From: Vicinamibacteria bacterium
GTDB lineage: Bacteria > Acidobacteriota > Vicinamibacteria > Marinacidobacterales > Marinacidobacteraceae
Length of the DNA: 64,000 nucleotides
NCBI GenBank assembly: GCA_963668695.2
Contig: CAXXLQ010000004.1
Location: 2,976,001-3,040,000, forward strand
Direction of reading: 5' to 3'
The position numbers and the translations under genes were made by a program. Position 1 is the stretch's first letter, and each line of letters opens with the position of its first letter. Below the pieces are notes generated by a model. The model had not been told where the DNA came from. It did no database searches and saw only the letters and a program-made list of their open reading frames with translations. This document shows positions 1 to 64,000 of this stretch, in pieces.

Positions 1-663
1 GAACTGGATCGAATGAATCGTCGTTTCCCCGAGCTTTACGAGGTCCAGCGCTTCCGAGAACATGAGGGTGGAGCGGGAGTCGGCGCCGTCGCTGAACACC
101 GCCAGCGTCTTCCTGCCGTCGTAGTCGTACACGCGGTCGAGGAACGTGGCGACCGCGTCGTAGAGCGCCGTCCACCCCTCGGCTTCGATCTCGTAGATCC
201 GGTTCGAGATGGTGCGCTGGTCGTCGCTTGAGTACTCGGAAAGCCAGATGTTCTCGTCGAAGCTGATGACGAACAGATTTTCGGTCCTCGGGATGTTGGT
301 GAGGAATTTGATGGCCGCCTCGTGCAGGAGCGACAAGTCCTCCTCCATGCTGCCCGATGAATCAAGAAGCAGGCCGATTACCTGTTTTTGCGAAAGCTCC
401 TCCTTCTGATCCGGCGGGAGATCTACCCACGATTCCTCGAGTCCGGCGCCGAAGACGAGGATTTCCTGCTCCACGCCGTCCTCGAGGACGCGGAAGTTCT
501 GGGCGCCGAGTCCCGTGATGAACTCTCCATCGTCCGTGGTGACCGCCACCGGTACCGAGACGAGATCCACCCCCGCTTCGAACCGGAAGATCTCCTGTTC
601 CTGGGCAGGCGCGGCGGAGGCGAAGAGCGCCAGCCCCGCGCCGGCGAGAGGCATCCGGATCAT
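1..663 (-). CDS. VWA domain-containing protein (Acidobacterial VWFA type), runs off the window edge
   Basis: Manual translation from ATG at 663: signal-like N-terminus, FEAGVDLVSVPVAVT, MIDAS-like LLLDSSGSM, GWTALYDAV, VFSDGADSRS. Not in the ORF track because no stop falls inside the window. Confidence 0.85.
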   Translation of the reverse strand, partial: MIRMPLAGAGLALFASAAPAQEQEIFRFEAGVDLVSVPVAVTTDDGEFITGLGAQNFRVLEDGVEQEILVFGAGLEESWVDLPPDQKEELSQKQVIGLLLDSSGSMEEDLSLLHEAAIKFLTNIPRTENLFVISFDENIWLSEYSSDDQRTISNRIYEIEAEGWTALYDAVATFLDRVYDYDGRKTLAVFSDGADSRSTLMFSEALDLVKLGETTIHSIQF

Positions 664-808
664 GCGCCGGATTCTCCCACTCGGTGCCGAGACGGCGCGA
701 GCGCCGCCCTTGGCAGGCGGTCGCAAAAGGCAGCCGGCATCAGTCCGCGGCGCGGAGCGCTGCGTGGGGGGAGAGGGGGTGAGGAGGGGTTTCCCCAAGG
801 GTCGTTAG

Positions 809-1029
809 CAGCCTGTGGTGAAACTCTGAAGGCATCCATTCGCGGCGCGCAGCGCCGCGGGGGTGGGGTGTGGGGAGGGGTTTCCCCTCCCCACGAAAGA
901 CGGTGGAGTGAATCGCGCAGCGATTCGCCCCACCAACCTGTGGTGAAAGCGCCCCGCACGCACACAAACCCCCAGATTCGGCGCGCGGGACGTCCCGGGG
1001 CCCGTGCGGGGTGCTTTCACCACAGGCTG
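809..1029. mobile_element. MITE-like element family B, copy 1 (221 bp)
   Basis: Ends CAGCCTGTGGTGAAA...TTTCACCACAGGCTG, flanks TTAG/TCAG, internal hairpins; homologous to 3267-3487. Confidence 0.75.
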
Positions 1030-2895
1030 TCAGATGAGTCCCGCCACGCTCCGAATGGCAAGGTCAAAGCGGTTGAAGGGCGGCATCACGTAGACGCCGG
1101 CGGCGCTCTCCCGCGCCGCGGCCACCATGTCCCGGGCGACCGAGACGCCGACCTCTCGCGCGCGCTGCCGGGACGGCGCCGCCGCCAATCTGTCCCGGAC
1201 CGATTGCGGGACGCTCATTCCCGGAACCTCGTTGTGGAGGAACTCGGCGTTTCTGGAACTCACCAGCGGAAGGACCCCCACGATCACGGGAACTCCGAAG
1301 TGGCGCACCTCGGCCAGGAATCTATCGAGCAGGCTGGATTCGTACACCGGCTGGGTGAGGCAGTACTGAGCGCCGGCCTCCACCTTCTTCTCGAACTTGC
1401 GCATCTCGGCATCCGGGTCGGCGGCCGCCGGGTTCGCACCGACCCCGATGTAGAAGGGAAGGGCGGCGCCGAGAGGGTTTCCGGCGAGGTCGAGGCCGTG
1501 GTTCAGGCCGCCGAGGATGCGGACGAGGCCTACCGAGTCCACGTCGAACACCGGCGTCGCGTGCGGGTAGTCCCCGAGCTTCGGCGGGTCGCCGGTGACG
1601 GCGAGCAGATTGCGGATGCCGAGAGCGTGAGCCCCCAACAGGTCCGCCTGGATTCCGATCAGGTTGCGGTCCCGGCACTGGTAGTGGAGGATCGTCTCCA
1701 CCTGACCGCTCCGCTCGAGAAGCGCCGCGAACGCGATGGCGCTCATGCGGGCGGTGGCCCTCGGTCCGTCCGCCACGTTCACGAAGCGGATGCCGGCATC
1801 GGCGAGTGCCCGCACCTTGTCGAGGAACTTGCCGGGATCGGCGCCGCGCGGGGGATCCATCTCCACCGAGACGGCGAATTCGCCGTCCAGCAGGTGGCGC
1901 GCGAGGCTCGAACGGTCGGCCACCTCGACCGCGGCAACCCCGGCAGGTTCCGTTTCCTCCGAGACTCTGGCGGCGGCCGGCAACGGCGCCTTGACGCGCG
2001 CCGCCCGGGAGGCGGCGGACGCCGCCCGGACCACGCCGGCAACGGCGCCGATATGTTCGGCGCCGGTGCCGCAACATCCGCCGATCAGCGACACCCCGAG
2101 CCGGAGATACCGCTTCGCATAGTGGGCCACGTAGTCGGGAGACGACGGATACAGGAAGCGCCCCTCGACCCGCTCCGGAATGCCGGCGTTCGGCTGGGCG
2201 ACGAGCGGGAGACTCACCGCGTCCCGCATGCGCTCGAGGGCCGTGAGCGTGGTGTCCGGCCCCACCCCGCAGTTCGAGCCGACAGCGTCAGCGCCTTCCC
2301 GGGCAAGCGACTTCGCCGCCTGGTCCGCCGAAACGCCAAAGAGAGTCGTCGCCTGTTCGGAAAACGTCATCAGCACGATGACCCCGATGTCGGGCGCCAA
2401 CTCTCGCGCGGCAGAAAGCGCGAGACGCGCCTCGGCAAGGCTGGTGAAGGTCTCGATCAGGACGGCGTCCACCCCGCTCTCGACGAGTGCGCTGATCTGT
2501 TCCCGGAATCCCGCGGCGAACTCCGGGGGCTTCTCCTCGTCGAGCGGACCGACGACTTCGCCGCTCGGTCCCACGGATCCGAGGACCAGCACTCCCGGCC
2601 GGACCGCGCGGCGCGCCACGGCAACTCCGGCGGCGTTGATGGCCGCAACTTCGGAGGCGAGACCGTGCCGGCCGAGCTTCCAGCGATTCGCCCCGAAGGT
2701 GTTGGTGCTGACCACCTCGGCACCGGCCCCGACGTGGGCGGCGTGGATCGCCCGGACCCGGTCCGGGTCGGAGCGATTGAGATCGTCGAACGACCGCCTC
2801 GCCGCGACCCCGCCGGTATAGAGCGCCGACCCGATCGCGCCGTCGCCGACCCGGGGCCGTTCCCGCAAGAAAGCGGTCAGTTCGGAACGCCGCAT
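1030..2895 (-). CDS. yitJ: Bifunctional homocysteine S-methyltransferase / methylenetetrahydrofolate reductase
   Basis: N-terminal HMT domain (DGAIGS, TNTFGAN, GSNC, IGGCCGT) fused to an MTHFR domain (SVEMDPP, CRDRN, VTGDPP, TQPVY). Confidence 0.92.
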   Translation of the reverse strand: MRRSELTAFLRERPRVGDGAIGSALYTGGVAARRSFDDLNRSDPDRVRAIHAAHVGAGAEVVSTNTFGANRWKLGRHGLASEVAAINAAGVAVARRAVRPGVLVLGSVGPSGEVVGPLDEEKPPEFAAGFREQISALVESGVDAVLIETFTSLAEARLALSAARELAPDIGVIVLMTFSEQATTLFGVSADQAAKSLAREGADAVGSNCGVGPDTTLTALERMRDAVSLPLVAQPNAGIPERVEGRFLYPSSPDYVAHYAKRYLRLGVSLIGGCCGTGAEHIGAVAGVVRAASAASRAARVKAPLPAAARVSEETEPAGVAAVEVADRSSLARHLLDGEFAVSVEMDPPRGADPGKFLDKVRALADAGIRFVNVADGPRATARMSAIAFAALLERSGQVETILHYQCRDRNLIGIQADLLGAHALGIRNLLAVTGDPPKLGDYPHATPVFDVDSVGLVRILGGLNHGLDLAGNPLGAALPFYIGVGANPAAADPDAEMRKFEKKVEAGAQYCLTQPVYESSLLDRFLAEVRHFGVPVIVGVLPLVSSRNAEFLHNEVPGMSVPQSVRDRLAAAPSRQRAREVGVSVARDMVAAARESAAGVYVMPPFNRFDLAIRSVAGLI

Positions 2896-2936
2896 GAACC
2901 GCTCCAACTCGCGGTGTTCGCCACCGGCAGGGTTAG

Positions 2937-3187
2937 CAGCCGGTGGTGGAACCCGGGTGAGCGCCGAGGCCGGTGAGGCCCAGTTCTCCCGGTGGGGCCA
3001 GTTCTCCCGGTGGGGGCCCGGCTGACAAGGCGCGTGAGGGAGGAGCCCCCACCGGGAGAACTGGCCCGGGTGTATTTCGACCGAAACGCAACGACGAACG
3101 GCGCGAAGCGACGCGGTTCAGCCGGGATGGATCGCCGGCCGAGCCCCCACCGGGAGAACTGGGCCGGCTGGGTTTCACCACAGGCTG
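2937..3187 (-). mobile_element. MITE family A copy, 251 bp = 179 + 4 x 18-bp module
   Basis: TIRs CAGCCGGTGGTGGAACCC / GGGTTTCACCACAGGCTG with a TTAG direct repeat on both sides. Confidence 0.85.
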
Positions 3188-3266
3188 TTAGGCTCAGCAG
3201 GAGGCTGCGAGAGTTCGACGGTGCGTCCCCCCGGCCGACGGGTTTCCGCTTCCTTCGGGTCGAAAG

Positions 3267-3487
3267 TAGTCTGTGGCGAGAGCCGGGCGGCATCGGCTCG
3301 CGGCGCGGAGCGCCGCGGGGGAGGGGTGTGGGGAGGGGTTTCCCCGCCCCACGAAAGACGATGGCGCGGATCGCGGAGCGATTCGCGGCATCAACCCGCG
3401 GGGAGAGCGTCCCGCACGCACAAACTCCGCGCGATCCGACGCGTCTGTCGTCGCGGGAACCGTGCGGGAGGCTCTCCCCACGGGTCA
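3267..3487. mobile_element. MITE-like element family B, copy 2 (221 bp, diverged)
   Basis: Colinear with 809-1029 and the same length; shares GGGGTGTGGGGAGGGGTTTCCCC-CCCCACGAAAGACG. Confidence 0.7.
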
Positions 3488-3796
3488 GTAGCCGACCACC
3501 CAACGGTGATCTGCCACGAAGCGGAAACCCGAAGCCAGCGGACGGAGGCCGAGTTCGGCGACCAGCGAGCGGGAGAAGGCCCGCCCCAGGATGGCGTTCA
3601 CGTCCTCGCCGGTGCTCTTCGCCTGCTCTTCGGCGGCGGTGGAGGCGAGATCGGTGACGAGCATCGTGCCTTCAACGGTTTCGCTCCCGGAGACGGCCTT
3701 CACCGACCAGGGCTGATGCTTGTCGGTGTCGGTGCGTTCGGCGATTTCCACGGCGCCCGTCCAGCGGGCGCCACGGCCTTCAAAGCTGACCTGCAT
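3485..3796 (-). CDS. Small hypothetical protein (103 aa)
   Basis: MQVSFEGRGARW...HRWVVGY. This is the unique, protein-like part of ORF 3485..4228; the upstream part is MITE read-through. Confidence 0.55.
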   Translation of the reverse strand: MQVSFEGRGARWTGAVEIAERTDTDKHQPWSVKAVSGSETVEGTMLVTDLASTAAEEQAKSTGEDVNAILGRAFSRSLVAELGLRPLASGFRFVADHRWVVGY

Positions 3797-3814
3797 GGGG
3801 TGGAATTGTATTAG

Positions 3815-4265
3815 CAACCGGTGGGCAAAGTGGCGTGAGCGCCGAGGCCGGCGAGGCCCAGTTCTCCCGGTGGGGGTCCGGCTGACAAGGCGCGTGAGGA
3901 AGGAGCCCCCACCGGGAGAACTGGCCCGGGTGTATTTCGACTGAAGCGCAACGATGAGCGACGCGAAGCGGCGCGGTGAACAGCCGGTGGCGGAACCCGC
4001 GTGAGCGCCGAGGCCGGTGAGACGCCCGGCTGACAAGGCGCGTGAGGAAGGAGCCCCCACCGGGAGAACTGGCCCGGGTGTATTTCGACCGAAACGCAAC
4101 GATGAGCGGCGCGAAGCGACGCGGTCAGCCGGGATGGATCGCCGGCCGAGCCCCCACCGGGAGAACTGGGCCGCGTGGGTTTCATCACGGGCTGTTTGGC
4201 CGGGATGAATCGCCGGCCGAGCCCCCACCGGGAGAACTGGGCCGCGTGACTTTGTTCACAGGCCG
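3815..4265 (-). mobile_element. Nested MITE family A pair (outer 3815-4265, inner 3981-4194)
   Basis: The outer copy is interrupted at about 3980 by a complete second copy. Outer net length 233 = 179 + 3 x 18; inner 214. Confidence 0.8.
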
Positions 4266-4267
4266 CT

Positions 4268-5332
4268 CTAAGGAAGAGCGGGTGGTTCGAAGATCTGGGG
4301 ACCGCTTTGGCAGTCGAGGGACTCGAGGAACGCCACCAGGTCTGCGATCTGCTCATCGCTCAACTCGCGGTCCATGAGTTCGTCGGTGTCCAGATAGGGA
4401 TTGGCCAATCCGCCGCTCGCCATCAGGCGCACGGCTTCCTCGAGCGTCGCCACGCTTCCGTTGTGGAAATACGGAGCGCTTTTCGAAACGTCGCGGAGGG
4501 TGGGGGTCTTGAAGGCTCCCTGGCAGGGTTCGTCCAAGGTGGCGCCGCAGATGTCCTCCTCGGTCACCCGACCCCGGCCGAGATCGGGTTCCTCGGCGTC
4601 CATTCCGATGCCCGTGTTGTGGTAACTCAGGTCGGTGAACAGCACCCCGCTGTGGCAGGTCGCGCAACCGGCGCCGGCGGTGAAGAGTTCCGCCCCGCGC
4701 ATCCCCTGCTCCGACATGGCCGACGCGTCGCCCCGCCGCCAATCGTCATACGCGCTGTCCCCGCAGTAGAAGGCTTCGCGCTCGAAGGCGGAGATTGCCT
4801 GCACGACGTTGTCGGGAGTGGCCGGGCCGCCGAAGACGGCATCGAACTGTTCCGCATAGCCGGAGATGGCGTTCAACTCGGCAACTACGGCATCGGCGTC
4901 GGCGCCCATGTTCCCGCCGGTCCAGGCGGCGCGGGCCTGCGCTTCGAGCGAACCGCTGCGACCGTCCCAGTAGAACTGTGTGTGGTACGCGATGTTCCAC
5001 AGCGTCGGACTGGAACGAGTGAGGACCCGGCCGAGGGCTCCTTCGGCGACCACTTTTCCGTCGGTCAGGCCGTTCTCAACGAGGTGACAGCTATAGCAGG
5101 ACCGGCTCCCATCCGCCGAGAGGCGGGTGTCGAAGTAGAGCTGCTTCCCGAGGGCGACTTTTGCCGGCGTCTGGGGATTGTCGGCGGGGATTACGGGGCT
5201 CTCGAAATCCGCGGGCGGCCCGGGAACGAAGGGAGGAGGGGCAGCCTCCTCGGCAGGCTCCTCAGCCGCCGGGGTGCAGGCGAGGGCGGCAGCGATCGCC
5301 ATGAGAACGGTGAGAAGTGACAAGAGCCGCAT
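4268..5332 (-). CDS. Di-heme cytochrome c peroxidase (CcpA/MauG family), probable lipoprotein
   Basis: Two CxxCH motifs (CYSCH, CATCH), LGKQLYFDTRLS, FYWDGR, AFKTPTLRD, APYFHNGS; lipobox-like ALAC. Confidence 0.92.
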   Translation of the reverse strand: MRLLSLLTVLMAIAAALACTPAAEEPAEEAAPPPFVPGPPADFESPVIPADNPQTPAKVALGKQLYFDTRLSADGSRSCYSCHLVENGLTDGKVVAEGALGRVLTRSSPTLWNIAYHTQFYWDGRSGSLEAQARAAWTGGNMGADADAVVAELNAISGYAEQFDAVFGGPATPDNVVQAISAFEREAFYCGDSAYDDWRRGDASAMSEQGMRGAELFTAGAGCATCHSGVLFTDLSYHNTGIGMDAEEPDLGRGRVTEEDICGATLDEPCQGAFKTPTLRDVSKSAPYFHNGSVATLEEAVRLMASGGLANPYLDTDELMDRELSDEQIADLVAFLESLDCQSGPQIFEPPALP

Positions 5333-5528
5333 TGCAGTACCCCGCTTCGGAAACGTGGACTCGGGAAGCTCCGAATGCTACCAGTCGAGGCTGCCCGGGA
5401 CGCGCCGGAGAACGCCCCCGGGAGGGCGGCGCCACCGGGCTTTCAGGCGAAAGCAGCGGTCGGCATTCCGGCTGCCGCGCTCGCTCGCTCCCGGACCGCA
5501 GGGGGGGTCGCCTCTCCGCGGGAGGCGA

Positions 5529-5552
5529 TGCCGGCCAGCGGCCGGCATTCCC
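5529..5552 (-). repeat. Short REP-like palindrome
   Basis: GGGAATGCCGGCCGCTGGCCGGCA on the minus strand; same pattern as 21482, 21570, 42971, 44061 and 54887. Confidence 0.55.
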
Positions 5553-5606
5553 TGGGGTCCACTTCCAAGCGGGCAAAAAACCGATGGCCTCGAACCCTGT
5601 TCGCTG

Positions 5607-5736
5607 CCGGCGATGTCGCTGCGCGCCGCTCATCGTTGCGTTTCGGTCGAAATACACCCGGTATTCCTCCCTCACGCGCCTTGTCGGCCAGGCGCCTCAC
5701 CGACCTCGGCGCTCACGCGGGTTTCACCACCGGCGG
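5607..5736 (+). mobile_element. Partial MITE family A copy (left end missing)
   Basis: CGTTGCGTTTCGGTCGAAATACACCCGGTATTCCTCCCTCACGCGCCTTGTC...GGGTTTCACCACCGGCGG followed by CTAA. Confidence 0.75.
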
Positions 5737-5761
5737 CTAAGACGCGATAGGCTCCGGCGAC

Positions 5762-6589
5762 GTGTCTCGCCGAGGGGTTCTTGCCGCCGCTTTGGTTCTC
5801 GTGGGGGTCGCCGCGCTCGGGGGCACCCTACTGATCCGGGGTCCGCTCGCGGTGACGCAACCGACACCCGGGCAGCTCCGCGAGATGCTGGCGGATGCGA
5901 TCGGGGACGATCTCGGACGCCCTGTCTTCGGGAAACCGCCGGTCCATGATTTCTATTTCACCCGCGCCGCCTACACGAGCTACGGCTGGCGCGGATGGCA
6001 CGTGGACTACCCGAAGGCGGACCGGCAGTTCCTGATCGGGCTCCGGCGGCTCACGAACCTCGACTCCTATGAGAACGAGAACGGAGTCCTGCTGACGGAT
6101 CCGGACCTCGGGAAATACCCCTTCCTGTACACGGTCGAAGTTGGATACATGGCGATGACGGAGGAGGAGGTCCTGGCGCTACGGCGCTATTTGCACCTGG
6201 GGGGTTTCCTGGTTGTTGACGATTTCTGGGGTACCGCCGAGTGGGCGAATTTCGCGCACGAAATGGGGCGGGTCCTGCCCGGCCGGCCGATCGAAGACAT
6301 TCCCCTCGACCATCCCGTGTTCCGCTCCTTCTACGAGGTGGACGAAATCGTCCAGGTGCCGAATGTGGGCCAGGGGATGCGCGGCGGACCGACATGGGAG
6401 CGAGATGGCTACCAGCCCGTGGTGCGGGGCATCTTTGATGACCAGAGACGGCTGATGGTGCTCGTGAACTGGAACACCGACCTCGGGGACGCCTGGGAGT
6501 GGGCCGAGAACCCCTATTACCCGCTGCACTTCTCCACCTATGCCTACGAAATGGGAATCAACTTCATCATCTACGCGATGACTCACTGA
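5762..6589 (+). CDS. DUF4159 domain protein
   Basis: WHVDYPKAD, YPFLY, LRRYLHLGGFLVVDDFWG, HPVFRSFY, NTDLGDAWEW, MGINFIIYAMTH. Confidence 0.88.
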   Translation: MSRRGVLAAALVLVGVAALGGTLLIRGPLAVTQPTPGQLREMLADAIGDDLGRPVFGKPPVHDFYFTRAAYTSYGWRGWHVDYPKADRQFLIGLRRLTNLDSYENENGVLLTDPDLGKYPFLYTVEVGYMAMTEEEVLALRRYLHLGGFLVVDDFWGTAEWANFAHEMGRVLPGRPIEDIPLDHPVFRSFYEVDEIVQVPNVGQGMRGGPTWERDGYQPVVRGIFDDQRRLMVLVNWNTDLGDAWEWAENPYYPLHFSTYAYEMGINFIIYAMTH

Positions 6590-6610
6590 CTTCCGTTTAC
6601 AAACCTTTAG

Positions 6611-6789
6611 CAGCCTGTGAACAAAGTGACGCGGCGTTCGAGCGGCGATGCATCCCGGCTGAACCGCGTCGCTTCGCGTCGCTCATCGTTGCGCTTCGGT
6701 CGAAATACACTGGGTATTCCTTCCTTGCGCGCCTTGTCAGCCGGGCGCCTCACCGCTCTCGGCGCTCACGTCACTTCATCCACAGGCTA
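6611..6789 (+). mobile_element. MITE family A copy, 179 bp, no module
   Basis: CAGCCTGTGAACAAAGTGACG...CGTCACTTCATCCACAGGCTA; flanks TTAG/CTAG. Confidence 0.85.
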
Positions 6790-6792
6790 CTA

Positions 6793-9147
6793 GTGTTCCT
6801 CGCGGTATTTGAGTGGCTGCTGGGCAGCCCCCCGGTCGCCTTCGAGCGCGGCCAGGTGGAACTGCTCGTTCCGTGGGGTGTTTTCTGGATCGCCGCCGGA
6901 CTGGTCGGGGTGCTCGTTTTCTTCCTGCTCGGCTATCGGCGCCTGGGAAGACGGCTCGGGCGGATGGGCCGCGTCCTGCTCGGGGCAGCGCGCGCCGCCG
7001 CCATCGCACTCGTTCTCCTCTGCCTGCTTCGGCCGCAACTCGTGTTGTCTCTGGTGGTGCCGCAGGAAAACGTCGTGGGTGTGCTGCTGGACGATTCGCG
7101 GAGCATGCAGATCGCCGACGCCGAAGCAGGGCTTCAGCGGAGCGAAGCCCTGCTGGCGGCATTTCCCGACGCCGGGAGCGAGGACGAGGACCGGACGGCT
7201 CTCGGTTCCCTCCTGCGGGAGAAATTCGTAACCCGACTCTTTCGCTTTTCCGAGACCACCGAACGGGTCGAGAGGGCTTCGGAACTTCGATTCGCCGGGG
7301 CGCGGACCGACGTGCTCGGGAGTCTCGCCCGGGTAGCCGATGAACTCGCTTCGTTGCCGGTCGCGGGGGTCGTGCTGGTCAGCGACGGTGCGGACACAGT
7401 CGTCGGAGGCGCGGAGGACGAGCTCGACCAGACCCTGCTCGACCTGCGGACGCGGGGGATCCGCGTCTACCCGGTGGTCCTCGGTCGTCCCGAGTTCGAG
7501 ACCGATCTGGAACTCGGCGCGCCCGACGTCCCCCCAAGGGTCCTTCGTGGCTCGCTGCTGGAAATCCGGGTTCCGCTGCGGGCGCGCGGGCTTCAAGGGC
7601 GCACGGCACGGGTGGAGGCTCTCGACGAGGGTCGGATCATCGCCACGGAGACGGTCCGTTTTGCGAGCGACACGGTGGAAACCACGGTGACGATCCTGGC
7701 GCCCGCTGAGGAAGCGGGCGCGCGGCGGTTGCGCTTTCGCGTAGCCCCGTTCCCCGGCGAAGCGCTGACTCGAAACAACGAGCAGAGCGTGCTGGTCGAG
7801 GTGGACGATCGGCCGCTCAAACTGCTCTATTTCGAAGGACAGCCGCGTTGGGAACTGAAATTCCTGCGGCGGGCGGTCGCAGGCGATCCCGAACTTCACG
7901 TTTCCTGCCTGGTACGCACGGCCGAGGGAAAGTTCTACCGGGTGGACGTAACGAGCGCCGAAGAACTGGCGGGAGGATTCCCGGATACCCGCGAGGAACT
8001 CTTCGGCTATGCGGGAGTGATCCTCGGCAGCGTGGAGGCAAGCTTTTTCAGCCAGGACCAACTCAACATGCTTCGGGATTTTGTGAGCCAGCGAGGTGGT
8101 GGTCTTCTGACGCTGGGGGGAACGATGGCCTACGGCGAAGGGGGATACCGGGATACCCCACTCGCGGAGATCCTGCCCCTGACGCTCCCCGAGACGCCGA
8201 CCTCTTCCCCGAACCCGACGGACCCACCTGTCCCGGCGGCCTTCCGCGAATTGCGCGTTCTCCCCACGCGGGCCGGTTCCCTCCATCCGGTCGTGCGGCT
8301 TGATCCCGACCCCCTGGTCAATGAGGACCGCTACCGGAACCTTCCTCCGCTCTCGAGCGTCAACCGGTTCGCGGAGCCCAAGCCCGGGGCGGCGGTATTG
8401 CTCGAGGGTTTGGGTCCCGGGGAGGAACCCGAGCCGGTGCTGCTGATCCAGAGGTTCGGTCGTGGCCGCTCGGCGAGCTTGACGGTGCAGGATTTGTGGG
8501 TGTGGCAGATGGACGCGGCAATCCCCGTCGACGACCAGACACACGAAGTGCTGTCGCGGCGCCTGCTCCGTTGGCTGGCCGCGGATTCTCCGCGGCGGTT
8601 GGAGGTGTCCGCATCCCCGGCCAAATCGCTGGTCGGCGAACGGGTCACCCTGCGGGCCCGCGTTGAGGACGAACGGTTCCTCGCGGTGAACGATGCCGTT
8701 GTGGAGGCGGAAGTCACGGGACCGGACGGTGTCATTACCGCGGTACCGCTGCGCTGGACCGGGCAGGGGGACGGCGAGTATTCCGGCGTCTATGTCACTG
8801 AGGGAGCCGGAACGCATGAAGTGGAAGTACGCGCCGACGGGGCCGGTCTCGCGCAGGACTCCGAGTCGCCTCGAGCTGGAACCCTGTTCGAAGCCGGGAA
8901 CGTGGACGACGAGTTCTTCGACGCGGAAGCGGATCCGAATCTGCTCTCGCGGATCGCGGACGCGACCGGCGGCCGGGTGTTCAAGGCGGGGGAGGCCGAA
9001 CAACTGGTGCTGGACCTCAGTCTCGCGGATTCGGGAACCACGGTCGTCGTCCGCCGGGAGTTGTGGAATGTTCCGGCGGTGTTTTTGATGTTGTTCGGGC
9101 TGCTCGCCGCTGATTGGGGCGTCCGGCACGCCCGGGGCCTTCCGTGA
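6793..9147 (+). CDS. Membrane protein with VWA-like and class I glutamine amidotransferase-like domains (MoxR operon partner)
   Basis: Two N-terminal TM helices, LLDDSRSM, LVSDG, LYFEGQPRWELKFLRR, FVSQRGGGLL and a C-terminal TM helix. Start uncertain; GTG at 6793 chosen. Confidence 0.82.
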   Translation: MFLAVFEWLLGSPPVAFERGQVELLVPWGVFWIAAGLVGVLVFFLLGYRRLGRRLGRMGRVLLGAARAAAIALVLLCLLRPQLVLSLVVPQENVVGVLLDDSRSMQIADAEAGLQRSEALLAAFPDAGSEDEDRTALGSLLREKFVTRLFRFSETTERVERASELRFAGARTDVLGSLARVADELASLPVAGVVLVSDGADTVVGGAEDELDQTLLDLRTRGIRVYPVVLGRPEFETDLELGAPDVPPRVLRGSLLEIRVPLRARGLQGRTARVEALDEGRIIATETVRFASDTVETTVTILAPAEEAGARRLRFRVAPFPGEALTRNNEQSVLVEVDDRPLKLLYFEGQPRWELKFLRRAVAGDPELHVSCLVRTAEGKFYRVDVTSAEELAGGFPDTREELFGYAGVILGSVEASFFSQDQLNMLRDFVSQRGGGLLTLGGTMAYGEGGYRDTPLAEILPLTLPETPTSSPNPTDPPVPAAFRELRVLPTRAGSLHPVVRLDPDPLVNEDRYRNLPPLSSVNRFAEPKPGAAVLLEGLGPGEEPEPVLLIQRFGRGRSASLTVQDLWVWQMDAAIPVDDQTHEVLSRRLLRWLAADSPRRLEVSASPAKSLVGERVTLRARVEDERFLAVNDAVVEAEVTGPDGVITAVPLRWTGQGDGEYSGVYVTEGAGTHEVEVRADGAGLAQDSESPRAGTLFEAGNVDDEFFDAEADPNLLSRIADATGGRVFKAGEAEQLVLDLSLADSGTTVVVRRELWNVPAVFLMLFGLLAADWGVRHARGLP

Positions 9148-10235
9148 GCGACGGGCCCGCGCACCGCGTTCAGCGCCGAGGGACTGCGACGCCGTGCGAA
9201 GTCCACCGACGCTGGGGCGTGACTTTCCTTGGCATCATGTTGCTGATCGGAGCCGAGGCGGCGCCGGCGTCGCCGGCGCCGGGCGGTGAGGGTGCGCCCG
9301 CGATGCTGATCGTGGCCGGGGTGGGCGGAACCCCCGAGCATCGGGAACGTTTTTCGGGTTGGGCGCGGGATCTTTGCGCCGCCGTAATGGCGGGGCCGGC
9401 TCCGGGCCGGGTGCGAGTCCTGGTGGAGCGGTTGCCCGAGGCGGAGGACGCCGGGCACTGTGCGCCCGCCGGGAGGAGCACCCAGGAGGAACTCGCACGG
9501 GAAATTGCGTCGGCGAGCGGGGCAAGCGCCGGTGGCGCCGGACTCGTGCTGGTCCTGATCGGGCACGGGAGCGGGGGTCCGAATCCGCGGTTCCAACTTC
9601 CCGGGCCCGATCTTTCTCCGGAGCGCCTCGGGGAAATGCTGGAGAGCGCCGAGGCAGGGCCGGTGACCATCGCGCACCTCGGAAGCGCCGCCGGGGCCTT
9701 CGTTCCGGCCCTTTCCGGTCCGGGGCGGGTGCTGCTCACGGCGTCGCGCGCTCACGAGACGAACGAAACGCGTTTCGCCCGGCACTTCATCGCCTCTTTT
9801 TCCGGGGACGACGCCGACCAGAACCGGGACGGGCGTCTCTCCGCACTGGAGGCCTTTGACTTCGCCCGCCTCGGAGTGGAACGCGAATACGAACGCGAAG
9901 GTCTGCTCCAGAGCGAACACGCGCTCCTCGATGACAACGGAGACGGCGTCGGGAGCCTCGAACCCGAGATGGCCGCGGGGTCGGACGGCGTGCTCGCTGC
10001 CCGGCGTCCGCTGCTGTTTCGGACCGCGGAGGCGGTGGCGGAGAGCGGAGCGGACAGTCCCGAGATTCAGCGCCTCGTCGCCGAGCGGGACGCGCTCGCG
10101 GCCCGGGTGGACGCCCTCCGGGAGTTGAGGGACGGTATGGACGAGGAGACATACCTCACGGAACTCGAAGGGCTGCTCCTTCAGATCGCCGAACTCGCGG
10201 AACGGATCGGGGCGCTCCGGGGGGAGCCGGAGTGA
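9144..10235 (+). CDS. Hypothetical secreted protein, possible caspase/legumain-like fold with C-terminal coiled coil
   Basis: GTGA overlap with the upstream stop; LIVAGVGG, LVLIGHGS, LPGPDLS, DQNRDGRLSALEAF, EHALLDDNGDG. Confidence 0.72.
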   Translation: MSDGPAHRVQRRGTATPCEVHRRWGVTFLGIMLLIGAEAAPASPAPGGEGAPAMLIVAGVGGTPEHRERFSGWARDLCAAVMAGPAPGRVRVLVERLPEAEDAGHCAPAGRSTQEELAREIASASGASAGGAGLVLVLIGHGSGGPNPRFQLPGPDLSPERLGEMLESAEAGPVTIAHLGSAAGAFVPALSGPGRVLLTASRAHETNETRFARHFIASFSGDDADQNRDGRLSALEAFDFARLGVEREYEREGLLQSEHALLDDNGDGVGSLEPEMAAGSDGVLAARRPLLFRTAEAVAESGADSPEIQRLVAERDALAARVDALRELRDGMDEETYLTELEGLLLQIAELAERIGALRGEPE

Positions 10236-12976
10236 ACCGCCGGTCTCAGCGAAGAACCGCGCGGGACGCGGCGGCTGCCGTATTCCTGCTACTCCTCGCC
10301 TCTTTTCCCGCCGCCGGCGGACCTTCACCGGTTTTTGGAGGTCAGACGGAGCCGGACTCCGACCGCGGTGGGTGGCCTCCCGGTCCCGAGTCAGGGGCGG
10401 CGGCTCTCCGCTCCGGCCGCTACGCCGAGGCCGAGGCAGCCTACCGGGCTGCCCTGAGCGAAGCCGGCGCCCGCCTCGGGCTTGCAGAGACGCTGCGGCT
10501 CACCGGCAGGTATCGGGAGGCCCTTGAAGTTCTGGAGCCGGAGGCGGCGGACACCCCCCCTCCTGCCGCGGAACTTCTGGCGCGGGCGGAACTCCACGTC
10601 GAAATGGGCGAGGGTGAACCGGCGGAGGTTCTCCTGCGCCAGCGACTGGAAACGGGACACTCTTCCGGCGCGGGTCCACAGCTCGAGGCGGAAACGCTGC
10701 TCGCGCTGCTCGAACTTCGTCGCGGGAAGCGTGAAGCAGGCCTCGCCCGGCTCGATCGGGTCATTGACGTCTACAACGGATCCCCGGGAGTACCCTTCAG
10801 CACCCGCGAACTCAGCGCCGTGGGGAGAGCCGCTGCCGCGCTCGGCTTTCAGAACCCGGGGCTGTTTCGCGACGCGCTCCGGGTCTTCGATGAAGCGGTG
10901 CGGTTCGACCCCGGTGACCCGCTTCCAATTCTGCTGGCGGGAGAACTACTCCTCGACAAGTTCAACACCGCGGAGGCGGCCGAAAGCGTCGCGGCCGTGC
11001 TACGGGACAACCCCAGGCATCCGCAGGCGCTCTTGCTGATGGCCCGGATCCAGGAACGTCAGGGCGTTGCCATGGGGGAAGAAGGCGGGCAGGTGGACGC
11101 GCTCGCCGAGCTTCTTGCCGTCAATCCGAACTTTCCGCCAGCGCGGGCCCTCGAGGTCCAGCGGCTGCTTGAACAGGAACGCCACAACGAGGCCGAGAGC
11201 CGGGCGGTGGCCGCCTTCGAGGAGTTGCCGGAGTCCCCCGAGATCGTCGCTGCCCTGGCCGCAGTCCGCTTCCTTACCGGCGACGACGTGGCGCTTGCCG
11301 AGTTGGAAGCCCGCTACCAGGACAACTGGGCGGGTGACCCGCACCTCGATCTGGCCCTGGCATCCGCCGCCGAGCGGCGCCGCTGGTATCGGGACGCGGC
11401 CCGCCGGAGCCGAGCCGCGCTCGCGCGACGGCCCGACTCGCCCGCGGCGTTTCGGCTGCTGGGTTTGAATCTGCTCCGGCTCGGGGAAACCGGTAAGGGG
11501 CGGGAGGCGCTGGAGGAGGCGTTTTCGCGGGACCCGTTCGACGCTTTGGTCAAGAACACTTTAGACCTGCTGGATGAACTCGATGGCTTTGAGACAGTGA
11601 CTTCAGCACCCTTCGAGTTCGTCTTGCCGGCGGGAGAGGCGGAAGTCCTGGGCCCCTACATCGAGGAGGTGTCGCGGGAGGCGGTGGAGTCCTTCCGGCG
11701 CCGCTACGGCTACGAGCCGTCGGGAACGCTTCGGATCGAGATCTACGATCGTTCTGCAGACTTTTCGGTACGCACGGTGGGAATCACGGGGATCGGCGCC
11801 CACGGCGTCTGCTTCGGGAACGTGATCGCAATGGAGTCCCCGTCGGCGCGGGAGATCGGTTCTTACCACTGGGCCTCGACGCTGTGGCACGAACTGGCGC
11901 ACGCTGCGTCCATGGGTCTTACCGACAATCGGGTTCCCCGCTGGTTCACCGAAGGACTGAGCCTGCTGGAGGAGCGTTGGCGTTTCGGCGACGGTGCCGG
12001 GTTGGCGTTCTTCGCCGCTCTCCGGGACGGGCGGCTCCTCGACGTTCCCCACCTGAACGATGGCTTCATCCGGCCAACCTGGCCGGGACAGGTGGCGGTC
12101 TCATACTTTCATGCCTCCCTGGTGCTCGAACACATCGAGCGCGAATACGGGTTTGACGCCATCCTGGCGATGCTCAAGGGCTACCGGCAGGGGCTGAGCA
12201 CCGTCGAGGTCATCGAGCAAACCCTCGGGGTCAACCCGGAGTCGCTCGACGAAGCGGTCGACGCGCTGATCGACGCCCGTTTCGGTGCGACCGCCCGGGG
12301 ACTCTCGGAATCGGGCGCCGAAGCGGCCGAGCCCCCGGATGTCCCGCTGCCGGAGGGAGATCACGGGTTCGAGGGGCTGATGGCCCGCGCGGATGCCGCG
12401 CCGACGAACTTCGCACTCCAGATCCGGGCCGGGATTGCGCTCCAGGAGGCCGGCCGTGGTGAAGAGGCCGCCGAGCGCTTCGAACGCGCCGCCGAAATCG
12501 CCTCCGAGTACGGTGGGGCGGACGGACCCCATCGCTACCTCTCCCTGCTGCACGCGCAGGCGAATCGCCCCGAACAGGCCCGGCTGTCGCTCAAGCGACA
12601 CCTCGAACGGGTCCCGGCGGCGTACGATGACTGGCTCCGACTGGCAGCCATGTATTCCGCAACCGAGGAACCGCGAGAAGCCGGCGCAGCCCTGAGGTCC
12701 GCCATCGAGGCCTATCCCATGCTTCCCGAACCCCACGAACGTCTCGCGGAAGCCGCGGCGGCCCAGGGACTGAGCGATCTCGAAGTTCGGGAGCGCCAAG
12801 CGGCCCTGGCGAGCGGCTCGCCGGACCGTGCCGGTGCGCTCTATTCTCTGGCGCTGGCCCATTTTCGGGCCGGCGACCGCGATGCGGCCCGGCGCCGGGT
12901 GCTCGAGGCGCTGGAGATTGCCCCCACCTTCGATTCTGCCCTCCGGCTGCTGCTGGATCTGAGGAGGGAAGGCTGA
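10232..12976 (+). CDS. TPR repeat protein with peptidase MA-like zinc motif
   Basis: Multiple TPR-like helices; STLWHELAH...VPRWFTEGLS (HExxH plus distal E). Confidence 0.85.
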   Translation: MNRRSQRRTARDAAAAVFLLLLASFPAAGGPSPVFGGQTEPDSDRGGWPPGPESGAAALRSGRYAEAEAAYRAALSEAGARLGLAETLRLTGRYREALEVLEPEAADTPPPAAELLARAELHVEMGEGEPAEVLLRQRLETGHSSGAGPQLEAETLLALLELRRGKREAGLARLDRVIDVYNGSPGVPFSTRELSAVGRAAAALGFQNPGLFRDALRVFDEAVRFDPGDPLPILLAGELLLDKFNTAEAAESVAAVLRDNPRHPQALLLMARIQERQGVAMGEEGGQVDALAELLAVNPNFPPARALEVQRLLEQERHNEAESRAVAAFEELPESPEIVAALAAVRFLTGDDVALAELEARYQDNWAGDPHLDLALASAAERRRWYRDAARRSRAALARRPDSPAAFRLLGLNLLRLGETGKGREALEEAFSRDPFDALVKNTLDLLDELDGFETVTSAPFEFVLPAGEAEVLGPYIEEVSREAVESFRRRYGYEPSGTLRIEIYDRSADFSVRTVGITGIGAHGVCFGNVIAMESPSAREIGSYHWASTLWHELAHAASMGLTDNRVPRWFTEGLSLLEERWRFGDGAGLAFFAALRDGRLLDVPHLNDGFIRPTWPGQVAVSYFHASLVLEHIEREYGFDAILAMLKGYRQGLSTVEVIEQTLGVNPESLDEAVDALIDARFGATARGLSESGAEAAEPPDVPLPEGDHGFEGLMARADAAPTNFALQIRAGIALQEAGRGEEAAERFERAAEIASEYGGADGPHRYLSLLHAQANRPEQARLSLKRHLERVPAAYDDWLRLAAMYSATEEPREAGAALRSAIEAYPMLPEPHERLAEAAAAQGLSDLEVRERQAALASGSPDRAGALYSLALAHFRAGDRDAARRRVLEALEIAPTFDSALRLLLDLRREG

Positions 12977-13864
12977 GTGTCCTTTTCGACGGGCGGAGGC
13001 TGGAGAGCGGCCCGGCGGATCGGCGCCGCCGTGATCCTGTTGAGCGCGCTGGGCGCGGGTCTCTTCGCGGCGGGCCGGCGCTGGAGCGTGCCGGTGAAAC
13101 CGCGGGGGGACACCCCCGGCGCGGGGGATGGGTTCGAGCTCACCGCGACCTTCCGTCCCGACCCGAACGCGGTGGAACTCCCGCTCGACTACGACAACTT
13201 TCCCTATAGCGACCGTTTCACCTTTGCGCGGGTCCGTTTCGAGCCCCCGCGCTACCGCCGGGGCGGGTTCTATTGGGGGCTCGACCTGAAGTGGAACCAC
13301 GACTACCCGTGGGGTGAGCAGAACTTCACCCGGATCCTCGGGGAGTACACCTCTCTCACTCTCAACGAGGGCGGAGGCGATATCTATTCGCTGAATGAGG
13401 CAGGCCTCTTCCGGCGTCCGTTCGCGTATCTGTGCGAAGTCGGGTTCTGGGAACCGAGCGACCAGGAGGCGGAGAATCTGCGCGCCTGGCTGCTCAAGGG
13501 CGGATTCCTGGTCGTGGATGACTTCGTGCAGGCTCGCCAACTCGGCAACTTCCTCGACCAGATGCAGCGCGTTCTCCCCGGCTACGACGCAGTGGAGCTC
13601 GACGTCTCACACCCGGTCTTCGACTCCTTTTTCCACATCGAGACACTGGACTTCGAGCATGCCCTCCGTCCGGATCTCGTTCCCGTGTACTACGGATTCT
13701 TCGAGAACAACGACCCCGACCAGCGCCTGATGGTGATCGCCAACTACAACCACGACATCGGCGACTACTGGGAGTGGTCGGGCAATGACTTCTGGCCGGT
13801 CGCGCTGACCAACGAGGCGTTCAAGCTGGGCGTGAACTACGTCATTTACGGAATGATTCACTGA
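12977..13864 (+). CDS. DUF4159 domain protein (second paralog)
   Basis: WNHDYP, LRAWLLKGGFLVVDDF, HPVFDSFF, DIGDYWEW, LGVNYVIYGMIH. Confidence 0.88.
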   Translation: MSFSTGGGWRAARRIGAAVILLSALGAGLFAAGRRWSVPVKPRGDTPGAGDGFELTATFRPDPNAVELPLDYDNFPYSDRFTFARVRFEPPRYRRGGFYWGLDLKWNHDYPWGEQNFTRILGEYTSLTLNEGGGDIYSLNEAGLFRRPFAYLCEVGFWEPSDQEAENLRAWLLKGGFLVVDDFVQARQLGNFLDQMQRVLPGYDAVELDVSHPVFDSFFHIETLDFEHALRPDLVPVYYGFFENNDPDQRLMVIANYNHDIGDYWEWSGNDFWPVALTNEAFKLGVNYVIYGMIH

Positions 13865-13894
13865 CCGCGGCACGCCGTTGAAACGGAGGACCTC

Positions 13895-14953
13895 TTGTCA
13901 AATCAGGACCTGAACCCGGGTGGCTTCGCCACCGCGGTGGCGGAGCCGCCCGCTGTTTCCGACGGCGAACTCGCCGACCGGATGCGGGAGGCGGCCGACC
14001 GCGTCACCGCCGAGATCCGGAAGCGGATCATCGGACAGGAGCAGGCGGTCGAGGAGGTACTGATCAGCCTCTTCGTCGGCGGCAACAGCATCATCACCGG
14101 CGTTCCCGGTCTCGCCAAGACCATGATCGTCCAGACCCTCTCGGAAGTCCTCGCCCTTCGCTTCCAGCGGATCCAGTTCACGCCCGACCTGATGCCGTCG
14201 GACATCACCGGAACCGACATCATTCAGGAGAACCCGGAGACCGGGAGGCGCAACCTGGTCTTCGTGCCCGGCCCGGTGTTCGCCAACATCGTGCTCGCGG
14301 ACGAAATCAACCGGACCTCGCCCAAGACCCAGTCCGCCCTGCTGGAGGCCATGCAGGAGCATCAGGTGACCGTCCAGGGCCGTACCTATCCGTTACCCGA
14401 GCCCTATTTCGTGTTCGCGACTCAGAACCCCATCGAACTGGAGGGCACCTATCCGCTTCCGGAAGCGCAGCTCGACCGCTTCCTCTTCAACATCATCATC
14501 GACTATCTGCCCGTCGATCAGGAGCGCGAGGTCGTTCGCTTAACGACCTCGGACCGTGTCGCAGAGCTGGAGAACGTCCTTTCGGGAGAGGAGCTCCTCG
14601 AGTTCCAGCGACTCGTCCGCCGGGTCCCGGTTTCGGAGCCGGTGCTCGCTTATGCCGTGGACCTGGCGCGGCGCAGCCGCCCCGGAGAAGCCGGAGCTCC
14701 GGACTTCGTGAACGAGCAGGTCCAGTACGGCGCCAGCGTTCGCGCCGCGCAGTACTCGGTGCTCGGTGGCAAGGCGCGCGCGCTCATGCACGGCCGGCAC
14801 CACGTGGCGATCGAAGACGTGCAGGCGCTGGCGCCGCCGATCTTCCGGCACCGGGTATTGCCGAACTTCCACGCGCAGTCGGAAAGGGTGGACTCGGAGG
14901 CCATCGTCCGGCGCCTGATCCAAGAAGTACCGGTGCCGGCGTCCCGGATGTAA
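13895..14953 (+). CDS. moxR: MoxR family AAA+ ATPase
   Basis: GVPGLAKT Walker [52 protein letters not shown]; TTG start after GGAGG. Confidence 0.95.
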
Positions 14954-14986
14954 GTACCTCTCCCGGCACTTCCATCCACTCCAGTC

Positions 14987-15937
14987 ATGCCGACCGCCAG
15001 CTCGCGGTTCATTGATCCCGCGGCCCTCGCCCGGATCCAGAACCTGTCGCTCGTTGCGAAGATGGTGGTGCAGGGATTCATCAGCGGTCTCCATCGTTCC
15101 ACGTTCCTGGGCCGTTCCATCGACTTCGCTGAACACCGGCCCTACATGCCCGGAGACGACATCCGGCGGCTCGACTGGCGACTCTTCGCCCGTTCCGACC
15201 GTTTTCACGTCAAGGAGTTCGAGGCCGATACAAACGCCAACTTCGTCGTCGCCGTCGATGTCTCACGCTCCATGGACTTTGGCTGGCGAGGCATCCGGAA
15301 GCTGGATTACGCCCGTTTCCTCGCCGGCAGCCTGACTGCGTTCTCCAGGTCCCAGCGGGACCGGGTGGGGGTGGCCATCTTCGATCACGAACTTCGGGAG
15401 TTCGTCCCTCCCTCGGCGAAGCATCTGGAAACGGTTCTCCAGCACCTCGCCCGGGCGGCTCCGCCGCCGGAACCGGACGCTCGGAGAAGAAAGGTGGCCG
15501 AATCCGATCTCGGACCTCCGCTCGCCCGCCTGGGAGCAGCGCTCGGACGGCGGGGGCTCGTTGCCGTGGTCTCGGACTTCTACGAACCCCCCGAACAGGT
15601 GCTCGCCGCGTTCGACCGGCTCCGCGTCACCGGGCACGACATCATGGCGTTCCATGTCCTCGACCCGGCGGAACTGGACCTTGATCTTGAGGGAGCCCCC
15701 GGCTTCGAGGAGTCCGGGACCAGGTTTCGCGATCTCGAATCGGGAGCCGTACTCGACCTCTCGCCCAGCCGCGCCCGCGACCGCTACCGGAATGCCATGT
15801 CCGAACACATCCGCGCACTCCGCCTGGGTTTCGCTCGCCACGGCGTGGACTACGTCCTGACCGATACGAAGACCCCCCTTGATTTCGCGTTGTTCCGCTA
15901 CCTGAGCGAGCGGGAAGGCCGCCGCCGCCGGCGTTAG
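14987..15937 (+). CDS. DUF58 domain protein
   Basis: GLHRS..G.SIDFAEHRPYMPGDDIRRLDW, VKEFE, DVSRSM, VSDF. Confidence 0.93.
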   Translation: MPTASSRFIDPAALARIQNLSLVAKMVVQGFISGLHRSTFLGRSIDFAEHRPYMPGDDIRRLDWRLFARSDRFHVKEFEADTNANFVVAVDVSRSMDFGWRGIRKLDYARFLAGSLTAFSRSQRDRVGVAIFDHELREFVPPSAKHLETVLQHLARAAPPPEPDARRRKVAESDLGPPLARLGAALGRRGLVAVVSDFYEPPEQVLAAFDRLRVTGHDIMAFHVLDPAELDLDLEGAPGFEESGTRFRDLESGAVLDLSPSRARDRYRNAMSEHIRALRLGFARHGVDYVLTDTKTPLDFALFRYLSEREGRRRRR

Positions 15938-15946
15938 AAGCAGCCC

Positions 15947-17992
15947 ATGAGTTTCCTGGCGCCGCTCTTCCTGCTCGGAGGGCTGCTTGTCGCAATCCCG
16001 GTTGTCCTGCATCTGACCCGCCGAAGACGCGAGCCGGTCCCCTTTCCCTCGTTCCTGCTGCTCCAGATGACGAGCGCGACCGCGCGCTTCAAGCGGCGCC
16101 GCTTTCGGAACATTCCGCTGTTGATCCTCCGCTGCCTCGCTCTGCTGCTGCTCGCGGCCGCGTTTGCCAAGCCGGTGCTGCGCGGGGGGGTGCTCGCCGC
16201 CACCGGAGGGACGCCGCTGGATTTGGCGGTCCTCGTGGATCGCTCGCTGAGCATGACGGTGGGAGATCGCATGGAGGCGGCGCGCGAGGCCGCCGGTGAG
16301 GAATTGGGCGGCCTGGGCCGGGACGATCGGGCCATCGTGCTGGGGTTTGACGGGCGGCCGGCGGCGTACACCGAACTCACGGGGGATACGGGGGTTCTGC
16401 GGCAGGCGGTGGCTGGACTCTCGGCTGGAGGCGGAGGGACGAGTTTCGTGTCCGCGCTGGGCCTTGCGGGCCGGCTCCTGCCCGCGACCTCGGGACGGCG
16501 CCGGGAAGTGGTGCTGATCTCCGATCTCCAGCGGAGCGGTTTCGAAGATGGCCGGCCGCAGCCCAGTCTGCCGCCCGGCGTTGAACTCCGGGTTCGACAC
16601 GTGGGCCGGACACCGCCGGCGAATGCCTGGATCGCCGAGGTGACGGTGGCGCCCGCCGGGCGGGAGCAACTCGTCGTGTCCGCCGAGATTCGCTTCGCCC
16701 CATCTTCCCAGCGGCCGGAATGGGACGGCGAAGTGGAGCTCCTGCTTTCGGGCAGGACGGTGGAACGGCAAAGTCTGACGGCCAGTGCCGACCGGTTGGC
16801 TACCGCAAGGTTTTCGCCGGTCCTGCGTCCGAGCGAACCCCTCGCGGCGGAGGTGCGGCTTCCGGAGGACGCCCTCGCGGGTGATGACCGTTTCCACTTC
16901 GTGATCCATCCGGAGGCCGCCATTCGGGTCGCCGATCTCGGAGGGAGTCCGCCTTCGGTGTACGTCCGGGAAGCGCTGGGGGTCGGCGTTGCTCCCGGTT
17001 TTCTTCTCGACCAAGCCCCCGTACGGGGAGAAGGGGCGGTGCGGGGCGCGCTGGAAGGAAGCCGGGTAGCGCTCGTCCGCGATCCCGGGCGCCTCGACGC
17101 GGGCGCCATGCGCGCGGTCGGAGAATTCGTGGAGCAGGGGGGAGGTCTGGTAATGGCGATGGGACCGCGGCGTCTCTCGCGAGCCGCCGCCACCGAACTC
17201 GAAACGTTCGCACCGGCGCTGCCGGGAGAATTCGTGGACCGCGATCCGGCCGGGAGACTCGCGGATTTCGCCGCCCGACATCCGGTCTTCGAGCCCTTTG
17301 GGGAGCGAGGCCCCGCGGGGCTCGGCAGCCTCGCCTTCTTCCGCTATCGGACCTTTTCCGGGGTCTCCCCGGACGCCGGAATCCTGGCGCGCTTTGACGA
17401 CGGAAAACCGGCAATCATCGAGTCGGTCCGGGGCGAGGGACGGATCCTTTTCTTCGCCTCCTCACTCGATGCGGAATGGACCGATCTCCCGCGCCGACCC
17501 GCGTTCGTGCCGTTCCTGCACCGGATGGTGGAGGTGGCGGCCGGCTACGAGCGGATCCCGATCGCCTACCGGGTGGGGGAAAGCGTGGATCCGGAAAGCG
17601 CTTTCCGCCTTTCCCCAGGCGCTTCCGGCGAGGCTGGCGAGATCCTCGCCGACTCCCCTTCCGGGGAGCGCACGATCCTGACCGGCACCGGCGCCCTCCG
17701 TCTGGAAGAGCCGGGGCTCTACCGCGCCAGACGCCCGGAAGCGGCGGCGTTTCGGCAGATCGGGGTGAATCCGCCTCTCGTGGAGTCCGACCTTCGCGCC
17801 CTCGATCCCACCGAGGTGCGGATGGCGGCAGCGGCTCGACCGGAGCCGGAGAGCGAAGTCGCCGCTACCCAGGCCACGCCGGAGTTGCCGGGACGCGCCG
17901 TCTGGTGGCTGCTGCTTGGCGGGCTCGTGCTCCTGCTGGCGAGCGAAGCCTGGGCCGCGAACCGCAGCGTGGCTCCGGCGCTGCCCGAATGA
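15947..17992 (+). CDS. BatA domain + VWA protein
   Basis: MSFLAPLFLLG..AIPVVLHL, FPS, LLILRCLA (BatA); DRSLSM, LISDLQ; C-terminal TM helix. Confidence 0.88.
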   Translation: MSFLAPLFLLGGLLVAIPVVLHLTRRRREPVPFPSFLLLQMTSATARFKRRRFRNIPLLILRCLALLLLAAAFAKPVLRGGVLAATGGTPLDLAVLVDRSLSMTVGDRMEAAREAAGEELGGLGRDDRAIVLGFDGRPAAYTELTGDTGVLRQAVAGLSAGGGGTSFVSALGLAGRLLPATSGRRREVVLISDLQRSGFEDGRPQPSLPPGVELRVRHVGRTPPANAWIAEVTVAPAGREQLVVSAEIRFAPSSQRPEWDGEVELLLSGRTVERQSLTASADRLATARFSPVLRPSEPLAAEVRLPEDALAGDDRFHFVIHPEAAIRVADLGGSPPSVYVREALGVGVAPGFLLDQAPVRGEGAVRGALEGSRVALVRDPGRLDAGAMRAVGEFVEQGGGLVMAMGPRRLSRAAATELETFAPALPGEFVDRDPAGRLADFAARHPVFEPFGERGPAGLGSLAFFRYRTFSGVSPDAGILARFDDGKPAIIESVRGEGRILFFASSLDAEWTDLPRRPAFVPFLHRMVEVAAGYERIPIAYRVGESVDPESAFRLSPGASGEAGEILADSPSGERTILTGTGALRLEEPGLYRARRPEAAAFRQIGVNPPLVESDLRALDPTEVRMAAAARPEPESEVAATQATPELPGRAVWWLLLGGLVLLLASEAWAANRSVAPALPE

Positions 17993-18065
17993 GACGGCTC
18001 CCGAGCGCACCCGACCGCGGTGCCTATACTGCGCAAGCGCCCTTTCCATCGCGAGCCCCCTTTCC

Positions 18066-21000
18066 ATGACACCCCTCGGGTTGCATTCGTCACCGCAGTC
18101 GTCCTACGAGGATCTCCTGCGGGTCATCCGGCGCGTGCGGACCCGGTGGCGGACCCGGCGTCTCATCCTCGGCGTCACCATGGTGGGTGTCGCGGCGGTG
18201 CTCGTCGTCGGTGTCTCCTCGGCCGCGATGGACGCGCTGCGTTACGCCCCGTGGGTGGTGAGGGGCTTGCAGGCGGCGGCATGGCTTGCCTTCGGGGTGG
18301 CCGTCTGGCGTTTCCTGGTCCGGCCGCTTCGTTTCCGGGTCACCGATCAGCAGGTGGCGCTCTACGTCGAGGAGCACGACCCCACGCTCCGCGAGGCGGT
18401 GATCAGTGGCGTGGAACTCGGCCAGCGAAGTCCAGCGGCAGGCGCCGACGGCGACGGGATTTCCACCGACCTCACCCGATTGGTGGTGGAGGAGGCGATA
18501 CGCCGGTTAGAGACGCTGAAGGAGGGTCGCCTCGTCGAGGCCTCCGGGCTCCGGCGGGCCGCCGGGGCGCTGGCCACCGTCGGTGGGGTGGCGATTGTGG
18601 CTTCGCTTCTCGCTCCTTCGGCGCTGCTTCGCGGAGCCGCCCTGCTCCTCACGCCCTGGGCCGACATCACCGACGCGAACCCGTACCGGATAAATGTGGA
18701 GCCGGGGGATGCGGCGGTGGCGCGCGACTCGGATCGCTGGATCGAGGCCCGGCTCGAAGGGTTCACCGCCGCGCGGGCGGACCTGCGGACCCGCGTCGCG
18801 GGAACGGCGGTTTGGGAATCGATCCCGATGGTGCCCGATCCCGAGGACGGCGCCTTTCGGCATCTCCTGCTCGGGATTCCGGACGCGACGGACTATTACG
18901 TCGACGCGGACGGGGTGCTCTCTCCGACGTTTCGGATCGAGGTCGAGGATGTCCCCTACGTGGCGCAGATCGGGCTTACCTACCGTTATCCGGACCACAC
19001 CGGCCTCAGCCCTCGGGAAGTCGAGGACGGAGGGGACATCGCCGCCGTGGCCGGCACCGTGGTGGAACTGGAAGTGATCCCCACGGTCCCGGCGGCGGCC
19101 GGCGTCCTGCGGCTGGAGCCGGGACCGGTGGAAATCGCCCTCGAGGCCGGGACGCCGGAGGAATCGCCATCCGGGGCGGGCTCGGAAGTGTTGACCGCGA
19201 CCCTCACGCTCGCCGAGACGGGGTCTTACCGGGTCGCGCTCGCCGGGCCGGACAAAAACCTGCGAACCGCGTCCCGGGACTACCTGATCGAAGTTCTCGA
19301 GGACATGCCGCCCATCGTGCGATTCGTGCGGCCGGGAAGGGACAGCCAGGCAAATCCGGTAGAAGAGGTATTCGTCGAAGTGCTGGCCGAAGACGACTAT
19401 GCGGTCCGGCGGCTCGAGATGCGGGTTTCCGTCAACGGAGGGGAAGAAACCCGCGAGGTGTTGGCGGCCGGAGGAACCCGGGAGGAGATCCAATCGGGAC
19501 ACACGCTGTTCCTCGAGGAACACGACCTCGTTCCGGGAGACCTCGTCTCCTACTATGCGGTGGCGCGGGACGGGGCCGGCGCGGAAGCCTCGACCGACAT
19601 GTTCTTCATCGCGGTCAAGCCGTTTGACCGAACCTTCCGGCAGGGGGACGCCATGCCTGGCGGAGGCGGAGGCGCCGGGGATGGGCTCGACGGCACCTTG
19701 AGCATGCGCCAGAAGCAGGTCGTGGTGGCCACCTTCAAGGTTCTCCGGGACCGCGAGGGAATGCCCGCCAGCGCGGTTACCGAAACCGTCGCCACCATCG
19801 GTCTGGCCCAGGGGCGCCTGCGGGAACAGGTCGAGACGCTCACCCGGCGCCTCCGGAACCGCGGAATTGGGGCGAGCCCGGAGTTTGCCGAAATCGTGGA
19901 CCACCTCGATGCGGGTCTCGTCGAGATGACGGTTGCCGAAGAGCTGCTGGTGTCCGGCGAGCCCGAAGACGCCCTCCCCCGCGAACAGAAGGCGCTGACC
20001 CACTTGCAGCGCGCGGACGCCGTGTTCCGTGACGTCCAGATCGCCTTTGGACAGGGTGGTGGCGGTGGTGGTGGTGGCGCCCCACCGGTACAGGCGGAGG
20101 ATCTGGCGAACCTCTTCGAACTGGAGATGGACAAACTCCGAAACCAGTACGAGACGGTGGAACAGCAACAGCGTTCCTCCGCGGACAACGAAGTGGATGA
20201 AGTACTCCAGCGGCTGGCGGAGTTGGCCCGCCGCCAGGAGCAGGAGAACGAACGCATTCGCCGCGGCGTCCGCCCATCCGGCGGCGGGGCCGGCTCGGCC
20301 CAGAACCAACTGGCCGCCGAAACCGAAGATGTCGCCCGGCGGCTTGAGCGTCTGGCTCGCGAACGTTCCCGTCCTGACCTCGCGGCGGTCTCGCGCAGGC
20401 TGCGGGATGCGGCGCAGGACATGCGGTCCGCCAGCGGGGGAAACAGTGGCGAGGGGCTCGAGAGCGCTCTGTCCGCCGCGAACGCCCTGCGCGGCGCGCG
20501 GCGCGACCTCGACGGACAGCGGCGCGCTCGTCTCGGGCGCGATGTGGACGCCGCGCTTGACGAGACGAGACGGCTCCGGACCGCACAAGACCGGATCCGC
20601 TCCGCTGTCCAGGATCTCGAAGGGGAGCGGTCCAGGGAGGCCATCGCCAATGTTTCGGGGCAGAAGCAGGAGCTGGCCGAGCGCGTCCAGCGATTGGAAC
20701 AGCGACTCGACGAGGTCAGTCGCGACTGGAGCCGGGATGAACCCGAGGCGTCGCGGGCCGTCGGGGACGCCGCGGACGGGATCCGGGACCGCAAGCTGAA
20801 GGAGAAGATCCATTACTCCCGCGGGGTCGCCGCGCAGCGGTCGCCGGAGTACGCGGATCAGTACGAATCGATGATCGCCGGCGATCTGGAAGCGCTGGAG
20901 CAGGACCTCTCGGCCGCCCGCGAAGCGGTGGAGGGATCGGATCGGGCGGGCCGGGACGATGTGCTCGACCGGGCGGCGAGTCTCGTCAGGGGCCTTGAGG

Positions 21001-21479
21001 CGATGCGGAACCGCCTCGCGGACCGGGGGGAACAGTCAGAATCCGCACCGGGCTCCGAGGAAGCGGGAGCCGCCGAAGGGCAGGGCGGGACCGTGGGGGG
21101 TACGGGGGGCGGCGCCGAGGGCCGGGAGGCCCGCCAGCTCCAGCGCGAGCTCGAACGCCGCGCGCAGGACGCGGAAGCTCTGCGCCGGGAGTTGACCGGT
21201 ATCGGGCCGAGCGGCAACGGCGGGGCCGAACGTCTCGGGCAGGTGGTTGCGGCGCTCCGCGGCCTGAACCCCGAACGGTTGACGGGAGATCCCCGAGGGA
21301 TGGAAATCCTGGAGGCCGAAGTGCTGGACACTCTCCGTCAGCTTGAGTTCGAACTGCGCCGCGCCCTTGCGGGAGGTTCGGGAGCGGATGTCCTTACCGG
21401 CTCGAGCGACCGCGCACCCGAGGGGTACCGCGAGATGGTCGAGGAGTACTTCCGGGCTCTCAGCCGCCAACCGGAATAA
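18066..21479 (+). CDS. Large membrane-anchored coiled-coil protein (DUF4175-like)
   Basis: N-terminal TM helices, Ig-like middle (YRYPDHTG, AEDDY, PGDLVSYYAVARD), long coiled coil, C-terminal PEGYREMVEEYFRALS. ATG at 18066 chosen. Confidence 0.8.
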   Translation: MTPLGLHSSPQSSYEDLLRVIRRVRTRWRTRRLILGVTMVGVAAVLVVGVSSAAMDALRYAPWVVRGLQAAAWLAFGVAVWRFLVRPLRFRVTDQQVALYVEEHDPTLREAVISGVELGQRSPAAGADGDGISTDLTRLVVEEAIRRLETLKEGRLVEASGLRRAAGALATVGGVAIVASLLAPSALLRGAALLLTPWADITDANPYRINVEPGDAAVARDSDRWIEARLEGFTAARADLRTRVAGTAVWESIPMVPDPEDGAFRHLLLGIPDATDYYVDADGVLSPTFRIEVEDVPYVAQIGLTYRYPDHTGLSPREVEDGGDIAAVAGTVVELEVIPTVPAAAGVLRLEPGPVEIALEAGTPEESPSGAGSEVLTATLTLAETGSYRVALAGPDKNLRTASRDYLIEVLEDMPPIVRFVRPGRDSQANPVEEVFVEVLAEDDYAVRRLEMRVSVNGGEETREVLAAGGTREEIQSGHTLFLEEHDLVPGDLVSYYAVARDGAGAEASTDMFFIAVKPFDRTFRQGDAMPGGGGGAGDGLDGTLSMRQKQVVVATFKVLRDREGMPASAVTETVATIGLAQGRLREQVETLTRRLRNRGIGASPEFAEIVDHLDAGLVEMTVAEELLVSGEPEDALPREQKALTHLQRADAVFRDVQIAFGQGGGGGGGGAPPVQAEDLANLFELEMDKLRNQYETVEQQQRSSADNEVDEVLQRLAELARRQEQENERIRRGVRPSGGGAGSAQNQLAAETEDVARRLERLARERSRPDLAAVSRRLRDAAQDMRSASGGNSGEGLESALSAANALRGARRDLDGQRRARLGRDVDAALDETRRLRTAQDRIRSAVQDLEGERSREAIANVSGQKQELAERVQRLEQRLDEVSRDWSRDEPEASRAVGDAADGIRDRKLKEKIHYSRGVAAQRSPEYADQYESMIAGDLEALEQDLSAAREAVEGSDRAGRDDVLDRAASLVRGLEAMRNRLADRGEQSESAPGSEEAGAAEGQGGTVGGTGGGAEGREARQLQRELERRAQDAEALRRELTGIGPSGNGGAERLGQVVAALRGLNPERLTGDPRGMEILEAEVLDTLRQLEFELRRALAGGSGADVLTGSSDRAPEGYREMVEEYFRALSRQPE

Positions 21480-21481
21480 CA

Positions 21482-21611
21482 GGGAACGCCGGCGTTCACA
21501 CCGGCACCGCTACGCGACAGCGCAGCGAGACCGCGTATCGCTGAGGGGGTAGAAGCGCGGGGACGGCTTGGAACGCCGACCTCCAGGTCGGCCCCGCCCC
21601 GCGGGGCGGGG
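21482..21611. repeat. REP-like palindromes and a GC hairpin between convergent genes
   Basis: GGGAACGCCGGCGTTCACACCGGCA (21482-21506), GGAACGCCGACCTCCAGGTCGGC (21570-21592) and CCCCGCCCCGCGGGGCGGGG. Confidence 0.55.
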
Positions 21612-21644
21612 CGAGACGCAGACTGCCGTTCCCGTTTGGCGGTG

Positions 21645-23102
21645 CTACCGCCGTGACGTCGGAAACACCACGACGCTCTCGTTTCCGTCGGCGCCGACCG
21701 TAGCTACTCCGAACAGGTAGTTGTCAATGACGAGGTTCTCGAACGTGAACTCCGTCACGTCCCCCACGAACCTCGCATCCGTCCATTGGGGCGCGGTGGT
21801 ATCTCGCCAATAGACGCGGTAACCCGCAAGATTCTCCGACGGCGCCGGATCCCACGACAGGACGGCGGACGCCCGGACCGCCCCGGCAATGCCGACGTTC
21901 GCCGGCGGCGCCGGGGCCCAGGCGAGCCCGGCAAGGGTGATCACGTTGACTCCGGTCAGCTTCGCGGCGTAGTCGAAGTTCACTCCTTCGATCACATCCC
22001 CGTACTCGATTCCGTCCTCGACCCGGATGTCCTGATGTTGGCGCCGGTAGTTCTCGTGCGTTTCCATGATGCGGACGCCGGGGAAGCCGGCGTCGTTGAA
22101 AGGACGATGGTGGCCGCCGCGTCCGAAGCGATCGAGCCGGTAGATCATCTTCGCCTCGAGATTCGGGATGTAGAGGTCGGTCATCCGGGCGACGTAGCGC
22201 GCGAGCTGCCGGGAAACCCCGTCGACCTCGCCCCCGGTGACGCGCCTCCGCCGCCGGGACTCGTCGCTCTCGGTAACCGGGGTCGGCTCCGAAAACACCC
22301 GGAAAACATCGTTGCGGATCACTCCGTCCACCCCCTCGATGTTCCCGATCATGTCGTTGTTCAGGACGGCTTCGATGTTCCAGCGCTGCTCCCGGGCGAC
22401 GCTGGCCATATACCGGCCGCCATAGAGCCCCTGCTCCTCTCCGGAGAGACCGGTCAGGATGATGGTGGCGGCAAAAGAGCCGGCGTGTTGGCTCAGCACC
22501 CGGGCGGCCTCGATCACGCCGGCCATCCCGCTCGCGTTGTCGTTGGCCCCGGGAGAATCGTCCGTGAAGTTGTTCGAGTCCGAGATGCGGCTGTCGATGT
22601 CGCCGGACATGATCACGTAGCGGTTCGGTTCGGTCGCTCCCCGAAGGGTCGCCAGCACGTTCACGACTTCGGTGTCCACCGGAATACGTGATCCCTCTTC
22701 TCCAGGGATCACGGTGCTCTGGTAGGAGACCTCAATGCAACCCCCGCACGCATCGGAGATCTGGGTGAGTTCCGCGTGAATCCAGCGCCGCGCGGCGCCG
22801 ATACCGCGGATCTCGCTCTCGGTATCGGAAAGTGTGTGCCGGGTTCCGAACCCCACCAGCGTGCGGATGTCGGCTTCGATCCGGTCCGCGGAAACGGCCT
22901 CGATGAGGTCGTACATCCGGGGATCCCGGGCGGGGGGTTCACCGGACTGGGCGAGGCCAGCCGCCGGCAGGGCCAAGCCAGCCGCCGGCAGGGCCAAGCC
23001 AGCCGCCGGCAGGGCCAAGCCAGCCGCCGGCAGGGCCAAGCCAGCCGCCGGCAGGGCCAGGGACAGCAGAAGGGGAAGGAACGGAAGAACGCGCAGTGAC
23101 AT
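21645..23102 (-). CDS. M28 family aminopeptidase with C-terminal fibronectin type III domain
   Basis: FGTRHTLS, PGANDNASG, GEEQGLYG, NNDMIG, DRFGRGGHH; ATG at 23102 after GGAGG. Confidence 0.9.
   Translation of the reverse strand: MSLRVLPFLPLLLSLALPAAGLALPAAGLALPAAGLALPAAGLALPAAGLAQSGEPPARDPRMYDLIEAVSADRIEADIRTLVGFGTRHTLSDTESEIRGIGAARRWIHAELTQISDACGGCIEVSYQSTVIPGEEGSRIPVDTEVVNVLATLRGATEPNRYVIMSGDIDSRISDSNNFTDDSPGANDNASGMAGVIEAARVLSQHAGSFAATIILTGLSGEEQGLYGGRYMASVAREQRWNIEAVLNNDMIGNIEGVDGVIRNDVFRVFSEPTPVTESDESRRRRRVTGGEVDGVSRQLARYVARMTDLYIPNLEAKMIYRLDRFGRGGHHRPFNDAGFPGVRIMETHENYRRQHQDIRVEDGIEYGDVIEGVNFDYAAKLTGVNVITLAGLAWAPAPPANVGIAGAVRASAVLSWDPAPSENLAGYRVYWRDTTAPQWTDARFVGDVTEFTFENLVIDNYLFGVATVGADGNESVVVFPTSRR
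22956..23060. repeat. 21-bp tandem repeat x5 in signal peptide coding region
   Basis: Unit GCCAGCCGCCGGCAGGGCCAA, encoding LALPAAG x5 on the minus strand. Confidence 0.95.
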
Positions 23103-23163
23103 GCGTCTGGTTGTATCACCTCCGGGGCTTCCGCCGTGCGTGCGAGGGGAGCCCTTCCCGCCG

Positions 23164-23676
23164 TCAGCCGGACGAGGTGTGGTCGTGCGAGATCTTCCAG
23201 CCGTCCCGAGTGCGCTCGAAAAGGAGAGTGAACAGGCCGGTGGGGGCGTCGTTTTCCCGAGCGAGGTTGTAGCGCCCGAACACGAACACATACTCGTCGG
23301 AGAGAATCCGAACGTCGAGGTCGGTAAAGGTCAGCACTCCCATGGCCGCCCGGTCTGGATAGGTCCGGCGGTAGCGGTCGAGCACATCCTCCGTGCCGTA
23401 GCGGACGCTTCCGCCCGAAACGAACCGCATGCTCGGAGAGTCCAGATAGTCGGCAACGAAGGTGACGAGGTCGCCCTCGTTCCAGGCAGCCGACTGCTGT
23501 TCCATGAGCGCGCGGATGTCCGCTTCGATGGCGGCCGCCGCCTCGGGGGTGACCACGTGACGCTCCTCGGGAGCGGCGTCGCCGGAACCCCCGCTGGAGC
23601 CCGGCGGGGCGGCACAGGCCCCGGCGAGGAGGATCGAGAGTCCAAGGGAGATCACATGGTTCCGCATCTTGAGCAT
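23164..23676 (-). CDS. NTF2-like (YybH/DUF4440) lipoprotein
   Basis: Lipobox LAGAC; QQSAAWNEGDL..F, RYRRTYPDRAAMGVLTF, GLFTLLF, WKISHDHTS. Confidence 0.85.
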   Translation of the reverse strand: MLKMRNHVISLGLSILLAGACAAPPGSSGGSGDAAPEERHVVTPEAAAAIEADIRALMEQQSAAWNEGDLVTFVADYLDSPSMRFVSGGSVRYGTEDVLDRYRRTYPDRAAMGVLTFTDLDVRILSDEYVFVFGRYNLARENDAPTGLFTLLFERTRDGWKISHDHTSSG

Positions 23677-23712
23677 GGTAGCGACCGGGGCGCGCGCTAC
23701 GATGGACCTGAG

Positions 23713-23882
23713 CAGCCTGCAATCAAGACCGCACGGTGTTCGAACGGTGATGCATCCCGGCTGAGTCGCTTCGCTCTGCGTTGCGATCCGGTCGGAATAC
23801 AGCGGGTATTCCACCCAAATCGCGCCTTGTCAGCCGGGCGCCTGACCGTTCTCGGCGCTCGCGCCGTCGTATCCACCGGCTG
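23713..23882 (+). mobile_element. Diverged MITE family A copy (170 bp)
   Basis: CAGCCTGC...GATGCATCCCGGCTGA...CGCGCCTTGTCAGCCGGGCGCCT...ATCCACCGGCTG followed by CTAG. Confidence 0.75.
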
Positions 23883-23903
23883 CTAGCCAGGAGGCGAGAG
23901 CGA

Positions 23904-24995
23904 ATGGCGTTTTATGACAATCCCGGGGGCAACGGGCCCTGGTCGGGACTCGGCGGGGGAGGCCCCGGCATGCCCGATCTGGAGGGCTTCTTGAAGCGTT
24001 TCGGCGGAGGCGCCCGACGAACGGCCCTGCGGGTCGCGATCGGGGTCGTGGTGGTGATCCTGTTTTTCACCTCGGTCTACCAGATCCAACCGGACGAAGC
24101 GGGGATCGTCACCCGGTTCGGCCGCTACACGCGGGTGACCGATCCGGGGCTGCACTTCGTCGTGCCCTTCCTCGAGTCGGTGACCAAGGTCCCGGTAGAG
24201 CGCCAACTCAAGGAGGAGTTCGGGTTCCGGACGGTCGAGGCGGGAACTCGGACCACCTACGACGACCGGCTGTTTCTCGATGAGTCCCTCATGCTCACCG
24301 GCGACCTGAACGTCGCGGTCGTCGAGTGGATCGTCCAGTTCAAGGTTCAGGATCCCCGGGCGTACCTGTTCAATGTCCGTGAGATCCGCTCGACATTCCG
24401 CGACATGAGCGAAGCCGCGATGCGGGATTCGGTCGGGGATCACAGCGTGGATGAGGTTCTGACCGTAGGCCGGGAACAGATCGCCGCCCGGGCGAAGGAT
24501 CTCCTTCAGGAGATGAACAATCACTACGAAACCGGCATCAGCGTCCAGCAACTCGTCCTCCAGGACGTGAACCCGCCGGATTCGGTGAAGCCGTCATTCA
24601 ACGAGGTGAACGAGGCGATTCAGGAGAAGGAGCGGCTTACCAACGAAGCGCTTGCCGACTACAACCAGGCGATCCCTCGGGCTCGCGGTGACGCCGAGCG
24701 GGTCATCCAGGAGGCCGAGGGCTACGCGGCGGAGCGGGTGAACCGGGCTCGGGGCGAGGCGGCCCGCTTTGAGGCCATCTATGCCGAGTACCGGAACGCG
24801 CCGCGGGTGACCAGAGTCAGGATGTATCTGGAGACCCTGTCCGAAGTCATGCCGAAACTCGGGCAAAAGGTGATCCTCGGTGAGAGCGGCGCGAACATCC
24901 TGCCGCTCCTCAACCTGAACGGCGCGCGGCGGCTACCACCCGATCCGGGTGGACCGGGCTCGGGCCAGCAGCCCGAACGGGAGGAATCACGATGA
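23904..24995 (+). CDS. hflK: FtsH protease modulator HflK
   Basis: SPFH domain, MLTGDLNV, LQDVNPP..V..SFNEV, PRARGDA, TRVRMYLET; AGGAGG RBS upstream of ATG 23904. Confidence 0.93.
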   Translation: MAFYDNPGGNGPWSGLGGGGPGMPDLEGFLKRFGGGARRTALRVAIGVVVVILFFTSVYQIQPDEAGIVTRFGRYTRVTDPGLHFVVPFLESVTKVPVERQLKEEFGFRTVEAGTRTTYDDRLFLDESLMLTGDLNVAVVEWIVQFKVQDPRAYLFNVREIRSTFRDMSEAAMRDSVGDHSVDEVLTVGREQIAARAKDLLQEMNNHYETGISVQQLVLQDVNPPDSVKPSFNEVNEAIQEKERLTNEALADYNQAIPRARGDAERVIQEAEGYAAERVNRARGEAARFEAIYAEYRNAPRVTRVRMYLETLSEVMPKLGQKVILGESGANILPLLNLNGARRLPPDPGGPGSGQQPEREESR

Positions 24996-25921
24996 AACGC
25001 ACGCTGCCGATCCTGGGGACTCTGGTGGGACTTATGCTCCTTTCCTCATCGACCTACACCATCCGTGAAACGGAACAGGCGATCATTACCCTGTTCGGCG
25101 ATCCGGTGGGCGATGCGATTGTGGAACCGGGCCTCCACTTCAAGCTCCCCTTCATTCATCGCGTAACCCGTTTCGACCAGCGCTGGCTGCCTTGGGACGG
25201 GGACGCCAACCAGATCACGACCCGCGACAAGAAGTTCATCTGGGTGGATACCTACGCACGCTGGCGGATCGCCGATCCGCTGCTGTTCTTCCAGTCGGTT
25301 CGCGACGAGCGCGGCGCCCAGAGCCGCCTCGACGACATCATCGACGGCGAAACCCGAAACGCGGTGGCGAGCTACGACCTGATCGAGATCGTGCGGATCA
25401 CGAACCGGAACTTTGAGATGACCGAGGACCTCATTTCCTTCGCCAACGAGGACGCCGTGCGGGAGATCGAGCTCGGGAGGAACGGGATCACCCGCAGCAT
25501 CCTGGAGAAGGCCTCGGAAGTCACCCCGAGCTTCGGCATCGAACTCGTGGATGTCCGCATCAAGCGGGTGAACTACGTGGAGGAAGTCCGGGCCAAGGTG
25601 TATGAGCGGATGATCTCGGAGCGCCAGCGGATCGCCGAACGCAGCCGTTCGGAGGGTCAGGGACGCGCCGCCGAGGTTCGCGGCCAGCGGGAGCGCGAAC
25701 TCAAGACCATCCAGTCGGAGGCTTTCCGCCAGGCTGAGGAGATTCGCGGCCGGGCCGATGCCGCGGCTTCCGCCATCTACGCGGGCGCCTACCAGCGCGA
25801 TGCCGACTTCTACCGGTTCATGAAATCCCTCGAGACCTATCGCACCGCCCTCGACGAAGGAGTCACCCTCGTCATCGGGAGCGACAGCGAATTCCTCGAT
25901 TTCCTCAGCCGGTCCCGCTGA
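24992..25921 (+). CDS. hflC: FtsH protease modulator HflC
   Basis: PGLHFKLPF, VDTYARWRIADP, VDVRIKR, VYERMISER, FYRFMKSLETY; ATGA overlap with hflK. Confidence 0.93.
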   Translation: MKRTLPILGTLVGLMLLSSSTYTIRETEQAIITLFGDPVGDAIVEPGLHFKLPFIHRVTRFDQRWLPWDGDANQITTRDKKFIWVDTYARWRIADPLLFFQSVRDERGAQSRLDDIIDGETRNAVASYDLIEIVRITNRNFEMTEDLISFANEDAVREIELGRNGITRSILEKASEVTPSFGIELVDVRIKRVNYVEEVRAKVYERMISERQRIAERSRSEGQGRAAEVRGQRERELKTIQSEAFRQAEEIRGRADAAASAIYAGAYQRDADFYRFMKSLETYRTALDEGVTLVIGSDSEFLDFLSRSR

Positions 25922-26137
25922 GGTCAGGCGGGCCCGCCGCGCGTTCCGAGACCTCCTGGGAACGCGCGGTCGGGGGCGAGCCATGTCCTCGACTCTCTGA
26001 CGCTCAGAAATCCGTTTCCGGCCGGCTCGTGCTTCGCCGGGCGGGATCGGGGGCCTCATCTCTTTCGCGTTGCTGCGCCCCGGTAGTTCCGGCATGATTC
26101 GGAGGCGCGGATTTCTTTCCCCCAAAGGTTGAGCCCC

Positions 26138-28723
26138 ATGTCCAAGACGACGCCGTTCCCATCCCGCCTCCGCTTCTGGCCGGGTGTTTTGCTGCTTGCC
26201 GCCGCGCTACTGAGCGCGCCGGCCTTCTCCCAGGATGGAACGCCCACCATCGAGGACAAGACCTCCGGGATGACTGCCATTTCCGGCTTCGTCCCGATCT
26301 ACTGGGATGACGCCACCGGCAAGCTGTATGCCGAGTTCGCCGAGATGGACGAAGAGTTCCTGTATTCGGTTTCGGCGGCTTCCGGCCTCGGCAGCAACCC
26401 GATCGGGCTGGACCGGGGGCAGATCAGCCGGCGCGCCGTGCTGAAGCCGATACGCGTTGGGCCGCGCATCCTGCTCATGGAGCCGAACTACCGCTATCGG
26501 GCCGTCAGCGACAACCCCGACGAGGTTCGCGCGGTGCAGGACGCCTTCGCCCCCTCGGTGCACTGGGGGTTCCAGGTGGCTGCCGAGACCGGGGAGCGTG
26601 TCCTGGTGGACATGACGGATTTCCTACTGCGCGATGCCCACGGTTCCGCGGCGCGGATCCAGCGCGCCGGGCAGGGGACCTACCGGCTGGATCGGGACCG
26701 CAGCGTTTTCCACCTGCCGAACACCAAGGGTTTCCCCGACAACACCGAACTGGAGACCATGCTGACCTTCACCACCGATCAACCCGGCCGCCTGGTCTCC
26801 GGCGTCGCCGCCAGCGGGGACGCGGTGACTCTCCGGCACCACCATTCGCTGGCCCGGCTGCCGGGACCCGGCTTCGAGATCCGGGTGGCGGACCCGCGCA
26901 TCGGGGTGAACGGCCCGACCTACATGGACTACGCGACTCCCATTGACCAGCGGATGACCGTCCGGCTCGCGGCCCGCCACCGCCTGGAGAAGCGGGATCC
27001 CTCGGCCGAACGGTCGGAACCGGTGGAACCGATCGTCTACTACCTCGACCGGGGAGCTCCGGAGCCGGTCCGCACCGCGCTGCTCGAAGGCGCGCGGTGG
27101 TGGAACGAGGCGTACGAGGCGGCAGGATTCATCAATGCGTTCCAGGTCGAGCTGCTGCCGGAGGGTGCGGACGCCCAGGACATCCGCTACAACATGATCC
27201 ACTGGACCCATCGCCGCACGCGCGGCTGGTCCTACGGCGGGGGTGTCCAGGATCCCCGTACCGGAGAAATCATCAAGGGCAACGTGAACCTGGGCAGCCT
27301 GCGGCTCCGCCAGGATCACCTGCATGGCATCGGTCTGGTGGCGCCCTATACCGGGGCGTCCGGGATGGCTCCCAGCGGCCTGCTCGACATGGGCCTGCCG
27401 CCGGATCCCGACGGGCCGCACTCCTGCGGTCTCTCGGCGGTGCCCGGCTTCTCCTATCTGGCGCAAGTGGGTGAGGGAGCCTCACCGGTGGACCTCGCCC
27501 TCGCGCGCGTGGCGCAGCTCTCCGCCCACGAGGTCGGCCACACCCTCGGTTTCCCGCACAACTACATGGCTTCGACCTATGGCGGCCGAGCGAGCGTCAT
27601 GGACTACCCGGCGCCGCTCGCCGTCCTCGAGGACGGCGTGGTCAAGCTGGATGACGCCTACGGGGTAGGGGTCGGTTCCTACGACATCCTCTCGGTCCGC
27701 TGGGCCTACGGCCACTTTCCCCCGGATGAGACCGCCGCCGCGCTCGACGCCATCATGCAGGAAGGGCTGATGTCGGAAACCCGCTTCATGGCCCACACCG
27801 ACAACTACATCGGCGCCGGCGCCCACCCGCTCGCCTCAGTGTGGGACAACGGCGGAGATCTCGTCCGGCATCTCGCGCGCGAGATCGACATTCGGCGGGC
27901 GGGTCTCGACGCCTTCGGAGAAAACGTCATCCGGCCCGGCGAACCCATGTCGCTGCTGGAGCCGGTACTGGTGCCGCTCTATCTGCACCACCGCTTCCAG
28001 ATGAAGGCGGCGATGAACACCATCGGCGGCCAAGAGTACTACTACGCGGTCCGCGGCGACGGACAGCGCCCGGTGGCGCCCATTCCGGGCGACCGCCAGC
28101 GGGAGGCGCTGGAAATCGTCCTCCGTACTCTCGACACAGACTTCCTGGCGCTGCCGGAACGGATCGTGGAGCTCATCCCGCCGCCGGCTTACCGCGAAGC
28201 AGGGGGCGAGAATTTCGGCGGAAACACCGGCCTCGTCTTTGACCCGCTCGCCGCGGCGGATACCTCGGCGGACTACACCGTGGAACTCCTGCTCCATCCG
28301 GAACGCATGGCCCGCCTCGTGAACAACCATGCCCTGGACCCCGAACAGCCCGGACTCGAGGAAGTTCTCGACCGGTTGGTCGACAAGACCTGGGGCGCCG
28401 GCGAGCCGGGGGACGGCTACCGGCGGGCGGTGCAAGACGCCGCCGAGCGGAGCGTGCTGAACGGGATGATGCGGGAGGCGATGAACCCCGACAACCCGGC
28501 GAGGGTGCGTGCGGTCCTCGAAGATCGCCTGATGGCGCTCGGCGGGACGCTCGCCGGCATGGATGACGGGACTCCCCACGAGGCGCTCGCGATGGCCGAC
28601 ATTCGTCGCTTCGCCGACCGCGACGAGAGCCTGGATCCGAACGCCAGCCGCCCGGCGCTGCCGCCGGGTTCGCCCATCGGGGGCGCGAACGCGTCCGGAA
28701 CACGCCGTATCCCGGGGCGCTGA
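26138..28723 (+). CDS. Secreted zinc-dependent metalloprotease (DUF5117/DUF4953, EcxA-like)
   Basis: Signal peptide, PIVYYLD, WWNEAYEAAG, DPRTGEIIKG, HEVGHTLGFPH metzincin motif, ASVMDY Met-turn. Confidence 0.9.
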   Translation: MSKTTPFPSRLRFWPGVLLLAAALLSAPAFSQDGTPTIEDKTSGMTAISGFVPIYWDDATGKLYAEFAEMDEEFLYSVSAASGLGSNPIGLDRGQISRRAVLKPIRVGPRILLMEPNYRYRAVSDNPDEVRAVQDAFAPSVHWGFQVAAETGERVLVDMTDFLLRDAHGSAARIQRAGQGTYRLDRDRSVFHLPNTKGFPDNTELETMLTFTTDQPGRLVSGVAASGDAVTLRHHHSLARLPGPGFEIRVADPRIGVNGPTYMDYATPIDQRMTVRLAARHRLEKRDPSAERSEPVEPIVYYLDRGAPEPVRTALLEGARWWNEAYEAAGFINAFQVELLPEGADAQDIRYNMIHWTHRRTRGWSYGGGVQDPRTGEIIKGNVNLGSLRLRQDHLHGIGLVAPYTGASGMAPSGLLDMGLPPDPDGPHSCGLSAVPGFSYLAQVGEGASPVDLALARVAQLSAHEVGHTLGFPHNYMASTYGGRASVMDYPAPLAVLEDGVVKLDDAYGVGVGSYDILSVRWAYGHFPPDETAAALDAIMQEGLMSETRFMAHTDNYIGAGAHPLASVWDNGGDLVRHLAREIDIRRAGLDAFGENVIRPGEPMSLLEPVLVPLYLHHRFQMKAAMNTIGGQEYYYAVRGDGQRPVAPIPGDRQREALEIVLRTLDTDFLALPERIVELIPPPAYREAGGENFGGNTGLVFDPLAAADTSADYTVELLLHPERMARLVNNHALDPEQPGLEEVLDRLVDKTWGAGEPGDGYRRAVQDAAERSVLNGMMREAMNPDNPARVRAVLEDRLMALGGTLAGMDDGTPHEALAMADIRRFADRDESLDPNASRPALPPGSPIGGANASGTRRIPGR

Positions 28724-28762
28724 TCCGCCAGGGCGGCGGGGCCGGTGCTCCGCCGCCCCTAG

Positions 28763-28941
28763 CAGCCTGTGGACAAAGTCACGCCGCGTTCGACCGGCGA
28801 TCCATCCCGGCTGAACCGCGCCGCGATGCGTCGCTCATCGTTGCGCTTCGGTCGAAATACACTCGGTATTCCTCCCTCGCGCGCCTTGTCAGCCGGGCGC
28901 CTCACCGGTCTCTGCACTGACGTCACTTTATCCACAGGCTG
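28763..28941 (+). mobile_element. MITE family A copy, 179 bp, no module
   Basis: CAGCCTGTGGACAAAGTCACG...CGTCACTTTATCCACAGGCTG with a CTAG direct repeat on both sides. Confidence 0.88.
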
Positions 28942-30447
28942 CTAGTGGTGGGTCGGGATCGGTAGTGCGAGGACGGACGCACGGGCGCGGATCATCATGT
29001 GGACCGCGGGGTCCGGCCGGAAGAACGAGCCGGCGTGGCCCTGGTCGTATCCGAGTACCAAGAGGTCGCGCGGTCCGGTCAGGCGGGCAAGCTGGCGCGG
29101 CGGGTTGCCCTCCGCACGGATGATGGGAACCCGGACCCGGTAGAGATCCGCCATCCGCTCGATGGCGGAAAGCACCGAGGCGACGTCGCCGCCATCCTCA
29201 AGCCCCCGGCCTATGAACGAAGGTGGCGTCACCAGCACGGCGGCGAGCGGGATGCTGAATTGCCGGGCCAACCCGATGGCGGTATCCGCGGCGCGCAGAG
29301 TGGCCTCCACGTCGGTCACCGGGATGACGAGCCGTTCCCACGGGAAACTGCCGCCCGGAATCAGCACCGGGCAGGCGAACCGCGCCATGGTCGAAAGGAA
29401 CCGCGCCGCGTTCAGGCCGATGCGGGCCGCAAAGGAGGGCTCTCCGTGGTCAATCACCACGCAGCCCGCGTCCGGACGAGCGGCTGCGAACGGGTCATCG
29501 CCGGGGGGAATGCGGGTGACCTGGTCAGCCGGGACGTCGAAATCCGCCGGGGGTTCGACACCCTCCGGGGCCACGATCCGCAGGCGGCGGGCTCGGGAAG
29601 TACGGAAGAGATACTCGGCTTCCCGCCAAGCCACCTCGGGCAGGGGTCGCTCGGCGAAGACCACGATGTGGCTGCCGAACTGCAGCGGGAAGAGCGACTT
29701 CCCTTCACGGAGGAATTCGGCGGCGCCGGGCGCGACCTCCGGTTCTCCGGTGATGAGGAGCCGGTCTCCGGCCTCGATCACGGCGTCGCCGTCGGGAACG
29801 ACGAAGCGGTCCCCCCGGTAGATCCCGGCCACCAGCCACTTCCGGGCGCCCAGGTCCCGAAGCTTCACGTTCACCGCCGGGGACGTCGGCAGCACCTGGA
29901 TTTCCCGTATCTCCCCACGGCCAAGACCGAGCGAAGTAGCCACCTGGTGGGAGCGCTCGACCCGGTTCCGGATCTGGCTCGCGATCACTCCCGGGCGCGC
30001 GATGCTTTCGGCGCCCGTCGCGCGCAGCAGGCCGGCGCGGTGCGATTCGCGCAGGGTACCGATGGTGGAGGGGCGCGGCTCCAACTCCGCCGCCACCCGG
30101 CAGACCTCGATGTTGACCGTATCCTGATCGGCGGTGGCGATCACCCACTCCGCTCCGTCGCCGGCCGCGGCGCGCAGGGCCAGTGCGCTGGTGCCGTCGC
30201 GAAGCAAGGTCTCGAACGTCTGATCGGGCGCCTCCGAGCGGAGGCGTTCGAGCTTCGTCGGGTCGGTGTCGAGCACCACCACCCGCCGCTCGTCGGCGAG
30301 CTGACGGGCGAGCTCGCGTCCGGTCTGGCCGGCTCCGACGATGACGACTCGGGGGAGGTCGTGCGGCGGCGGGGCTTCGCTCTCCGAAGTGGCGTCCGGG
30401 AGGCGTTCAGGCATGGCGGCGTGGAGCCCGAGCCGGCCCGGACTCAC
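28942..30447 (-). CDS. TrkA-N/TrkA-C (RCK) protein fused to universal stress protein-like domain
   Basis: VVIVGAGQTG, DGTS..L, TADQDTVN, RCK-C (SPAVN, GIYRG..VVPDGD..IEAGDRL), USP-like tail (RLVIPV, EGNP, DLLVLG). Confidence 0.8.
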   Translation of the reverse strand: MSPGRLGLHAAMPERLPDATSESEAPPPHDLPRVVIVGAGQTGRELARQLADERRVVVLDTDPTKLERLRSEAPDQTFETLLRDGTSALALRAAAGDGAEWVIATADQDTVNIEVCRVAAELEPRPSTIGTLRESHRAGLLRATGAESIARPGVIASQIRNRVERSHQVATSLGLGRGEIREIQVLPTSPAVNVKLRDLGARKWLVAGIYRGDRFVVPDGDAVIEAGDRLLITGEPEVAPGAAEFLREGKSLFPLQFGSHIVVFAERPLPEVAWREAEYLFRTSRARRLRIVAPEGVEPPADFDVPADQVTRIPPGDDPFAAARPDAGCVVIDHGEPSFAARIGLNAARFLSTMARFACPVLIPGGSFPWERLVIPVTDVEATLRAADTAIGLARQFSIPLAAVLVTPPSFIGRGLEDGGDVASVLSAIERMADLYRVRVPIIRAEGNPPRQLARLTGPRDLLVLGYDQGHAGSFFRPDPAVHMMIRARASVLALPIPTHH

Positions 30448-30531
30448 GCCCCGTAACCGGTGGGTATGGGCACAAGAGACGGGAGGGAGAAACCCCGTCC
30501 AGCCTCAGGCGAACTCGTGAGAGGAAAACTA

Positions 30532-31278
30532 CTACGGCTTTCGGGTGCCCGTGATTTCAGATACCGCGTCCGTGTCCCAAGGCGGGGTCAACACCCTCGC
30601 GATCGGCGCCTGGGGATCCGTCGGGCCGGTGGCGTCCATATAGGGCTCACCCTCGGCGGTCCCGGCGTCGTAGACCTCGGCTCTGAGGTCGAGCGTGTCC
30701 ACCCAGTTGCCGTCTTCGTCCACGGCGCACGCGCTGGCAAAGCTGATGAACCAGTCCGCGCTTGGCTTGAGCCCTTGGGCGTAGCTGAGACAGGGGGCAT
30801 CCTCGCTCAGGGTGATTTCCTGGACTCCGAGCACCGCGATGATCTCGTCGAAGGTGCTGGCCAGCACCGTGAAGCCCATGGCCTCGGCTTCCGCCACCAG
30901 CGCGGCGGAGTCGCCTGTCTCGGCCAGCATCTTCACTCCCTCCGAAGCCATGCCGCCCTCCTCCCAGAGGAGGGTGTCCCGCGGGTGAGCGATAAAAGCG
31001 ATCCGGTCGTCAGCCATCGCCCCTTCCGGGTAAAGCGCGGCGCCGAGGATAATGAAGAGGGGATTGGTGGAATAGTTCGGTGTGAATGTGATGCCGTAGG
31101 TGACCATCTCCGCCTCCTCCGGCTCCGGCGTCGGGGGCGGAGGGGTGGGGGCCGGAGCGGGCGCCGGGGCGGGAGCGGGGGCGGTGCCGCCCGAGTCGCC
31201 GCCGCAAGAGGCGAGCAGCAAGGCTGCGGCAAACACCGCGAGGGCCGACCGAAGTGTTTGCGAAGCGTCCGTCTTCAT
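30532..31278 (-). CDS. Spondin_N domain lipoprotein
   Basis: Lipobox LASC, PA-rich linker, ASEGVKMLAETG, KPSADWF, YDAGT; AGGAGG RBS. Confidence 0.8.
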   Translation of the reverse strand: MKTDASQTLRSALAVFAAALLLASCGGDSGGTAPAPAPAPAPAPTPPPPTPEPEEAEMVTYGITFTPNYSTNPLFIILGAALYPEGAMADDRIAFIAHPRDTLLWEEGGMASEGVKMLAETGDSAALVAEAEAMGFTVLASTFDEIIAVLGVQEITLSEDAPCLSYAQGLKPSADWFISFASACAVDEDGNWVDTLDLRAEVYDAGTAEGEPYMDATGPTDPQAPIARVLTPPWDTDAVSEITGTRKP

Positions 31279-31416
31279 TGGGGTACCTCCTGATGGCGGC
31301 GCACAGGCCCAGCCCCAAATCCCGGGGAGGGTGGCGACCCGTAAGGAATCGTAATGCATCGACCGGGCGTTCCCCGGCCGCCGGAGTGCGGGCTGCGCCC
31401 AGGCTACGGCCCGGAC

Positions 31417-32163
31417 CTACTCGGCCTTGCGGGTGGCGCTCAACACCTGCACGACCGCGGGCGACACGAAGTAAGGCGCAGCATCGAGGAGCGCGATGGG
31501 TTCGCGAGGATCCGTCTCCCCTGACTTGTACTGAAAGTCCTCGCCTTCGGCGGTACCCGCGTCGTAGGCGATGAGCTCGGCGGAGATCGCCGGGAGCCAG
31601 TTCCCCTCCTCATCGGTCGCGCAGATGTTCGTGAAACCGATGAACCAGTCCGGGCTCGGAGCGATCATCTGGGCGTAGCTGAGGCAGGGGCGGTCGGAGT
31701 CCAACTCGATCGAGGGATCGGGACTCAGAAACACCTGGAGGAGTTCGGCGAAGGTCCGGGCGTGCACCACCATTTCGGCGGCTTCGGCCTCCTGGGCAAG
31801 GTCCTCCGAGGTGCCCGCCTCGGCCAACACCTTCATGCCATCCGAAGCGATGGCATCGAGTGCCCAGGGCGCCGCGTCGCGGGCGTGGGCCACCAGCACG
31901 AGGTCCGGATAGAAGTCGACGCCCTCGGGGAGAGTGCCGGGGATCCGGGGGCTGATTCGGACGTCCGGCAGGACAAACGTGTAGGACCGAGTTTCGGGTT
32001 CGGCGGATTCCGGAGGCGGCGTCGGAGCAGGGGCCGGGGCGGGAGCGGGAGCCGCGGGGCTGGAACTGTCGCCGCCGCAGCCGATCAGGGAGGCGGCGAA
32101 GGCGGCCACCAAGAGGAGAGCAGTGAAGCGAGGGGGGGCGGTTCCAGGGGGAAGAGAGTGCAT
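31417..32163 (-). CDS. Spondin_N domain lipoprotein (paralog)
   Basis: Lipobox LIGC, PA-rich linker, ASDGMKVLAEAG, MIAPSPDWFIGF, YDAGT. Confidence 0.85.
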   Translation of the reverse strand: MHSLPPGTAPPRFTALLLVAAFAASLIGCGGDSSSPAAPAPAPAPAPTPPPESAEPETRSYTFVLPDVRISPRIPGTLPEGVDFYPDLVLVAHARDAAPWALDAIASDGMKVLAEAGTSEDLAQEAEAAEMVVHARTFAELLQVFLSPDPSIELDSDRPCLSYAQMIAPSPDWFIGFTNICATDEEGNWLPAISAELIAYDAGTAEGEDFQYKSGETDPREPIALLDAAPYFVSPAVVQVLSATRKAE

Positions 32164-32239
32164 GAGGGCGGAACGCTCCAAGGGGGATGGGCCGGGAGGC
32201 CAGCGCAAGGGAAGACGCTCGGTGCGTCGATCGGCCGAG

Positions 32240-32269
32240 ATTCTATATATTGAAATCGGTTTTCAATAT
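32240..32269 (-). promoter_or_regulatory. AT-rich palindromic operator (Fur-box-like) next to a -10 box upstream of the spondin genes
   Basis: Perfect ATATTGAAA-N5-TTTCAATAT at 32247-32269; TAGAAT on the minus strand at 32240-32245. Confidence 0.65.
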
Positions 32270-32287
32270 CAGACTAGAACAGCTTCC

Positions 32288-34039
32288 TCATGACAGTGCA
32301 TCCGTCACCGCGACTGCGGTGCCCGTACGGACCGGATCCACTCCGGGCACGAAGGAAATTCCATCGCTCCCCTGCTTCCGGAGGATCCCGCTGGCCCGCC
32401 CGAAGTGTCCGGTGAGGGCGGTCTCCTGTCGTACCAACACCTCGTGACCGCGCTTTTCCAGTCCGGCAGCTACCGCGTGGCAATTGAGAGTGCGGGCGTC
32501 AAGGGTGATGGGCCCGGTATCGGCGTGAAAGCCGGGGCCACCGACGGCCTCTTGGATCGGCGCTTTGCGGTCCACCAGCCGGGCGACCCCGATCGCGACC
32601 GCCGAAATGAGCCGTCGGCCGCCGGGCGAGCCCAGCACCGCCCACGGCGAGCCGTCGCGAAACAGGATTGCCGGCGCCGCCGCGTGGAGCGCCCGGCGTC
32701 CGGGGGCCGGAGAGATCCTCCGGCCCGGGCGGGGATCGAACCACATCATCCCGTTGTTCAGGGGATACCCGAGCCCGGGCACCGCGAAGGCCGAGCCGAA
32801 CCGCCCTCCGAGCGTTGCCGTGAGCGAGACCGCCATCCCGTCGGCATCCATGGCGTTCACGTGGGTCGTGCAGTCCGACGAGGGTCCCCCCGAGGGCGGA
32901 GGAGTCGCAAATGCCCCACCGCCGGGAGGGATGGGTCTCGCGGGCGTTCCGATGCGCGGGCCGTCTGAAGACATGCCGTTCCGCCGCGCCCGGAGGTACT
33001 CCGGGCCGAGGACGCCGGGCAGCGGCACGGGTGCGCTCTCCGGATCTCCGAGATAGGCGAAGCGGTCGGCAAAGGCCAGCCGCAGCGACTCCGCCGCCAG
33101 ATGGAAGAACAGAATCTCTGGTTCGACGGAGCCGGTCGGAGGTTCCACGGGAGGGAAGGCGTCCAGATGGGAGAGGGCGGCGGCGAGGGTGGGGCCCCCG
33201 GAGTTCGCCGGCAGGGTGGCCACCTCGGAGTCCCGATAGCCGAACCGGAGGGGCGAGACTTCGCGGACCGGGATCTGCCCGAAGTCGGATTCCTGGAGAA
33301 TCCCGCCGGCCCCGCCCACCGCTTCGGCGAGCCGCCGCGCCACGGATCCCCGATAGAAGGGCTCGGGGCCTTCGACAGCAAGGAGCCGCAGCGACTCGGC
33401 GAGGTCGGGATTTCGCAGGCGATCATCCTCGCCGAAGGGCACGAACGGACTCCCGTCCTCGCGCGTATAGAGCGCGAACGCCGCCGGGCACCGTTTCAGC
33501 CGGCGGTAACCGGCCGCCGCGTGCACTGCGAACACCCAGTCGGGAACGAATCCTTCTTCGGCGAGGCGGATCGCCGGTTCGGCTACCGCCTCGAAGGAGA
33601 GCCTTCCGAAGCGGCGGTGCAATTCGAAGAGAACCGCGGGAGCCGTCGGGACCAGCACGCTGAGCGGCCCGGTCTCCGCCAGGTCCCCTCGCGTCGGGGG
33701 AAACCCGTAGAGCCCTCCGCCCACACCCGGCAACGGATCGAACATGTCCTCGCGGGTGTGGGCCGGACAACGCGCACTGCCGTCCAGCGCGACCGTCGAA
33801 GTGTTCGCCGGGTCGAAAACGACCGCGTAGGCGGTGCCGCCGAGGCCGTTCATCGCCGGCTCGACGACCCCGGCGGCGAGTCCGGCGGCCACCGCGGCAT
33901 CCGCGGCGTTCCCGCCCGCCGCGAGAATCTCGCCACCGGCACGGGCGGCGCCCGAGGTCATCGCGGTTACGGCGCCGCGGTTGCCGGCCACCCGCGAGCG
34001 CCCGGGCAGGGGGACCTGTTCGATCAGCGAGGTGGTCAT
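32288..34039 (-). CDS. ggt: Gamma-glutamyltransferase family protein
   Basis: GGNAADAAVA, VVEP.MNGLGG, catalytic TTH, FGS, LNNGM.WF, GSPGG. Confidence 0.9.
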   Translation of the reverse strand: MTTSLIEQVPLPGRSRVAGNRGAVTAMTSGAARAGGEILAAGGNAADAAVAAGLAAGVVEPAMNGLGGTAYAVVFDPANTSTVALDGSARCPAHTREDMFDPLPGVGGGLYGFPPTRGDLAETGPLSVLVPTAPAVLFELHRRFGRLSFEAVAEPAIRLAEEGFVPDWVFAVHAAAGYRRLKRCPAAFALYTREDGSPFVPFGEDDRLRNPDLAESLRLLAVEGPEPFYRGSVARRLAEAVGGAGGILQESDFGQIPVREVSPLRFGYRDSEVATLPANSGGPTLAAALSHLDAFPPVEPPTGSVEPEILFFHLAAESLRLAFADRFAYLGDPESAPVPLPGVLGPEYLRARRNGMSSDGPRIGTPARPIPPGGGAFATPPPSGGPSSDCTTHVNAMDADGMAVSLTATLGGRFGSAFAVPGLGYPLNNGMMWFDPRPGRRISPAPGRRALHAAAPAILFRDGSPWAVLGSPGGRRLISAVAIGVARLVDRKAPIQEAVGGPGFHADTGPITLDARTLNCHAVAAGLEKRGHEVLVRQETALTGHFGRASGILRKQGSDGISFVPGVDPVRTGTAVAVTDALS

Positions 34040-34045
34040 CCCGCT

Positions 34046-35074
34046 TCAGTCGGCGAGTAACGACGGGTCCGCGTTCCCGCCACAGAGGGGAGTGAGGATG
34101 TCGCGGCCCCGGAACCGATCGGGATGTTCGAGGAGCGCCGCGATCCCCGCGGCGCCGGCAGGCTCCACCACGAGTCCGAGGGTCCGATGGAGCAGGCGCA
34201 CCGCGTCACGAAGGGCTTCCTCGCTGACCTCGACGACCTCGTCAACCACCTGGCGCATGAGGGGAACCGCCTCCGGAACCGGAACGCGGACGGCGATTCC
34301 GTCCGCGATGGTCGCGGGTGCGACCTCCGCGGGGGACGGGTCCCCCGACAGGAAGGCATGCCGCATGACAGGCGCTTTGCGCGCCACCACGCCGACCACG
34401 ATCATTTCCGGAGCGGCGTGACGGATCCAGAGCCCCATCCCGCCAATGAGCGCCCCGTTTCCGATCGGAATCACGGCGGTGTCGGCCAAGACCCCCGCCT
34501 CCAGACACTCGAGCGCGATGGTGCCGGCTCCCTCGGTGATCTCCGGCTCCCGGCCGTCCTCCACGAACTCGGCGCCCTGGCTCCTGGCGAACTCGAGGGC
34601 TGCCTCCTTCGCGGCGTCGAAGTCCTCGCCGGTGAGACGGACGTCGGCGCCCAGGCTGCGCATTGCTGTGACCTTGTCGGGATTTGCGTGGAGGGAGGAG
34701 AACACCGTGAGCGGAATTCCCGACCGCCGCGCGGCCCACGCAAGCCCTTGTCCGAAGTTGCCCGCCGATCCGGTGACCCAACCAGGGCTGCCGGGGGGCA
34801 GGCCGCGCAGCCGGGCCGCGGCCTCCGGTCCCCGGCGGGCGCCGAACCAGCACGCGCCACGCGCCTTGAAGCTGCGGATCGGGTTGATGCATTCCACCTT
34901 GACGGTGACCCGGCAGCCGGTGGCCGCTCCCAGCGGGTCGGAGGCAAACATCGGGGTGTCCCGGAACTCGGGGGGGATGGCGGTCCGGGCGGCTTCGACC
35001 CCTTGCGGGGACGGTTCTGACGGCACGCCGGGGATGGTAAGCCGCGGGTCCGGGGTCTCGACCGTCGAATACAC
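34046..35074 (-). CDS. PLP-dependent threonine/serine dehydratase family enzyme
   Basis: NPIRSFKARGA, SAGNFGQG, PIGNGALIGG, TIADGIAV, VEPAGA, CGGN. Confidence 0.9.
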   Translation of the reverse strand: MYSTVETPDPRLTIPGVPSEPSPQGVEAARTAIPPEFRDTPMFASDPLGAATGCRVTVKVECINPIRSFKARGACWFGARRGPEAAARLRGLPPGSPGWVTGSAGNFGQGLAWAARRSGIPLTVFSSLHANPDKVTAMRSLGADVRLTGEDFDAAKEAALEFARSQGAEFVEDGREPEITEGAGTIALECLEAGVLADTAVIPIGNGALIGGMGLWIRHAAPEMIVVGVVARKAPVMRHAFLSGDPSPAEVAPATIADGIAVRVPVPEAVPLMRQVVDEVVEVSEEALRDAVRLLHRTLGLVVEPAGAAGIAALLEHPDRFRGRDILTPLCGGNADPSLLAD

Positions 35075-35146
35075 TTCGGCTCCCGTTTCGATCGCAGTTG
35101 CCGCGCCGCCGGAACGCCTCGCGCGAGCAACGGGTGAGGAGTACCG

Positions 35147-36283
35147 ATGAAAGAAAAGGCACAGTGGACCGGCCGCAATATCAGCCGCCGGCAGTTCGTC
35201 CAGGTCGGCGCAGCCGGCGCGGCCGCACTCGGCGCGGCGGCGTCAGGAGCGCCCGCCGTCCAATCGTCAGGCCCGAAGCCAGTGGTGATTTCCTCCGGGA
35301 ACGGGAACCGCTACAAAAACGGCGGGGACGAGGTCGTCGTGGAACGCGCTTTCCGCATGATGACCGAGGGCAAGGACATCCTCGAGAGCCTGATTGCCGG
35401 AGTGAACATCGTCGAACTCGACCCCGAGGACGCGAGCGTCGGCTACGGCGGCCGCCCGAACGCGGACGGGGTGGTTCAACTGGACTCGTGCTGCATGCAC
35501 GGGCCAAACCGGCGTGCCGGCGGGGTTGCGGGGATCGAGGGAGTGCGGACTCCCGCCAACGTCGCCCACCAGGTCCTCCAGGTCACCGACCATCACCTGC
35601 TGGTCGGGAAGGGCGCCCAGGCCTTCGCCCGCAACATGGGCTTCGAGATCGAGGACGATTTGAACACGCCGCGCTCTCGGGAAATGTGGCTCGAGTGGAA
35701 GCGCCGCATCGATCCCGAGCACTATCTCGACCCCAAGACGCGCGCGGACGCCGCGCACGCCGCCGGGCTCGCCATGGTCCGCGACGGGCTGATGGACGAG
35801 GAGGACTACTACGGGACCATCAACTGTGACGGTCTGAACGCGAACGGCGACCTGGCCGGCGTAACGACCACGAGCGGCCTGGCCTGGAAAATCCCCGGGC
35901 GCGTCGGCGATTCACCAATCCTGGGGGCGGGTCTCTACGTGGACAACGCCGTGGGAGCGGCGGGATCGACCGGCCGCGGCGAGGCCAACCTCTACGGCCT
36001 CTGCTCGTTCCTCATCGTCGAAGAGATGCGGCGCGGCGCCCATCCCAAGGATGCCGCGATGACCGCACTTTCCCGCGTCAAGGACAACACGGTCGAAAAG
36101 CGGCTGCTCAACAGCCGGGGACTTCCGAAGTTCGGCCTGTCGTTCTACGTGGTGAACAAGGCCGGCGAATACGCCGGGGTCTCGATGTACTCCAGCGCCC
36201 GCTCGACCTACGCGGTCTGCACCGAGAACGGCCCCGAGTCGCTTCCCATGGAGCCCTTCCTCGAGGGGAACCCTTCGGAGTGA
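35147..36283 (+). CDS. N(4)-(beta-N-acetylglucosaminyl)-L-asparaginase / Ntn asparaginase with Tat signal
   Basis: SRRQF Tat motif, ELDPEDASVGYGG, GTI, TTTSGLAWKIPGRVGDSPILGAG, STGRGE. Confidence 0.9.
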   Translation: MKEKAQWTGRNISRRQFVQVGAAGAAALGAAASGAPAVQSSGPKPVVISSGNGNRYKNGGDEVVVERAFRMMTEGKDILESLIAGVNIVELDPEDASVGYGGRPNADGVVQLDSCCMHGPNRRAGGVAGIEGVRTPANVAHQVLQVTDHHLLVGKGAQAFARNMGFEIEDDLNTPRSREMWLEWKRRIDPEHYLDPKTRADAAHAAGLAMVRDGLMDEEDYYGTINCDGLNANGDLAGVTTTSGLAWKIPGRVGDSPILGAGLYVDNAVGAAGSTGRGEANLYGLCSFLIVEEMRRGAHPKDAAMTALSRVKDNTVEKRLLNSRGLPKFGLSFYVVNKAGEYAGVSMYSSARSTYAVCTENGPESLPMEPFLEGNPSE

Positions 36284-36657
36284 GGACCGCTCGGACGGTG
36301 CTGGCGAAGGGTGGCCGGGGCTGGCGGCGATCTGCCGTCCTGCCGGCGCTTGCCTTGGCATTGGGCCTTCCGGCCGTGGCCCGCGCCCAAGATCCCGCGA
36401 AAGGCGCCGAGGAGCAGCCCCGTCCACCGACCATCTTCGATTTCATCGACTACGAAGTGAGGGATCCCGAGAACCTGCATCCCCCGGCGCGGAAGTTTCA
36501 GGACAACTGGCGCCGCATCTGGGGCGCCCTCGGGATGCGCTACCACCTCTACCCGTCGCAGCAGACCGGGCCCGAGAACTGGCCGCCTCACCTCTACGCC
36601 GGTGGAATGAACTACAGCATCTGGCGAAACCCGGTGACCGGTTGGCCGGACTTCTGA
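36280..36657 (+). CDS. Small hypothetical secreted protein
   Basis: GTGA overlap with the upstream stop; signal peptide ending ARA-Q; aromatic-rich mature part. Confidence 0.6.
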   Translation: MRTARTVLAKGGRGWRRSAVLPALALALGLPAVARAQDPAKGAEEQPRPPTIFDFIDYEVRDPENLHPPARKFQDNWRRIWGALGMRYHLYPSQQTGPENWPPHLYAGGMNYSIWRNPVTGWPDF

Positions 36658-36699
36658 CCGTCCTTTCGAAGGGCTGAGACCTCGAACGGCCGCGGACGC

Positions 36700-38007
36700 G
36701 TGCGTATCCTGAGCTTCACCGCCGGGGCGGGAGAGATGCTCTGCGGGAGTTGTATCCGCGACAACGCGCTTGCCCGGGCGCTCGCGAGCCGGGGACACGA
36801 CGTCCGTCTCGTCCCGCTTTACCAGCGGAGCCGGAGTGACGAGGCGAGCGTCTCCGAAGCGCGGGTCCGGTTCGGAGGGATCTCGGTCTTCCTCCAGCAT
36901 GCCGCCCCGCTCTTCGGGGCCGTACCCGGACTCGACCGGATTCTGGATTCCGCGGCGCTGCTTGGCTTCGCGGAGCGATTTTCCTCGTCTACCGACCCGA
37001 CGAAGCTCGGACCGCTGACCGTAACTGCGCTTGAGGGAGCACGGGGACCGGCCCGGCGCGCGGTGGAAGCCCTTGCGGAGTCAGTGCGCGATGCCGGCCC
37101 CGATGTGGTGGTGCTCCCCAATTCGCTGCTTCTCGGTCTTGCAGCCCCACTTGCCTCGGCAACGGGCGCGCCGGTGGTGGTGACCTTCTCGGGAGAAGAT
37201 CTCTTCCTGTCGCAGTTGCCCCCCGCCGACCGTGAGCGGGCCCTCGGGCTCATGCGGGAGGCGGTGGACACCGCGGATCACTTCGTCGGGGTTACCGAGC
37301 ATCACGGGCGGGGGATGGCGAACACCCTGGGAATCCCCGAGGATCGGGTGTCCTTTGTTCGCCTGGGCGTGGATCCCGAAGGATTTCCGAAGGGTCCCAA
37401 GGCTCCGCCTGCAGTCGCAACGAAGGGGGCGCCGCAGGCGGTGACCATCGGCTTTTTCTCCCGGATCGCTCCGGAGAAAGGGTTGGATCGCCTGGCCCGC
37501 GCAGTGCTCCATTTGGCTGCGCAACCGGAGGCACCGCCTCTCCGGGTGCGGGCGGCCGGCTGGATGAGCCGCGCCGGGCAGGGCTATCTGGATGAGGTTC
37601 GGCGGCTGTTCGGCCCCGGCCGGGAGCGGGTTTCCTTCGAGTACCTCGGCGAATTGGACCGGGACGAGAAGATCGCGTTTCTGCGCGCGGCCGATCTGGT
37701 GGCGATACCTGCGGTCTTCCCCGAGCCGAAGGGACTTCCGGCGATTGAAGCGATGATGGCAGGCACTCCCGTGGTGGTTCCGCAGGAAGGGGCATACCCC
37801 GAACTGCTCGATCGAACCGAGGGAGGCGTTCTCGCCCGCTCCAGCGGGGCCGAGGACTTCGCCGCGGCGCTTTCGCAACTCGTGCTTCATCCGGAGCGGA
37901 GAGCCAGCGTCGGGGCGCGCGGCTTCGAGCGCGTCAGGGAGGAACACTCGGCCGACCGGATGGCCGAAGAGGCCGAGGCGGCGTTCGCGCGGGTGATCGC
38001 CGCCTGA
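36700..38007 (+). CDS. Glycosyltransferase family 4 protein
   Basis: N-terminal MLCGSCIRDN, GVD, FFSRIAPEKG, EPKGLPAIEAMMAGTPVV. Confidence 0.9.
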   Translation: MRILSFTAGAGEMLCGSCIRDNALARALASRGHDVRLVPLYQRSRSDEASVSEARVRFGGISVFLQHAAPLFGAVPGLDRILDSAALLGFAERFSSSTDPTKLGPLTVTALEGARGPARRAVEALAESVRDAGPDVVVLPNSLLLGLAAPLASATGAPVVVTFSGEDLFLSQLPPADRERALGLMREAVDTADHFVGVTEHHGRGMANTLGIPEDRVSFVRLGVDPEGFPKGPKAPPAVATKGAPQAVTIGFFSRIAPEKGLDRLARAVLHLAAQPEAPPLRVRAAGWMSRAGQGYLDEVRRLFGPGRERVSFEYLGELDRDEKIAFLRAADLVAIPAVFPEPKGLPAIEAMMAGTPVVVPQEGAYPELLDRTEGGVLARSSGAEDFAAALSQLVLHPERRASVGARGFERVREEHSADRMAEEAEAAFARVIAA

Positions 38008-38029
38008 AACCAGTTCAAGAAGGGAAACA

Positions 38030-39127
38030 ATGGAAACCGATCTTCAAGACACCGAGGCCGCCGTCGCGGCGCGCCAGGACCTTGACCAGCATGTGCGAGA
38101 CATGGTGCGCTGGCATTTCTCGGAAGAGACGGGATGTCCGTTCTGGCTCGATTTCCGGAAACGGCTGGATTTCGACCCCATTGCGGCAGTTCAGGGCTTT
38201 GACGACCTGAGGAAGTTTCCCCCGTTCGAAGACGAATGGCTCCGGGGCGGGCCGGTGCGCCGCTGGATCCCCGCGCCCTACCAGGACCGGCCGCTCTACG
38301 TCTTCGAGACCGGCGGCACCACGGGAATCCCCAAGAGCCGCACGTCGGTGGACGACTTCCGCACCGACTACGAGCTGTTCAGCGCGGTGCTGGCCGACGA
38401 GCACTTCCCGCCGGGGTCCAACTGGCTGATGCTGGGACCCTCGGGGCCGCGCCGGCTACGGCTCGCGGTGGAGCATCTGGCCCAGTTCCGGGGCGGGATC
38501 GCGTTTTGCATAGATCTCGACCCGCGCTGGGTCATCAAGCTGATCCGGAAGGGTTGGACCGAACACCTGCTGGCGTATCAGGCGCACGTGATTGACCAGG
38601 CGCTGACCGTGCTGTCGGCCGGCCACGACATCCGCTGTCTCTTCACGACGCCGAAGCTGCTCGAAGCGCTCTGTTTGCGGCTCGAGGACGAGGGGAAGAC
38701 CCTCGCCGAGACGGGGATCCGGGGCATCTTCTCGGGGGGCACGGAGTTCACCCCGCAGTGGACCCGATTTGCGATGGAGGAGTTGCTGGACGGCGTGTTC
38801 CTGCAGCCCACCTACGGCAACACCCTGATGGGGCTCGCCCCGGCCCGCCCGCCGACTCCCGAGGACGGCTACAAGATCGCCTACTACCCGCCGATGCCCC
38901 GCGCCGTGCTGGAGGTCGTGGATTCCGACACCGGCGACGTCGTGGACTACGGCGAAACCGGGCGGGTGCGTCTCGCCACGCTCACGCGGGAGTTCTTCGT
39001 CCCCGGTTTCCTGGAGCGCGACGAGGGCGAACGCGAGCCGCCCTGGGGCCCCTACGCCTGGGACGGCGTCAGCGGCGTCCGCCCCTTCGGCAAGCTCCCC
39101 GGCGGCACCACGGTGGGGGTGTACTGA
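38030..39127 (+). CDS. LuxE/PaaK/EhpF-like adenylate-forming enzyme
   Basis: WHFSEETGCPFWL, P-loop-like FETGGTTGIPK, LGPSGP, IDLDPRWV, GGT, TYGNTLMG, YGETGRV, ERD. Confidence 0.75.
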   Translation: METDLQDTEAAVAARQDLDQHVRDMVRWHFSEETGCPFWLDFRKRLDFDPIAAVQGFDDLRKFPPFEDEWLRGGPVRRWIPAPYQDRPLYVFETGGTTGIPKSRTSVDDFRTDYELFSAVLADEHFPPGSNWLMLGPSGPRRLRLAVEHLAQFRGGIAFCIDLDPRWVIKLIRKGWTEHLLAYQAHVIDQALTVLSAGHDIRCLFTTPKLLEALCLRLEDEGKTLAETGIRGIFSGGTEFTPQWTRFAMEELLDGVFLQPTYGNTLMGLAPARPPTPEDGYKIAYYPPMPRAVLEVVDSDTGDVVDYGETGRVRLATLTREFFVPGFLERDEGEREPPWGPYAWDGVSGVRPFGKLPGGTTVGVY

Positions 39128-39145
39128 CGTCCGATCCGGCGTTAA

Positions 39146-39360
39146 CAGCCTGTGGCGAAACCCATGCGGCCCAGTTCTCCCGGTGGGGGCTCGCCCGGCG
39201 ATGCATCCCGGCTGAATCACTCCGCTTCGCTTCGTTCCGCGTTGCGTTTCGGTCGAAATACACTCGGTATTCCTCCCTCACGCGCCTTGTCAGCCGGGCG
39301 CCTCGCCCCACCGGGAGAACTGGCCGGGCTCGGCGCTCACCTCGGTTCCACCACAGGCTG
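39146..39360 (+). mobile_element. MITE family A copy, 215 bp = 179 + 2 x 18
   Basis: TTAA direct repeat on both sides; one module in each orientation. Confidence 0.88.
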
Positions 39361-39455
39361 TTAAGGACAGGCGCCGGATGCCCGGCGTACATCCACCGGG
39401 CGCTACGGGCTGCGATTTTGCCGGGAGGCGAAGACTTCCCGAGGAGGACAAGAAG

Positions 39456-42332
39456 ATGATCTGGCGAACCTGGATCCGGAACGGCGGGCGCGGATGTTTA
39501 ACAGCCGGTGGCAGAACCCAGGCGGCGTTCGACCGGCGATGCATCCCGCCTGAACCGCGCCGCTATGCGGCGCTCGGCGTTGCGCTTCGGTCGAAATACA
39601 CTCGGTATTCCTCCCTCACGCGCCTTGTCAGTCGCGCGCCTCACCGCTCTCGGCGCTCACCCGGGTTCCACCACAGGCTGTTAACAGCCTGTGGCAAAAC
39701 CCACGCGGCCCAGTTCTCCCGGTGGGGGCTCGACGGGCGATGCATCCCGGCTGAACCGCCCCGCTTCGCGGGGCTCTGCGTTGCGCTTCGGTCGAAATAC
39801 ACCCGGGCCAGTTCTCCCGGTGGGGGCTCCTCCCTCACGCGCCTTGTCAGCCGGGCGCCTCGCCCGTCTCGGCGCTCACGTGGGCTTCACCAAAGGCTGT
39901 TCACGGGGATCCTGGCGGCGGGCGTCGCGACCGCCGGGCCCAGCGCGGCGAGCGCCCAGTCCGAAACCGTCCTCATTCGCGCGCGGACGATCCACACCGT
40001 CACCAGCGGAACCCTTCACGAGGGCGAGATCCTGATCCGGAACGGGATCATCGAGGCGGTCGGCCCGTCCGTGGATGTTCCCGCCGACGCCCGCGTGTAC
40101 GAAGCCCAAGTGGTGATCCCGGGCCTGATCGACGCGCACGCGCACCTCGCCCTGGACCGTTCCGGCCGCTCGCGCATCCCCGGCCCGGTGACCGCCGAAT
40201 GGAAAGCCGTGGAGCACCTGGAGCTGTCGGATCCCATGATCCAGGTGGCGCTCTCCGGAGGCGTGACGTCGCTGGTCACGCGCCCGGGCAGCGGTGTCAT
40301 TTCCAGTGGGCAGTCGGTCGCGCTCAAGTTGAAGCGCATTCCAGGTCCGGAGATGATCCTCAAGCCCTATGTGGACCTGAAGATGGCCGTGCGCCCGCTG
40401 ATCAACCTGCGGCCAGGCGAGACGCCGCAGACGGTGATGGGGTGGTACGCCGCCGCCGACGAGTACTTCCGCCGCGCACAAGCCTATGTGCGAGAGCAGG
40501 AAGCCCGCGCAGCCGGAGCCGGAGCCGGACCGGCGCGTGACGAGCGCCTGGAGGCCTTCGCGGCCGTGATCCGGGGGGAGGTCATGGTCCACGCGCACGC
40601 GCACTATCCGAGCGAGGTGATGATGGTGCTGCGCCTGGCGCGCAAGTACGGCTTCTTCGACCGCTTGGCCCTCGCGCACGCGGAGGAGATCTTCCCGCTC
40701 ACCGAGCTGCTCGCCGGAACCAACATCGTCCCGGTCATCGGTCCGATGATGATCGTCCAGTATTTCAACGATCCAGAGCCCCTGAATCTGCTGAAGGAAC
40801 TCCTGGACGCAGGCGTGCACGCCAGCATCCAGACCGACATGTCGAACCAGCACTTCAAGGACTTCCGCGAGTACGGGGCGTTTCTGGCGCGCCACGGCCT
40901 CACTGACGAACAGGCGCTCGAGGTAATGACAATCAACGGAGCGCGCGCGATGATGCTCGACCACCGGGTGGGCAGCATCGAAGTCGGAAAGGACGCGGAC
41001 CTGGTGCTGCTCGACGGGCATTTCCTCGATCTGACCGCCGACCGGGTGGAGCGCGTGTTCGTGGACGGGCGGCTCGAGTACGAGCGCGACCGCGTGCTCC
41101 AGCCCGAACGACCCCGCGCCGTGGGGCCGTTTACCCCGGTGATCGGGGCGATCACTCCGGACGACGAGGCCTTCGCCATCACGGGCGCGCATGTGTTCAC
41201 CGTGAGCAGCGGCGCAATACACAACGCCACCCTGGTAGTCGAGGACGGCCGGTTCACCCGGGTGGAGGCGGACGCCGCTCCGCCCGCGGGGATGGCGGTC
41301 ATGGACGTAGGGGGCAGGGTGGTCATGCCGGGAACGGTGATCGCGCGCGCTTTTCCCAACGACTGGATCGGCGACCTCAAGTGGCAGGTGCAAAACGACG
41401 AGACCACCGCGCCGGTGGTGCCGGAGATGAACGCCCTGTACGCCGTGGACCCATGGTTTCCGTCGTACCGGGTGAACACGACGATCGGAGTGACCGCGAT
41501 CCACGTCACGCCCGGCACGCGCAATCTGGTGGGCGGCAACGGCGTCGTGGTGAAAACGCCTGGCCTCGACTTCGAGAAGATGGTGCGCCGCGAGCCCGCC
41601 AGCATGGTGTTCGCCCTCACCGCCTCGGCGCTCAGGGAGTGGACGGACGAGGCCGGGGCGCCGCTGACGGTCGAAAGCGCCTCGGCGATGGTCAGAAAGA
41701 CGCTGGACGCCGCACGCAGGTACGCGGAGGCGGAGGAGCCCCAGGAGTACGACGCGCGCCTCGAAGCGCTCCTGCCGCTACTCCGGCGAGAGGTGCCGGC
41801 GATGGTTCATGCGGATCGCGTGGCCGAGATCGAAGAGGCGCTGAGCCTCGCGGAGGACTACGGCCTGAGGCTCGTGATCACCGGCGGAGTGTCGGCGCAC
41901 CGACTGGCCGACCGGCTCGCGGCGGCCGGCGCGGGAGTCATTCTGGGCAACTCCGGGAGCTACGCGTCGGACATCCGCGGGGGTGGTGAGGGCTGGAGCG
42001 TGGAGGGGCCCGCCATCCTGAACCGGGCCGGCGTCAAGGTGGCGTTTTTCGGTCCGGGCGCCTCGCGGCGCGCTTCGCCCATCGGGCGGCTGGGCGGTGA
42101 GCCGATCCTCAACGCGGCGTGGGCCTTCCGCAACGGCGTCCCGGAGGTGGACGCGCTGAGGATGGCGACGCTGCATGCCGCCGAGCTGCTCGACTCGGGC
42201 GATCGGATCGGAAGCATCGAACCGGGCAAGGACGCGGATTTCGTCATTCTGGAAGGGCATCCGTTCGACTACCGGGTGGTGCCGGGGTGGGTGTTCGTGG
42301 ACGGGAGATTGGAGGTGGGCGGTCCTCAGTAA
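39456..42332 (+). CDS. Secreted two-domain amidohydrolase with two in-frame MITE insertions in the signal peptide
   Basis: GAGGAGG RBS then ATG 39456; PGLIDAHAH, GVTS, VHAH, GSIEVGKDADLV; second domain ends GSIEPGKDADFV..GHPF. Confidence 0.85.
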   Translation: MIWRTWIRNGGRGCLTAGGRTQAAFDRRCIPPEPRRYAALGVALRSKYTRYSSLTRLVSRAPHRSRRSPGFHHRLLTACGKTHAAQFSRWGLDGRCIPAEPPRFAGLCVALRSKYTRASSPGGGSSLTRLVSRAPRPSRRSRGLHQRLFTGILAAGVATAGPSAASAQSETVLIRARTIHTVTSGTLHEGEILIRNGIIEAVGPSVDVPADARVYEAQVVIPGLIDAHAHLALDRSGRSRIPGPVTAEWKAVEHLELSDPMIQVALSGGVTSLVTRPGSGVISSGQSVALKLKRIPGPEMILKPYVDLKMAVRPLINLRPGETPQTVMGWYAAADEYFRRAQAYVREQEARAAGAGAGPARDERLEAFAAVIRGEVMVHAHAHYPSEVMMVLRLARKYGFFDRLALAHAEEIFPLTELLAGTNIVPVIGPMMIVQYFNDPEPLNLLKELLDAGVHASIQTDMSNQHFKDFREYGAFLARHGLTDEQALEVMTINGARAMMLDHRVGSIEVGKDADLVLLDGHFLDLTADRVERVFVDGRLEYERDRVLQPERPRAVGPFTPVIGAITPDDEAFAITGAHVFTVSSGAIHNATLVVEDGRFTRVEADAAPPAGMAVMDVGGRVVMPGTVIARAFPNDWIGDLKWQVQNDETTAPVVPEMNALYAVDPWFPSYRVNTTIGVTAIHVTPGTRNLVGGNGVVVKTPGLDFEKMVRREPASMVFALTASALREWTDEAGAPLTVESASAMVRKTLDAARRYAEAEEPQEYDARLEALLPLLRREVPAMVHADRVAEIEEALSLAEDYGLRLVITGGVSAHRLADRLAAAGAGVILGNSGSYASDIRGGGEGWSVEGPAILNRAGVKVAFFGPGASRRASPIGRLGGEPILNAAWAFRNGVPEVDALRMATLHAAELLDSGDRIGSIEPGKDADFVILEGHPFDYRVVPGWVFVDGRLEVGGPQ
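39502..39899 (+). mobile_element. Two tandem MITE family A copies (39502-39680, 179 bp; 39685-39899, 215 bp)
   Basis: Arrangement TTAA-[copy]-TTAA-[copy]-TTCA. Confidence 0.9.
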
Positions 42333-42548
42333 CAGCCTGTGGTGGAACCCGGGTGAGCGCCGAGAACGGCCAGTTCTCCCGGTGGGGGCGAGACGCCCGG
42401 CTGACAAGGCGCGTGAGGGAGGAATACCCAGTGTATTTCGACCGAAACGCAATGCAGAGCGCCGCAAAGTGGCGCGGTTCAGGCGGGATGCATCGCCGCT
42501 CGAGCCCCCACCGGGAGAACTGGGCCGCCTGGGTTTCACCACAGGCTA
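42333..42548 (-). mobile_element. MITE family A copy, 216 bp, 2 modules
   Basis: Begins directly after the amidohydrolase TAA; CAGCCTGTGGTGGAACCC...GGGTTTCACCACAGGCTA. Confidence 0.85.
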
Positions 42549-42594
42549 TTCCGCTCGCGAGCGGCGCCTGCCGCACCGCCGGACTTCGCTTCGG

Positions 42595-42932
42595 CGGCGT
42601 GTTCCTGCAACCCACCTACGGCAACACCCTGATGGGGCTTGCTCCGGCGCGCCCGCCGACTCCCGAGGACGGCTACAAGATCGCCTACTACCCCCCGCTG
42701 CCAAGCGCCGTGCTGGAAGTCGTGGATTCCGACACCGGCGAGGTGGTGGACCATGGCGAAACCGGGCGGGTCCGTCTCACCGCGCTCACGCGGGAGTTCT
42801 TCGTCCCCGGTTTCCTTGAGCGCGACGAGGGCGAACGCGAGCCGCCGTGGGGACCCTACGCCTGGGACGGCGTCAGCGGCGTCCGCCCCCTTCGGGCAAC
42901 TCCCCGGCGGCACCACGGTCGGGGTCTACTGA
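42595..42932 (+). pseudogene. Duplicated, frameshifted 3' fragment of the LuxE/EhpF-like gene
   Basis: Near copy of 38791-39127 (GVFLQPTYGNTLMG...GVY*), 338 vs 337 bp, with scattered substitutions and a net +1 shift near 42890. Confidence 0.9.
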
Positions 42933-42970
42933 CAGGGAAACCCCGACTTTTCCCAAGGCCGGCTGGGCAA

Positions 42971-42994
42971 GGGAACGCCGGCCTCCGATCGGCA
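42971..42994 (+). repeat. Short REP-like palindrome
   Basis: GGGAACGCCGGCCTCCGATCGGCA. Confidence 0.5.
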
Positions 42995-43049
42995 TCGCCC
43001 GCCAGAGGCGGGCTCGACGCAGAAGCCGCGAGGATGGATGGGACGGTGT

Positions 43050-43880
43050 TCAAATTACGGCGTCGTCCAGCTCGATGATGACCGGAGCGCATGGGGCCCA
43101 GTTTTGGCCCGGCAGCTCGTCAAGCGGCCCGCGGTATTTGAGGTCCACACAAGCGGACGTGACATGAGGAGCGACGCTCTTCGATCCGAGAATCAGATGG
43201 AGCCGGGTGTTGGGATCCGTCGGGGCACCCTTGTAGTGAATCGGCGTACCGGAGTTGAAGCCCGCTTCATCTTCGCTATGAAAGTCACGGTACAGGTCCA
43301 CAAAACCCCCGTCGCACAACGCCTGTAGCGCATCCCGTTCTTCTCTTGACCGGTAGAGCGTGTCAGGTTTGGGCTCGCCGTCCAGAACGACATTGAAATC
43401 CCCGCAGAGGAAGGTCGGCTTCGACCCGTCGTATTGATCGGCGACGTGCTTGGTCAGACCGTCCAACCACTTCACCTTGGACTTGATCGAACGGCGGATC
43501 TGATCTTTGTTCTTGCTGCCATATGGCGCCGCGGGCAGGTAGACGGAGGAGATCCGCAGTCTGCCGGTGTCCACCGTGAGCAATCTTCCATCCGCTTCCC
43601 GGCCAGGCCATCCTCTCTGCAGCACTTCCGGTTCTCGGGCTCCGGTCAGGAGGTCCTGTCGGATCAGGATCGCGACGCTGGCTAGTTCATAGTCGGGGAA
43701 AAGAGCCTCGATGTGGTAGCCGAGATCCGCAATTCTCTGTCTCGGGAACTCCTCCTGCCGTTTGCAGGAGATACGAATCTTCTGCAGTGCGACGATTTCA
43801 GGCTGCCGCTGCTGCAGCCAGTGGTGCAGATACCCGAGTCGTTTGTTCACGCCGTTCACGGACCAGGTTGCGATTTTCAT
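43050..43880 (-). CDS. Exodeoxyribonuclease III-like (EEP family) protein with atypical active site
   Basis: MKIATWSVNG, PEIVALQK, SVAIL, GRLL, SVYLP, CGDFN, GFVDLYR, RLHLIL, APCAPV; visibly less GC-rich than its neighbours. Confidence 0.82.
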   Translation of the reverse strand: MKIATWSVNGVNKRLGYLHHWLQQRQPEIVALQKIRISCKRQEEFPRQRIADLGYHIEALFPDYELASVAILIRQDLLTGAREPEVLQRGWPGREADGRLLTVDTGRLRISSVYLPAAPYGSKNKDQIRRSIKSKVKWLDGLTKHVADQYDGSKPTFLCGDFNVVLDGEPKPDTLYRSREERDALQALCDGGFVDLYRDFHSEDEAGFNSGTPIHYKGAPTDPNTRLHLILGSKSVAPHVTSACVDLKYRGPLDELPGQNWAPCAPVIIELDDAVI

Positions 43881-44060
43881 GGATGGATCCTCCCCTCGGA
43901 CTGTCCACCATATGGCTCCAACATGTCAGTTTTTGTCACGGTGCCGGCCGATCCGAGCTGGGGGCGATAACCGGGTCTGCTACAGCGGGACAGAGGTTCG
44001 GCGGACGTGCCGCGGGCAGGGCGGGGGTCTGCGCCGTTCCGCGGCGCCGCGCGCCGCGGG

Positions 44061-44085
44061 TGCCGGTCTGAAGACCGGCGCTCCC
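44061..44085 (-). repeat. Short REP-like palindrome
   Basis: GGGAGCGCCGGTCTTCAGACCGGCA on the minus strand. Confidence 0.55.
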
Positions 44086-44132
44086 AAGCCGCCGGCGCCA
44101 TCAGCGCAAGTAGCGGTGTTCTGGACGCTCCG

Positions 44133-46160
44133 TCAGTTCGTGGTGGGATGCGTCCGGTACTTGTCGAACCAAGCCACGATGTTGGCGATCTTCGCCATCA
44201 ACTGGCTCGGGCGGCGGCTCATGTCGTGAGACGCGCCGGGCAGCCGGACCACGGCTGTGTCGATCCCGCGGAACTTGAGGGCGTGAAACAGTTGGTACGA
44301 CTCGGATAGCGGCGTCCGGAGATCCTCTTCTCCGGTGACGATCAGGGTCGGCGTCTTCACGTTGCCGGCCAGGGAGAGCGGCGAGAACTTCCAGTAGGGC
44401 TCCGGGTTCTCCCAGGGGAGGCCCTCGTAGCGGCTGAAGTAGTAGCCGTACCAGTTGTCGGCGGTGAGCGTCTTACTGATCCAGTTGACGACCGGTTTCT
44501 GGGCGGCGGCAGCGCGGAAGCGGTCCGTCTTCCCGACGATCCACGCGGTCATGATCCCGCCGGCGCTGCCGCCGGTCACGAAGAGGTTGTCCTCGTCGAC
44601 GTACCCGCGGGCAATCACCGCGTCCACTCCCGACATGAGGTCGTCATAGTCGTTGCCCGGGTAATTGCGGTACAGCAGGTCCCCGAACTCCTCGCCGTAG
44701 CTCGTGCTGCCACGGGGGTTTGCATATAGGACGACGTACCCGGCGGCGGCGAGCAACTGCATCTCCGCGGAGAAGCGGTCGCCGTAGTTGGAGATCGGCC
44801 CGCCGTGGATCTCGAGAATCAGCGGGTACCGGCGCCCCGGATCGAAGTCGGGCGGTTTGACGATCCAGCCCTGGACCGCGCGGCCGTCGAAGGATGAATC
44901 CCACCAGATCTCCTCGACTTCGCCGAGGTTCCTGCCGGCGAGCAGATCCTCGTTGAGCGAGGTTAGCTGCCGCACCGCGTCACCGGGCATGCCCACCGCG
45001 AGCTCGCCCGGCTGATCCGGGCGGCTCTGGTTGAACGCGAAGGCGCCGGTGTTCGCGACCGAGAACGACCCGCCGCCGTAGGGGCGGCCGTAGGAGGCGC
45101 CGCCAAGGTCCGCCCCCAGAACCGCGAGCTCGCCGTCCAGCGTCACGAAGGCGACCTTCGAGTTGCCCTCGTCGTCATACTGGAAGTAGAGGCGGTGCCC
45201 GTCCGCCGCCCACACCGGATTCGAGACACTCCGGTCCAGGCCGGTCGTGACGACGCGCTGGCCGCTCCCGTCCAGATTCATGACCTGGAGTCGGCTGACC
45301 TGGTAGGTCCGCACCCGGTCCTCGTAGCCCACGAACGCGATCTGCTGCCCGTCGGGAGAGACGGCGGGGCTCTGGTCCGGCCCGTTCCGGTCGGTCAGCG
45401 CGCGGATCTCCCCGCCGGCGACCGGCGCAATGTAGAGATCCGAGTTGCGGTAGTCGTGCACCCAGTCGGGGTTGCGGTTCGAGGAGAAGACGAGGTGCCG
45501 GCCGTCCGGCGTCCAGGCGGCGGGACTCGAGTGTTGAAAGTCGCCCGAAGTGACCTGCACCGGCGTACCGCCTTCGACCGGGAGAACGAAGAGGTGGCTG
45601 TAACCGAAGTCGAGATAGCCCACCCCGTCCTGGCGGTTCTTGAAGCGGTCCTCCATGATCGGAGGATCAGCCCAGTCGGCGCCGGGGGGCGGTTTCGGGG
45701 GTGGGGCGAGTTGGGGCGGGGGATAGGGCACCAGCATGTTGAACGCGAGGTGGCGGCCCTCGGGCGACCAGCGGATATTTCTCGGCGATTCAAGAAGCTG
45801 GGTGAGGGTGGCCGTCTCGCCGGTATCCATCCAGCGCAGGTGGATCTGGCCGTCCGCGGTGAAGGCGATGCGGGTCCCGTCCGGGGACCAACGAGGTGAC
45901 GAGCCGGCGCTTAGCCGGCGGTGGCCGGTGCCGTCGGCGTTCACGATCCACAGTTCGGGCCGCTGGCGGTCGCGCATGATGTCCATCGAGGTCCGGACAT
46001 AGATGACCTGGCTGCCGTCCGGGGAAATCTGCGGATCCGCCGCGAATTCGAGTTGGAAGACGTCCATGGGCTGGAACGACTCCTGGGCCCCGGAGGAAGC
46101 GGGGCCGATGACGAGGACCAGCGCGGCGGCAAGAAGGTTCGTTCGGTGGATTCCGGGCAT
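44133..46160 (-). CDS. S9 family (acylaminoacyl) peptidase, secreted
   Basis: PD40 beta-propeller repeats (SPDG), IHGGP, NPRGSTSYG, nucleophile GGSAGG, DLRTP, H. Confidence 0.93.
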   Translation of the reverse strand: MPGIHRTNLLAAALVLVIGPASSGAQESFQPMDVFQLEFAADPQISPDGSQVIYVRTSMDIMRDRQRPELWIVNADGTGHRRLSAGSSPRWSPDGTRIAFTADGQIHLRWMDTGETATLTQLLESPRNIRWSPEGRHLAFNMLVPYPPPQLAPPPKPPPGADWADPPIMEDRFKNRQDGVGYLDFGYSHLFVLPVEGGTPVQVTSGDFQHSSPAAWTPDGRHLVFSSNRNPDWVHDYRNSDLYIAPVAGGEIRALTDRNGPDQSPAVSPDGQQIAFVGYEDRVRTYQVSRLQVMNLDGSGQRVVTTGLDRSVSNPVWAADGHRLYFQYDDEGNSKVAFVTLDGELAVLGADLGGASYGRPYGGGSFSVANTGAFAFNQSRPDQPGELAVGMPGDAVRQLTSLNEDLLAGRNLGEVEEIWWDSSFDGRAVQGWIVKPPDFDPGRRYPLILEIHGGPISNYGDRFSAEMQLLAAAGYVVLYANPRGSTSYGEEFGDLLYRNYPGNDYDDLMSGVDAVIARGYVDEDNLFVTGGSAGGIMTAWIVGKTDRFRAAAAQKPVVNWISKTLTADNWYGYYFSRYEGLPWENPEPYWKFSPLSLAGNVKTPTLIVTGEEDLRTPLSESYQLFHALKFRGIDTAVVRLPGASHDMSRRPSQLMAKIANIVAWFDKYRTHPTTN

Positions 46161-46172
46161 GTTTCGACTCTC

Positions 46173-46209
46173 GGGTTCGGGTTCGGTTGGGTTTGGGTTT
46201 GGGTTTGGG
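46173..46209. repeat. Imperfect hexamer microsatellite (GGGTTC/GGGTTT)
   Basis: GGGTTCGGGTTCGGTTGGGTTTGGGTTTGGGTTTGGG between the two S9 genes. Confidence 0.75.
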
Positions 46210-46244
46210 GGAGAAGCTCTGCAACTTACCAGAGGCTTGCGGGA

Positions 46245-48320
46245 TCAGTTGCCCGCCGAAGTCCGGTACTTCTCGAACCAGGCGACCTGGTTGGCGACCT
46301 TCGCGATCAACTGGCTCGGGCGCCGGCTCATGTCATGGAACGCCCCGGGCAGCCGGATCACCGCCGTGTCGATGCCGCGGAACTTGAGGGCGTGGAACAA
46401 CTGGTACGACTCCGACAGGGGTGTCCGCAGGTCCGCCGCCCCGGTGATGATCATGGTCGGCGTACTCACGTTCCCGACCAGGGAGAGCGGCGAGAACTTC
46501 CAGTAGGGCTCCGGATCCTCCCAGGGGAGGCCCTCGTAGCGGCTACCGAAGTAGTTGAACCAGTTGTCCGCGGTGAGCGTCTTGCTGATCCAGTTGATGA
46601 CCGGCTTTTCGGAGACGGCGGCGCGGAAGCGGTCGGTCTTCCCCACGATCCAGGCGGTCATGATCCCGCCAGCGCTACCGCCGGTCACGAAGAGGTTGGC
46701 CTCATCCACGTACCCGCGGGCGATCACCGCATCCACCCCGGACATGAGGTCGTCGTAGTCGTTGCCCGGGTAGTTGTGGTAGAGCAGATCCCCGAACTCC
46801 CCGCCGTAGCTCGTGCTGCCACGGGGGTTGGCGTACAGCACCACGTATCCGGCGGCGGCGAAGAGCTGCATCTCTGCCGAGAAGCGGTCGCCGTAGTGGG
46901 CGATCGGCCCGCCGTGGATTTCGAGGATGAACGGGTACCGGCGGGTCGGATCGAAGTCAGGCGGCTTCACGATCCAGCCCTGGACGGGGCGGCCATCGAA
47001 GGACGAATCCCACCAGATCTCCTCGACTTCGCCGAGGGTCCGCCGGCCGAGCAGGTCCTCGTTGAGCGAGGTGATCCGCCGCACCTCACCGCCGGGGGTC
47101 CCCACCGCGACCTCGCCCGGTTGATCCGGCCGTGTCTGGTTGAACGCGAAGCCGCCGCCGGCCGCAACCGAGAACGACCCGCTGCCGTAGGGAAGGCCGT
47201 AGGACGACCCCCCGACGCCCTGCCCGAGAACCGCGACCTCGCCGTCCAGGGTGGTGAAGGCGACCTTGGTGTTGCCCTCGTCGTCGTAACGGAAGTAGAT
47301 GCGGTGCCCGTCGGCGGCCCACACCGGATTCGAGACGCTTCGGTCCAGGCCGGTGGTGACGACCCGCCGGCCGCTCCCGTCCAGGTTCATCACCTCGAGA
47401 CGGCTGACCTGGTAGGTCCGCACCCGGTCGTCGTAACCCACGAATGCGATCCGCTCTCCGTCAGGAGACACCGCCGGGCTGTGGTCCGGCCCGTTCCGGC
47501 TGGTCAGCGCCCGGATCTCTCCGCCCGCGACCGGCGCGAGGTAGAGCTCCGAGTTGCGGTAGTCGTGCTCCCAGTCGGGGTTGCGGTTCGACGAGAAGAC
47601 GAGGTGAAGGCCGTCGGGGGTCCAGGCGGCGGGCCCGGAATGCTGGAAGTCGCCGGTGGTGACCTGAAACGGCGTGCCGCCTTCGACCGGGAGCACGAAG
47701 ATGTGGTCATAGCCGAAGTCGAGATAGCCGACTCCGTCCTGCTTGCTCTTGAAGCGGTCTTCCATGATCGGGGGATCGGCCCACTCCGCGCCCGGAGGCG
47801 GTTGCGGCGGGGCGACGAGCTGCGGAGGCGGGTAGGGCACCAGCATGTTGAAAGCGAGGTGGCGGCCGTCCGGCGACCAGCGGATGTTTCTTGGCGATTC
47901 CAGGAGCTGGGTGAGGGTGGCCGTTTCGCCGGTGTCCATCCAGCGCAAGTGGATCTGGCCCTCCGCTATGTAGGCGACCTGGGTCCCGTCCGGCGACCAG
48001 CGCGGGGCGGCGCCGGCGCTCAAGCGGCGATGACCGGACCCGTCAGCGTTCACGATCCACAGCTCGGTGCGCTGCTGGTCGCGCATGATGTCCATCGAGG
48101 TGCGGACGTAGACGACCTGGCTGCCACCCGGGGAAATCTGCGGATCCACCGCGAATTCGAGCTGGAAGACGTCCGTTGGCTCGAACCGCGCCGAATCGGC
48201 GTTTGCGGCCGTTTGGGCCTCGGCGTGGACCGGGAAGCTGCTGAGCGCCAACGCCGCGGTGAGCGCGAGGGCGCCCGCCGGGGCGAGGGGAATCAGATTC
48301 GTTCGAGTGATTCTGGACAT
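46245..48320 (-). CDS. S9 family peptidase, tandem paralog
   Basis: Same motifs; colinear with and highly similar to 44133-46160. Confidence 0.93.
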   Translation of the reverse strand: MSRITRTNLIPLAPAGALALTAALALSSFPVHAEAQTAANADSARFEPTDVFQLEFAVDPQISPGGSQVVYVRTSMDIMRDQQRTELWIVNADGSGHRRLSAGAAPRWSPDGTQVAYIAEGQIHLRWMDTGETATLTQLLESPRNIRWSPDGRHLAFNMLVPYPPPQLVAPPQPPPGAEWADPPIMEDRFKSKQDGVGYLDFGYDHIFVLPVEGGTPFQVTTGDFQHSGPAAWTPDGLHLVFSSNRNPDWEHDYRNSELYLAPVAGGEIRALTSRNGPDHSPAVSPDGERIAFVGYDDRVRTYQVSRLEVMNLDGSGRRVVTTGLDRSVSNPVWAADGHRIYFRYDDEGNTKVAFTTLDGEVAVLGQGVGGSSYGLPYGSGSFSVAAGGGFAFNQTRPDQPGEVAVGTPGGEVRRITSLNEDLLGRRTLGEVEEIWWDSSFDGRPVQGWIVKPPDFDPTRRYPFILEIHGGPIAHYGDRFSAEMQLFAAAGYVVLYANPRGSTSYGGEFGDLLYHNYPGNDYDDLMSGVDAVIARGYVDEANLFVTGGSAGGIMTAWIVGKTDRFRAAVSEKPVINWISKTLTADNWFNYFGSRYEGLPWEDPEPYWKFSPLSLVGNVSTPTMIITGAADLRTPLSESYQLFHALKFRGIDTAVIRLPGAFHDMSRRPSQLIAKVANQVAWFEKYRTSAGN

Positions 48321-48425
48321 TGTGCGACTCTTCGATTCAGGGTGAGGGGCAGGCTCTCCAAGTACGAAAGCCCGACCTACGCATCATGACGGAGTGGCGG
48401 CACTATGGCCATGCGCACCCGCTAG

Positions 48426-48657
48426 CAGCCTGTGGTGGAACCCGGGTGAGCGCCGAGGCCGCCAGTTCTCCCGGTGGGGGGAGGCGCCCGGCTGACAAGG
48501 CGCGTGAGGGAGGAGCCCCCACCGGGAGAACTGGCCCGGGTGTATTTCGACCGAAACGCAACGACGAGCGGCGCGAAGCGACGCGGTTCAGCCGGGATGG
48601 ATCGCCGGCCGAGCCCCCACCGGGAGAACTGGGCCGCGCGGGTTTCATTACAGGCTG
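48426..48657 (-). mobile_element. MITE family A copy, 232 bp, 3 modules; composite remnant continues to about 48805
   Basis: CTAG then CAGCCTGTGGTGGAACCC...GGGTTTCATTACAGGCTG; downstream remnant GCGGGATGCATCGCCGGCCG and another TIR-like end GGGTTTCACCACCGGCGG-CTAA. Confidence 0.82.
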
Positions 48658-48817
48658 TTTGGGCGGGATGCATCGCCGGCCGTTTCCGGAGCGGGGCGCA
48701 AGCACCGCGTAGACCCCGGAGCGGAAAGGACGGGGGGCGGGACCACCCGACCCCCATCCCTTCTTGGCTCGGGAACGCCGCCGGGGTTTCACCACCGGCG
48801 GCTAAACTCCGTCGCCC

Positions 48818-50239
48818 GTGATCCGCGTTCCGGTCCTCCGCTGGGGAAAGCCCTACCGCAGTCTGGAGACGACGACCGTTTCCCACTTCCTCACCGGCGA
48901 GCCGGTTGCCGAGGTGGATCAGGTCACGCCGGGAATCGTGAAGCGCGACCTGAGGCGGGCCGGAATGGCGCGTGCGGCGCTCCGGGATTTCCCGATCCGG
49001 GATCTGCTGGCCCGCGTAAAGGAGGCCGCCCGCCTCTACATGGAGGCAGAACTGCCGCTCGGCGACGCCACCCAGAGCCCGCAGGAGTTCGTCCGCTCCC
49101 AGTCGGGGACCACTGGCCTCCCGGAATCCATGTGCCGCGCCAACATGGAAAAGAACCGCTTCGTGCTCGAGCGGATGGACCAGGTACTGGACGCCCTGAC
49201 CCGCGGCCTGGACCTCGACATCCTTTCGACCGGACACGGGATGGAGGAGCGGGGCGTCCCGGTGTCCTACCAGGCGCAGACGCCGGTGCTCGCCTGCGTC
49301 CTGCCGTCCAACTCGCCGGGCGTTCACACGCTCTGGCTTCCGGTGATTCCCCTGCAGATCGGTCTCGTGCTCAAGCCGGGTCCCGAAGAGCCCTGGACCC
49401 CGTACCGGATGGCCGAGGCCTTCTTCGCCGCCGGGATTCCCCGGGAAGCGATCGCCGTCTATCCCGGTGGCGCCGAGGTAGGGGCGGCGGTGGTCGAAGC
49501 GGCGCCGCGAACGCTGATCTTCGGCAGCCGGGCGACAGTGGAGCGCTACCGGAGCAATCCGTCGGTGCGCGTCCACGGCCCCGGGTTCTCGAAGATTCTG
49601 CTCGGTGACGACTTGGTGGATCGCTGGGAAGAGCATCTGGACGTGCTCTTCGAGAGCGTTTTCCTGAACAGCGGACGCAGTTGCATCTCCTGTTCCGGCA
49701 TTTGGGCGTCCCGGCATACCGAGGCGATCGCCGCGGCGCTCGCGGAGCGGCTCGCCTCGTTCCGGCCGCGTCCTCCCGACGATCCCGAGAGCGCACTCGC
49801 CGCCTTTACGGTTCCCGGAATGGCCGAAACGATTGACCGGGACATCGAACAGCGCCTGGCTGGCGGCGGGGCCAGCGATCTCACCGCCACGCTCCGCGAC
49901 GGCCCGCGGCTCGTGCAGGAGGGACGCGCTTCCTGGCTGCTTCCCACGGTCCTGCATTGCGAGAGCCCACAAGTGCCGGCCGCGAACGTGGAATACATGT
50001 TTCCGTTCGTCTCGGTGGTCCGCTGTCCGCAGGAAGAAATGATCGGACGGATCGGAGACACCCTGGTGGCCACCGCAATCACCGACGACGTGAGTTTTCG
50101 GACGGATCTGCTGGAGACGACCTCGATCGATCGCCTGAATTTCGGACCGATCCCGACAACCCGGCTCAATTGGCTCCAGCCGCACGAGGGCAACATCGTG
50201 GATGTGCTCTACCGGGCCCGGGCATTCCAGAGCGCCTGA
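48818..50239 (+). CDS. Aldehyde dehydrogenase-superfamily / acyl-CoA reductase (LuxC/EhpG-like)
   Basis: LPSNSPGVH, LKPG, IFG, HGPGFSK, NSGRSCISCS (catalytic Cys), EYMFPF, HEGN. Confidence 0.85.
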   Translation: MIRVPVLRWGKPYRSLETTTVSHFLTGEPVAEVDQVTPGIVKRDLRRAGMARAALRDFPIRDLLARVKEAARLYMEAELPLGDATQSPQEFVRSQSGTTGLPESMCRANMEKNRFVLERMDQVLDALTRGLDLDILSTGHGMEERGVPVSYQAQTPVLACVLPSNSPGVHTLWLPVIPLQIGLVLKPGPEEPWTPYRMAEAFFAAGIPREAIAVYPGGAEVGAAVVEAAPRTLIFGSRATVERYRSNPSVRVHGPGFSKILLGDDLVDRWEEHLDVLFESVFLNSGRSCISCSGIWASRHTEAIAAALAERLASFRPRPPDDPESALAAFTVPGMAETIDRDIEQRLAGGGASDLTATLRDGPRLVQEGRASWLLPTVLHCESPQVPAANVEYMFPFVSVVRCPQEEMIGRIGDTLVATAITDDVSFRTDLLETTSIDRLNFGPIPTTRLNWLQPHEGNIVDVLYRARAFQSA

Positions 50240-50244
50240 GAGGC

Positions 50245-50949
50245 GTGGATACGAGCGAAGGACGCGCGGGGTCCGTGACCGGGGGCCTCCAGGTATCGGG
50301 GCTCGTCAAGGACTATCCGGCGCCTTCCGGGCTGCTGCGCGTGCTGGACGGAGTGGATCTGGAGCTGCGGCCCGGCGAAGCCGCCTCGGTGATGGGCGCC
50401 TCGGGCTGCGGCAAGAGCACCCTCCTCTTCGTGCTCGGCGCGATCGAGGCCCCCTCCGCCGGAGAAGTTCGGCTCGACGGAGTGGATCCCCACGAACTCG
50501 ACCCGGACGACCAGGCCGGCTTCCGGCGGGACCAGGTGGGTTTCGTGTTCCAGGATCACTGCCTCCTGCCGCAGTGCACGGCGCTCGAGAACGTGCTGGC
50601 GCCGACCCTTCCGGATCCGCGTCCGAACGACGCCGAGCGCGCCGCCGCCCTGCTCGACCGGGTGGGGCTGTCCGGCCGGCTGCGACACCTCCCGGCGGAG
50701 CTTTCCGGCGGCGAGAAACAGCGGGTGGCGATCGCCCGTGCCCTCGTGCGGGCGCCCCGTCTCCTGCTGTGCGACGAGCCGACCGGCAACCTGGACGGGG
50801 AATCTGCCGACGAGGTGGCGGCCCTGCTCCTGGAGGCGAGTGCGCTCGACGAGGGCCGGATCGTCGTCCTGGTCACTCACGACGCGGAGCTGGGAGGGCG
50901 TTTCCCGAAGCGTTTCCGGATGAGCCGGGGGCGCCTCACCGGCATTTAG
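50245..50949 (+). CDS. ABC transporter ATP-binding protein (LolD/MacB-like)
   Basis: [40 protein letters not shown]. Start is GTG 50245 or 50275. Confidence 0.92.
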
Positions 50950-51365
50950 CAGCCGGTGAACAGAGTCACGCGGCCCAGTTCTCCCGGTGGGGGCTCGGCC
51001 GGCGACGCATTCCGGCTGAAACGCTTTGCTTCGCATCGCTCATCGTTGCGCTTCGGTCGAAATACACTCGGGCCAGTTCTCCCGGTGGGGGCTCCTCCCT
51101 CGCGCGCCTTGTGAGCCGGGCGCCTCACCGGCATCGGCGCTAGCAGCCCGTGGTGAAACCCAAGCGGCGTTCGAGCGGCGATCCATCCCGCCTGAACCGC
51201 GCCGCTTTGCGGCGCTCTGCGTTGCGTTTCGGTCGAAATACACTCGGGCCAGTTCTCCCGGTGGGGGCTCCTCCCTCACGCGCCTTGTCAGCCGGGCGCC
51301 TCGCCGCTCTCGGCGCTCACCCGGGTTCCACCACAGGCTGCTAACGTCACTCTGTCCACAGACTG
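50950..51365 (+). mobile_element. Nested MITE family A pair (outer 50950-51365, inner 51144-51340)
   Basis: Inner copy 197 = 179 + 18, flanked by CTAG/CTAA; outer net 215 = 179 + 36, flanked by TTAG/CTAA. Confidence 0.87.
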
Positions 51366-51372
51366 CTAAGCG

Positions 51373-54300
51373 ATGACCACCGGCTTCGGGGCTGCCCACC
51401 TCACGCGGCGGGGACTTCGCTACTACCGCCGCGAGCACCTGCTGGTCGCCGCCGCCACCGCGGTGGCCGTGGCCGTGCTGGTCGGCGCGCTGGTGGTGGG
51501 CGATTCGGTGCGGGGCAGCCTGAGGGCGGCGTTCACCGAACGCCTCGGCGCCACCGACTACGCGATCCTCCCGACGCACGCCTTCGCGGACGACCCGGAC
51601 TCCGGATTGGCGGCCCGGCTGGCGGCACGAGATGAGTACCGCGCGCGGTTCGAGCCGGCCGTTCCGATCTACCGGCTCGCGGGCACCGTAGTCGCCCCGG
51701 ACGGCGGGACGGTCCCCGTGACCGTGCTTGGCGTGGACGGGCGTTTCTTCGCGTTCCACGGGCTTGAAGACGTCATCGACCCGGGAACGGCGCGCATCAG
51801 TAGTGGCGTCCGGCGGCTCGGGTTCGCTCCCGGAGACGCGCTCCTCATCCAGGTCGGCGGGTACGAGGACATCGCGGCGGCGTCGCTGTTCGGAGAAAAG
51901 GAGAGCACGGGGATCATGCTCCGGCGCGACGTCGCCGGCTGGCCGGCTCCGGCGCCGGGAGTGGCGTCTGGCGACTTCGCCCTCTTCCCCGGGCAGGGGG
52001 CCACCCGGGCGGTCTTCTTGCCGCTCGACGACCTGCGCCGGTTCGTCGAGCTGGAGGGCAGGGGTCGCAGGGACGACCAGGCCCCACTCCGGGCCAACGC
52101 CCTGCTCGTTCGGAACACCGCGCGGGACGCGGCGACTGCTGGCAACGCCGCGGCGCTCGAGGACGTACTCGCCGAGGTGAGCTCTCTCGATGACCGCGGG
52201 CTGAGGCTGAGCGACGGCGCGTCGGGAGGGAGCGTTCTGGAGAGCCGGAGTCTGGTGCTGGACGACCGCGTCGTCGAGGGAGCGCTGGCGGCGGCCGGCC
52301 AACGGGGCGCCGAGGCGGCGCCGGTACTGACCTATCTGGCCACGGGTATCCGGGCAGCCGGTCGCGAAACCCCCTATTCACTCGTCAGCGGGATACCGGC
52401 GCCGCTCCTCCCCGGCGGCGACGCGCGGGAAGACGAGGAAGACGTGCTCTATCCGGGGCCGTGGCTGGCCGAGGACCTTGCGCTCCACCCGGGCGACCCG
52501 CTCGAACTTTCATTCCTCGTCTGGGAGGAGGAAGGGCGCTTCCATTCGGAATCCGCATCGTTCGTGGCCGGAGCAACGGTCCCCGGCGACGGCCTCTTCC
52601 TGGATGTGACGCTTGCTCCCGAGTTTCCGGGAGTGAGCGATTCGACCCGGATGGGTGACTGGGATCCGCCCTTTCCGGTGGATTTGAGCCGGATTCGCGA
52701 GCGCGACGAGAAGTACTGGGAAGAGCACCGGACGCTCCCCAAGGCGTTCGTGCCGCTCGGCACCGCAAGGCGTCTCTGGACGATGCGCCAGGGGAGCGCC
52801 ACCTCGGTTCGATTCGGGGCCGACGTCGGTGGAGGCCCGGGAAGCGATTTGCACGAAGCACTGCTCGCCGCGTTGCCGCCCGAGGACTTCGGGCTCGTGC
52901 CGCTGCCGGTCCGCCAGCAGGGGCTCGAAGCGTCGCGGGGCGCGACGGATTTCGGCGTGTATTTCCTCTACTTTTCCTATTTCCTGTTGGTGTCGGCGTT
53001 CGTGCTGCTGGCGCTCCTGTACCGGTTGGGAGTGGAACGCCGGCTTCGGGAGATCGGCCTGCTGCTTGCGTGCGGTTGGTCCCCCCGCCGGGTTTCCCGC
53101 AGCCTGCTGTCCGAGGCCGCCGTCGTGGCGTCGGCCGGTGCGGTGGCCGGTGCGTTCGCCGGTCTTGCCTACGCCACTGGCATGATCGGCCTGCTCTCCG
53201 GAGTGTGGGAGGGCGCGGTGGCCGGGACACTCTCCACGAATACGGGAGACGGCAGTGCGGGCGCCGCGCTCGGGGTGTCGGTTCGGTGGTCCTCGATCCT
53301 CGCGGGCGCCTTTTCGGGGGTCGTGATGGCCATGGGAGCCGCCTGGTGGACACTGAGGAAGCTCGTCCGGTGTTCTCCGCGGGGACTCCTCGCCGGGAAT
53401 CCCACTGAGGACCTCGGGAGTTGGCCACTCGTCGCGCCGGCCGGTTCCCCCGGCGCGGGCTCTAGGCGCTTCGCGGTCGTTACCGGAGCCTCCGGCCTCC
53501 TGCTGCTCGGTTTGGCGGTCACCGGGACGATCCCGGAAGCGGCCGGTTTCTTCGGGGCGGGCGCGGCCCTCCTCGCGACGGCGTTCCTCGTCGCGTGGGC
53601 GCGTCTGAAGGGCCTTGCGGACCCGGCGCGCCGTGCCGCACCCACGTCCGGTTCCGGCCTCCGCGGGCTTGCGTTCCGTGCCACCACCTTCCGGCCGGGA
53701 CGCAGCCTGGCGGCGATGATCCTGATCGCCTTCGCCGCGTTCACCCTGGTGGCGGTCGAAGCGTTCCGAAAACAGCCCGATCCCGGGACCCTTCCGGCGG
53801 GGGCCGGGGGTTTCGTCTCCATTACCGAAACCGTCTTCGGTTCGCCCTGGGATCCGCGCGATCCCGAGGGCCACCAGGCGCTCAACCTGCTGCCGCCGGA
53901 TCTCTCCGGAGTCCGCATCCAGCCGCTCCGGCTCGCCGGCGACGAGGACGCGAGTTGCCTGAACCTCTATCGCCCCTCGCGGCCCCGGGTGATCGGCATC
54001 CCGCGCGCGCTCGCGGAAGAAAACCGCTTTCCGTTCGGCGCCCACCTCGGCGAGAGCCCCGAGGAAATCGAAAACCCGTGGCGCCTGCTCTGGCGAGACC
54101 GCGAGTCCGGAGAGGCGATTCCGGTCATCGGCGACCAGAACTCCATGACGTACGTGCTCAAGTGGCCGGTCGGGGAGGAACGCGCCTTTCCGATCGGGCC
54201 CGGGGGCGCCCTGGTCCGGCTCCGGCTCGTCGGCACGCTCTGGGACAGTCTCTTCCAGGGCGAGTTGCTGATGGCCGAGGAGGACCTGCTCGCGGCGCTA

Positions 54301-54861
54301 CCCGCTCCCGACGGCTATCGGCTTTTTCTCACCGAACCGGAGGAGATCCCCCGGGGCGAAGAAGCGCTTGCCGCCGCGGAAGCGTTCGCCGGCAATATGG
54401 TGACTGGCGCACTTGCCGATTACGGGGCGGTTTCGACGCCCACCCGGGCCCGCCTCGACGAGTTCCACCGGGTCGAGAACACCTATCTCTCCACCTTTCA
54501 GGCGCTCGGCGGCCTCGGGCTCCTGCTCGGCACCTTCGGCCTCGGAGCGGTGCTGCTCCGGAATGCGGACGAGCGCCGACAGGAGTGGGCCCTGCTGAGC
54601 GCCGCCGGTTACCGCCGCCGGGACTTCGCGAAGCTCGGTTTCTGGGAGAACGCCCTCCTGCTCACGGGCGGGCTCGCGGCCGGGAGCATCGCCGCCGTTA
54701 TCGCGATCCTTCCGGTGCTAGGGCAGCGGAGCGCCGGCGGGAGTCTCACCCTGCTGGCCTTGTTGCTGCTGGGCGTCCTGACCTTTGGTCTGGGGGCGGG
54801 AGCGCTCGCCGCTCGCACCGCCGCGAACCGCCCGATCCTGGAGTCGCTCCGCGCGGGCTGA
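51373..54861 (+). CDS. Large ABC transporter permease with two FtsX-like domains
   Basis: GALVVGDSVRGSL, ERRLREIGLLLACG, ENTYLSTFQALGGLGLLLG, ERRQEWALLSAAG. Confidence 0.9.
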   Translation: MTTGFGAAHLTRRGLRYYRREHLLVAAATAVAVAVLVGALVVGDSVRGSLRAAFTERLGATDYAILPTHAFADDPDSGLAARLAARDEYRARFEPAVPIYRLAGTVVAPDGGTVPVTVLGVDGRFFAFHGLEDVIDPGTARISSGVRRLGFAPGDALLIQVGGYEDIAAASLFGEKESTGIMLRRDVAGWPAPAPGVASGDFALFPGQGATRAVFLPLDDLRRFVELEGRGRRDDQAPLRANALLVRNTARDAATAGNAAALEDVLAEVSSLDDRGLRLSDGASGGSVLESRSLVLDDRVVEGALAAAGQRGAEAAPVLTYLATGIRAAGRETPYSLVSGIPAPLLPGGDAREDEEDVLYPGPWLAEDLALHPGDPLELSFLVWEEEGRFHSESASFVAGATVPGDGLFLDVTLAPEFPGVSDSTRMGDWDPPFPVDLSRIRERDEKYWEEHRTLPKAFVPLGTARRLWTMRQGSATSVRFGADVGGGPGSDLHEALLAALPPEDFGLVPLPVRQQGLEASRGATDFGVYFLYFSYFLLVSAFVLLALLYRLGVERRLREIGLLLACGWSPRRVSRSLLSEAAVVASAGAVAGAFAGLAYATGMIGLLSGVWEGAVAGTLSTNTGDGSAGAALGVSVRWSSILAGAFSGVVMAMGAAWWTLRKLVRCSPRGLLAGNPTEDLGSWPLVAPAGSPGAGSRRFAVVTGASGLLLLGLAVTGTIPEAAGFFGAGAALLATAFLVAWARLKGLADPARRAAPTSGSGLRGLAFRATTFRPGRSLAAMILIAFAAFTLVAVEAFRKQPDPGTLPAGAGGFVSITETVFGSPWDPRDPEGHQALNLLPPDLSGVRIQPLRLAGDEDASCLNLYRPSRPRVIGIPRALAEENRFPFGAHLGESPEEIENPWRLLWRDRESGEAIPVIGDQNSMTYVLKWPVGEERAFPIGPGGALVRLRLVGTLWDSLFQGELLMAEEDLLAALPAPDGYRLFLTEPEEIPRGEEALAAAEAFAGNMVTGALADYGAVSTPTRARLDEFHRVENTYLSTFQALGGLGLLLGTFGLGAVLLRNADERRQEWALLSAAGYRRRDFAKLGFWENALLLTGGLAAGSIAAVIAILPVLGQRSAGGSLTLLALLLLGVLTFGLGAGALAARTAANRPILESLRAG

Positions 54862-54886
54862 TCACCACATCGGACCGCGACGCGCG

Positions 54887-54910
54887 GGGATCGCCGGCCT
54901 CTGGCCGGCA
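54887..54910 (+). repeat. Short REP-like palindrome
   Basis: GGGATCGCCGGCCTCTGGCCGGCA followed by hairpin CGCCGCCC-GGA-GGGCGGCG. Confidence 0.55.
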
Positions 54911-54946
54911 TCGCCGCCCGGAGGGCGGCGGAGCCCGCTTCCCGGC

Positions 54947-55345
54947 TTACCGGCGCGCGTCGAAACGGTTCAGATGTCCAGGCCAATCGAGAATCCGGCG
55001 GTCCGCGGTCATGAGCTGATTACCCTCAAGCGCGGTTGCGACGATGATCCGGTCCGCGGGATCACCGTGCAGGTCGGACAGGAGTCCCGCTCGAATGGCG
55101 GCGCCACCGTCCATGGGAAGCTCAACGAGCCCAGATTCCAGGAGGCGAACACGCCATGCATACAGATCGAAGGGTAGGTTGAGGTGGCCCTTCTGGACGC
55201 GCATTGCCACCTCCCAAAAGGAAATGCTCGAAAGAGCCACTTCCCCCGGGGGCCAGCGCTTCTCGATGATTCGCCGGGCCTTCGGTCCGAGCCGCTGGTC
55301 GTCCATCAACAACCAGAGGATGACGTGGGTGTCGAGAAGGATCAA
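54947..55345 (-). CDS. vapC: VapC/PIN domain toxin
   Basis: TTG start overlapping the antitoxin stop; ILLDTHVILW, SSISFWEV, HGDPADRIIVATA, LMTAD. Confidence 0.92.
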   Translation of the reverse strand: MILLDTHVILWLLMDDQRLGPKARRIIEKRWPPGEVALSSISFWEVAMRVQKGHLNLPFDLYAWRVRLLESGLVELPMDGGAAIRAGLLSDLHGDPADRIIVATALEGNQLMTADRRILDWPGHLNRFDARR

Positions 55346-55623
55346 AACAGATCGTCTTCGTCCTCGGCCGGCTCTTCGAACCATTCGGCGGGCATAGGGG
55401 AGACGATGTCGCCCAGAACACGAATCCGGTCTCGATCCTGACCGAACGGAGCCTTCAGTTCGCGCATGTACGGGGTGAGTCGAGAGACAGGACGCCCGTT
55501 CTTCGTGATGACGATTTCCTGGCCGGTTTCGGCCACCTCGTCCATGAGCTTCAGGCATCTGGCCTTGAACTCGGATGCCTTTATGGTTCGGGTTGCGGTC
55601 GTTTGCGGTTCATGCCGATCCAT
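55342..55623 (-). CDS. Phd/YefM family antitoxin
   Basis: IKASEFKARCLKLMDEVAETGQEIVITKNGRPVSRL; acidic C-terminal tail. Confidence 0.92.
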   Translation of the reverse strand: MDRHEPQTTATRTIKASEFKARCLKLMDEVAETGQEIVITKNGRPVSRLTPYMRELKAPFGQDRDRIRVLGDIVSPMPAEWFEEPAEDEDDLF

Positions 55624-55640
55624 TGCAATGCTCCCGGATT

Positions 55641-55680
55641 GTGACCACTATTCTACATGGTCATGACCATGGTCACATGG
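55641..55680 (-). promoter_or_regulatory. TA operon promoter/operator with TGACCA/TGGTCA half-sites
   Basis: Palindromes CATGGTCATGACCATG (55656-55671) and TGACCATGGTCA (55664-55675); TAGAAT -10 on the minus strand at 55650-55655. Confidence 0.7.
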
Positions 55681-55868
55681 TACTCATTTCCAGCGTGGAT
55701 CGGTTGAGGCAAGCGAGCGCGTCCGGCCCGCAAGCCTGATCCCGCCTCCCGGAAACCCTTCCCGCCCCAACCTCGCCCGCATCCCCGGGTTCGAATCGGA
55801 CCTGGGGCGGCGCGTCTGAATCCACCAGCTTCCGTCGAGGATGGCGGCGCCCCGACGTCGTCCCGAGC

Positions 55869-57062
55869 TCAGCGCACGAAGATGCTCTTCGGGATGTATC
55901 CGGTGACGACCTGCGTGAGGTCCACGACCTCGCTGACGCGGAAGTCCACCGCGATGCTTGCGAGTGAGAGCGCCTTGGCGGGGGAGAGCCCCTTTTCTTC
56001 GCCCAGGAACTCCACGACCTCCCAGGTCGCCGCCCGGGTGGCCCGGTCCAGGTCGAGATCGATCCCCATGACCATGTAGAAATCATCGTCTTCCGCCCAG
56101 GGCGAAGACGGGGCGCGGCCCTTGTGGACGGCGAACCGGAAAACACCACTCAGCGACTGCTCGATCGCGGTGCCGCTCACCTCGCCGTCCCCCTGGGCCC
56201 CGTGCGGATCCCCGGCATAGAAGAGGGCTCCGGGATGAAACACCGGGAGATACAGGGTGGTCCCCGCCTTGAGATCCTTCACGTCGAGGTTGCCGCCGAA
56301 GGGTCCCGGCGGACGCGAGCCCTGAACCCCGGGAACGGTCACCCCCGGCTCTCCCACCACCGGATCCGGGGCCACCGCCAGGACGCCCATGAAGGGCGCC
56401 AGGGGGACGTGGATGTCGTCCGAGAGGAAGGCGACTTCGCGGCCGTCCACCCATCCGGTCCGGATCAGATGGCGGGTCCCGGGAGGGATCTCGAACGCGG
56501 GGTCGTCTGGGCGGGCGCCTGGATAGCTCTCGGAAAAGACCCCGCCTCGGGCGGAGGTGTTGTTGACCCCCCACGGCACCCGGGTCTCGACCGAGAGGAT
56601 CTCGATCTCGAGCATGTCTCCGGGTTCGGCACCCTCGACGTACACCGGCCCGGTGATGACGTGGCCGCTCCGGCCCTCGCGAGGGCGGCTACCGCGGGAG
56701 GCCCAGAAGTCAAGGACATCCTGGTGGATTTCCTCGCGGGGCACGCCGAGGGCGGTGAGCCAGGCCACCGGCTCCTCATCCTGAACCGCACCGTTGTGGG
56801 TGAGGGTGTCCATTCGCACGGTCTCCCCGGGCCGGACCCGGAGCACGGGTTCCTTGTCGATCGGGAACCAGCCCCAGCTCGTGTTCTCGGGCGACGACGG
56901 GACGAAATGATCGGCCTCTACCGCGGCGGGCGGACCACTCCCAACCGGGGTCGCATCCTCGCCGACCCTGTCCGTTTCGGCCTCGGGAGGGGCACATCCG
57001 GCGGCAATCACCGCCGCCAGGACCCAGCCGGGGCCCGCCCGGAGTTTTCCGTTCCTTTGCAT
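55869..57062 (-). CDS. Acetamidase/formamidase family lipoprotein
   Basis: HVITGPVYVEGAEPGD, PFMG, GGNLD, LYLPV, GDPHGAQGDGEVSGTAIE. Confidence 0.92.
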   Translation of the reverse strand: MQRNGKLRAGPGWVLAAVIAAGCAPPEAETDRVGEDATPVGSGPPAAVEADHFVPSSPENTSWGWFPIDKEPVLRVRPGETVRMDTLTHNGAVQDEEPVAWLTALGVPREEIHQDVLDFWASRGSRPREGRSGHVITGPVYVEGAEPGDMLEIEILSVETRVPWGVNNTSARGGVFSESYPGARPDDPAFEIPPGTRHLIRTGWVDGREVAFLSDDIHVPLAPFMGVLAVAPDPVVGEPGVTVPGVQGSRPPGPFGGNLDVKDLKAGTTLYLPVFHPGALFYAGDPHGAQGDGEVSGTAIEQSLSGVFRFAVHKGRAPSSPWAEDDDFYMVMGIDLDLDRATRAATWEVVEFLGEEKGLSPAKALSLASIAVDFRVSEVVDLTQVVTGYIPKSIFVR

Positions 57063-57074
57063 CGGCGACGCTCC

Positions 57075-58748
57075 TCAGCGGCCCCGTTCGGCGGCGGCCG
57101 ACCCCGTGCGCATCCCCCGGTTCGGGCCGGTGAAGTCCGGCTGGACGTCCGAATCCGCGAGATCCCAGGCCATCTGGTAGACGAGCCGGACGATCCGTTC
57201 CATCTTCTCGTATTCGATCTTCTCCGGCCGGTCGTAGATCGTGTGGTAGTCGGGGTGGAGCCCGGTGTGGAAGAAGAGGGCGGGGACCCCGGTCTGCAGG
57301 AACGGCCACTGATCGCTGCGGCGGAGCAGGTTGGAAACGTTGTTGTCGTAGTCCATCTTGAGATCGAGTTCGGATTCCCGGTTCGCCGAGCGCACCATCT
57401 CGGTCATGGTGCGGCTGTAGCTGTGGCCGAGGATGTTCACGGCGTTCGCGTTCGACTCGGCGGTCTGCGGCTCGAGACCCCGGAAGCGCCGCCCGCCGCC
57501 ACGCCGGACCTCCTCGTTCCTCCCGATCATGTCCATGTTGAGCACCGCAACCGTCTGCTCGAGGGGATGGAGGGGGTTCAGCGTGTAGGCCCAGGCTCCG
57601 AGCAATCCCCGCTCCTCCGAGTTCCAGGCGGCGATCAGGATGGAACGCCGGGGCCGATGGCCGGCGGCGGCGGCGCGCCCGAGCGCCTCGGCGATCTCGA
57701 TCAGGCCCACCGTTCCGGAGCCGTCGTCGTCGGCGCCCGCCCAGATCAAGTTGCCGTCGGCGCCGTCGTGGTCATAGTGGGCCGAGATGACGACCCACTC
57801 GTCGGGGGCCTCCGCTCCGCGCAGGAGACCGACCACGTTGCGGTCCGGGACGGTGGTGCGCTCGACCGCGGTGGTGAGCCGGACGCGGGTGTCGAGGAGC
57901 AACGGTTCGCTCATGCCGCGCTCGGCCATCGCTCCCAGCGCGGCGAGCGTCTGGCCGCTTCCCGCGAGGAGTATTTCCGCCACCCGGGGGGAGATCACCG
58001 CAGCCGGGATTTCCACCGACTCGACCCAGTCGGCGAGCGTGATCCGGGGAACCCGGCGCGGTGGGTCCGGCCAAGTGCCCCGTGCGCCGGCCGCGAAGTC
58101 GAAGTCCTCGGGGTGTTGGTGGACATCGCGCACGAACAGGACTCCCGCCGCCCCGGCCTGAGCGGCGGCGACCGCCTTCCGGAAAGGACGGGAGACCTCC
58201 GAGGTGACGACCCCGTCGAAGAGGCTCGCCGGGTCCGCCTCCCCGGGCTCGTGGTCGAGGATGATGGCAACGCGACCGTCCATTCCGGCGCCTTCCCAGT
58301 CGTCCCACCCGAAGTCGGGCGCCCGGATCCCGAAGCCGGCGAAGGCCAAGGCGCCCTCCGCACTCGCAGCGGGCGAGAAGCGCTGCGGGTAGAAGCCCTC
58401 CCCGAGCTGCACCGCCTGGGTGACGTCTCCCAGGATTTCCAGCCGGTTCCCGCTGCCGAGCGCGCTGTGCGCGAGACGGTATTGCTGGAAGAAGGAACCG
58501 CCGGGAGGCTCGAGTCCGGCCCGCGCAAAGCGGCTCGCGACGAACTCGGCGGCCAGGTGGTTTTCCGGCGTCTCGCTGAGTCGCCCCTGCATGCCGTCGG
58601 AAGCGAGGAAGAACAGGTCGGCGCGTAGATCGGCGGCGGTGATCGATTCCACCTCGGGCGCCGGCGGACGCTCGGACTGGCTCCAGACGAGCGGAGCGAC
58701 GAGGATCTGGAGCGCGACCAGCGCGCTGCAACGGGGATGGTTTCGCAT
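57075..58748 (-). CDS. M28 family peptidase with PA domain
   Basis: LASDGMQGR, SAHYDH, GADDDGSG, SEERGLLG, NMDMIGR, RSDQ, HPDYH. Confidence 0.92.
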   Translation of the reverse strand: MRNHPRCSALVALQILVAPLVWSQSERPPAPEVESITAADLRADLFFLASDGMQGRLSETPENHLAAEFVASRFARAGLEPPGGSFFQQYRLAHSALGSGNRLEILGDVTQAVQLGEGFYPQRFSPAASAEGALAFAGFGIRAPDFGWDDWEGAGMDGRVAIILDHEPGEADPASLFDGVVTSEVSRPFRKAVAAAQAGAAGVLFVRDVHQHPEDFDFAAGARGTWPDPPRRVPRITLADWVESVEIPAAVISPRVAEILLAGSGQTLAALGAMAERGMSEPLLLDTRVRLTTAVERTTVPDRNVVGLLRGAEAPDEWVVISAHYDHDGADGNLIWAGADDDGSGTVGLIEIAEALGRAAAAGHRPRRSILIAAWNSEERGLLGAWAYTLNPLHPLEQTVAVLNMDMIGRNEEVRRGGGRRFRGLEPQTAESNANAVNILGHSYSRTMTEMVRSANRESELDLKMDYDNNVSNLLRRSDQWPFLQTGVPALFFHTGLHPDYHTIYDRPEKIEYEKMERIVRLVYQMAWDLADSDVQPDFTGPNRGMRTGSAAAERGR

Positions 58749-58844
58749 CGTGATCCCTCCCGAAGGGCGGAGCGAGTCTATCCGGCGCCCCGGAGGCGGC
58801 GTCAGCGAGGGAAGCGCCGGCCGGGGCGGATAGGATTTCCCGCC

Positions 58845-61028
58845 ATGAGCCGCTTCCCGCTTTCCGTTCTCTTCTTAATTTCTGCCGTCGCACTTGCGGT
58901 GACCGCGTCAGCTCAGTCGGGCGACCCGGCCCGGGGATTCCTCGGTGGGCAATGGGACGAACAGCGGGAGCTGGAGGAACGTTTCCGGGCGGTTCCCGAT
59001 CCGGCCCGGCTCCGGGAGTACATGGAGTTCATGACCGAAGAGCCCCACATCGCCGGGCTCGGTCATGGCAGCAAGCGGGTAGCCGAGTACGCGCTCGAGA
59101 AGTTCCGGTCCTTCGGCCTCGACGCGGAGATCGAAATCACCGAGGCGCTCATGCCGCTGCCGATTGATCGGCACGTCGAGGTCATCGGGCCCGAGCCCTA
59201 CACGCTGCGGCTGTCCGAGCCCGGGGTCCCCGATGACAAGGACTCCTCCGACGAGGGGCGGCTTCTGACTTACAACGCCTACGCCGCCGACGGAGACGTC
59301 ACCGGGGAAGTGGTCTATGTGAATTACGGAATCCCGGAGGACTACGAAAAGCTCGCGGAACTCGGGATCTCGGTCGAAGGGAAGATCGCGCTCGCCCGCT
59401 ACGGCCGGAGCTGGCGCGGCATCAAGGCGAAGCTCGCGCAGGACAACGGGGCGATCGGGGCGCTGATCTACTCCGATCCCGAGGAAGACGGCTACTACCA
59501 GGGACTCACCTATCCAGAAGGCCCCTACCGACCCAAGTGGGGGGTGCAGCGCGGCTCCATCATGGACATGCCGGTGCACCCGGGCGATCCGCTGACCCCG
59601 GGCTGGGGAGCGACGGAGGACCGCGAGAAGTTGACTCAGGAGACCGCCCGGACTCTGGTGCGGATTCCGGTTCTCCCAATCTCCTGGGGGGACGCCCTCC
59701 CCATCCTGGAACAGCTCCGCGGCACCGCGGCACCGAATGACGACTGGAAGGGCGCGCTCCCGATTCCGTATCACATCGGTCCGGGTCCCACGACACTCCG
59801 GATGCGCACCGCCTACGACTGGCAGGTGCGTCCCATCTACAACGTGATCGCGCGGATCGAAGGTTCGACGTATCCCGACGAGTGGATCATTCACGGCAAC
59901 CACCACGACGGCTGGTCCGTCGGAGCCACCGATCCGATCAGCGGCGCGGTCCAGCTCATGGAGACCGCCCGCGGCTTCGGCGAACTCCTGAAGGCCGGAA
60001 TCCGCCCCCGCCGCACCGTCGTTTTCGCACTCTGGGACGCCGAGGAGTGGGGTCTGCTCGGATCCACCGAATGGGCCGAGACGCACCGGGACGAACTCCG
60101 AGAAAAGGGCGTCGTGTACATCAACTCCGACAGCACCGGGAAGGGCTGGCTCGGCATGGCGGGAAGCCACACCCTGCAGCGCTTCCTGAACGAGGTGGCG
60201 CGCGACATCGAGGACCCTGAGCGGGGCATGAGCGTGTTCGAGGCCGCGCGAGCCCGCCAGCTCGAGACCGCCGCGAATCCCGAACTGCGGCAGGAGATCG
60301 AGCAAAGCGATGACCTCCGGTTGGCCGCCCTCGGATCGGGCTCCGACTACACGGTGTTCATCGATCACCTGACCATGGCGTCCCTGAACCTCGGCTTCGG
60401 CGGCGACAGCCCGGGAGGCGTGTACCACTCGAACTACGACTCGTTCCACTGGTACCTGAACTTCTCGGACGGTGATTTCGTGTTCGGGCGGGCCCTCTCC
60501 CAGTTGATCGGGACCGCGATCCTGCGGCTCGCGAACGCAGCGATCCTCCCGTTCGGATTCACCGACCTCGCGGACGCGATGCGGACCTACGTGAAGGAGA
60601 TCCGCGAGACGCACGCCGCGATGGAGTCACCGGAAGAGATTGATTTCGAGGCCCTGGAGAGCGCACTCGAGGCTCTCGAAGAGGCGGGGCAGGGGTACGA
60701 GGAGGCGCTCGCCGGCCTCAGCGATGCTTCGGCAGAAGCGGTGCTGGGCAACGCCCGCGTTTCCGAACTCAACCAGCTCCTCTACACCTCCGAACGCCGC
60801 CTCGGCTCCGACGAGGGGCTGCCCAACCGGGAGTGGTTTCGCCATCAGGTCTATGCGCCCGGCTTCTATACCGGCTACGGGGTGAAGACGATCCCTGGCG
60901 TCCGCGAAGGCATCGAGGAGGAGGAGTGGGAAGCCGCCCGCTTCTACGTGCGGGTGGTGGGCGAGGCCCTTTCTTCTCTCACGGAACAGGTCCGCCAAGC
61001 GGAACGGATCGTCGCGGATCTCCGCTGA
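58845..61028 (+). CDS. M28B glutamate carboxypeptidase II-like peptidase with transferrin-receptor-like dimerisation domain
   Basis: VYVNYG, VQRGS, GNHHDGW, GATDPISG, WDAEEWGLLGSTEW, LGSGSDY, YHSNYD, WFRHQVYAPG. Confidence 0.92.
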   Translation: MSRFPLSVLFLISAVALAVTASAQSGDPARGFLGGQWDEQRELEERFRAVPDPARLREYMEFMTEEPHIAGLGHGSKRVAEYALEKFRSFGLDAEIEITEALMPLPIDRHVEVIGPEPYTLRLSEPGVPDDKDSSDEGRLLTYNAYAADGDVTGEVVYVNYGIPEDYEKLAELGISVEGKIALARYGRSWRGIKAKLAQDNGAIGALIYSDPEEDGYYQGLTYPEGPYRPKWGVQRGSIMDMPVHPGDPLTPGWGATEDREKLTQETARTLVRIPVLPISWGDALPILEQLRGTAAPNDDWKGALPIPYHIGPGPTTLRMRTAYDWQVRPIYNVIARIEGSTYPDEWIIHGNHHDGWSVGATDPISGAVQLMETARGFGELLKAGIRPRRTVVFALWDAEEWGLLGSTEWAETHRDELREKGVVYINSDSTGKGWLGMAGSHTLQRFLNEVARDIEDPERGMSVFEAARARQLETAANPELRQEIEQSDDLRLAALGSGSDYTVFIDHLTMASLNLGFGGDSPGGVYHSNYDSFHWYLNFSDGDFVFGRALSQLIGTAILRLANAAILPFGFTDLADAMRTYVKEIRETHAAMESPEEIDFEALESALEALEEAGQGYEEALAGLSDASAEAVLGNARVSELNQLLYTSERRLGSDEGLPNREWFRHQVYAPGFYTGYGVKTIPGVREGIEEEEWEAARFYVRVVGEALSSLTEQVRQAERIVADLR

Positions 61029-61117
61029 AGCCGGATCGCTGCTCGGGACCCGTTTGGGCCGCCCGATGGTCCTGGGCGGCCCGAGGTGACGCCGTCTTCG
61101 GCTGATCCCCGCGTCGA

Positions 61118-62026
61118 ATGCGCAAGTTCCTGGCGTTCGCCGCCGTCTATCTGATCTGGGGATCCACCTATCTCGCGATCAGCGTCGGGGTCCGGGATGT
61201 GCCGCCCTTCCTGATGGCCGGAGTCCGCTTCCTGACCGCTGGAGCGATTCTTTTTCTCTTCGCGAGGCGCGGAGAAGCGCCCCTCACGCGACGGGAATGG
61301 GCGGAAGCAGGGCTCGCCGGGCTCCTCTTCTTCACCTCGGCCCACGGCCTCGGGCACTGGGCCCAGGTTCGCATTCCGTCGGGCGTCGCCGCGGTGCTGG
61401 TGGCGACGGTGGTCTTCTGGATCACTGGCCTGGACGCCGCGTTCGTAACCCGCCGCCTACCCAAGGCGATTCCCGTGCTCTGCATTCTGGCCGGTTTTGG
61501 CGGGGTGGTGGTGCTGGTTGCACCCTGGCGTTCGGAGGCAGGGCTCGATCCGGCGGGAGTCATTGCGATGCTGGCGGCCCCAATCGCCTGGGCGACGGCG
61601 AGTCTCTGGTCGCGTCGGGCCACGATGCCCCGCTGCCTCCCGCTCTCGGCGGGTGCGCAGATGCTCGTTGGGGGGGCCGCCCTGCTTTTGGTGGGGACCG
61701 CCGCCGGGAACTGGCAGGCGCTCTCGCTATCGGAGGTCGGCCTGCCCGCTCTCGGTGCCTTGCTCTACCTCGTCGTGTTCGGCTCCATCGTGGCGTTTGT
61801 CGCTTACACCTGGCTCCTTTCCCACGTTGAACCCGCGCTGGCCACCACCTACGCCTTCGTCAACCCGCTGATCGCCGTCCTGCTGGGATGGCTGATTCTG
61901 AGCGAGGAACTTTCGCCCCGGATGTGGCTCGCGCTCGCCTTGATCGTGATGCCCGTGGCGCTCTTGCAGTGGAACGAGGCGCGGCTCCGGGCGGCCATCG
62001 CGGTCGGCCTTCGGGGCCCGGCCTAA
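61118..62026 (+). CDS. EamA/DMT family transporter (YedA-like)
   Basis: VYLIWGSTYLAI, PPFLMAGVRF, PSGVAA, GSIVAFVAY.WLL, TYAFVNP; about ten TM helices. Confidence 0.92.
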   Translation: MRKFLAFAAVYLIWGSTYLAISVGVRDVPPFLMAGVRFLTAGAILFLFARRGEAPLTRREWAEAGLAGLLFFTSAHGLGHWAQVRIPSGVAAVLVATVVFWITGLDAAFVTRRLPKAIPVLCILAGFGGVVVLVAPWRSEAGLDPAGVIAMLAAPIAWATASLWSRRATMPRCLPLSAGAQMLVGGAALLLVGTAAGNWQALSLSEVGLPALGALLYLVVFGSIVAFVAYTWLLSHVEPALATTYAFVNPLIAVLLGWLILSEELSPRMWLALALIVMPVALLQWNEARLRAAIAVGLRGPA

Positions 62027-62113
62027 CCACCACCTCGGGGACTGCTGCACACGGCGGACGCCGCCCGGCGCCCGCGTCGGCCCGGCTTCCGCTAGCGCCG
62101 GATGCGCGCTGGA

Positions 62114-63211
62114 TCAGAAGAGAAACTTGTGGTCGAAGTCCGGGATGCGGCCCGCCTCGATGAGGACAATCCAATCCCGAAGATCGTCCTCACCGCGCTC
62201 CCAAAGATCCAGGCACAGCTCCAGGTAGCGCAGCACCGTCTCGGTCTCTCCACGCTCCAGCAGGGCCTTGGCGAGCGCCATGTCCGGCCCTCCGTACCTC
62301 CGTGGTGGAGCCCCCTGCGTTCGCGCTGCCGCAAGGAGCCGGGCGCCGGCCTCTTCCTGGTTGCCTTCAGCCAAGGCGATGCGACCCAAGACGAGGTTCG
62401 CATAGTGAATGTAGGTCCCCTTGTTTCGATCGCCCGCAAACGCAGCGAGCATGGCCTCTGCATAGCCGCTGGCTTTCTCTAACGCGCCCGCGGCAAAGGC
62501 GGCTACTGCGAGATCCGGCATCAGGTCTGCGCAGCCCTCCGCATCTGACAGTTCATAGGCGCGCTCGAAGTCGGCGAGCGCCAGGGCAGCGGTCGCGGCG
62601 TCGGTGTCTTCATAGGGATTGTGGGCCTCGCGCCAGCGATTGCGCCCCAGTTGCCGGGCCCAATACGGATTCGAAGGTTCGAGCGCCTCGGCGCGTCCGA
62701 GGAATTCAACCGCCAGATTCTTGTCGCTCAAACTCAGGAAGCGCGACGCATGCCTTAGCAGCACGACGTTCTCGGATTCGTCATCGATCAGTCGCAGCCA
62801 CGCCTGTTTCGCCGCCGCGTAACCCTCGGGGTCAAAGAAGGGCACGATGCGCGCTGCGGCGCTTTCGAAGAGTTCCGACTCGGGAGCGTTCCGGATGAAC
62901 CAGAGAAGGTGCCGCGAGTGCTCTTCCGAGGCTGATCGCTGCTGCGCACGGTAGTAGCCAAGGAGCTGGGAGCGGGCGACCAGGTTCTGAGGGTTCTCAG
63001 TGAGTTGCTGTTCAAGCGCGGCGGCCTGCATCGCCGTGAGTTCCGCGCCCTTGATCGCTTCCTCGCGGAGGTCCTGAGCCGACGCCGGCGTCGCGATCAG
63101 CGCCAAGATCACCAGTGCGCAGGCAACGCGCCGCCATCCGAGTGACCGGGTGAGCCTCCCCACGAAGAAATGCCGGGATAGCCGCTGTCTCGTGAGCATG
63201 GGGGTAAACAT
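62114..63211 (-). CDS. Secreted TPR-like helical protein
   Basis: Signal peptide ending ASA-Q; ARSQLLGYY, HLLWFIRNAP, HYANLVLGRIAL, GPDMALAKALLERGE, LCLDLW. TGATG overlap with the upstream paralog; alternative start at 63199. Confidence 0.8.
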   Translation of the reverse strand: MFTPMLTRQRLSRHFFVGRLTRSLGWRRVACALVILALIATPASAQDLREEAIKGAELTAMQAAALEQQLTENPQNLVARSQLLGYYRAQQRSASEEHSRHLLWFIRNAPESELFESAAARIVPFFDPEGYAAAKQAWLRLIDDESENVVLLRHASRFLSLSDKNLAVEFLGRAEALEPSNPYWARQLGRNRWREAHNPYEDTDAATAALALADFERAYELSDAEGCADLMPDLAVAAFAAGALEKASGYAEAMLAAFAGDRNKGTYIHYANLVLGRIALAEGNQEEAGARLLAAARTQGAPPRRYGGPDMALAKALLERGETETVLRYLELCLDLWERGEDDLRDWIVLIEAGRIPDFDHKFLF

Positions 63212-64000
63212 CAGAAGTGGAGGTTGAAGCTGAAGTCGGGTGTCCGTCCGGCCTCGATGAGAACGATCCACTCTTTCAGTCGGCCGCGGTCCATTTCCCA
63301 GAAGTTTCCGCACAACTCCAGATACCGCACCACCGCCCGAGTTTCTCCGTGCTCGAGCAGCTTCTTGGCGAGCGCCATATCCGGCCCGAAGGAATTCAAC
63401 TGGGACGACCCGGGAGTCTGGCCCGCTGCAATCAGGCGGGCGCGGGCCTCTTCCAAATCACCGTCTGCAAGAGCGAGCCGGCCCAGAATCAGGTTGCCGT
63501 AGTGAATTCGGTTTCCCCCATTCCAGTCGTCGGGGATCGCTTTGAGCATGGCCTCGGCGTAGCCGCGGGCCTTCTCCATTCCGCCGGCGACGAAGGCGGT
63601 CTTCCCTAGATCGTCCAGCAAGCTGCCGCGCTCCAACGCGCTCGCGAGTTCGTAGGCGCGCTCGAAGTCGGCAAGGGCGAGGGCGGCGCCGTCACGGTCC
63701 GATCCCTCAAACGGGTTGTGGGCTTCCAGCCAACGCAAATGCCCACGCTCTTGCGCCCAATGCGGGTTCGACGGATCGAGCTCCCCGCCCCGTGCCAGCA
63801 GTTGGCTGGAAAGCGCGGTATCCGTAAGAGCGAAGAAGTTGGCGGCGTGTTTCAGGAACACCGCATTCCTCGGCTCGTTCTCCAATTGCCTGAGCCAGGC
63901 CTCCTTCGCCTCCGCGTAACCCTCGGGGTCGAACATCGCCATGATTTCTGTTTCCGGCCACTCCAGCACTTCCGATTCGGGAGCGTTCCGGATGAACCAG
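63211..64000 (-). CDS. TPR-like helical protein, tandem paralog (5' end outside the window)
   Basis: LWFIRNAPESE-like region at the edge, WNGGNRIHYGNLILGRLAL, LNSFGPDMALAKKLLEHGE, GRTPDF. Confidence 0.8.
   Translation of the reverse strand, partial: WFIRNAPESEVLEWPETEIMAMFDPEGYAEAKEAWLRQLENEPRNAVFLKHAANFFALTDTALSSQLLARGGELDPSNPHWAQERGHLRWLEAHNPFEGSDRDGAALALADFERAYELASALERGSLLDDLGKTAFVAGGMEKARGYAEAMLKAIPDDWNGGNRIHYGNLILGRLALADGDLEEARARLIAAGQTPGSSQLNSFGPDMALAKKLLEHGETRAVVRYLELCGNFWEMDRGRLKEWIVLIEAGRTPDFSFNLHF

Follow-up and report, generated by a model that had tools for sequence, protein, structure and literature searches.

An 18-nt module that lives inside other repeats and occupies fixed slots of a MITE family

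Introduction

A stretch of 64,000 nt, which was analysed over its full length and is called the window here, contains 21 letter-identical copies of an 18-mer, almost all of them at set positions inside family A, a TIR-bearing MITE family with a 177-bp core and 452 full copies genome-wide. The locus raises the question of what kind of unit this 18-mer (the module) is, and how it comes to be present in a slot of one MITE and absent from the same slot of another. The initial annotation had argued that the pattern was not the passive decay of one ancestor, and had proposed either a very short unit entering the MITE site-specifically or by templating, or a selected protein-binding site that conversion keeps uniform.

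Module copies in the window

All 21 exact copies were recovered where they had been annotated by a scan of the whole stretch, and no further match at 1-3 mismatches was found there, against a shuffled-sequence expectation of 0.00 exact matches and 0.19 at <=3 mismatches. The MITEs were delimited by nhmmer and the modules by exact match. The main slots, by core column, are S1 (left arm, after 24), S3 (central, after 104), S4 (after 135) and S5 (after 142).

The first MITE (2938..3186, minus strand; core columns 1-177, also inspected by eye) is of full length and carries four modules: a tandem pair in S4 (2980..2997 and 2998..3015, both plus, the second followed by GCCCGG), one in S3 (3047..3064, minus) and one in S1 (3145..3162, minus). 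A partial copy covering core columns 52-177 (3816..3977, minus) has a single S4 module with a linked GTCC flank (3858..3875, plus) and an S3 module (3907..3924, minus), and the adjacent full-length copy (3982..4193, minus) is filled in S3 (4055..4072, minus) and S1 (4152..4169, minus) and empty in S4 and S5. The annotation had placed every module inside family A, and this holds for 20 of the 21; the exception (4223..4240, minus) lies just past the match ending at 4193, in an extra left-arm fragment that forms a 71-nt 'arm plus module' unit, a spacing found in 106 pairs genome-wide.

Further along, a full-length MITE (39147..39359, plus) is filled in S1 (39171..39188, plus) and S5 (39306..39323, minus), with S3 in its empty TAT form. 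It is followed by a 177-nt copy with all slots empty and no module (39503..39679, plus) and by a copy (39686..39898, plus) filled in S1 (39710..39727, plus) and S3 (39808..39825, plus). The MITE at 42334..42547 (minus) has modules in S5 (42370..42387, plus) and S1 (42506..42523, minus) and the empty form of S3, and that at 48427..48656 (minus) is filled in S5 (48462..48479, plus; junction off by one), S3 (48517..48534, minus) and S1 (48615..48632, minus). A copy reduced to core columns 1-155 (50951..51141, plus), with modules in S1 (50975..50992, plus) and S3 (51073..51090, plus) and an empty S4, is interrupted by a nested MITE (51145..51339, plus) that is filled in S3 (51249..51266, plus) and has the empty form of S1 (GCGGCGTTCG). 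No module is present in two 177-nt copies without an 18-mer match (6612..6788 and 28764..28940), a 168-nt copy (23714..23881) or a fragment of core columns 57-176 (5615..5734), all on the plus strand.

Slots, length ladder and junction letters

The annotated host length steps of 18 extend genome-wide, full-length matches clustering at 177, 195, 213, 231, 249, 267, 285, 303, 321 and 339 nt, and stripping of the modules returns 372 of the 452 full copies to 176-178 nt. The off-by-one lengths come from S5, where inserts of 19 nt (114 cases) outnumber those of 18 nt (35 cases). Besides the left, central and two right-arm positions already described, modules occupy S2 (57/58) and the minor slots S1b, S2a, S2b and S5f, making nine or more in all.

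Target duplication is absent at the modules, in agreement with the annotation, and 1-3 target letters are replaced instead. At S1 a filled slot is linked to C (182/184) and an empty one to T (253/268); at S3 the filled state carries GGC (200-204 of 206), that is G[18]GC with [18] the module, and the empty state TAT (242-244 of 246). At S4 the linked letter is G when the slot is empty (290/295), A with a single module (56/59) and G again with a double (98/98), the doubles consisting of an exact copy plus a T6C variant in 49 and of two exact copies in 44. A common junction rule, CCGG-T becoming CYGG[18]GC, is followed by several hairpin variants in either arm (CTGAAG type, 62 empty and 30 filled; GTGAAC type, 43 empty and 10 filled), and also in S5 and within a degenerate module of genome G018. 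Non-cognate left and right flanks were paired around modules in 21 instances. The tie between each slot state and particular neighbouring letters, 1-3 in number, suggests that existing copies act as the templates.

An invariant module in a divergent host had been claimed. Exact modules make up 94-96% in S1-S3, compared with 67% for the core's most uniform window of 18 columns, so that part stands; core variation, though, lies mostly in about 50 common polymorphic columns, and the per-site variant rate of 0.33% for modules compares with core rates of 1.0% when rare alleles are counted and 2.56% over the quiet columns, a rare-variant gap of about 3-fold.

Distribution in the genome and the family

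The source genome (G000, 4.1 Mb) holds 1288 exact copies, split 648 to 640 between the strands, of which 1060 (82%) lie within the one MITE family. The remaining kinds of host are REP-like GC-rich hairpins, the 18-mer itself (in another genus) and one ORF, and a T6C subfamily adds 156 copies. The exact word was found in 17 of 18 other genomes searched from the same family, across three genera, at 4 to 631 copies per genome (some genomes of the genus hold 6-30), and in 0 of 12 genomes of two sister families. The conserved unit is approximately GG-S-CCAGTTCTCCCGGTGGGG-GC. The module does not form a hairpin, is not palindromic, folds no better than its shuffles and lacks terminal inverted repeats.

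A single insertion into unique DNA was found among the 1288 copies. It lies in an RND-transporter gene (PF00873, E 6e-241), where the module forms codons 418-423 in frame and encodes the six residues PHRENW; MdtB, when aligned, has a 6-residue gap at this position, and 12 orthologues lack exactly 18 nt, the module being present in G000 and its nearest relative, G001. This in-frame occurrence in a conserved gene of two genomes, together with the presence of the exact 18-mer in 18 of the 31 related genomes (G000 counted), the origin of the related MAGs in many separate assemblies and the stretches of 15 to 19 nt resembling the module that contigs from the public runs X10 and X5 contain, makes an adapter or assembly artefact, which the annotation had named as a possible refutation, almost inconceivable. 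The 18-mer is a genuine and discrete interspersed repeat of very small size, housed as a secondary module within other repeats, and the suggestion of a discrete unit that enters new places is matched by its at least nine MITE slots, the REP-like hairpins, the module itself and the ORF.

Occupancy and changes in place

Of the 452 full MITEs 110 carry no module; the set shows 54 occupancy patterns and covers 30 of the 32 possible five-slot combinations. Beyond 3 nt, slot-SNP r2 is 0.012-0.026 against 0.034-0.122 between SNPs, slot-slot r2 does not exceed 0.145, and at a distance of 4-10 nt the mean slot-SNP r2 is 0.019 against 0.122 for SNP pairs. On the core tree S1, S3, S4 and S5 require 100-122 changes, compared with 116-149 under shuffled labels, giving observed/shuffled ratios of 0.69-0.87 for the slots and 0.20-0.74 for eight left-out core SNP controls. 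Occupancy is therefore combinatorial, almost unlinked to the core and nearly random on its tree, and is not confined to one MITE subclade. No relation was seen between module number and the load of rare variants (Spearman -0.03, p 0.56), which therefore gives no direction of gain or loss.

Slot states also change at the same locus. Contigs C1 and C3, which could represent strain variation or true duplication, differ from C4 at 729 of 144,910 columns (0.5% of sites; 99.5% identity), and their module state differs at three repeat clusters: S4 double versus single, S4 single versus empty, and S3 filled versus TAT in two elements. These changes are always between common slot states, linked letters included. 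Module state at orthologous loci likewise differs between G000 and both G001 and G004; the MITE at 39686..39898, filled in S3, has the empty TAT form in its G004 orthologue, and that at 50951..51141, empty in S4, has an uninterrupted G004 orthologue with S4 filled. In G001 the core columns of an orthologous MITE also bear other common family alleles, and a deletion joins an S3 and an S1 module. Gain and loss of the module at fixed positions is much faster than ordinary mutation.

A passive history, with occupancy marking old, separately amplified MITE subfamilies and tandem variation produced by replication slippage only, would account for slot states that behave as discrete alleles with linked letters, for occupancy slightly less random than shuffled labels, and for the tandem copies in S4 (1, 2 and in one case 5), which are open to slippage. 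It is nevertheless very improbable, given the near-complete set of slot combinations, a scatter on the core tree exceeding that of the SNP controls, the in-place changes at orthologous loci and the insertion in a unique gene; nor would a single slippage event turn S4 single into S4 double, since the two states have different linked letters. The initial rejection of passive decay is borne out.

Search for an enzyme and alternative readings

It had been suggested that the 18-mer might lie next to a recombinase, an IS110/IS200-type enzyme, a RAYT or a reverse transcriptase, and no such association was seen. The genome has no match to the Y1/RAYT (IS200-type) transposase family PF01797 and none to RVT_1, its sole GIY-YIG match falls within a 664-residue frame rather than a small gene, its single IS110 copy is located in a hairpin repeat and not at a module, and searches for a module-associated recombinase and for elements bounded by half-modules found none. 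These results, with the lack of terminal inverted repeats, hairpin, target duplication and replichore strand bias (Fisher p 0.78), the last expected with single-strand transposases, weigh against the 18-20-nt unit being in its own right the smallest mobile element known, moved by a dedicated trans-acting nuclease, transposase or recombinase with a GG/CCGG hairpin-arm target and a fixed junction outcome. Such an outcome would also leave the different letters of S4 single and double unexplained, and unique DNA was entered only once. This reading is rather unlikely. In its favour, the exact word recurs across three genera, the T -> [18]GC junction is common to unrelated hosts, the gene insertion is clean, SNPs as close as 4-10 nt are barely linked to the slots, and subfamilies exist as in transposon families, namely T6C and a 2-mismatch variant with 105 copies in G018. 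In G018 this decayed form is fixed in S1 of the MITE while exact copies sit at new slots, and a module is nested inside a degenerate module at the latter's own CCGG^T. That the exact word persists in several genera while the S1 copy of G018 has decayed could be a sign of a trans-acting factor that recognises the sequence.

Alternatively, the 18-mer might be a site selected by the host, bound for example by a protein of the nucleoid, of regulation or of DNA uptake, kept exact by purifying selection and spreading with the MITE. Its exactness across genera, a variant rate below that of the core and equal strand use, compatible with a double-strand site, are in keeping with this. A needed site would not be expected to be missing from 110 full MITEs or to differ between near-identical contigs, however, and the word is not palindromic, shows no replichore polarity, is concentrated (82%) in one MITE family and is acquired as a whole 18-nt insert rather than through point mutation, even in a coding loop where binding is unlikely. 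We regard this reading as improbable.

Proposed explanation

Of the possibilities raised initially, templating or conversion fits best, as slot states travel with their own 1-3 letters and switch in place. Templated very-short-patch copying combined with rare de novo insertion is the account that we favour, with modest confidence, from these patterns. In a first, frequent process, filled and empty slot states would be copied between repeat copies over a very short patch, comprising the module and its 1-3 adjacent letters, by very-short-tract ectopic conversion or copy-choice; this would shuffle occupancy combinatorially, change the state of a given locus in place and keep the module uniform. 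In a second, rare process, modules would be inserted de novo after GG or CCGG with replacement of 1-3 target letters and no target duplication, as seen in the one ORF and as presumed for many slot types. As a side effect, modules would also be the places where crossing-over deletes the DNA between two slots, in keeping with the non-cognate flank pairs and the deletion in G001. Against conversion, SNPs 4-10 nt away would be co-converted in ordinary gene conversion, yet slot-SNP linkage at that distance is low. Since it falls below SNP-SNP linkage, either the patch is unusually short or a deterministic site-specific insertion gives the look of templating. An identity of 18-23 nt is short for RecA-type recombination.

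Comparison with known systems

Like REP, BIME and REPIN sequences, the 18-mer is a short (20-40 nt in the REP group), very abundant and mostly intergenic word that occurs in mosaic clusters, in both orientations and variable numbers. REPs are imperfectly palindromic and depend for their movement on a Y1 transposase encoded by a single-copy gene, unlike a module with no fold better than shuffles in a genome with no PF01797 match. Rickettsia palindromic elements are small repeats found in frame inside functioning protein genes, as the module is in the RND transporter; they are, however, palindromes of about 100-150 nt, whereas the 18-nt module is non-palindromic and has a single in-gene case. 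With the uptake words DUS/USS it shares a short exact sequence, about one per 3 kb, equal on the strands and conserved across a family. DUS are repeated uptake words with 34% of copies in CDS (PMC11893778); these words arise within alignable sequence and spread through genes, and the module arrives instead as an insertion, mostly into one MITE family.

The dRS3/NTS/NIME repeats of Neisseria are also words of about 20-28 nt that occur in hundreds of copies and bound variable segments, and the NTS, a proposed recombination point conserved across its family, is tied to a dedicated small protein, the SsnA nuclease (PMC11893778). There the NTS is a hairpin flanking the ssn gene, in contrast to a module without a hairpin and a genome whose GIY-YIG domain lies in a larger frame.

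The annotation's statement that no described system resembles the module was too strong, modular BOX MITEs and mosaic BIME and NIME repeats being its closest analogues. According to PMC3049150, BOX of Streptococcus, boxA-(boxB)n-boxC, is a small TIR repeat in which the internal box may be absent or multiple and box number at a given locus varies between strains, with further box types in other streptococci. There boxB forms one tandem array in a single place, whereas the 18-mer uses at least nine separate slots in both orientations, and also enters an unrelated hairpin repeat and one ORF with linked junction letters; the likeness lies in a small TIR-bearing repeat whose length is set by the number of internal units (PMC3049150).

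Module sequence, copy number and distribution

The module, CCAGTTCTCCCGGTGGGG, is a discrete 18-nt unit that fills many slots in combinatorial fashion, changes in place, carries linked letters at its junctions, is inserted in one gene and is conserved across genera. The window contains 21 exact copies, all at the positions given for them in the initial annotation, and no further copy at one to three mismatches (shuffle expectation 0.00 exact and 0.19 near). A genome-wide count of exact and near copies, proposed in that annotation, gave 1288 exact copies (648 forward and 640 reverse) and 278, 65 and 48 copies at one, two and three mismatches, respectively, in the source genome assembly (4 contigs, 4,095,246 bases, 67 % G+C, 91.7 % complete). 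In that assembly the window corresponds to C4:2976001-3040000. The exact module makes up 0.57 % of this genome (1288 x 18 / 4,095,246 bases), and 156 of the near copies are a single one-mismatch variant, T6C. The word is preceded by GG-S and followed by GC, with G at a frequency of 0.92 at position -2, G at 0.87 at +1 and C at 0.87 at +2.

The exact module was found in 17 of 18 other genomes searched from the same family and in none of 12 from two sister families. All 15 other genomes of the same genus carry it (6 to 631 copies), as do two of three genomes from other genera of the family (220 and 4 copies), counts in fragmented assemblies being probably too low. One genome of another genus, G018, also has a variant with two mismatches, present 105 times and fixed in slot S1 of its own MITE. 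The whole viral contig collection gave one exact match, and several sequencing runs containing the DNA of the window are labelled sponge metagenome. No description of the module was found by word search or under related topics in the non-subscription literature, and no Rfam family reached gathering score within the window.

The host MITE and its slots

An nhmmer profile made from one module-stripped copy of the host, the 177-bp family A, gave 771 matches spanning 137,512 bases of the source genome, of which 452 are full length. With modules stripped, 372 of these 452 measure 176-178 nt; unstripped, they carry 0-7 modules each and form a ladder of 177, 195, 213, 231, 249, 267, 285, 303, 321 and 339 nt, so the 18-nt steps in host length seen initially in the window extend across the genome. 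The ends are inverted repeats, CAGCCTGTGGTG...CACCACAGGCTG, bordered by TTA(G/A), MITE-free sites are seen in the related genomes G008 and G001, and species differ in where the element is inserted; in these respects the host is a MITE of the ordinary kind.

Modules occupy nine slot positions, numbered here on the module-stripped core. Those in forward orientation are S1 (after core column 24, 184 modules), S1b (after column 40, 3 modules), S3 (after column 104/105, 206 modules) and S5f (after column 144, 7 modules), and those in reverse orientation are S2a (after column 52, 5 modules), S2 (after column 57/58, 54 modules), S2b (after column 68, 2 modules), S4 (after column 133/135, 258 modules, arranged as 59 single, 97-98 double and one of five) and S5 (after column 141/142, 134 modules). 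Tandem modules occur in S4 only.

Within the core, columns 15/16 covary with 161-168, 55 with 71 and 83 with 116 (r2 0.67-0.88), all placed as stem partners. This could mean either that pairing is selected or that subfamily alleles are linked, and one whole copy folded no better than its shuffles (z -0.14). The left arm with its S1 module also forms tandem arrays of 71-nt period and up to several units, as at 4194-4264 of the window, with 106 same-strand pairs genome-wide. At 50951-51339 of the window two MITEs are nested, the inner having entered the outer near its right end, at a CTA(G/A) site; the outer MITE is uninterrupted in G004, and G001 and the strain in sequencing run X5 have no MITE at this locus.

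Slot occupancy and host background

The 452 full elements display 54 occupancy patterns, including 30 of the 32 possible combinations of the five main slots, and 110 of them have no module. Slot state is tied to the adjacent one to three letters (Cramer's V 0.97-0.99 for S1 and S3) and hardly to anything farther away, mean r2 being 0.012-0.026 between slots and core SNPs more than 3 nt distant and 0.034-0.122 between pairs of SNPs, with slot-slot r2 at most 0.145. Occupancy was mapped on a tree of module-stripped cores, built without the slot-adjacent columns. State changes numbered 122 for S1 (mean of shuffled labels 143), 117 for S3 (149), 113 for S4 (130) and 100 for S5 (116); the ratio of observed to shuffled changes was 0.69-0.87 over the five slots, and 0.20-0.74 for eight core SNPs, each omitted from its own tree. 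The initial annotation had allowed that occupancy might map to one recent MITE subclade, and by these change counts and SNP controls no such confinement is seen. Slots are filled in nearly every combination, with little dependence on the host core, and module number does not follow the load of rare variants (Spearman -0.03, p 0.56).

The modules are exact in 94-96 % of cases in S1, S2 and S3 and in 76-77 % in S4 and S5, the home of T6C; no run of 18 core columns exceeds 67 %. Per-site deviation is 0.33 % in modules with T6C set aside, a figure biased somewhat downward because modules were gathered at two mismatches or fewer, and in the core it is 1.0 % for rare alleles and 2.56 % at 127 quiet columns. 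The picture of an invariant module in a divergent host, drawn at first from the window, is retained to the extent that modules are more uniform than their host, but the contrast is less dramatic than it appears.

Slot states and change in place

Filled and empty slots differ in their neighbouring letters. Column 26 is C in 182 of 184 filled S1 slots and T in 253 of 268 empty ones, and S3 reads GGC in 200-204 of 206 filled and TAT in 242-244 of 246 empty copies. Column 134, at S4, is G in 290 of 295 empty, A in 56 of 59 single and G again in all 98 double copies, the doubles comprising 49 of exact plus T6C and 44 of exact plus exact modules. The single-plus-A state of S4 is scattered on the core tree and is gained or lost in place.

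Changes of this kind are seen between near-identical sequences within the assembly. Contig C1 (144,504 bases) is about 99.5 % identical to C4:304184-421223, and C3 (31,195 bases) is 97.6-99.7 % identical to C4:3505137-3538141, the matches of the two contigs together spanning 97.6-99.9 %. Over 144,910 aligned columns C1 and C3 differ from C4 by 729 mismatches, and module state differs at three repeat clusters: S4 is double (exact plus T6C, GCCC) versus single (GTCC) at the first and single (GGAC) versus empty (GGGC) at the second, and S3 is filled versus in the TAT form in two neighbouring elements at the third. C1 and C3 represent either separately assembled variants of the strain or large duplications of recent origin, consistent with the 9.34 % contamination figure of the assembly; blocks of C1 such as 23173-34948 and 44623-58832 have no counterpart among the matches listed.

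Differences between genomes are similar. In G001 the MITE at 3816 of the window carries T6C in S5 and nothing in S4, the source genome having the reverse, and a deletion in G001 joins its S3 and S1 modules. In G004 the MITE at 39686 has S3 in the TAT form and the MITE at 50951 has S4 filled, a slot that is empty in the source genome. The MITE at 2938 has identical occupancy in G001, but at many core columns it shows different alleles that are common in the family. In the run X5 strain, 123 nt replace positions 39136-39906 and 17 nt replace 50946-51369; the four public runs checked consist of Logan contigs ending at MITEs, which are silent on module presence or absence. Hybrid flanks, left of one slot and right of another, surround 21 module copies in the source genome (S1 left/S3 right 9, S3 left/S1 right 1, S5 left/S2 right 4, S5 left/S4 right 2 and S4 left/S5 right 5), which matches the S3-S1 deletion in G001 and modules acting as crossover points.

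These observations suggest that the frequent process would be very-short-patch copying between repeat copies, for which existing copies would serve as templates, since a fresh insertion would not recreate different letters for single and double S4. The reading has a weakness in that slot state shows hardly any linkage to SNPs at a distance of 4-10 nt (mean r2 0.019), which would make the tracts shorter than ordinary conversion tracts suggest. Templating from a quasi-palindrome inside a single element was rejected as a source of most copies, because the main slots do not lie at mirrored positions.

Modules outside family A

Of the 1288 exact copies, 1060 lie in family A matches, about 108 in short left-arm fragments and 120 elsewhere. 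Most of the last group are in a second repeat with no relation to family A, the GC-rich REP-like hairpins, of which CCGGTCTGAAGACCGG is an example and in which CCGG-T-N becomes CYGG[18]GC-N in either arm and in several loop variants; the CTGAAG type is empty at 62 places and filled at 30, and the GTGAAC type is empty at 43 and filled at 10. The same CCGG-T junction rule fits S5 and also a module nested in a degenerate module of G018, a genome in which the word further occurs in 44-nt arrays of hairpin plus module. None of the hairpins within the window has a module.

One module lies in unique coding DNA, in a gene for a 1051-residue RND transporter (PF00873, E 6e-241), where it forms codons 418-423 (PHRENW) at a position at which MdtB has a six-residue gap. 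At this site twelve orthologues (G002-G012 and G020) are shorter by exactly 18 nt, and G001 (98 % identity) has the insert. Relative to the empty site, CATCCCGC^GCGGGCTC, the filled form has 19 letters in place of one and is 18 nt longer, and nothing is duplicated. A BLAST filter for modules with unique flanks flagged four of the 1288 copies, all resembling degenerate hairpin repeats, and missed the RND copy, possibly since its flanks match elsewhere too. Open-frame length was useless as a proxy for coding context at 67 % G+C.

No target-site duplication was found at S1, S3 or the transporter site, one to three letters being replaced instead, in agreement with the absence of an obvious duplication in the initial annotation. 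Besides the frequent copying, a rare process of de novo module insertion after GG/CCGG is proposed.

Candidate enzymes, structure and strand polarity

The initial annotation had proposed looking beside the 18-mer for an IS110/IS200-type enzyme, a RAYT or a reverse transcriptase, and none was found there in searches that covered Y1_Tnp, RVT_1, GIY-YIG and IS110. Y1_Tnp (PF01797; RAYT, IS200-like) had no match in the source genome, the control being positive in 6 of 14 genomes, and RVT_1 had none either. No small GIY-YIG gene was present at E <= 0.01, the sole PF01541 match lying inside a 664-residue open frame. REP-like hairpins are known targets of IS110 elements, and the one IS110-family transposase gene (C4:482399-482872) belongs to an element whose two ends fall within a family-B hairpin rather than at a module, with junctions ..GGAGGTC/TATACCC ... 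AGAAGGTC/CGGCGTTCC. The only interrupted module (C4:2454771, locus L007) is split after CCAGTTCTCCCG by an ordinary IS21, which encodes IstB and an IstA carrying rve and Mu-transposase C domains.

As single-stranded DNA, five module contexts scored z -0.15 to +1.36 against shuffles, with neither a fold nor a REP-like imperfect palindrome. Hairpin-borne modules had no replichore strand bias (15/11 versus 17/9, Fisher p 0.78), with origin and terminus placed from GC skew alone.

A further reading is that the 18-20-nt non-palindromic word is itself mobile, and the shortest such unit known, a hyperparasite with MITEs and REP-like hairpins as its hosts. A putative dedicated sequence-specific activity, conserved across genera of these Vicinamibacteria-type Acidobacteriota, would insert and perhaps remove it after GG/CCGG without target duplication, occasionally adding six residues to a protein. 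The hairpin junctions, the transporter insert and the distribution across genera are what such an activity would leave, and the S4 letters and the enzyme searches speak against it; we consider it rather unlikely and favour very-short-patch copying with rare insertion.

Comparison with known repeat systems

The nearest kind of known system is the modular MITE, with mosaic REP/BIME and dRS3/NTS-NIME repeats also close. In BOX elements the number of boxB modules is variable and differs between strains (PMC3049150). Like modular MITEs of the BOX type, the family A host has terminal inverted repeats, lies at a short target sequence and has an internal box that is absent or variable in number. In the BOX type the boxes are arrayed in tandem at a single position, whereas the module uses nine slots in both orientations. 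REP/REPIN-RAYT systems likewise have hundreds of mostly intergenic copies (1288 for the module, one confirmed inside a gene), but they combine a palindromic repeat with a Y1 transposase, and the module has neither in the source genome. The dRS3/NTS-NIME repeats are also short, and are described with dedicated proteins (PMC11893778); the NTS/dRS3-Ssn system pairs a hairpin repeat that has an oriented flank with a small single-domain GIY-YIG nuclease gene flanked by the repeat, neither of which was found for the module. IS200/IS605 elements have a replication-linked orientation bias that the module lacks, and a MITE or IS has terminal inverted repeats of its own and a target-site duplication, which the module does not. 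A DNA uptake sequence resembles it as an exact word conserved across a family, but arises by substitution in collinear sequence and is a binding site of the competence machinery, whereas the module arises as an 18-nt insertion. The module is not a member of these families, because it is an 18-nt non-palindromic word that uses many slots in two unrelated hosts, makes no duplication and has none of the known partner enzymes found with it.

Repeat dynamics here operate at a level below the MITE, an 18-letter word being exchanged among hundreds of copies faster than point mutations accumulate. Very-short-patch copying, if true, would offer an unusually clean natural system in which to measure ectopic conversion tracts in bacteria; an enzyme-driven process, if true, would define the smallest mobile DNA unit and a new sequence-specific DNA-handling activity. 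In practice modules shift intergenic lengths in 18-nt steps, mediate deletions between slots and can give a protein six extra residues, which makes them relevant when strains of these sponge-metagenome-associated Acidobacteriota are typed and their genomes assembled and annotated.

Other repeats adjoining the module

The hairpin repeat CCGGT-N5-8-ACCGG has 544 strand-wise matches in the source genome, for example beside C4:1199213-1199315 and C4:2198749, and in many cases a second hairpin, CGCGGCC..GGCCGCG, accompanies it to make a unit of about 84 nt. A 45-60-nt unit beginning CCCCACCGGGAGAAACCC[TC]CATGATCGGG... is found at 14 places (e.g. C4:2362062 and C4:1461620), shares the 14-mer TTCTCCCGGTGGGG with the module, and occurs at the same kinds of junction, next to hairpins and MITE slots. 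The module may derive from this unit, or the unit may be its longer relative. A larger element bounded by half-modules was rejected, the 14 ends reading GGGTTTCTCCCGGTGGGG belonging to this unit beside hairpins and not to an IS. Another repeat (..GGGGAGGGGTGTGGGGAGGGGTTTCCCCGCCCCACGAAAGACGATGGCGCGGATCGCGGAGCGAT..), at 3280-3400 of the window, C4:1639306 and C4:2603390, recurs in the source genome, G001 and G008, and a module adjoins it at two places.

Follow-up and report, generated by a model that had tools for sequence, protein, structure and literature searches.

Two MITEs lie in frame within the signal-peptide region of an amidohydrolase gene from an uncultured marine Acidobacterium

In-frame fusions between MITEs and protein genes are already known from RPE, ERIC and YPAL. 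RPE (Ogata et al. 2000, 2002) are short palindromic mobile elements that lie in frame in protein genes and contribute extra residues (available text of PMC10969869 and PMC2229807), and they are described from 19 protein genes, with an insert-bearing guanylate kinase that is translated and active (available text of PMC2229807). Fusions that involve the Yersinia palindromic sequence / RU-2, for example YPO1552, form signal-peptide motifs (Delihas 2007; PMC2229807, available part). In-frame fusions of ERIC, Correia (107 bp) and BOX elements have also been recorded; the accessible portions of PMC2229807 and PMC10969869 report no signal-peptide preference for them, and families, hosts and sizes differ from those considered here. 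The term 'signal peptide' is absent from the available text of the review PMC10969869, and our search of the main texts of open articles turned up neither a MITE that had entered an already existing signal peptide nor a preference of such elements for signal peptides.

The locus described here resembles RPE insertions, compared by description and not by sequence, in that a palindromic element has entered conserved genes with the frame kept and the host genes conserved. RPE, as far as the available sources describe them, occupy many housekeeping genes and their residues are kept in the mature protein, whereas in the present family, among 546 blocks that measure 100 bp or more, only 7-8 are coding insertions, and five of the seven verified ones lie in a cleavable leader. 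YPO1552, in the accessible description, is likewise an in-frame fusion in which a MITE touches the N-terminal signal peptide of a putative exported protein, but there the MITE peptide is hydrophobic and forms part of a new signal peptide, in an ORF that is itself small and novel. In the present family the MITE peptide is basic and non-hydrophobic, and it interrupts a signal peptide that conserved enzymes already had, with the original hydrophobic core retained. RUP and other IS630-linked TA-duplicating MITEs share with this family terminal inverted repeats (TIRs), TA duplication, high copy number and a hairpin-forming body; the present family differs in its 18-bp length quanta and in that no IS630-type element with matching ends was found in the genome, where the ends near the four DDE_3 hits are different. 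In autotransporters, extended signal peptide regions place some 25 conserved residues, for which a function has been proposed, before a normal n/h/c core, and these signal peptides are still exported and cleaved. The leaders described below share this unusually long N-terminal extension before a normal core, although the extension comprises 61-176 residues, originates from selfish DNA and varies between strains.

Anatomy of the insertion and its empty site

The window, that is the whole 64,000-nucleotide stretch of DNA analysed, contains the following features around the amidohydrolase gene.

38030-39127: AMP-binding gene, the 5' neighbour of MITE copy 1
39143-39364 (approximate), + strand: MITE copy 1, between the AMP-binding gene and the amidohydrolase ribosome-binding site (RBS); repeat families D1, D6, I16
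39441-39448, + strand: RBS GAGGAGGA, 7-8 nt 5' of the ATG, read directly
39456-42332, + strand: amidohydrolase ORF including the insert, open throughout, with strong RBS and ATG
39456-39500, + strand: ATG and original n-region, 15 codons; codon 15 is TTA, with the target TA at 39499-39500
39501-39683, + strand: MITE copy 2, 181 bp plus a TA (39682-39683) common to copy 3; 61 in-frame codons
39684-39902, + strand: MITE copy 3, 217 bp plus TC; 73 in-frame codons
39903-39956, + strand: 18 codons of the original signal peptide, comprising its hydrophobic stretch and the Ala-x-Ala cleavage region
39957-42332, + strand: mature two-domain amidohydrolase, intact, first codon Gln at 39957
42330-42550, - strand: inverted MITE copy 4, in the TA of the amidohydrolase TAA stop codon; repeat families D6, I1, I15

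The elements proper span 39501-39681 in copy 2 (183 nt with its TA) and 39684-39900 in copy 3 (219 nt with its TC); the TC at 39901-39902 is a decayed TA that closes copy 3, which contains two 18-bp modules. There is no stop codon within the 183 + 219 nt (61 + 73 codons), and a further 809 codons follow without a stop. The gene remains a single ORF since both elements lie in the mostly open orientation and frame and measure multiples of 3 nt. The mature part matches PF01979 (E 1.5e-33) and PF07969 and is 97-98% identical to insert-free orthologues. Up to 40071, where the next one lies, the frame offers an ATG, GTG or TTG at two positions alone, 39378 and 39456, so an exported enzyme requires read-through of the elements. 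The original prediction, made from the letters alone, had named the strong RBS and ATG at 39456, the element lengths and the uninterrupted codon counts, all of which can be read directly; a translation start after 39903 would have spoken against it, and the first canonical start past that point (40071) already lies within the conserved domain.

The terminal inverted repeats of copies 2 and 3 are common to copy 1 and the inverted copy 4, with inverted arms of 20-23 nt at the ends of every copy (I12, I16-I18). In register, copy 2 is 63% and copy 3 is 89% identical to copy 1. The window holds 13 occurrences of a 25-nt core for which shuffles give an expectation of 0. Copy 1 is absent in relatives, and the intergenic gap between the same two genes is only ~25 nt in locus L008.

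Comparison across 12 inspected loci from the genus reveals the empty site in eight (L003-L008, L011, L012) and a filled site in two (L001, L002), with the junction unread in L009 and L010. In the empty loci, which are up to 97-98% identical to the filled gene, the TTAA at codons 15/16 is unbroken and the leader has an ordinary length of ~33 residues. Two orthologous proteins (P0002 and P0006; 824 and 823 aa) are 98% identical and run from the same start directly into the hydrophobic region. The start position of the orthologues coincides with that of the window ORF (39456), and GAGGAGGA is kept in L002 and L004 and almost kept in L005. At the DNA level, the empty L003 reads TGG TTA ACA AGG where the window has TA-element-TA-element, and its single TTAA corresponds to a TA at both ends of each element in the filled alleles, which indicates a target-site duplication, TA and TTAA being indistinguishable as the target owing to the palindromic element ends. 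The anatomy and the empty-site orthologues confirm the central claim of the original prediction, two MITEs in frame within an amidohydrolase signal peptide. The orthologue alignment it had proposed recovers the empty site, and the shared leader it expected is found as the same start and n-region.

Alleles with zero, one and two copies exist at this locus. The protein P0001 (897 aa) is otherwise 100% identical to the window's product and lacks copy 2 while containing copy 3, and a diverged form of copy 3 occurs in P0005. Copy 2 is the later insertion and is very recent, with no other difference between the window and P0001, which leaves selection only a short time in which to have worked on the allele with two copies. 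The protein collection holds the same enzyme in 824-, 897- and 958-aa forms. The L002 element is 89.6% identical to copy 3 compared with 97.9% for the coding sequence, and the phylogeny of the four closest lineages is star-like (107 differences are private, against 5 informative sites), suggesting that this single copy was probably acquired separately. On the grounds of this identity gap and the star phylogeny we count probably three separate insertions at the site, all in frame, each with a ~0.27 chance of staying open. At the amidohydrolase locus dN/dS is 0.22 relative to genome G004, a value that is not datable relative to the insertion given the star phylogeny and the seemingly independent G004 element.

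The element family and its other coding insertions

The family comprises 617-626 merged loci (~145 kb, 3.5% of the genome), counts that are a few percent too high owing to assembly redundancy. It has the properties of a bacterial TA-duplicating MITE: short length, TIRs, target duplication, high copy number, and presence or absence between close relatives. Element lengths follow 183+18n, mostly 183-345 bp from TIR to TIR, and a 12-nt terminal motif has 738 matches on one strand and 750 on the other. Tandem or nested arrays with a common TA are frequent, in blocks of up to ~900 bp. No ORF of transposase size fits within the family, a quick genome search found no cognate autonomous IS with the same ends, and no transposase lies between TIR pairs that are separated by 700-2600 bp, for which Pfam returned either nothing or an HD domain. 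One TA-flanked DDE_3 element could be delimited, and its ends are unrelated to the family. Rfam gave no match for the region. A search with the 61-residue element peptide against 1.84 billion cluster representatives, a library that hides insertion alleles and hence provides no census, returned 178 hits at E <= 0.001; the best 150 of these are proteins of 53-543 aa, mostly ~200 aa.

Most copies lie at stop codons or between genes: among gene-adjacent blocks that follow a coding flank, 136 of 204 begin between -10 and +3 nt from the stop codon. The element length is a multiple of 3 in 227 of 400 cases and the coding orientation and frame are open in 290 of 360 oriented members, from which a random insertion at the amidohydrolase site would stay open with a chance of ~27%. 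The open frame therefore exceeds chance only partly; the match of the upstream start codon and n-region to empty-site orthologues is not readily explained by chance.

Seven loci in the genome, including the amidohydrolase, carry in-frame insertions verified against empty-site orthologues. Five of them, the amidohydrolase and the four below, have the insert at the n/h junction of a signal peptide and before the predicted cleavage site; outside the amidohydrolase the empty and filled states are documented at the protein level.

C4:643854-644092: lipoprotein Amidohydro_3, 1 locus filled and 6 uninterrupted
C4:1811187-1811405: ankyrin protein, 3 filled, 9 empty and 2 unread, n=14
C4:3367057-3367585: M24 peptidase, 2 filled and 12 empty, n=14
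C4:1778873-1779047: DUF5916/CBM9 protein, 1 filled, 3 empty and 6 unread, n=10

The remaining two, a TPR protein and an outer-membrane barrel, are the only ones that would retain the insert in the mature protein. In the M24 peptidase, the array is orthologous in genomes G000 and G004 (95.5% identical, with indels of only 18, 18, 18, 54 and 36 nt) and is open from a shared start codon in both. Since the insertion this gene has been under strong purifying selection, with a dN/dS of 0.097 at dS 0.26; the corresponding values in the ankyrin case, 0.37-0.77, are uninformative. The ankyrin gene encodes a secreted protein with ankyrin repeats, and proteins of this class feature often in discussions of sponge symbionts. 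Further candidates are a small protein with an insert right behind the leader (C4:3547382-3547624) and the loci C4:2867135-2867804 and C4:1813558-1813764. Two other through-ORF candidates, C4:3471394-3471774 and C4:2558493-2558887, proved to be genuine coding sequence in which the terminal motif matches by chance, and were discarded. A mid-gene screen by coding flanks yielded 46 blocks with co-oriented flanks, 11 of them in frame and one reading through; the rest are inter-gene positions. The proposal that this family inserts in frame as RPE do is borne out by the seven verified loci, but not at an RPE-like frequency, given the small share of blocks involved.

Stop-containing blocks lie directly 5' of a strongly coding ORF in 69 cases, and in six of these the first start is more than 12 codons past the block, five looking by eye like ordinary starts. 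Potential frame-breaking counterparts may thus be few, a count that leans on the reading of six loci in a screen that detected in-frame cases via open frames and in which frame-breaking ones are harder to see.

Properties of the extended leader and the competing readings

Signal-peptide assignments are n/h/c patterns judged by eye, and by this reading the gene has a Sec-type (signal peptidase I) pattern of basic n-region, hydrophobic core and Ala-x-Ala. The original 15-residue n-region has a charge of +3, and each element adds a net charge of +12 and no strongly hydrophobic window, in agreement with the Arg-rich character foreseen for the inserted residues. Over the first 230 residues, hydrophobicity in 11-residue windows peaks in the segment after the insert (39903-39956), at a Kyte-Doolittle value of 2.09 that falls within the 1.86-2.77 range of empty-site orthologues. 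Ala167 and Gln168 do not vary among 20 sequences. With the insert the leader measures 167 residues, versus ~33 in empty-site orthologues and ~18-35 in usual signal peptides; before the same enzyme leaders of 33, about 100-106 and 167 residues correspond to 0, 1 and 2 elements. The ordinary leader of the empty-site orthologues also accords with the expectation that removal of both copies leaves a plausible signal peptide. AlphaFold2 modelling of the 958-aa precursor from a 20-row alignment gave a poor model as a whole (mean pLDDT 43); residues 1-169 have the lowest pLDDT (21-36) and a single two-residue strand (positions 2-3), in a model too poor for a disorder call. RNA folding of 39420-39960 yields -266.6 kcal/mol (z = -1.76 versus shuffles), not unusual for its G+C content, and so makes no case for a structural RNA block there.

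We propose that two MITEs landed successively in the TA of TTAA at codons 15/16, in the signal-peptide region of a gene whose product would be a secreted or periplasmic two-domain amidohydrolase. Translation would start at the old ATG and pass through both elements, giving a 149-residue n-region with a net charge of ~+27 that the original hydrophobic core and Ala-x-Ala site would follow in the precursor. The basic extension would be kept on the cytoplasmic side by the positive-inside rule, the core would engage Sec, and signal peptidase I would cut off the entire leader together with the residues that the elements encode, so that the mature enzyme would stay as it was. In cleavable signal peptides the n/h junction would be a tolerated landing place, at which frame-breaking insertions are presumably purged. 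We infer translation through the elements, export and cleavage from sequence, and give this reading as a whole, including use of the original core and site and tolerance at the n/h junction, a probability of roughly 65%.

Such an n-region is far beyond normal signal-peptide dimensions, and export might be slowed or blocked. It is conceivable that the insertions silenced the gene or blocked its export, leaving a young pseudogene whose frame is open as the MITE frame usually is. Besides the extreme length and charge of the leader, this would fit the ~27% chance of openness and the recency of copy 2, given that the window and P0001 do not differ by a single substitution. It would also fit contigs from four metatranscriptome runs over 39100-42400, none of which bridges the element-gene junction; they cover the gene body patchily at a depth of 2-9 with DNA carry-over possible, leave 39988-40209 uncovered, owe their element depth to other copies, and as a whole favour neither side. 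We nevertheless regard silencing as unlikely in view of the three probably separate insertions, every one in frame, the same arrangement in four other exported proteins, the low dN/dS of the M24 peptidase with its array in two genomes, and the stop-free, highly conserved 809 codons past the insert.

A non-canonical start at or after the end of copy 3 would turn the elements into a 5' untranslated leader and cut the signal peptide down to its hydrophobic core. Suitable codons are in frame (CTG 39897, ATC 39909, CTG 39912), and MITEs directly 5' of ordinary gene starts are common, as the 69 blocks show; no Shine-Dalgarno-like sequence lies at the usual distance, however, the product would have no basic n-region, and the in-frame upstream ATG and elements, here and at four other loci, would be left unexplained, all of which makes such a start quite improbable. 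An assembly artefact, with a true allele of one element, has in its favour that P0001, on another contig (2.05 Mb) and 100% identical in the mature part, has copy 3 only, and that near-identical stretches recur in the assembly (between C1 and C4, and between one end of C4 and the other). On the other hand, the unequal lengths of the two copies (183 and 219 bp) and their different sequences make a simple duplication error unlikely, and TA-sharing tandem or nested arrays are common in the family; we consider the artefact very improbable, and a one-element allele would still leave the finding intact.

Cleavable leaders as proposed landing sites for mobile DNA

The recurrence of the arrangement in at least four further genes of the genome suggests that cleaved export signals are a safe landing place for selfish DNA within genes. 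A broader proposal, which we hold tentatively and rate at somewhat under an even chance, is that cleavable signal peptides may be the main safe harbour for the coding insertions of this family, and that the export machinery of these uncultured marine Acidobacteria may handle n-regions that selfish DNA has lengthened to 60-180 highly basic residues, which are discarded at cleavage. Under this safe-harbour proposal, leader length would vary between strains while the mature proteome stays unchanged. Gene callers and signal-peptide predictors will misjudge the starts and localisation of such genes, and the leaders with zero, one and two elements offer a natural series for the n-region length and charge that the Sec pathway tolerates. 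If true, a discarded part of a protein would be a cost-free entry for mobile DNA, a simple rule for any MITE-rich genome.

Two in-frame elements in the leader of an amidohydrolase

Two stretches within the signal-peptide coding sequence of a two-domain amidohydrolase are copies of one MITE with terminal inverted repeats of 20-23 nt, and the family's 25-nt core is found 13 times across the 64-kb window but in none of 100 shuffles. Direct reading of the window confirms the original prediction of a ribosome-binding site, an ATG at 39456, and 183 + 219 nt of element sequence read in frame without a stop codon.

Features of the amidohydrolase locus (window coordinates; forward strand except where inverted)
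about 39143-39364: MITE copy 1, just 5' of the amidohydrolase gene
7-8 nt 5' of ATG 39456: ribosome-binding site GAGGAGGA, read from the sequence
39456-39500: start codon and n-region, 15 codons, the final codon TTA at 39498-39500
39501-39683: repeat stretch 1 (copy 2), 183 nt, 61 stop-free codons
39684-39902: repeat stretch 2 (copy 3), 219 nt, 73 stop-free codons
after 39902: hydrophobic, Ala-rich sequence, 18 codons ending in Ala-Ser-Ala, then Gln at 39957
to 42332: amidohydrolase ORF with two domains, PF01979 (E 1.5e-33) and PF07969
42330-42550, inverted: MITE copy 4, beginning within the amidohydrolase's own TAA stop codon (42330-42332), which provides its TA target

The added residues are strongly basic: each element encodes 14 Arg + Lys and 2 Asp + Glu (net charge +12), giving a predicted n-region of 149 residues and a charge of about +27, of which the original part contributes +3. 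The most hydrophobic 11-residue window of the first 230 residues adjoins the 3' end of the insert (Kyte-Doolittle 2.09; 1.86-2.77 in orthologues). Since Leu-Phe from the final two element codons replaces the Cys-Leu of the empty-site form, the length of the hydrophobic core is unchanged, and the presumed cleavage site, Ala167/Gln168, is invariant in an alignment of 20 sequences. In-frame ATG, GTG or TTG codons occur at 39378 and 39456 and next only at 40071, which lies 56 codons beyond the insert, within the conserved first strands of the enzyme; the genus orthologues start at the position equivalent to 39456. Around the 3' end of the insert there are non-canonical candidates at 39897 (CTG), 39909 (ATC) and 39912 (CTG), none of which has a convincing ribosome-binding site. 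Given that there is no canonical start between 39456 and 40071, an enzyme that keeps its export signal needs read-through from 39456.

A further repeat brackets the gene. The 3' ~370 nt (38760-39127) of the upstream AMP-binding-family gene (38030-39127) recur beyond copy 4 at 42560-42932, with about 92% identity over 96 nt aligned and the same C-terminal residues reached, so that the amidohydrolase and its flanking elements are framed by the AMP-binding-family gene in full on one side and its repeated 3' part on the other. Such an arrangement hints at a MITE-associated rearrangement or duplication.

Empty sites and insertion history

Across 31 related genomes, orthologues of the amidohydrolase were recovered within the genus at 76-98% identity, and the protein collection contains many more; the unpublished genome G027 enters this tally only, and no claim depends on it. 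The empty site sought by orthologue alignment was found in eight of 12 orthologous loci (L003-L008, L011, L012), all sharing the leader, while two loci are filled (L001 and L002, the latter from the related genome G004) and two are unread at the junction (L009, L010). Two insert-free proteins, P0002 (824 aa) and P0006 (823 aa), 98% identical, have the same Met-Thr-Trp start and n-region and then pass directly into the hydrophobic core. Because orthologues share the start and n-region without the elements, the upstream ATG and n-region belong to the gene and are no chance upstream ORF. One element is present in P0001 (897 aa, mature part 100% identical, from a different 2.05-Mb contig) and in P0005 (897 aa, 98% identical), and two in the window form (958 aa). 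At the DNA level, the empty site reads TGG TTA ACA AGG in L003 (genome G001) and TTCAC in L004 and L008, the single 201-nt element of G004 has TTAAC on each side, and the window junctions run TA-element-TA-element-TC.

The four closest lineages (the window's genome G000, G004, G001 and G008) form a star, with 23, 23, 36 and 25 private differences, respectively, and 5 informative sites in 2,373 nt. The G004 element is 89.6% identical to copy 3, compared with 97.9% for the coding sequence, unlike two other loci with clearly orthologous elements, where element divergence does not exceed that of the adjoining genes. This comparison leads us to regard the element of G004 as having inserted independently at the same TA. 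Together with copy 2, which is absent from P0001, three separate insertions have probably occurred at this site, all of them forward-oriented and open. From the length and frame counts of the family (below), a random insertion here would stay open ~27% of the time, and three such events have a chance of roughly 0.02, which is suggestive of more than chance, though not compelling.

The element family and other in-frame insertions

G000 comprises 4.10 Mb in 4 contigs at 67.5% G+C, and BLAST with the four local copies as queries recovers 617-626 merged loci (about 145 kb, 3.5% of the genome), a count too high by a few percent because contig C1 and both ends of C4 duplicate other C4 stretches (99.1-99.7% identity). 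C1, 144 kb long, matches C4:310-389 kb in reverse (99.5-99.7%), and the opening ~90 kb of C4 is repeated at the far end of that contig (99.1-99.5%); probably a second strain or haplotype was left in the assembly, a reading consistent with its 9.3% contamination figure. Among 400 elements paired through their terminal motifs, lengths are quantised at 183 (n=64), 201 (35), 219 (35), 237 (21), 255 (19), 273 (9), and so on, following 183 + 18n plus +1 variants, and 227 are divisible by 3. The steps are caused by an 18-nt module present 0 to about 9 times per element in either orientation, and between genomes the only differences among orthologous copies are indels in multiples of 18 nt (18, 36, 54 nt). 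As a rule, a single frame of the six is open, the forward frame reading TTA ACA GCC (290 of 360 oriented copies; 187 of the 214 of 3n length), and the remaining five are open in 7 to 127 of 360; for an element of 67% G+C, a frame open by chance is unremarkable. Most copies lie in stop codons or spacers; 136 of 204 blocks (merged MITE stretches) that follow a coding flank start -10 to +3 nt from that gene's stop codon, the stop codons at these junctions being mostly TAG (71) and TAA (59). Element-coded matches number 78-142 per genome in G000, G001, G004 and G008, against 5-65 in the other twelve genomes of the genus, so the family has expanded in a single clade. Structurally the element is an ordinary MITE. 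Rfam holds no matching family, and a quick search of G000 found no cognate transposase with ends matching the MITE. A TA-flanked, 1,140-bp IS630-type element (L092, G000:C4:667052-668191; DDE_3, E 7.8e-22) has 14-nt inverted ends unrelated to those of the MITE.

To find elements read in frame within other conserved proteins, we listed each frame that stays open across an entire block of 100 bp or more (875 block-frame pairs in 546 blocks) and rated the flanking sequence by a codon model built from 892 long ORFs. In 32 cases the downstream flank was strongly coding; these were inspected, and candidates were then compared with the genus genomes. Seven loci with empty orthologues result. Five of them have the insert in a signal peptide, although by a rough estimate such leaders account for only a percent or two of coding sequence. 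No N-terminal case affects a protein that lacks a signal peptide.

In-frame insertions in G000 (gene; location; place of insertion; orthologous loci filled / empty / unread)
Two-domain amidohydrolase; this locus; border of n-region and hydrophobic core; 2 / 8 / 2 (n=12)
Amidohydro_3 lipoprotein; C4:643854-644092; after Met-Lys-Arg-Leu; 1 / 6 / 0 (n=7)
Ankyrin-repeat protein; C4:1811187-1811405; signal peptide, element reversed; 3 / 9 / 2 (n=14)
M24-family peptidase; C4:3367057-3367585; signal peptide, nested pair of 528 nt; 2 / 12 / 0 (n=14)
DUF5916/CBM9 protein; C4:1778873-1779047; signal peptide, remnant without termini; 1 / 3 / 6 (n=10)
TPR protein; C4:1339437-1339626; internal; 1 / 3 / 6 (n=10)
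Outer-membrane beta-barrel; C4:948702-948890; near C-terminus; 1 / 9 / 0 (n=10)

The six lipoprotein loci counted as empty have uninterrupted signal peptides, and the closest, that of G001, opens with an identical four-residue stretch. G004 is likewise filled at both the ankyrin and the peptidase sites, and G008 at the ankyrin site. Three genomes were inspected directly for the TPR protein, and adjoining match pieces show that the gene is contiguous in others as well. The barrel gene may be broken in G000, homology being lost further upstream. At the TPR locus of G004 (L060, G004:C1:1263460-1264414), some 300 nt separate the two halves of the gene and a TAG falls within the match; a distinct insertion that breaks the frame may have occurred at the G000 position or close to it. 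In the peptidase leaders (L045 in G000, L050 in G004), a second element is nested inside the first; just 78 of 360 copies are open in the frame used here, yet this element is open in both genomes.

Selection and the proposed tolerance of inserted elements

Whether such genes are still in use is answered most clearly by the peptidase. Its array is orthologous in G000 and G004 (95.5% identity), differs in length only by indels of 18, 18, 18, 54 and 36 nt, and is open from a common start in both; with dN/dS of 0.097 at dS 0.26 over the 419 codons that follow, the gene has long been under purifying selection while carrying the array. The ankyrin gene is uninformative (dN/dS 0.37-0.77 at dS 0.02-0.04, element present or absent), and the amidohydrolase value (dN/dS 0.22, dS 0.053, G000 versus G004) is not attributable to the period since the elements inserted. 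To control for open-frame bias, we considered stop-containing blocks that abut an ORF of 150 or more strongly coding codons without a nearby start. The first start lies more than 12 codons in (13-49 codons) for 6 of 69 such blocks, and 5 of these 6 look ordinary by eye, so that 1 to 6 frame-breaking N-terminal insertions stand against 5 in-frame ones, a difference that reaches significance only at the low end of that range. RNA contigs, RNA folding and a low-quality structure model of the amidohydrolase added nothing decisive.

In-frame MITE fusions are well known. The parts consulted of a 2024 review call them 'not unusual' and single out Rickettsia palindromic elements (RPEs) for their frequency (PMC10969869), and those of Delihas (PMC2229807) describe fusions of ORFs with ERIC, Correia and Yersinia elements, including one Yersinia locus with a signal peptide partly formed by the element. 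In these portions and in searches of open full text, we found no account of conserved exported proteins whose existing signal peptides had taken up such elements, nor of a preference for that site. The label 'RPE-like' is apt for the mechanism of tolerance, but not for frequency or for where the extra residues end up.

The most economical account would have four steps. The family inserts at TA, and the rarity of TA in this G+C-rich coding DNA would explain why most copies lie in stop codons and spacers; nearly all insertions into genes would be purged; and the survivors would preserve the frame and sit where added residues are harmless, mostly at the basic/hydrophobic junction of a cleavable signal peptide, where a basic, unstructured extension would fit the positive-inside rule and go off with the leader. 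That the amidohydrolase precursor is translated, exported and cleaved in this way we consider probable (about 0.65). The original interpretation, in-frame MITEs tolerated in a signal peptide, is supported and extends from one locus to a pattern.
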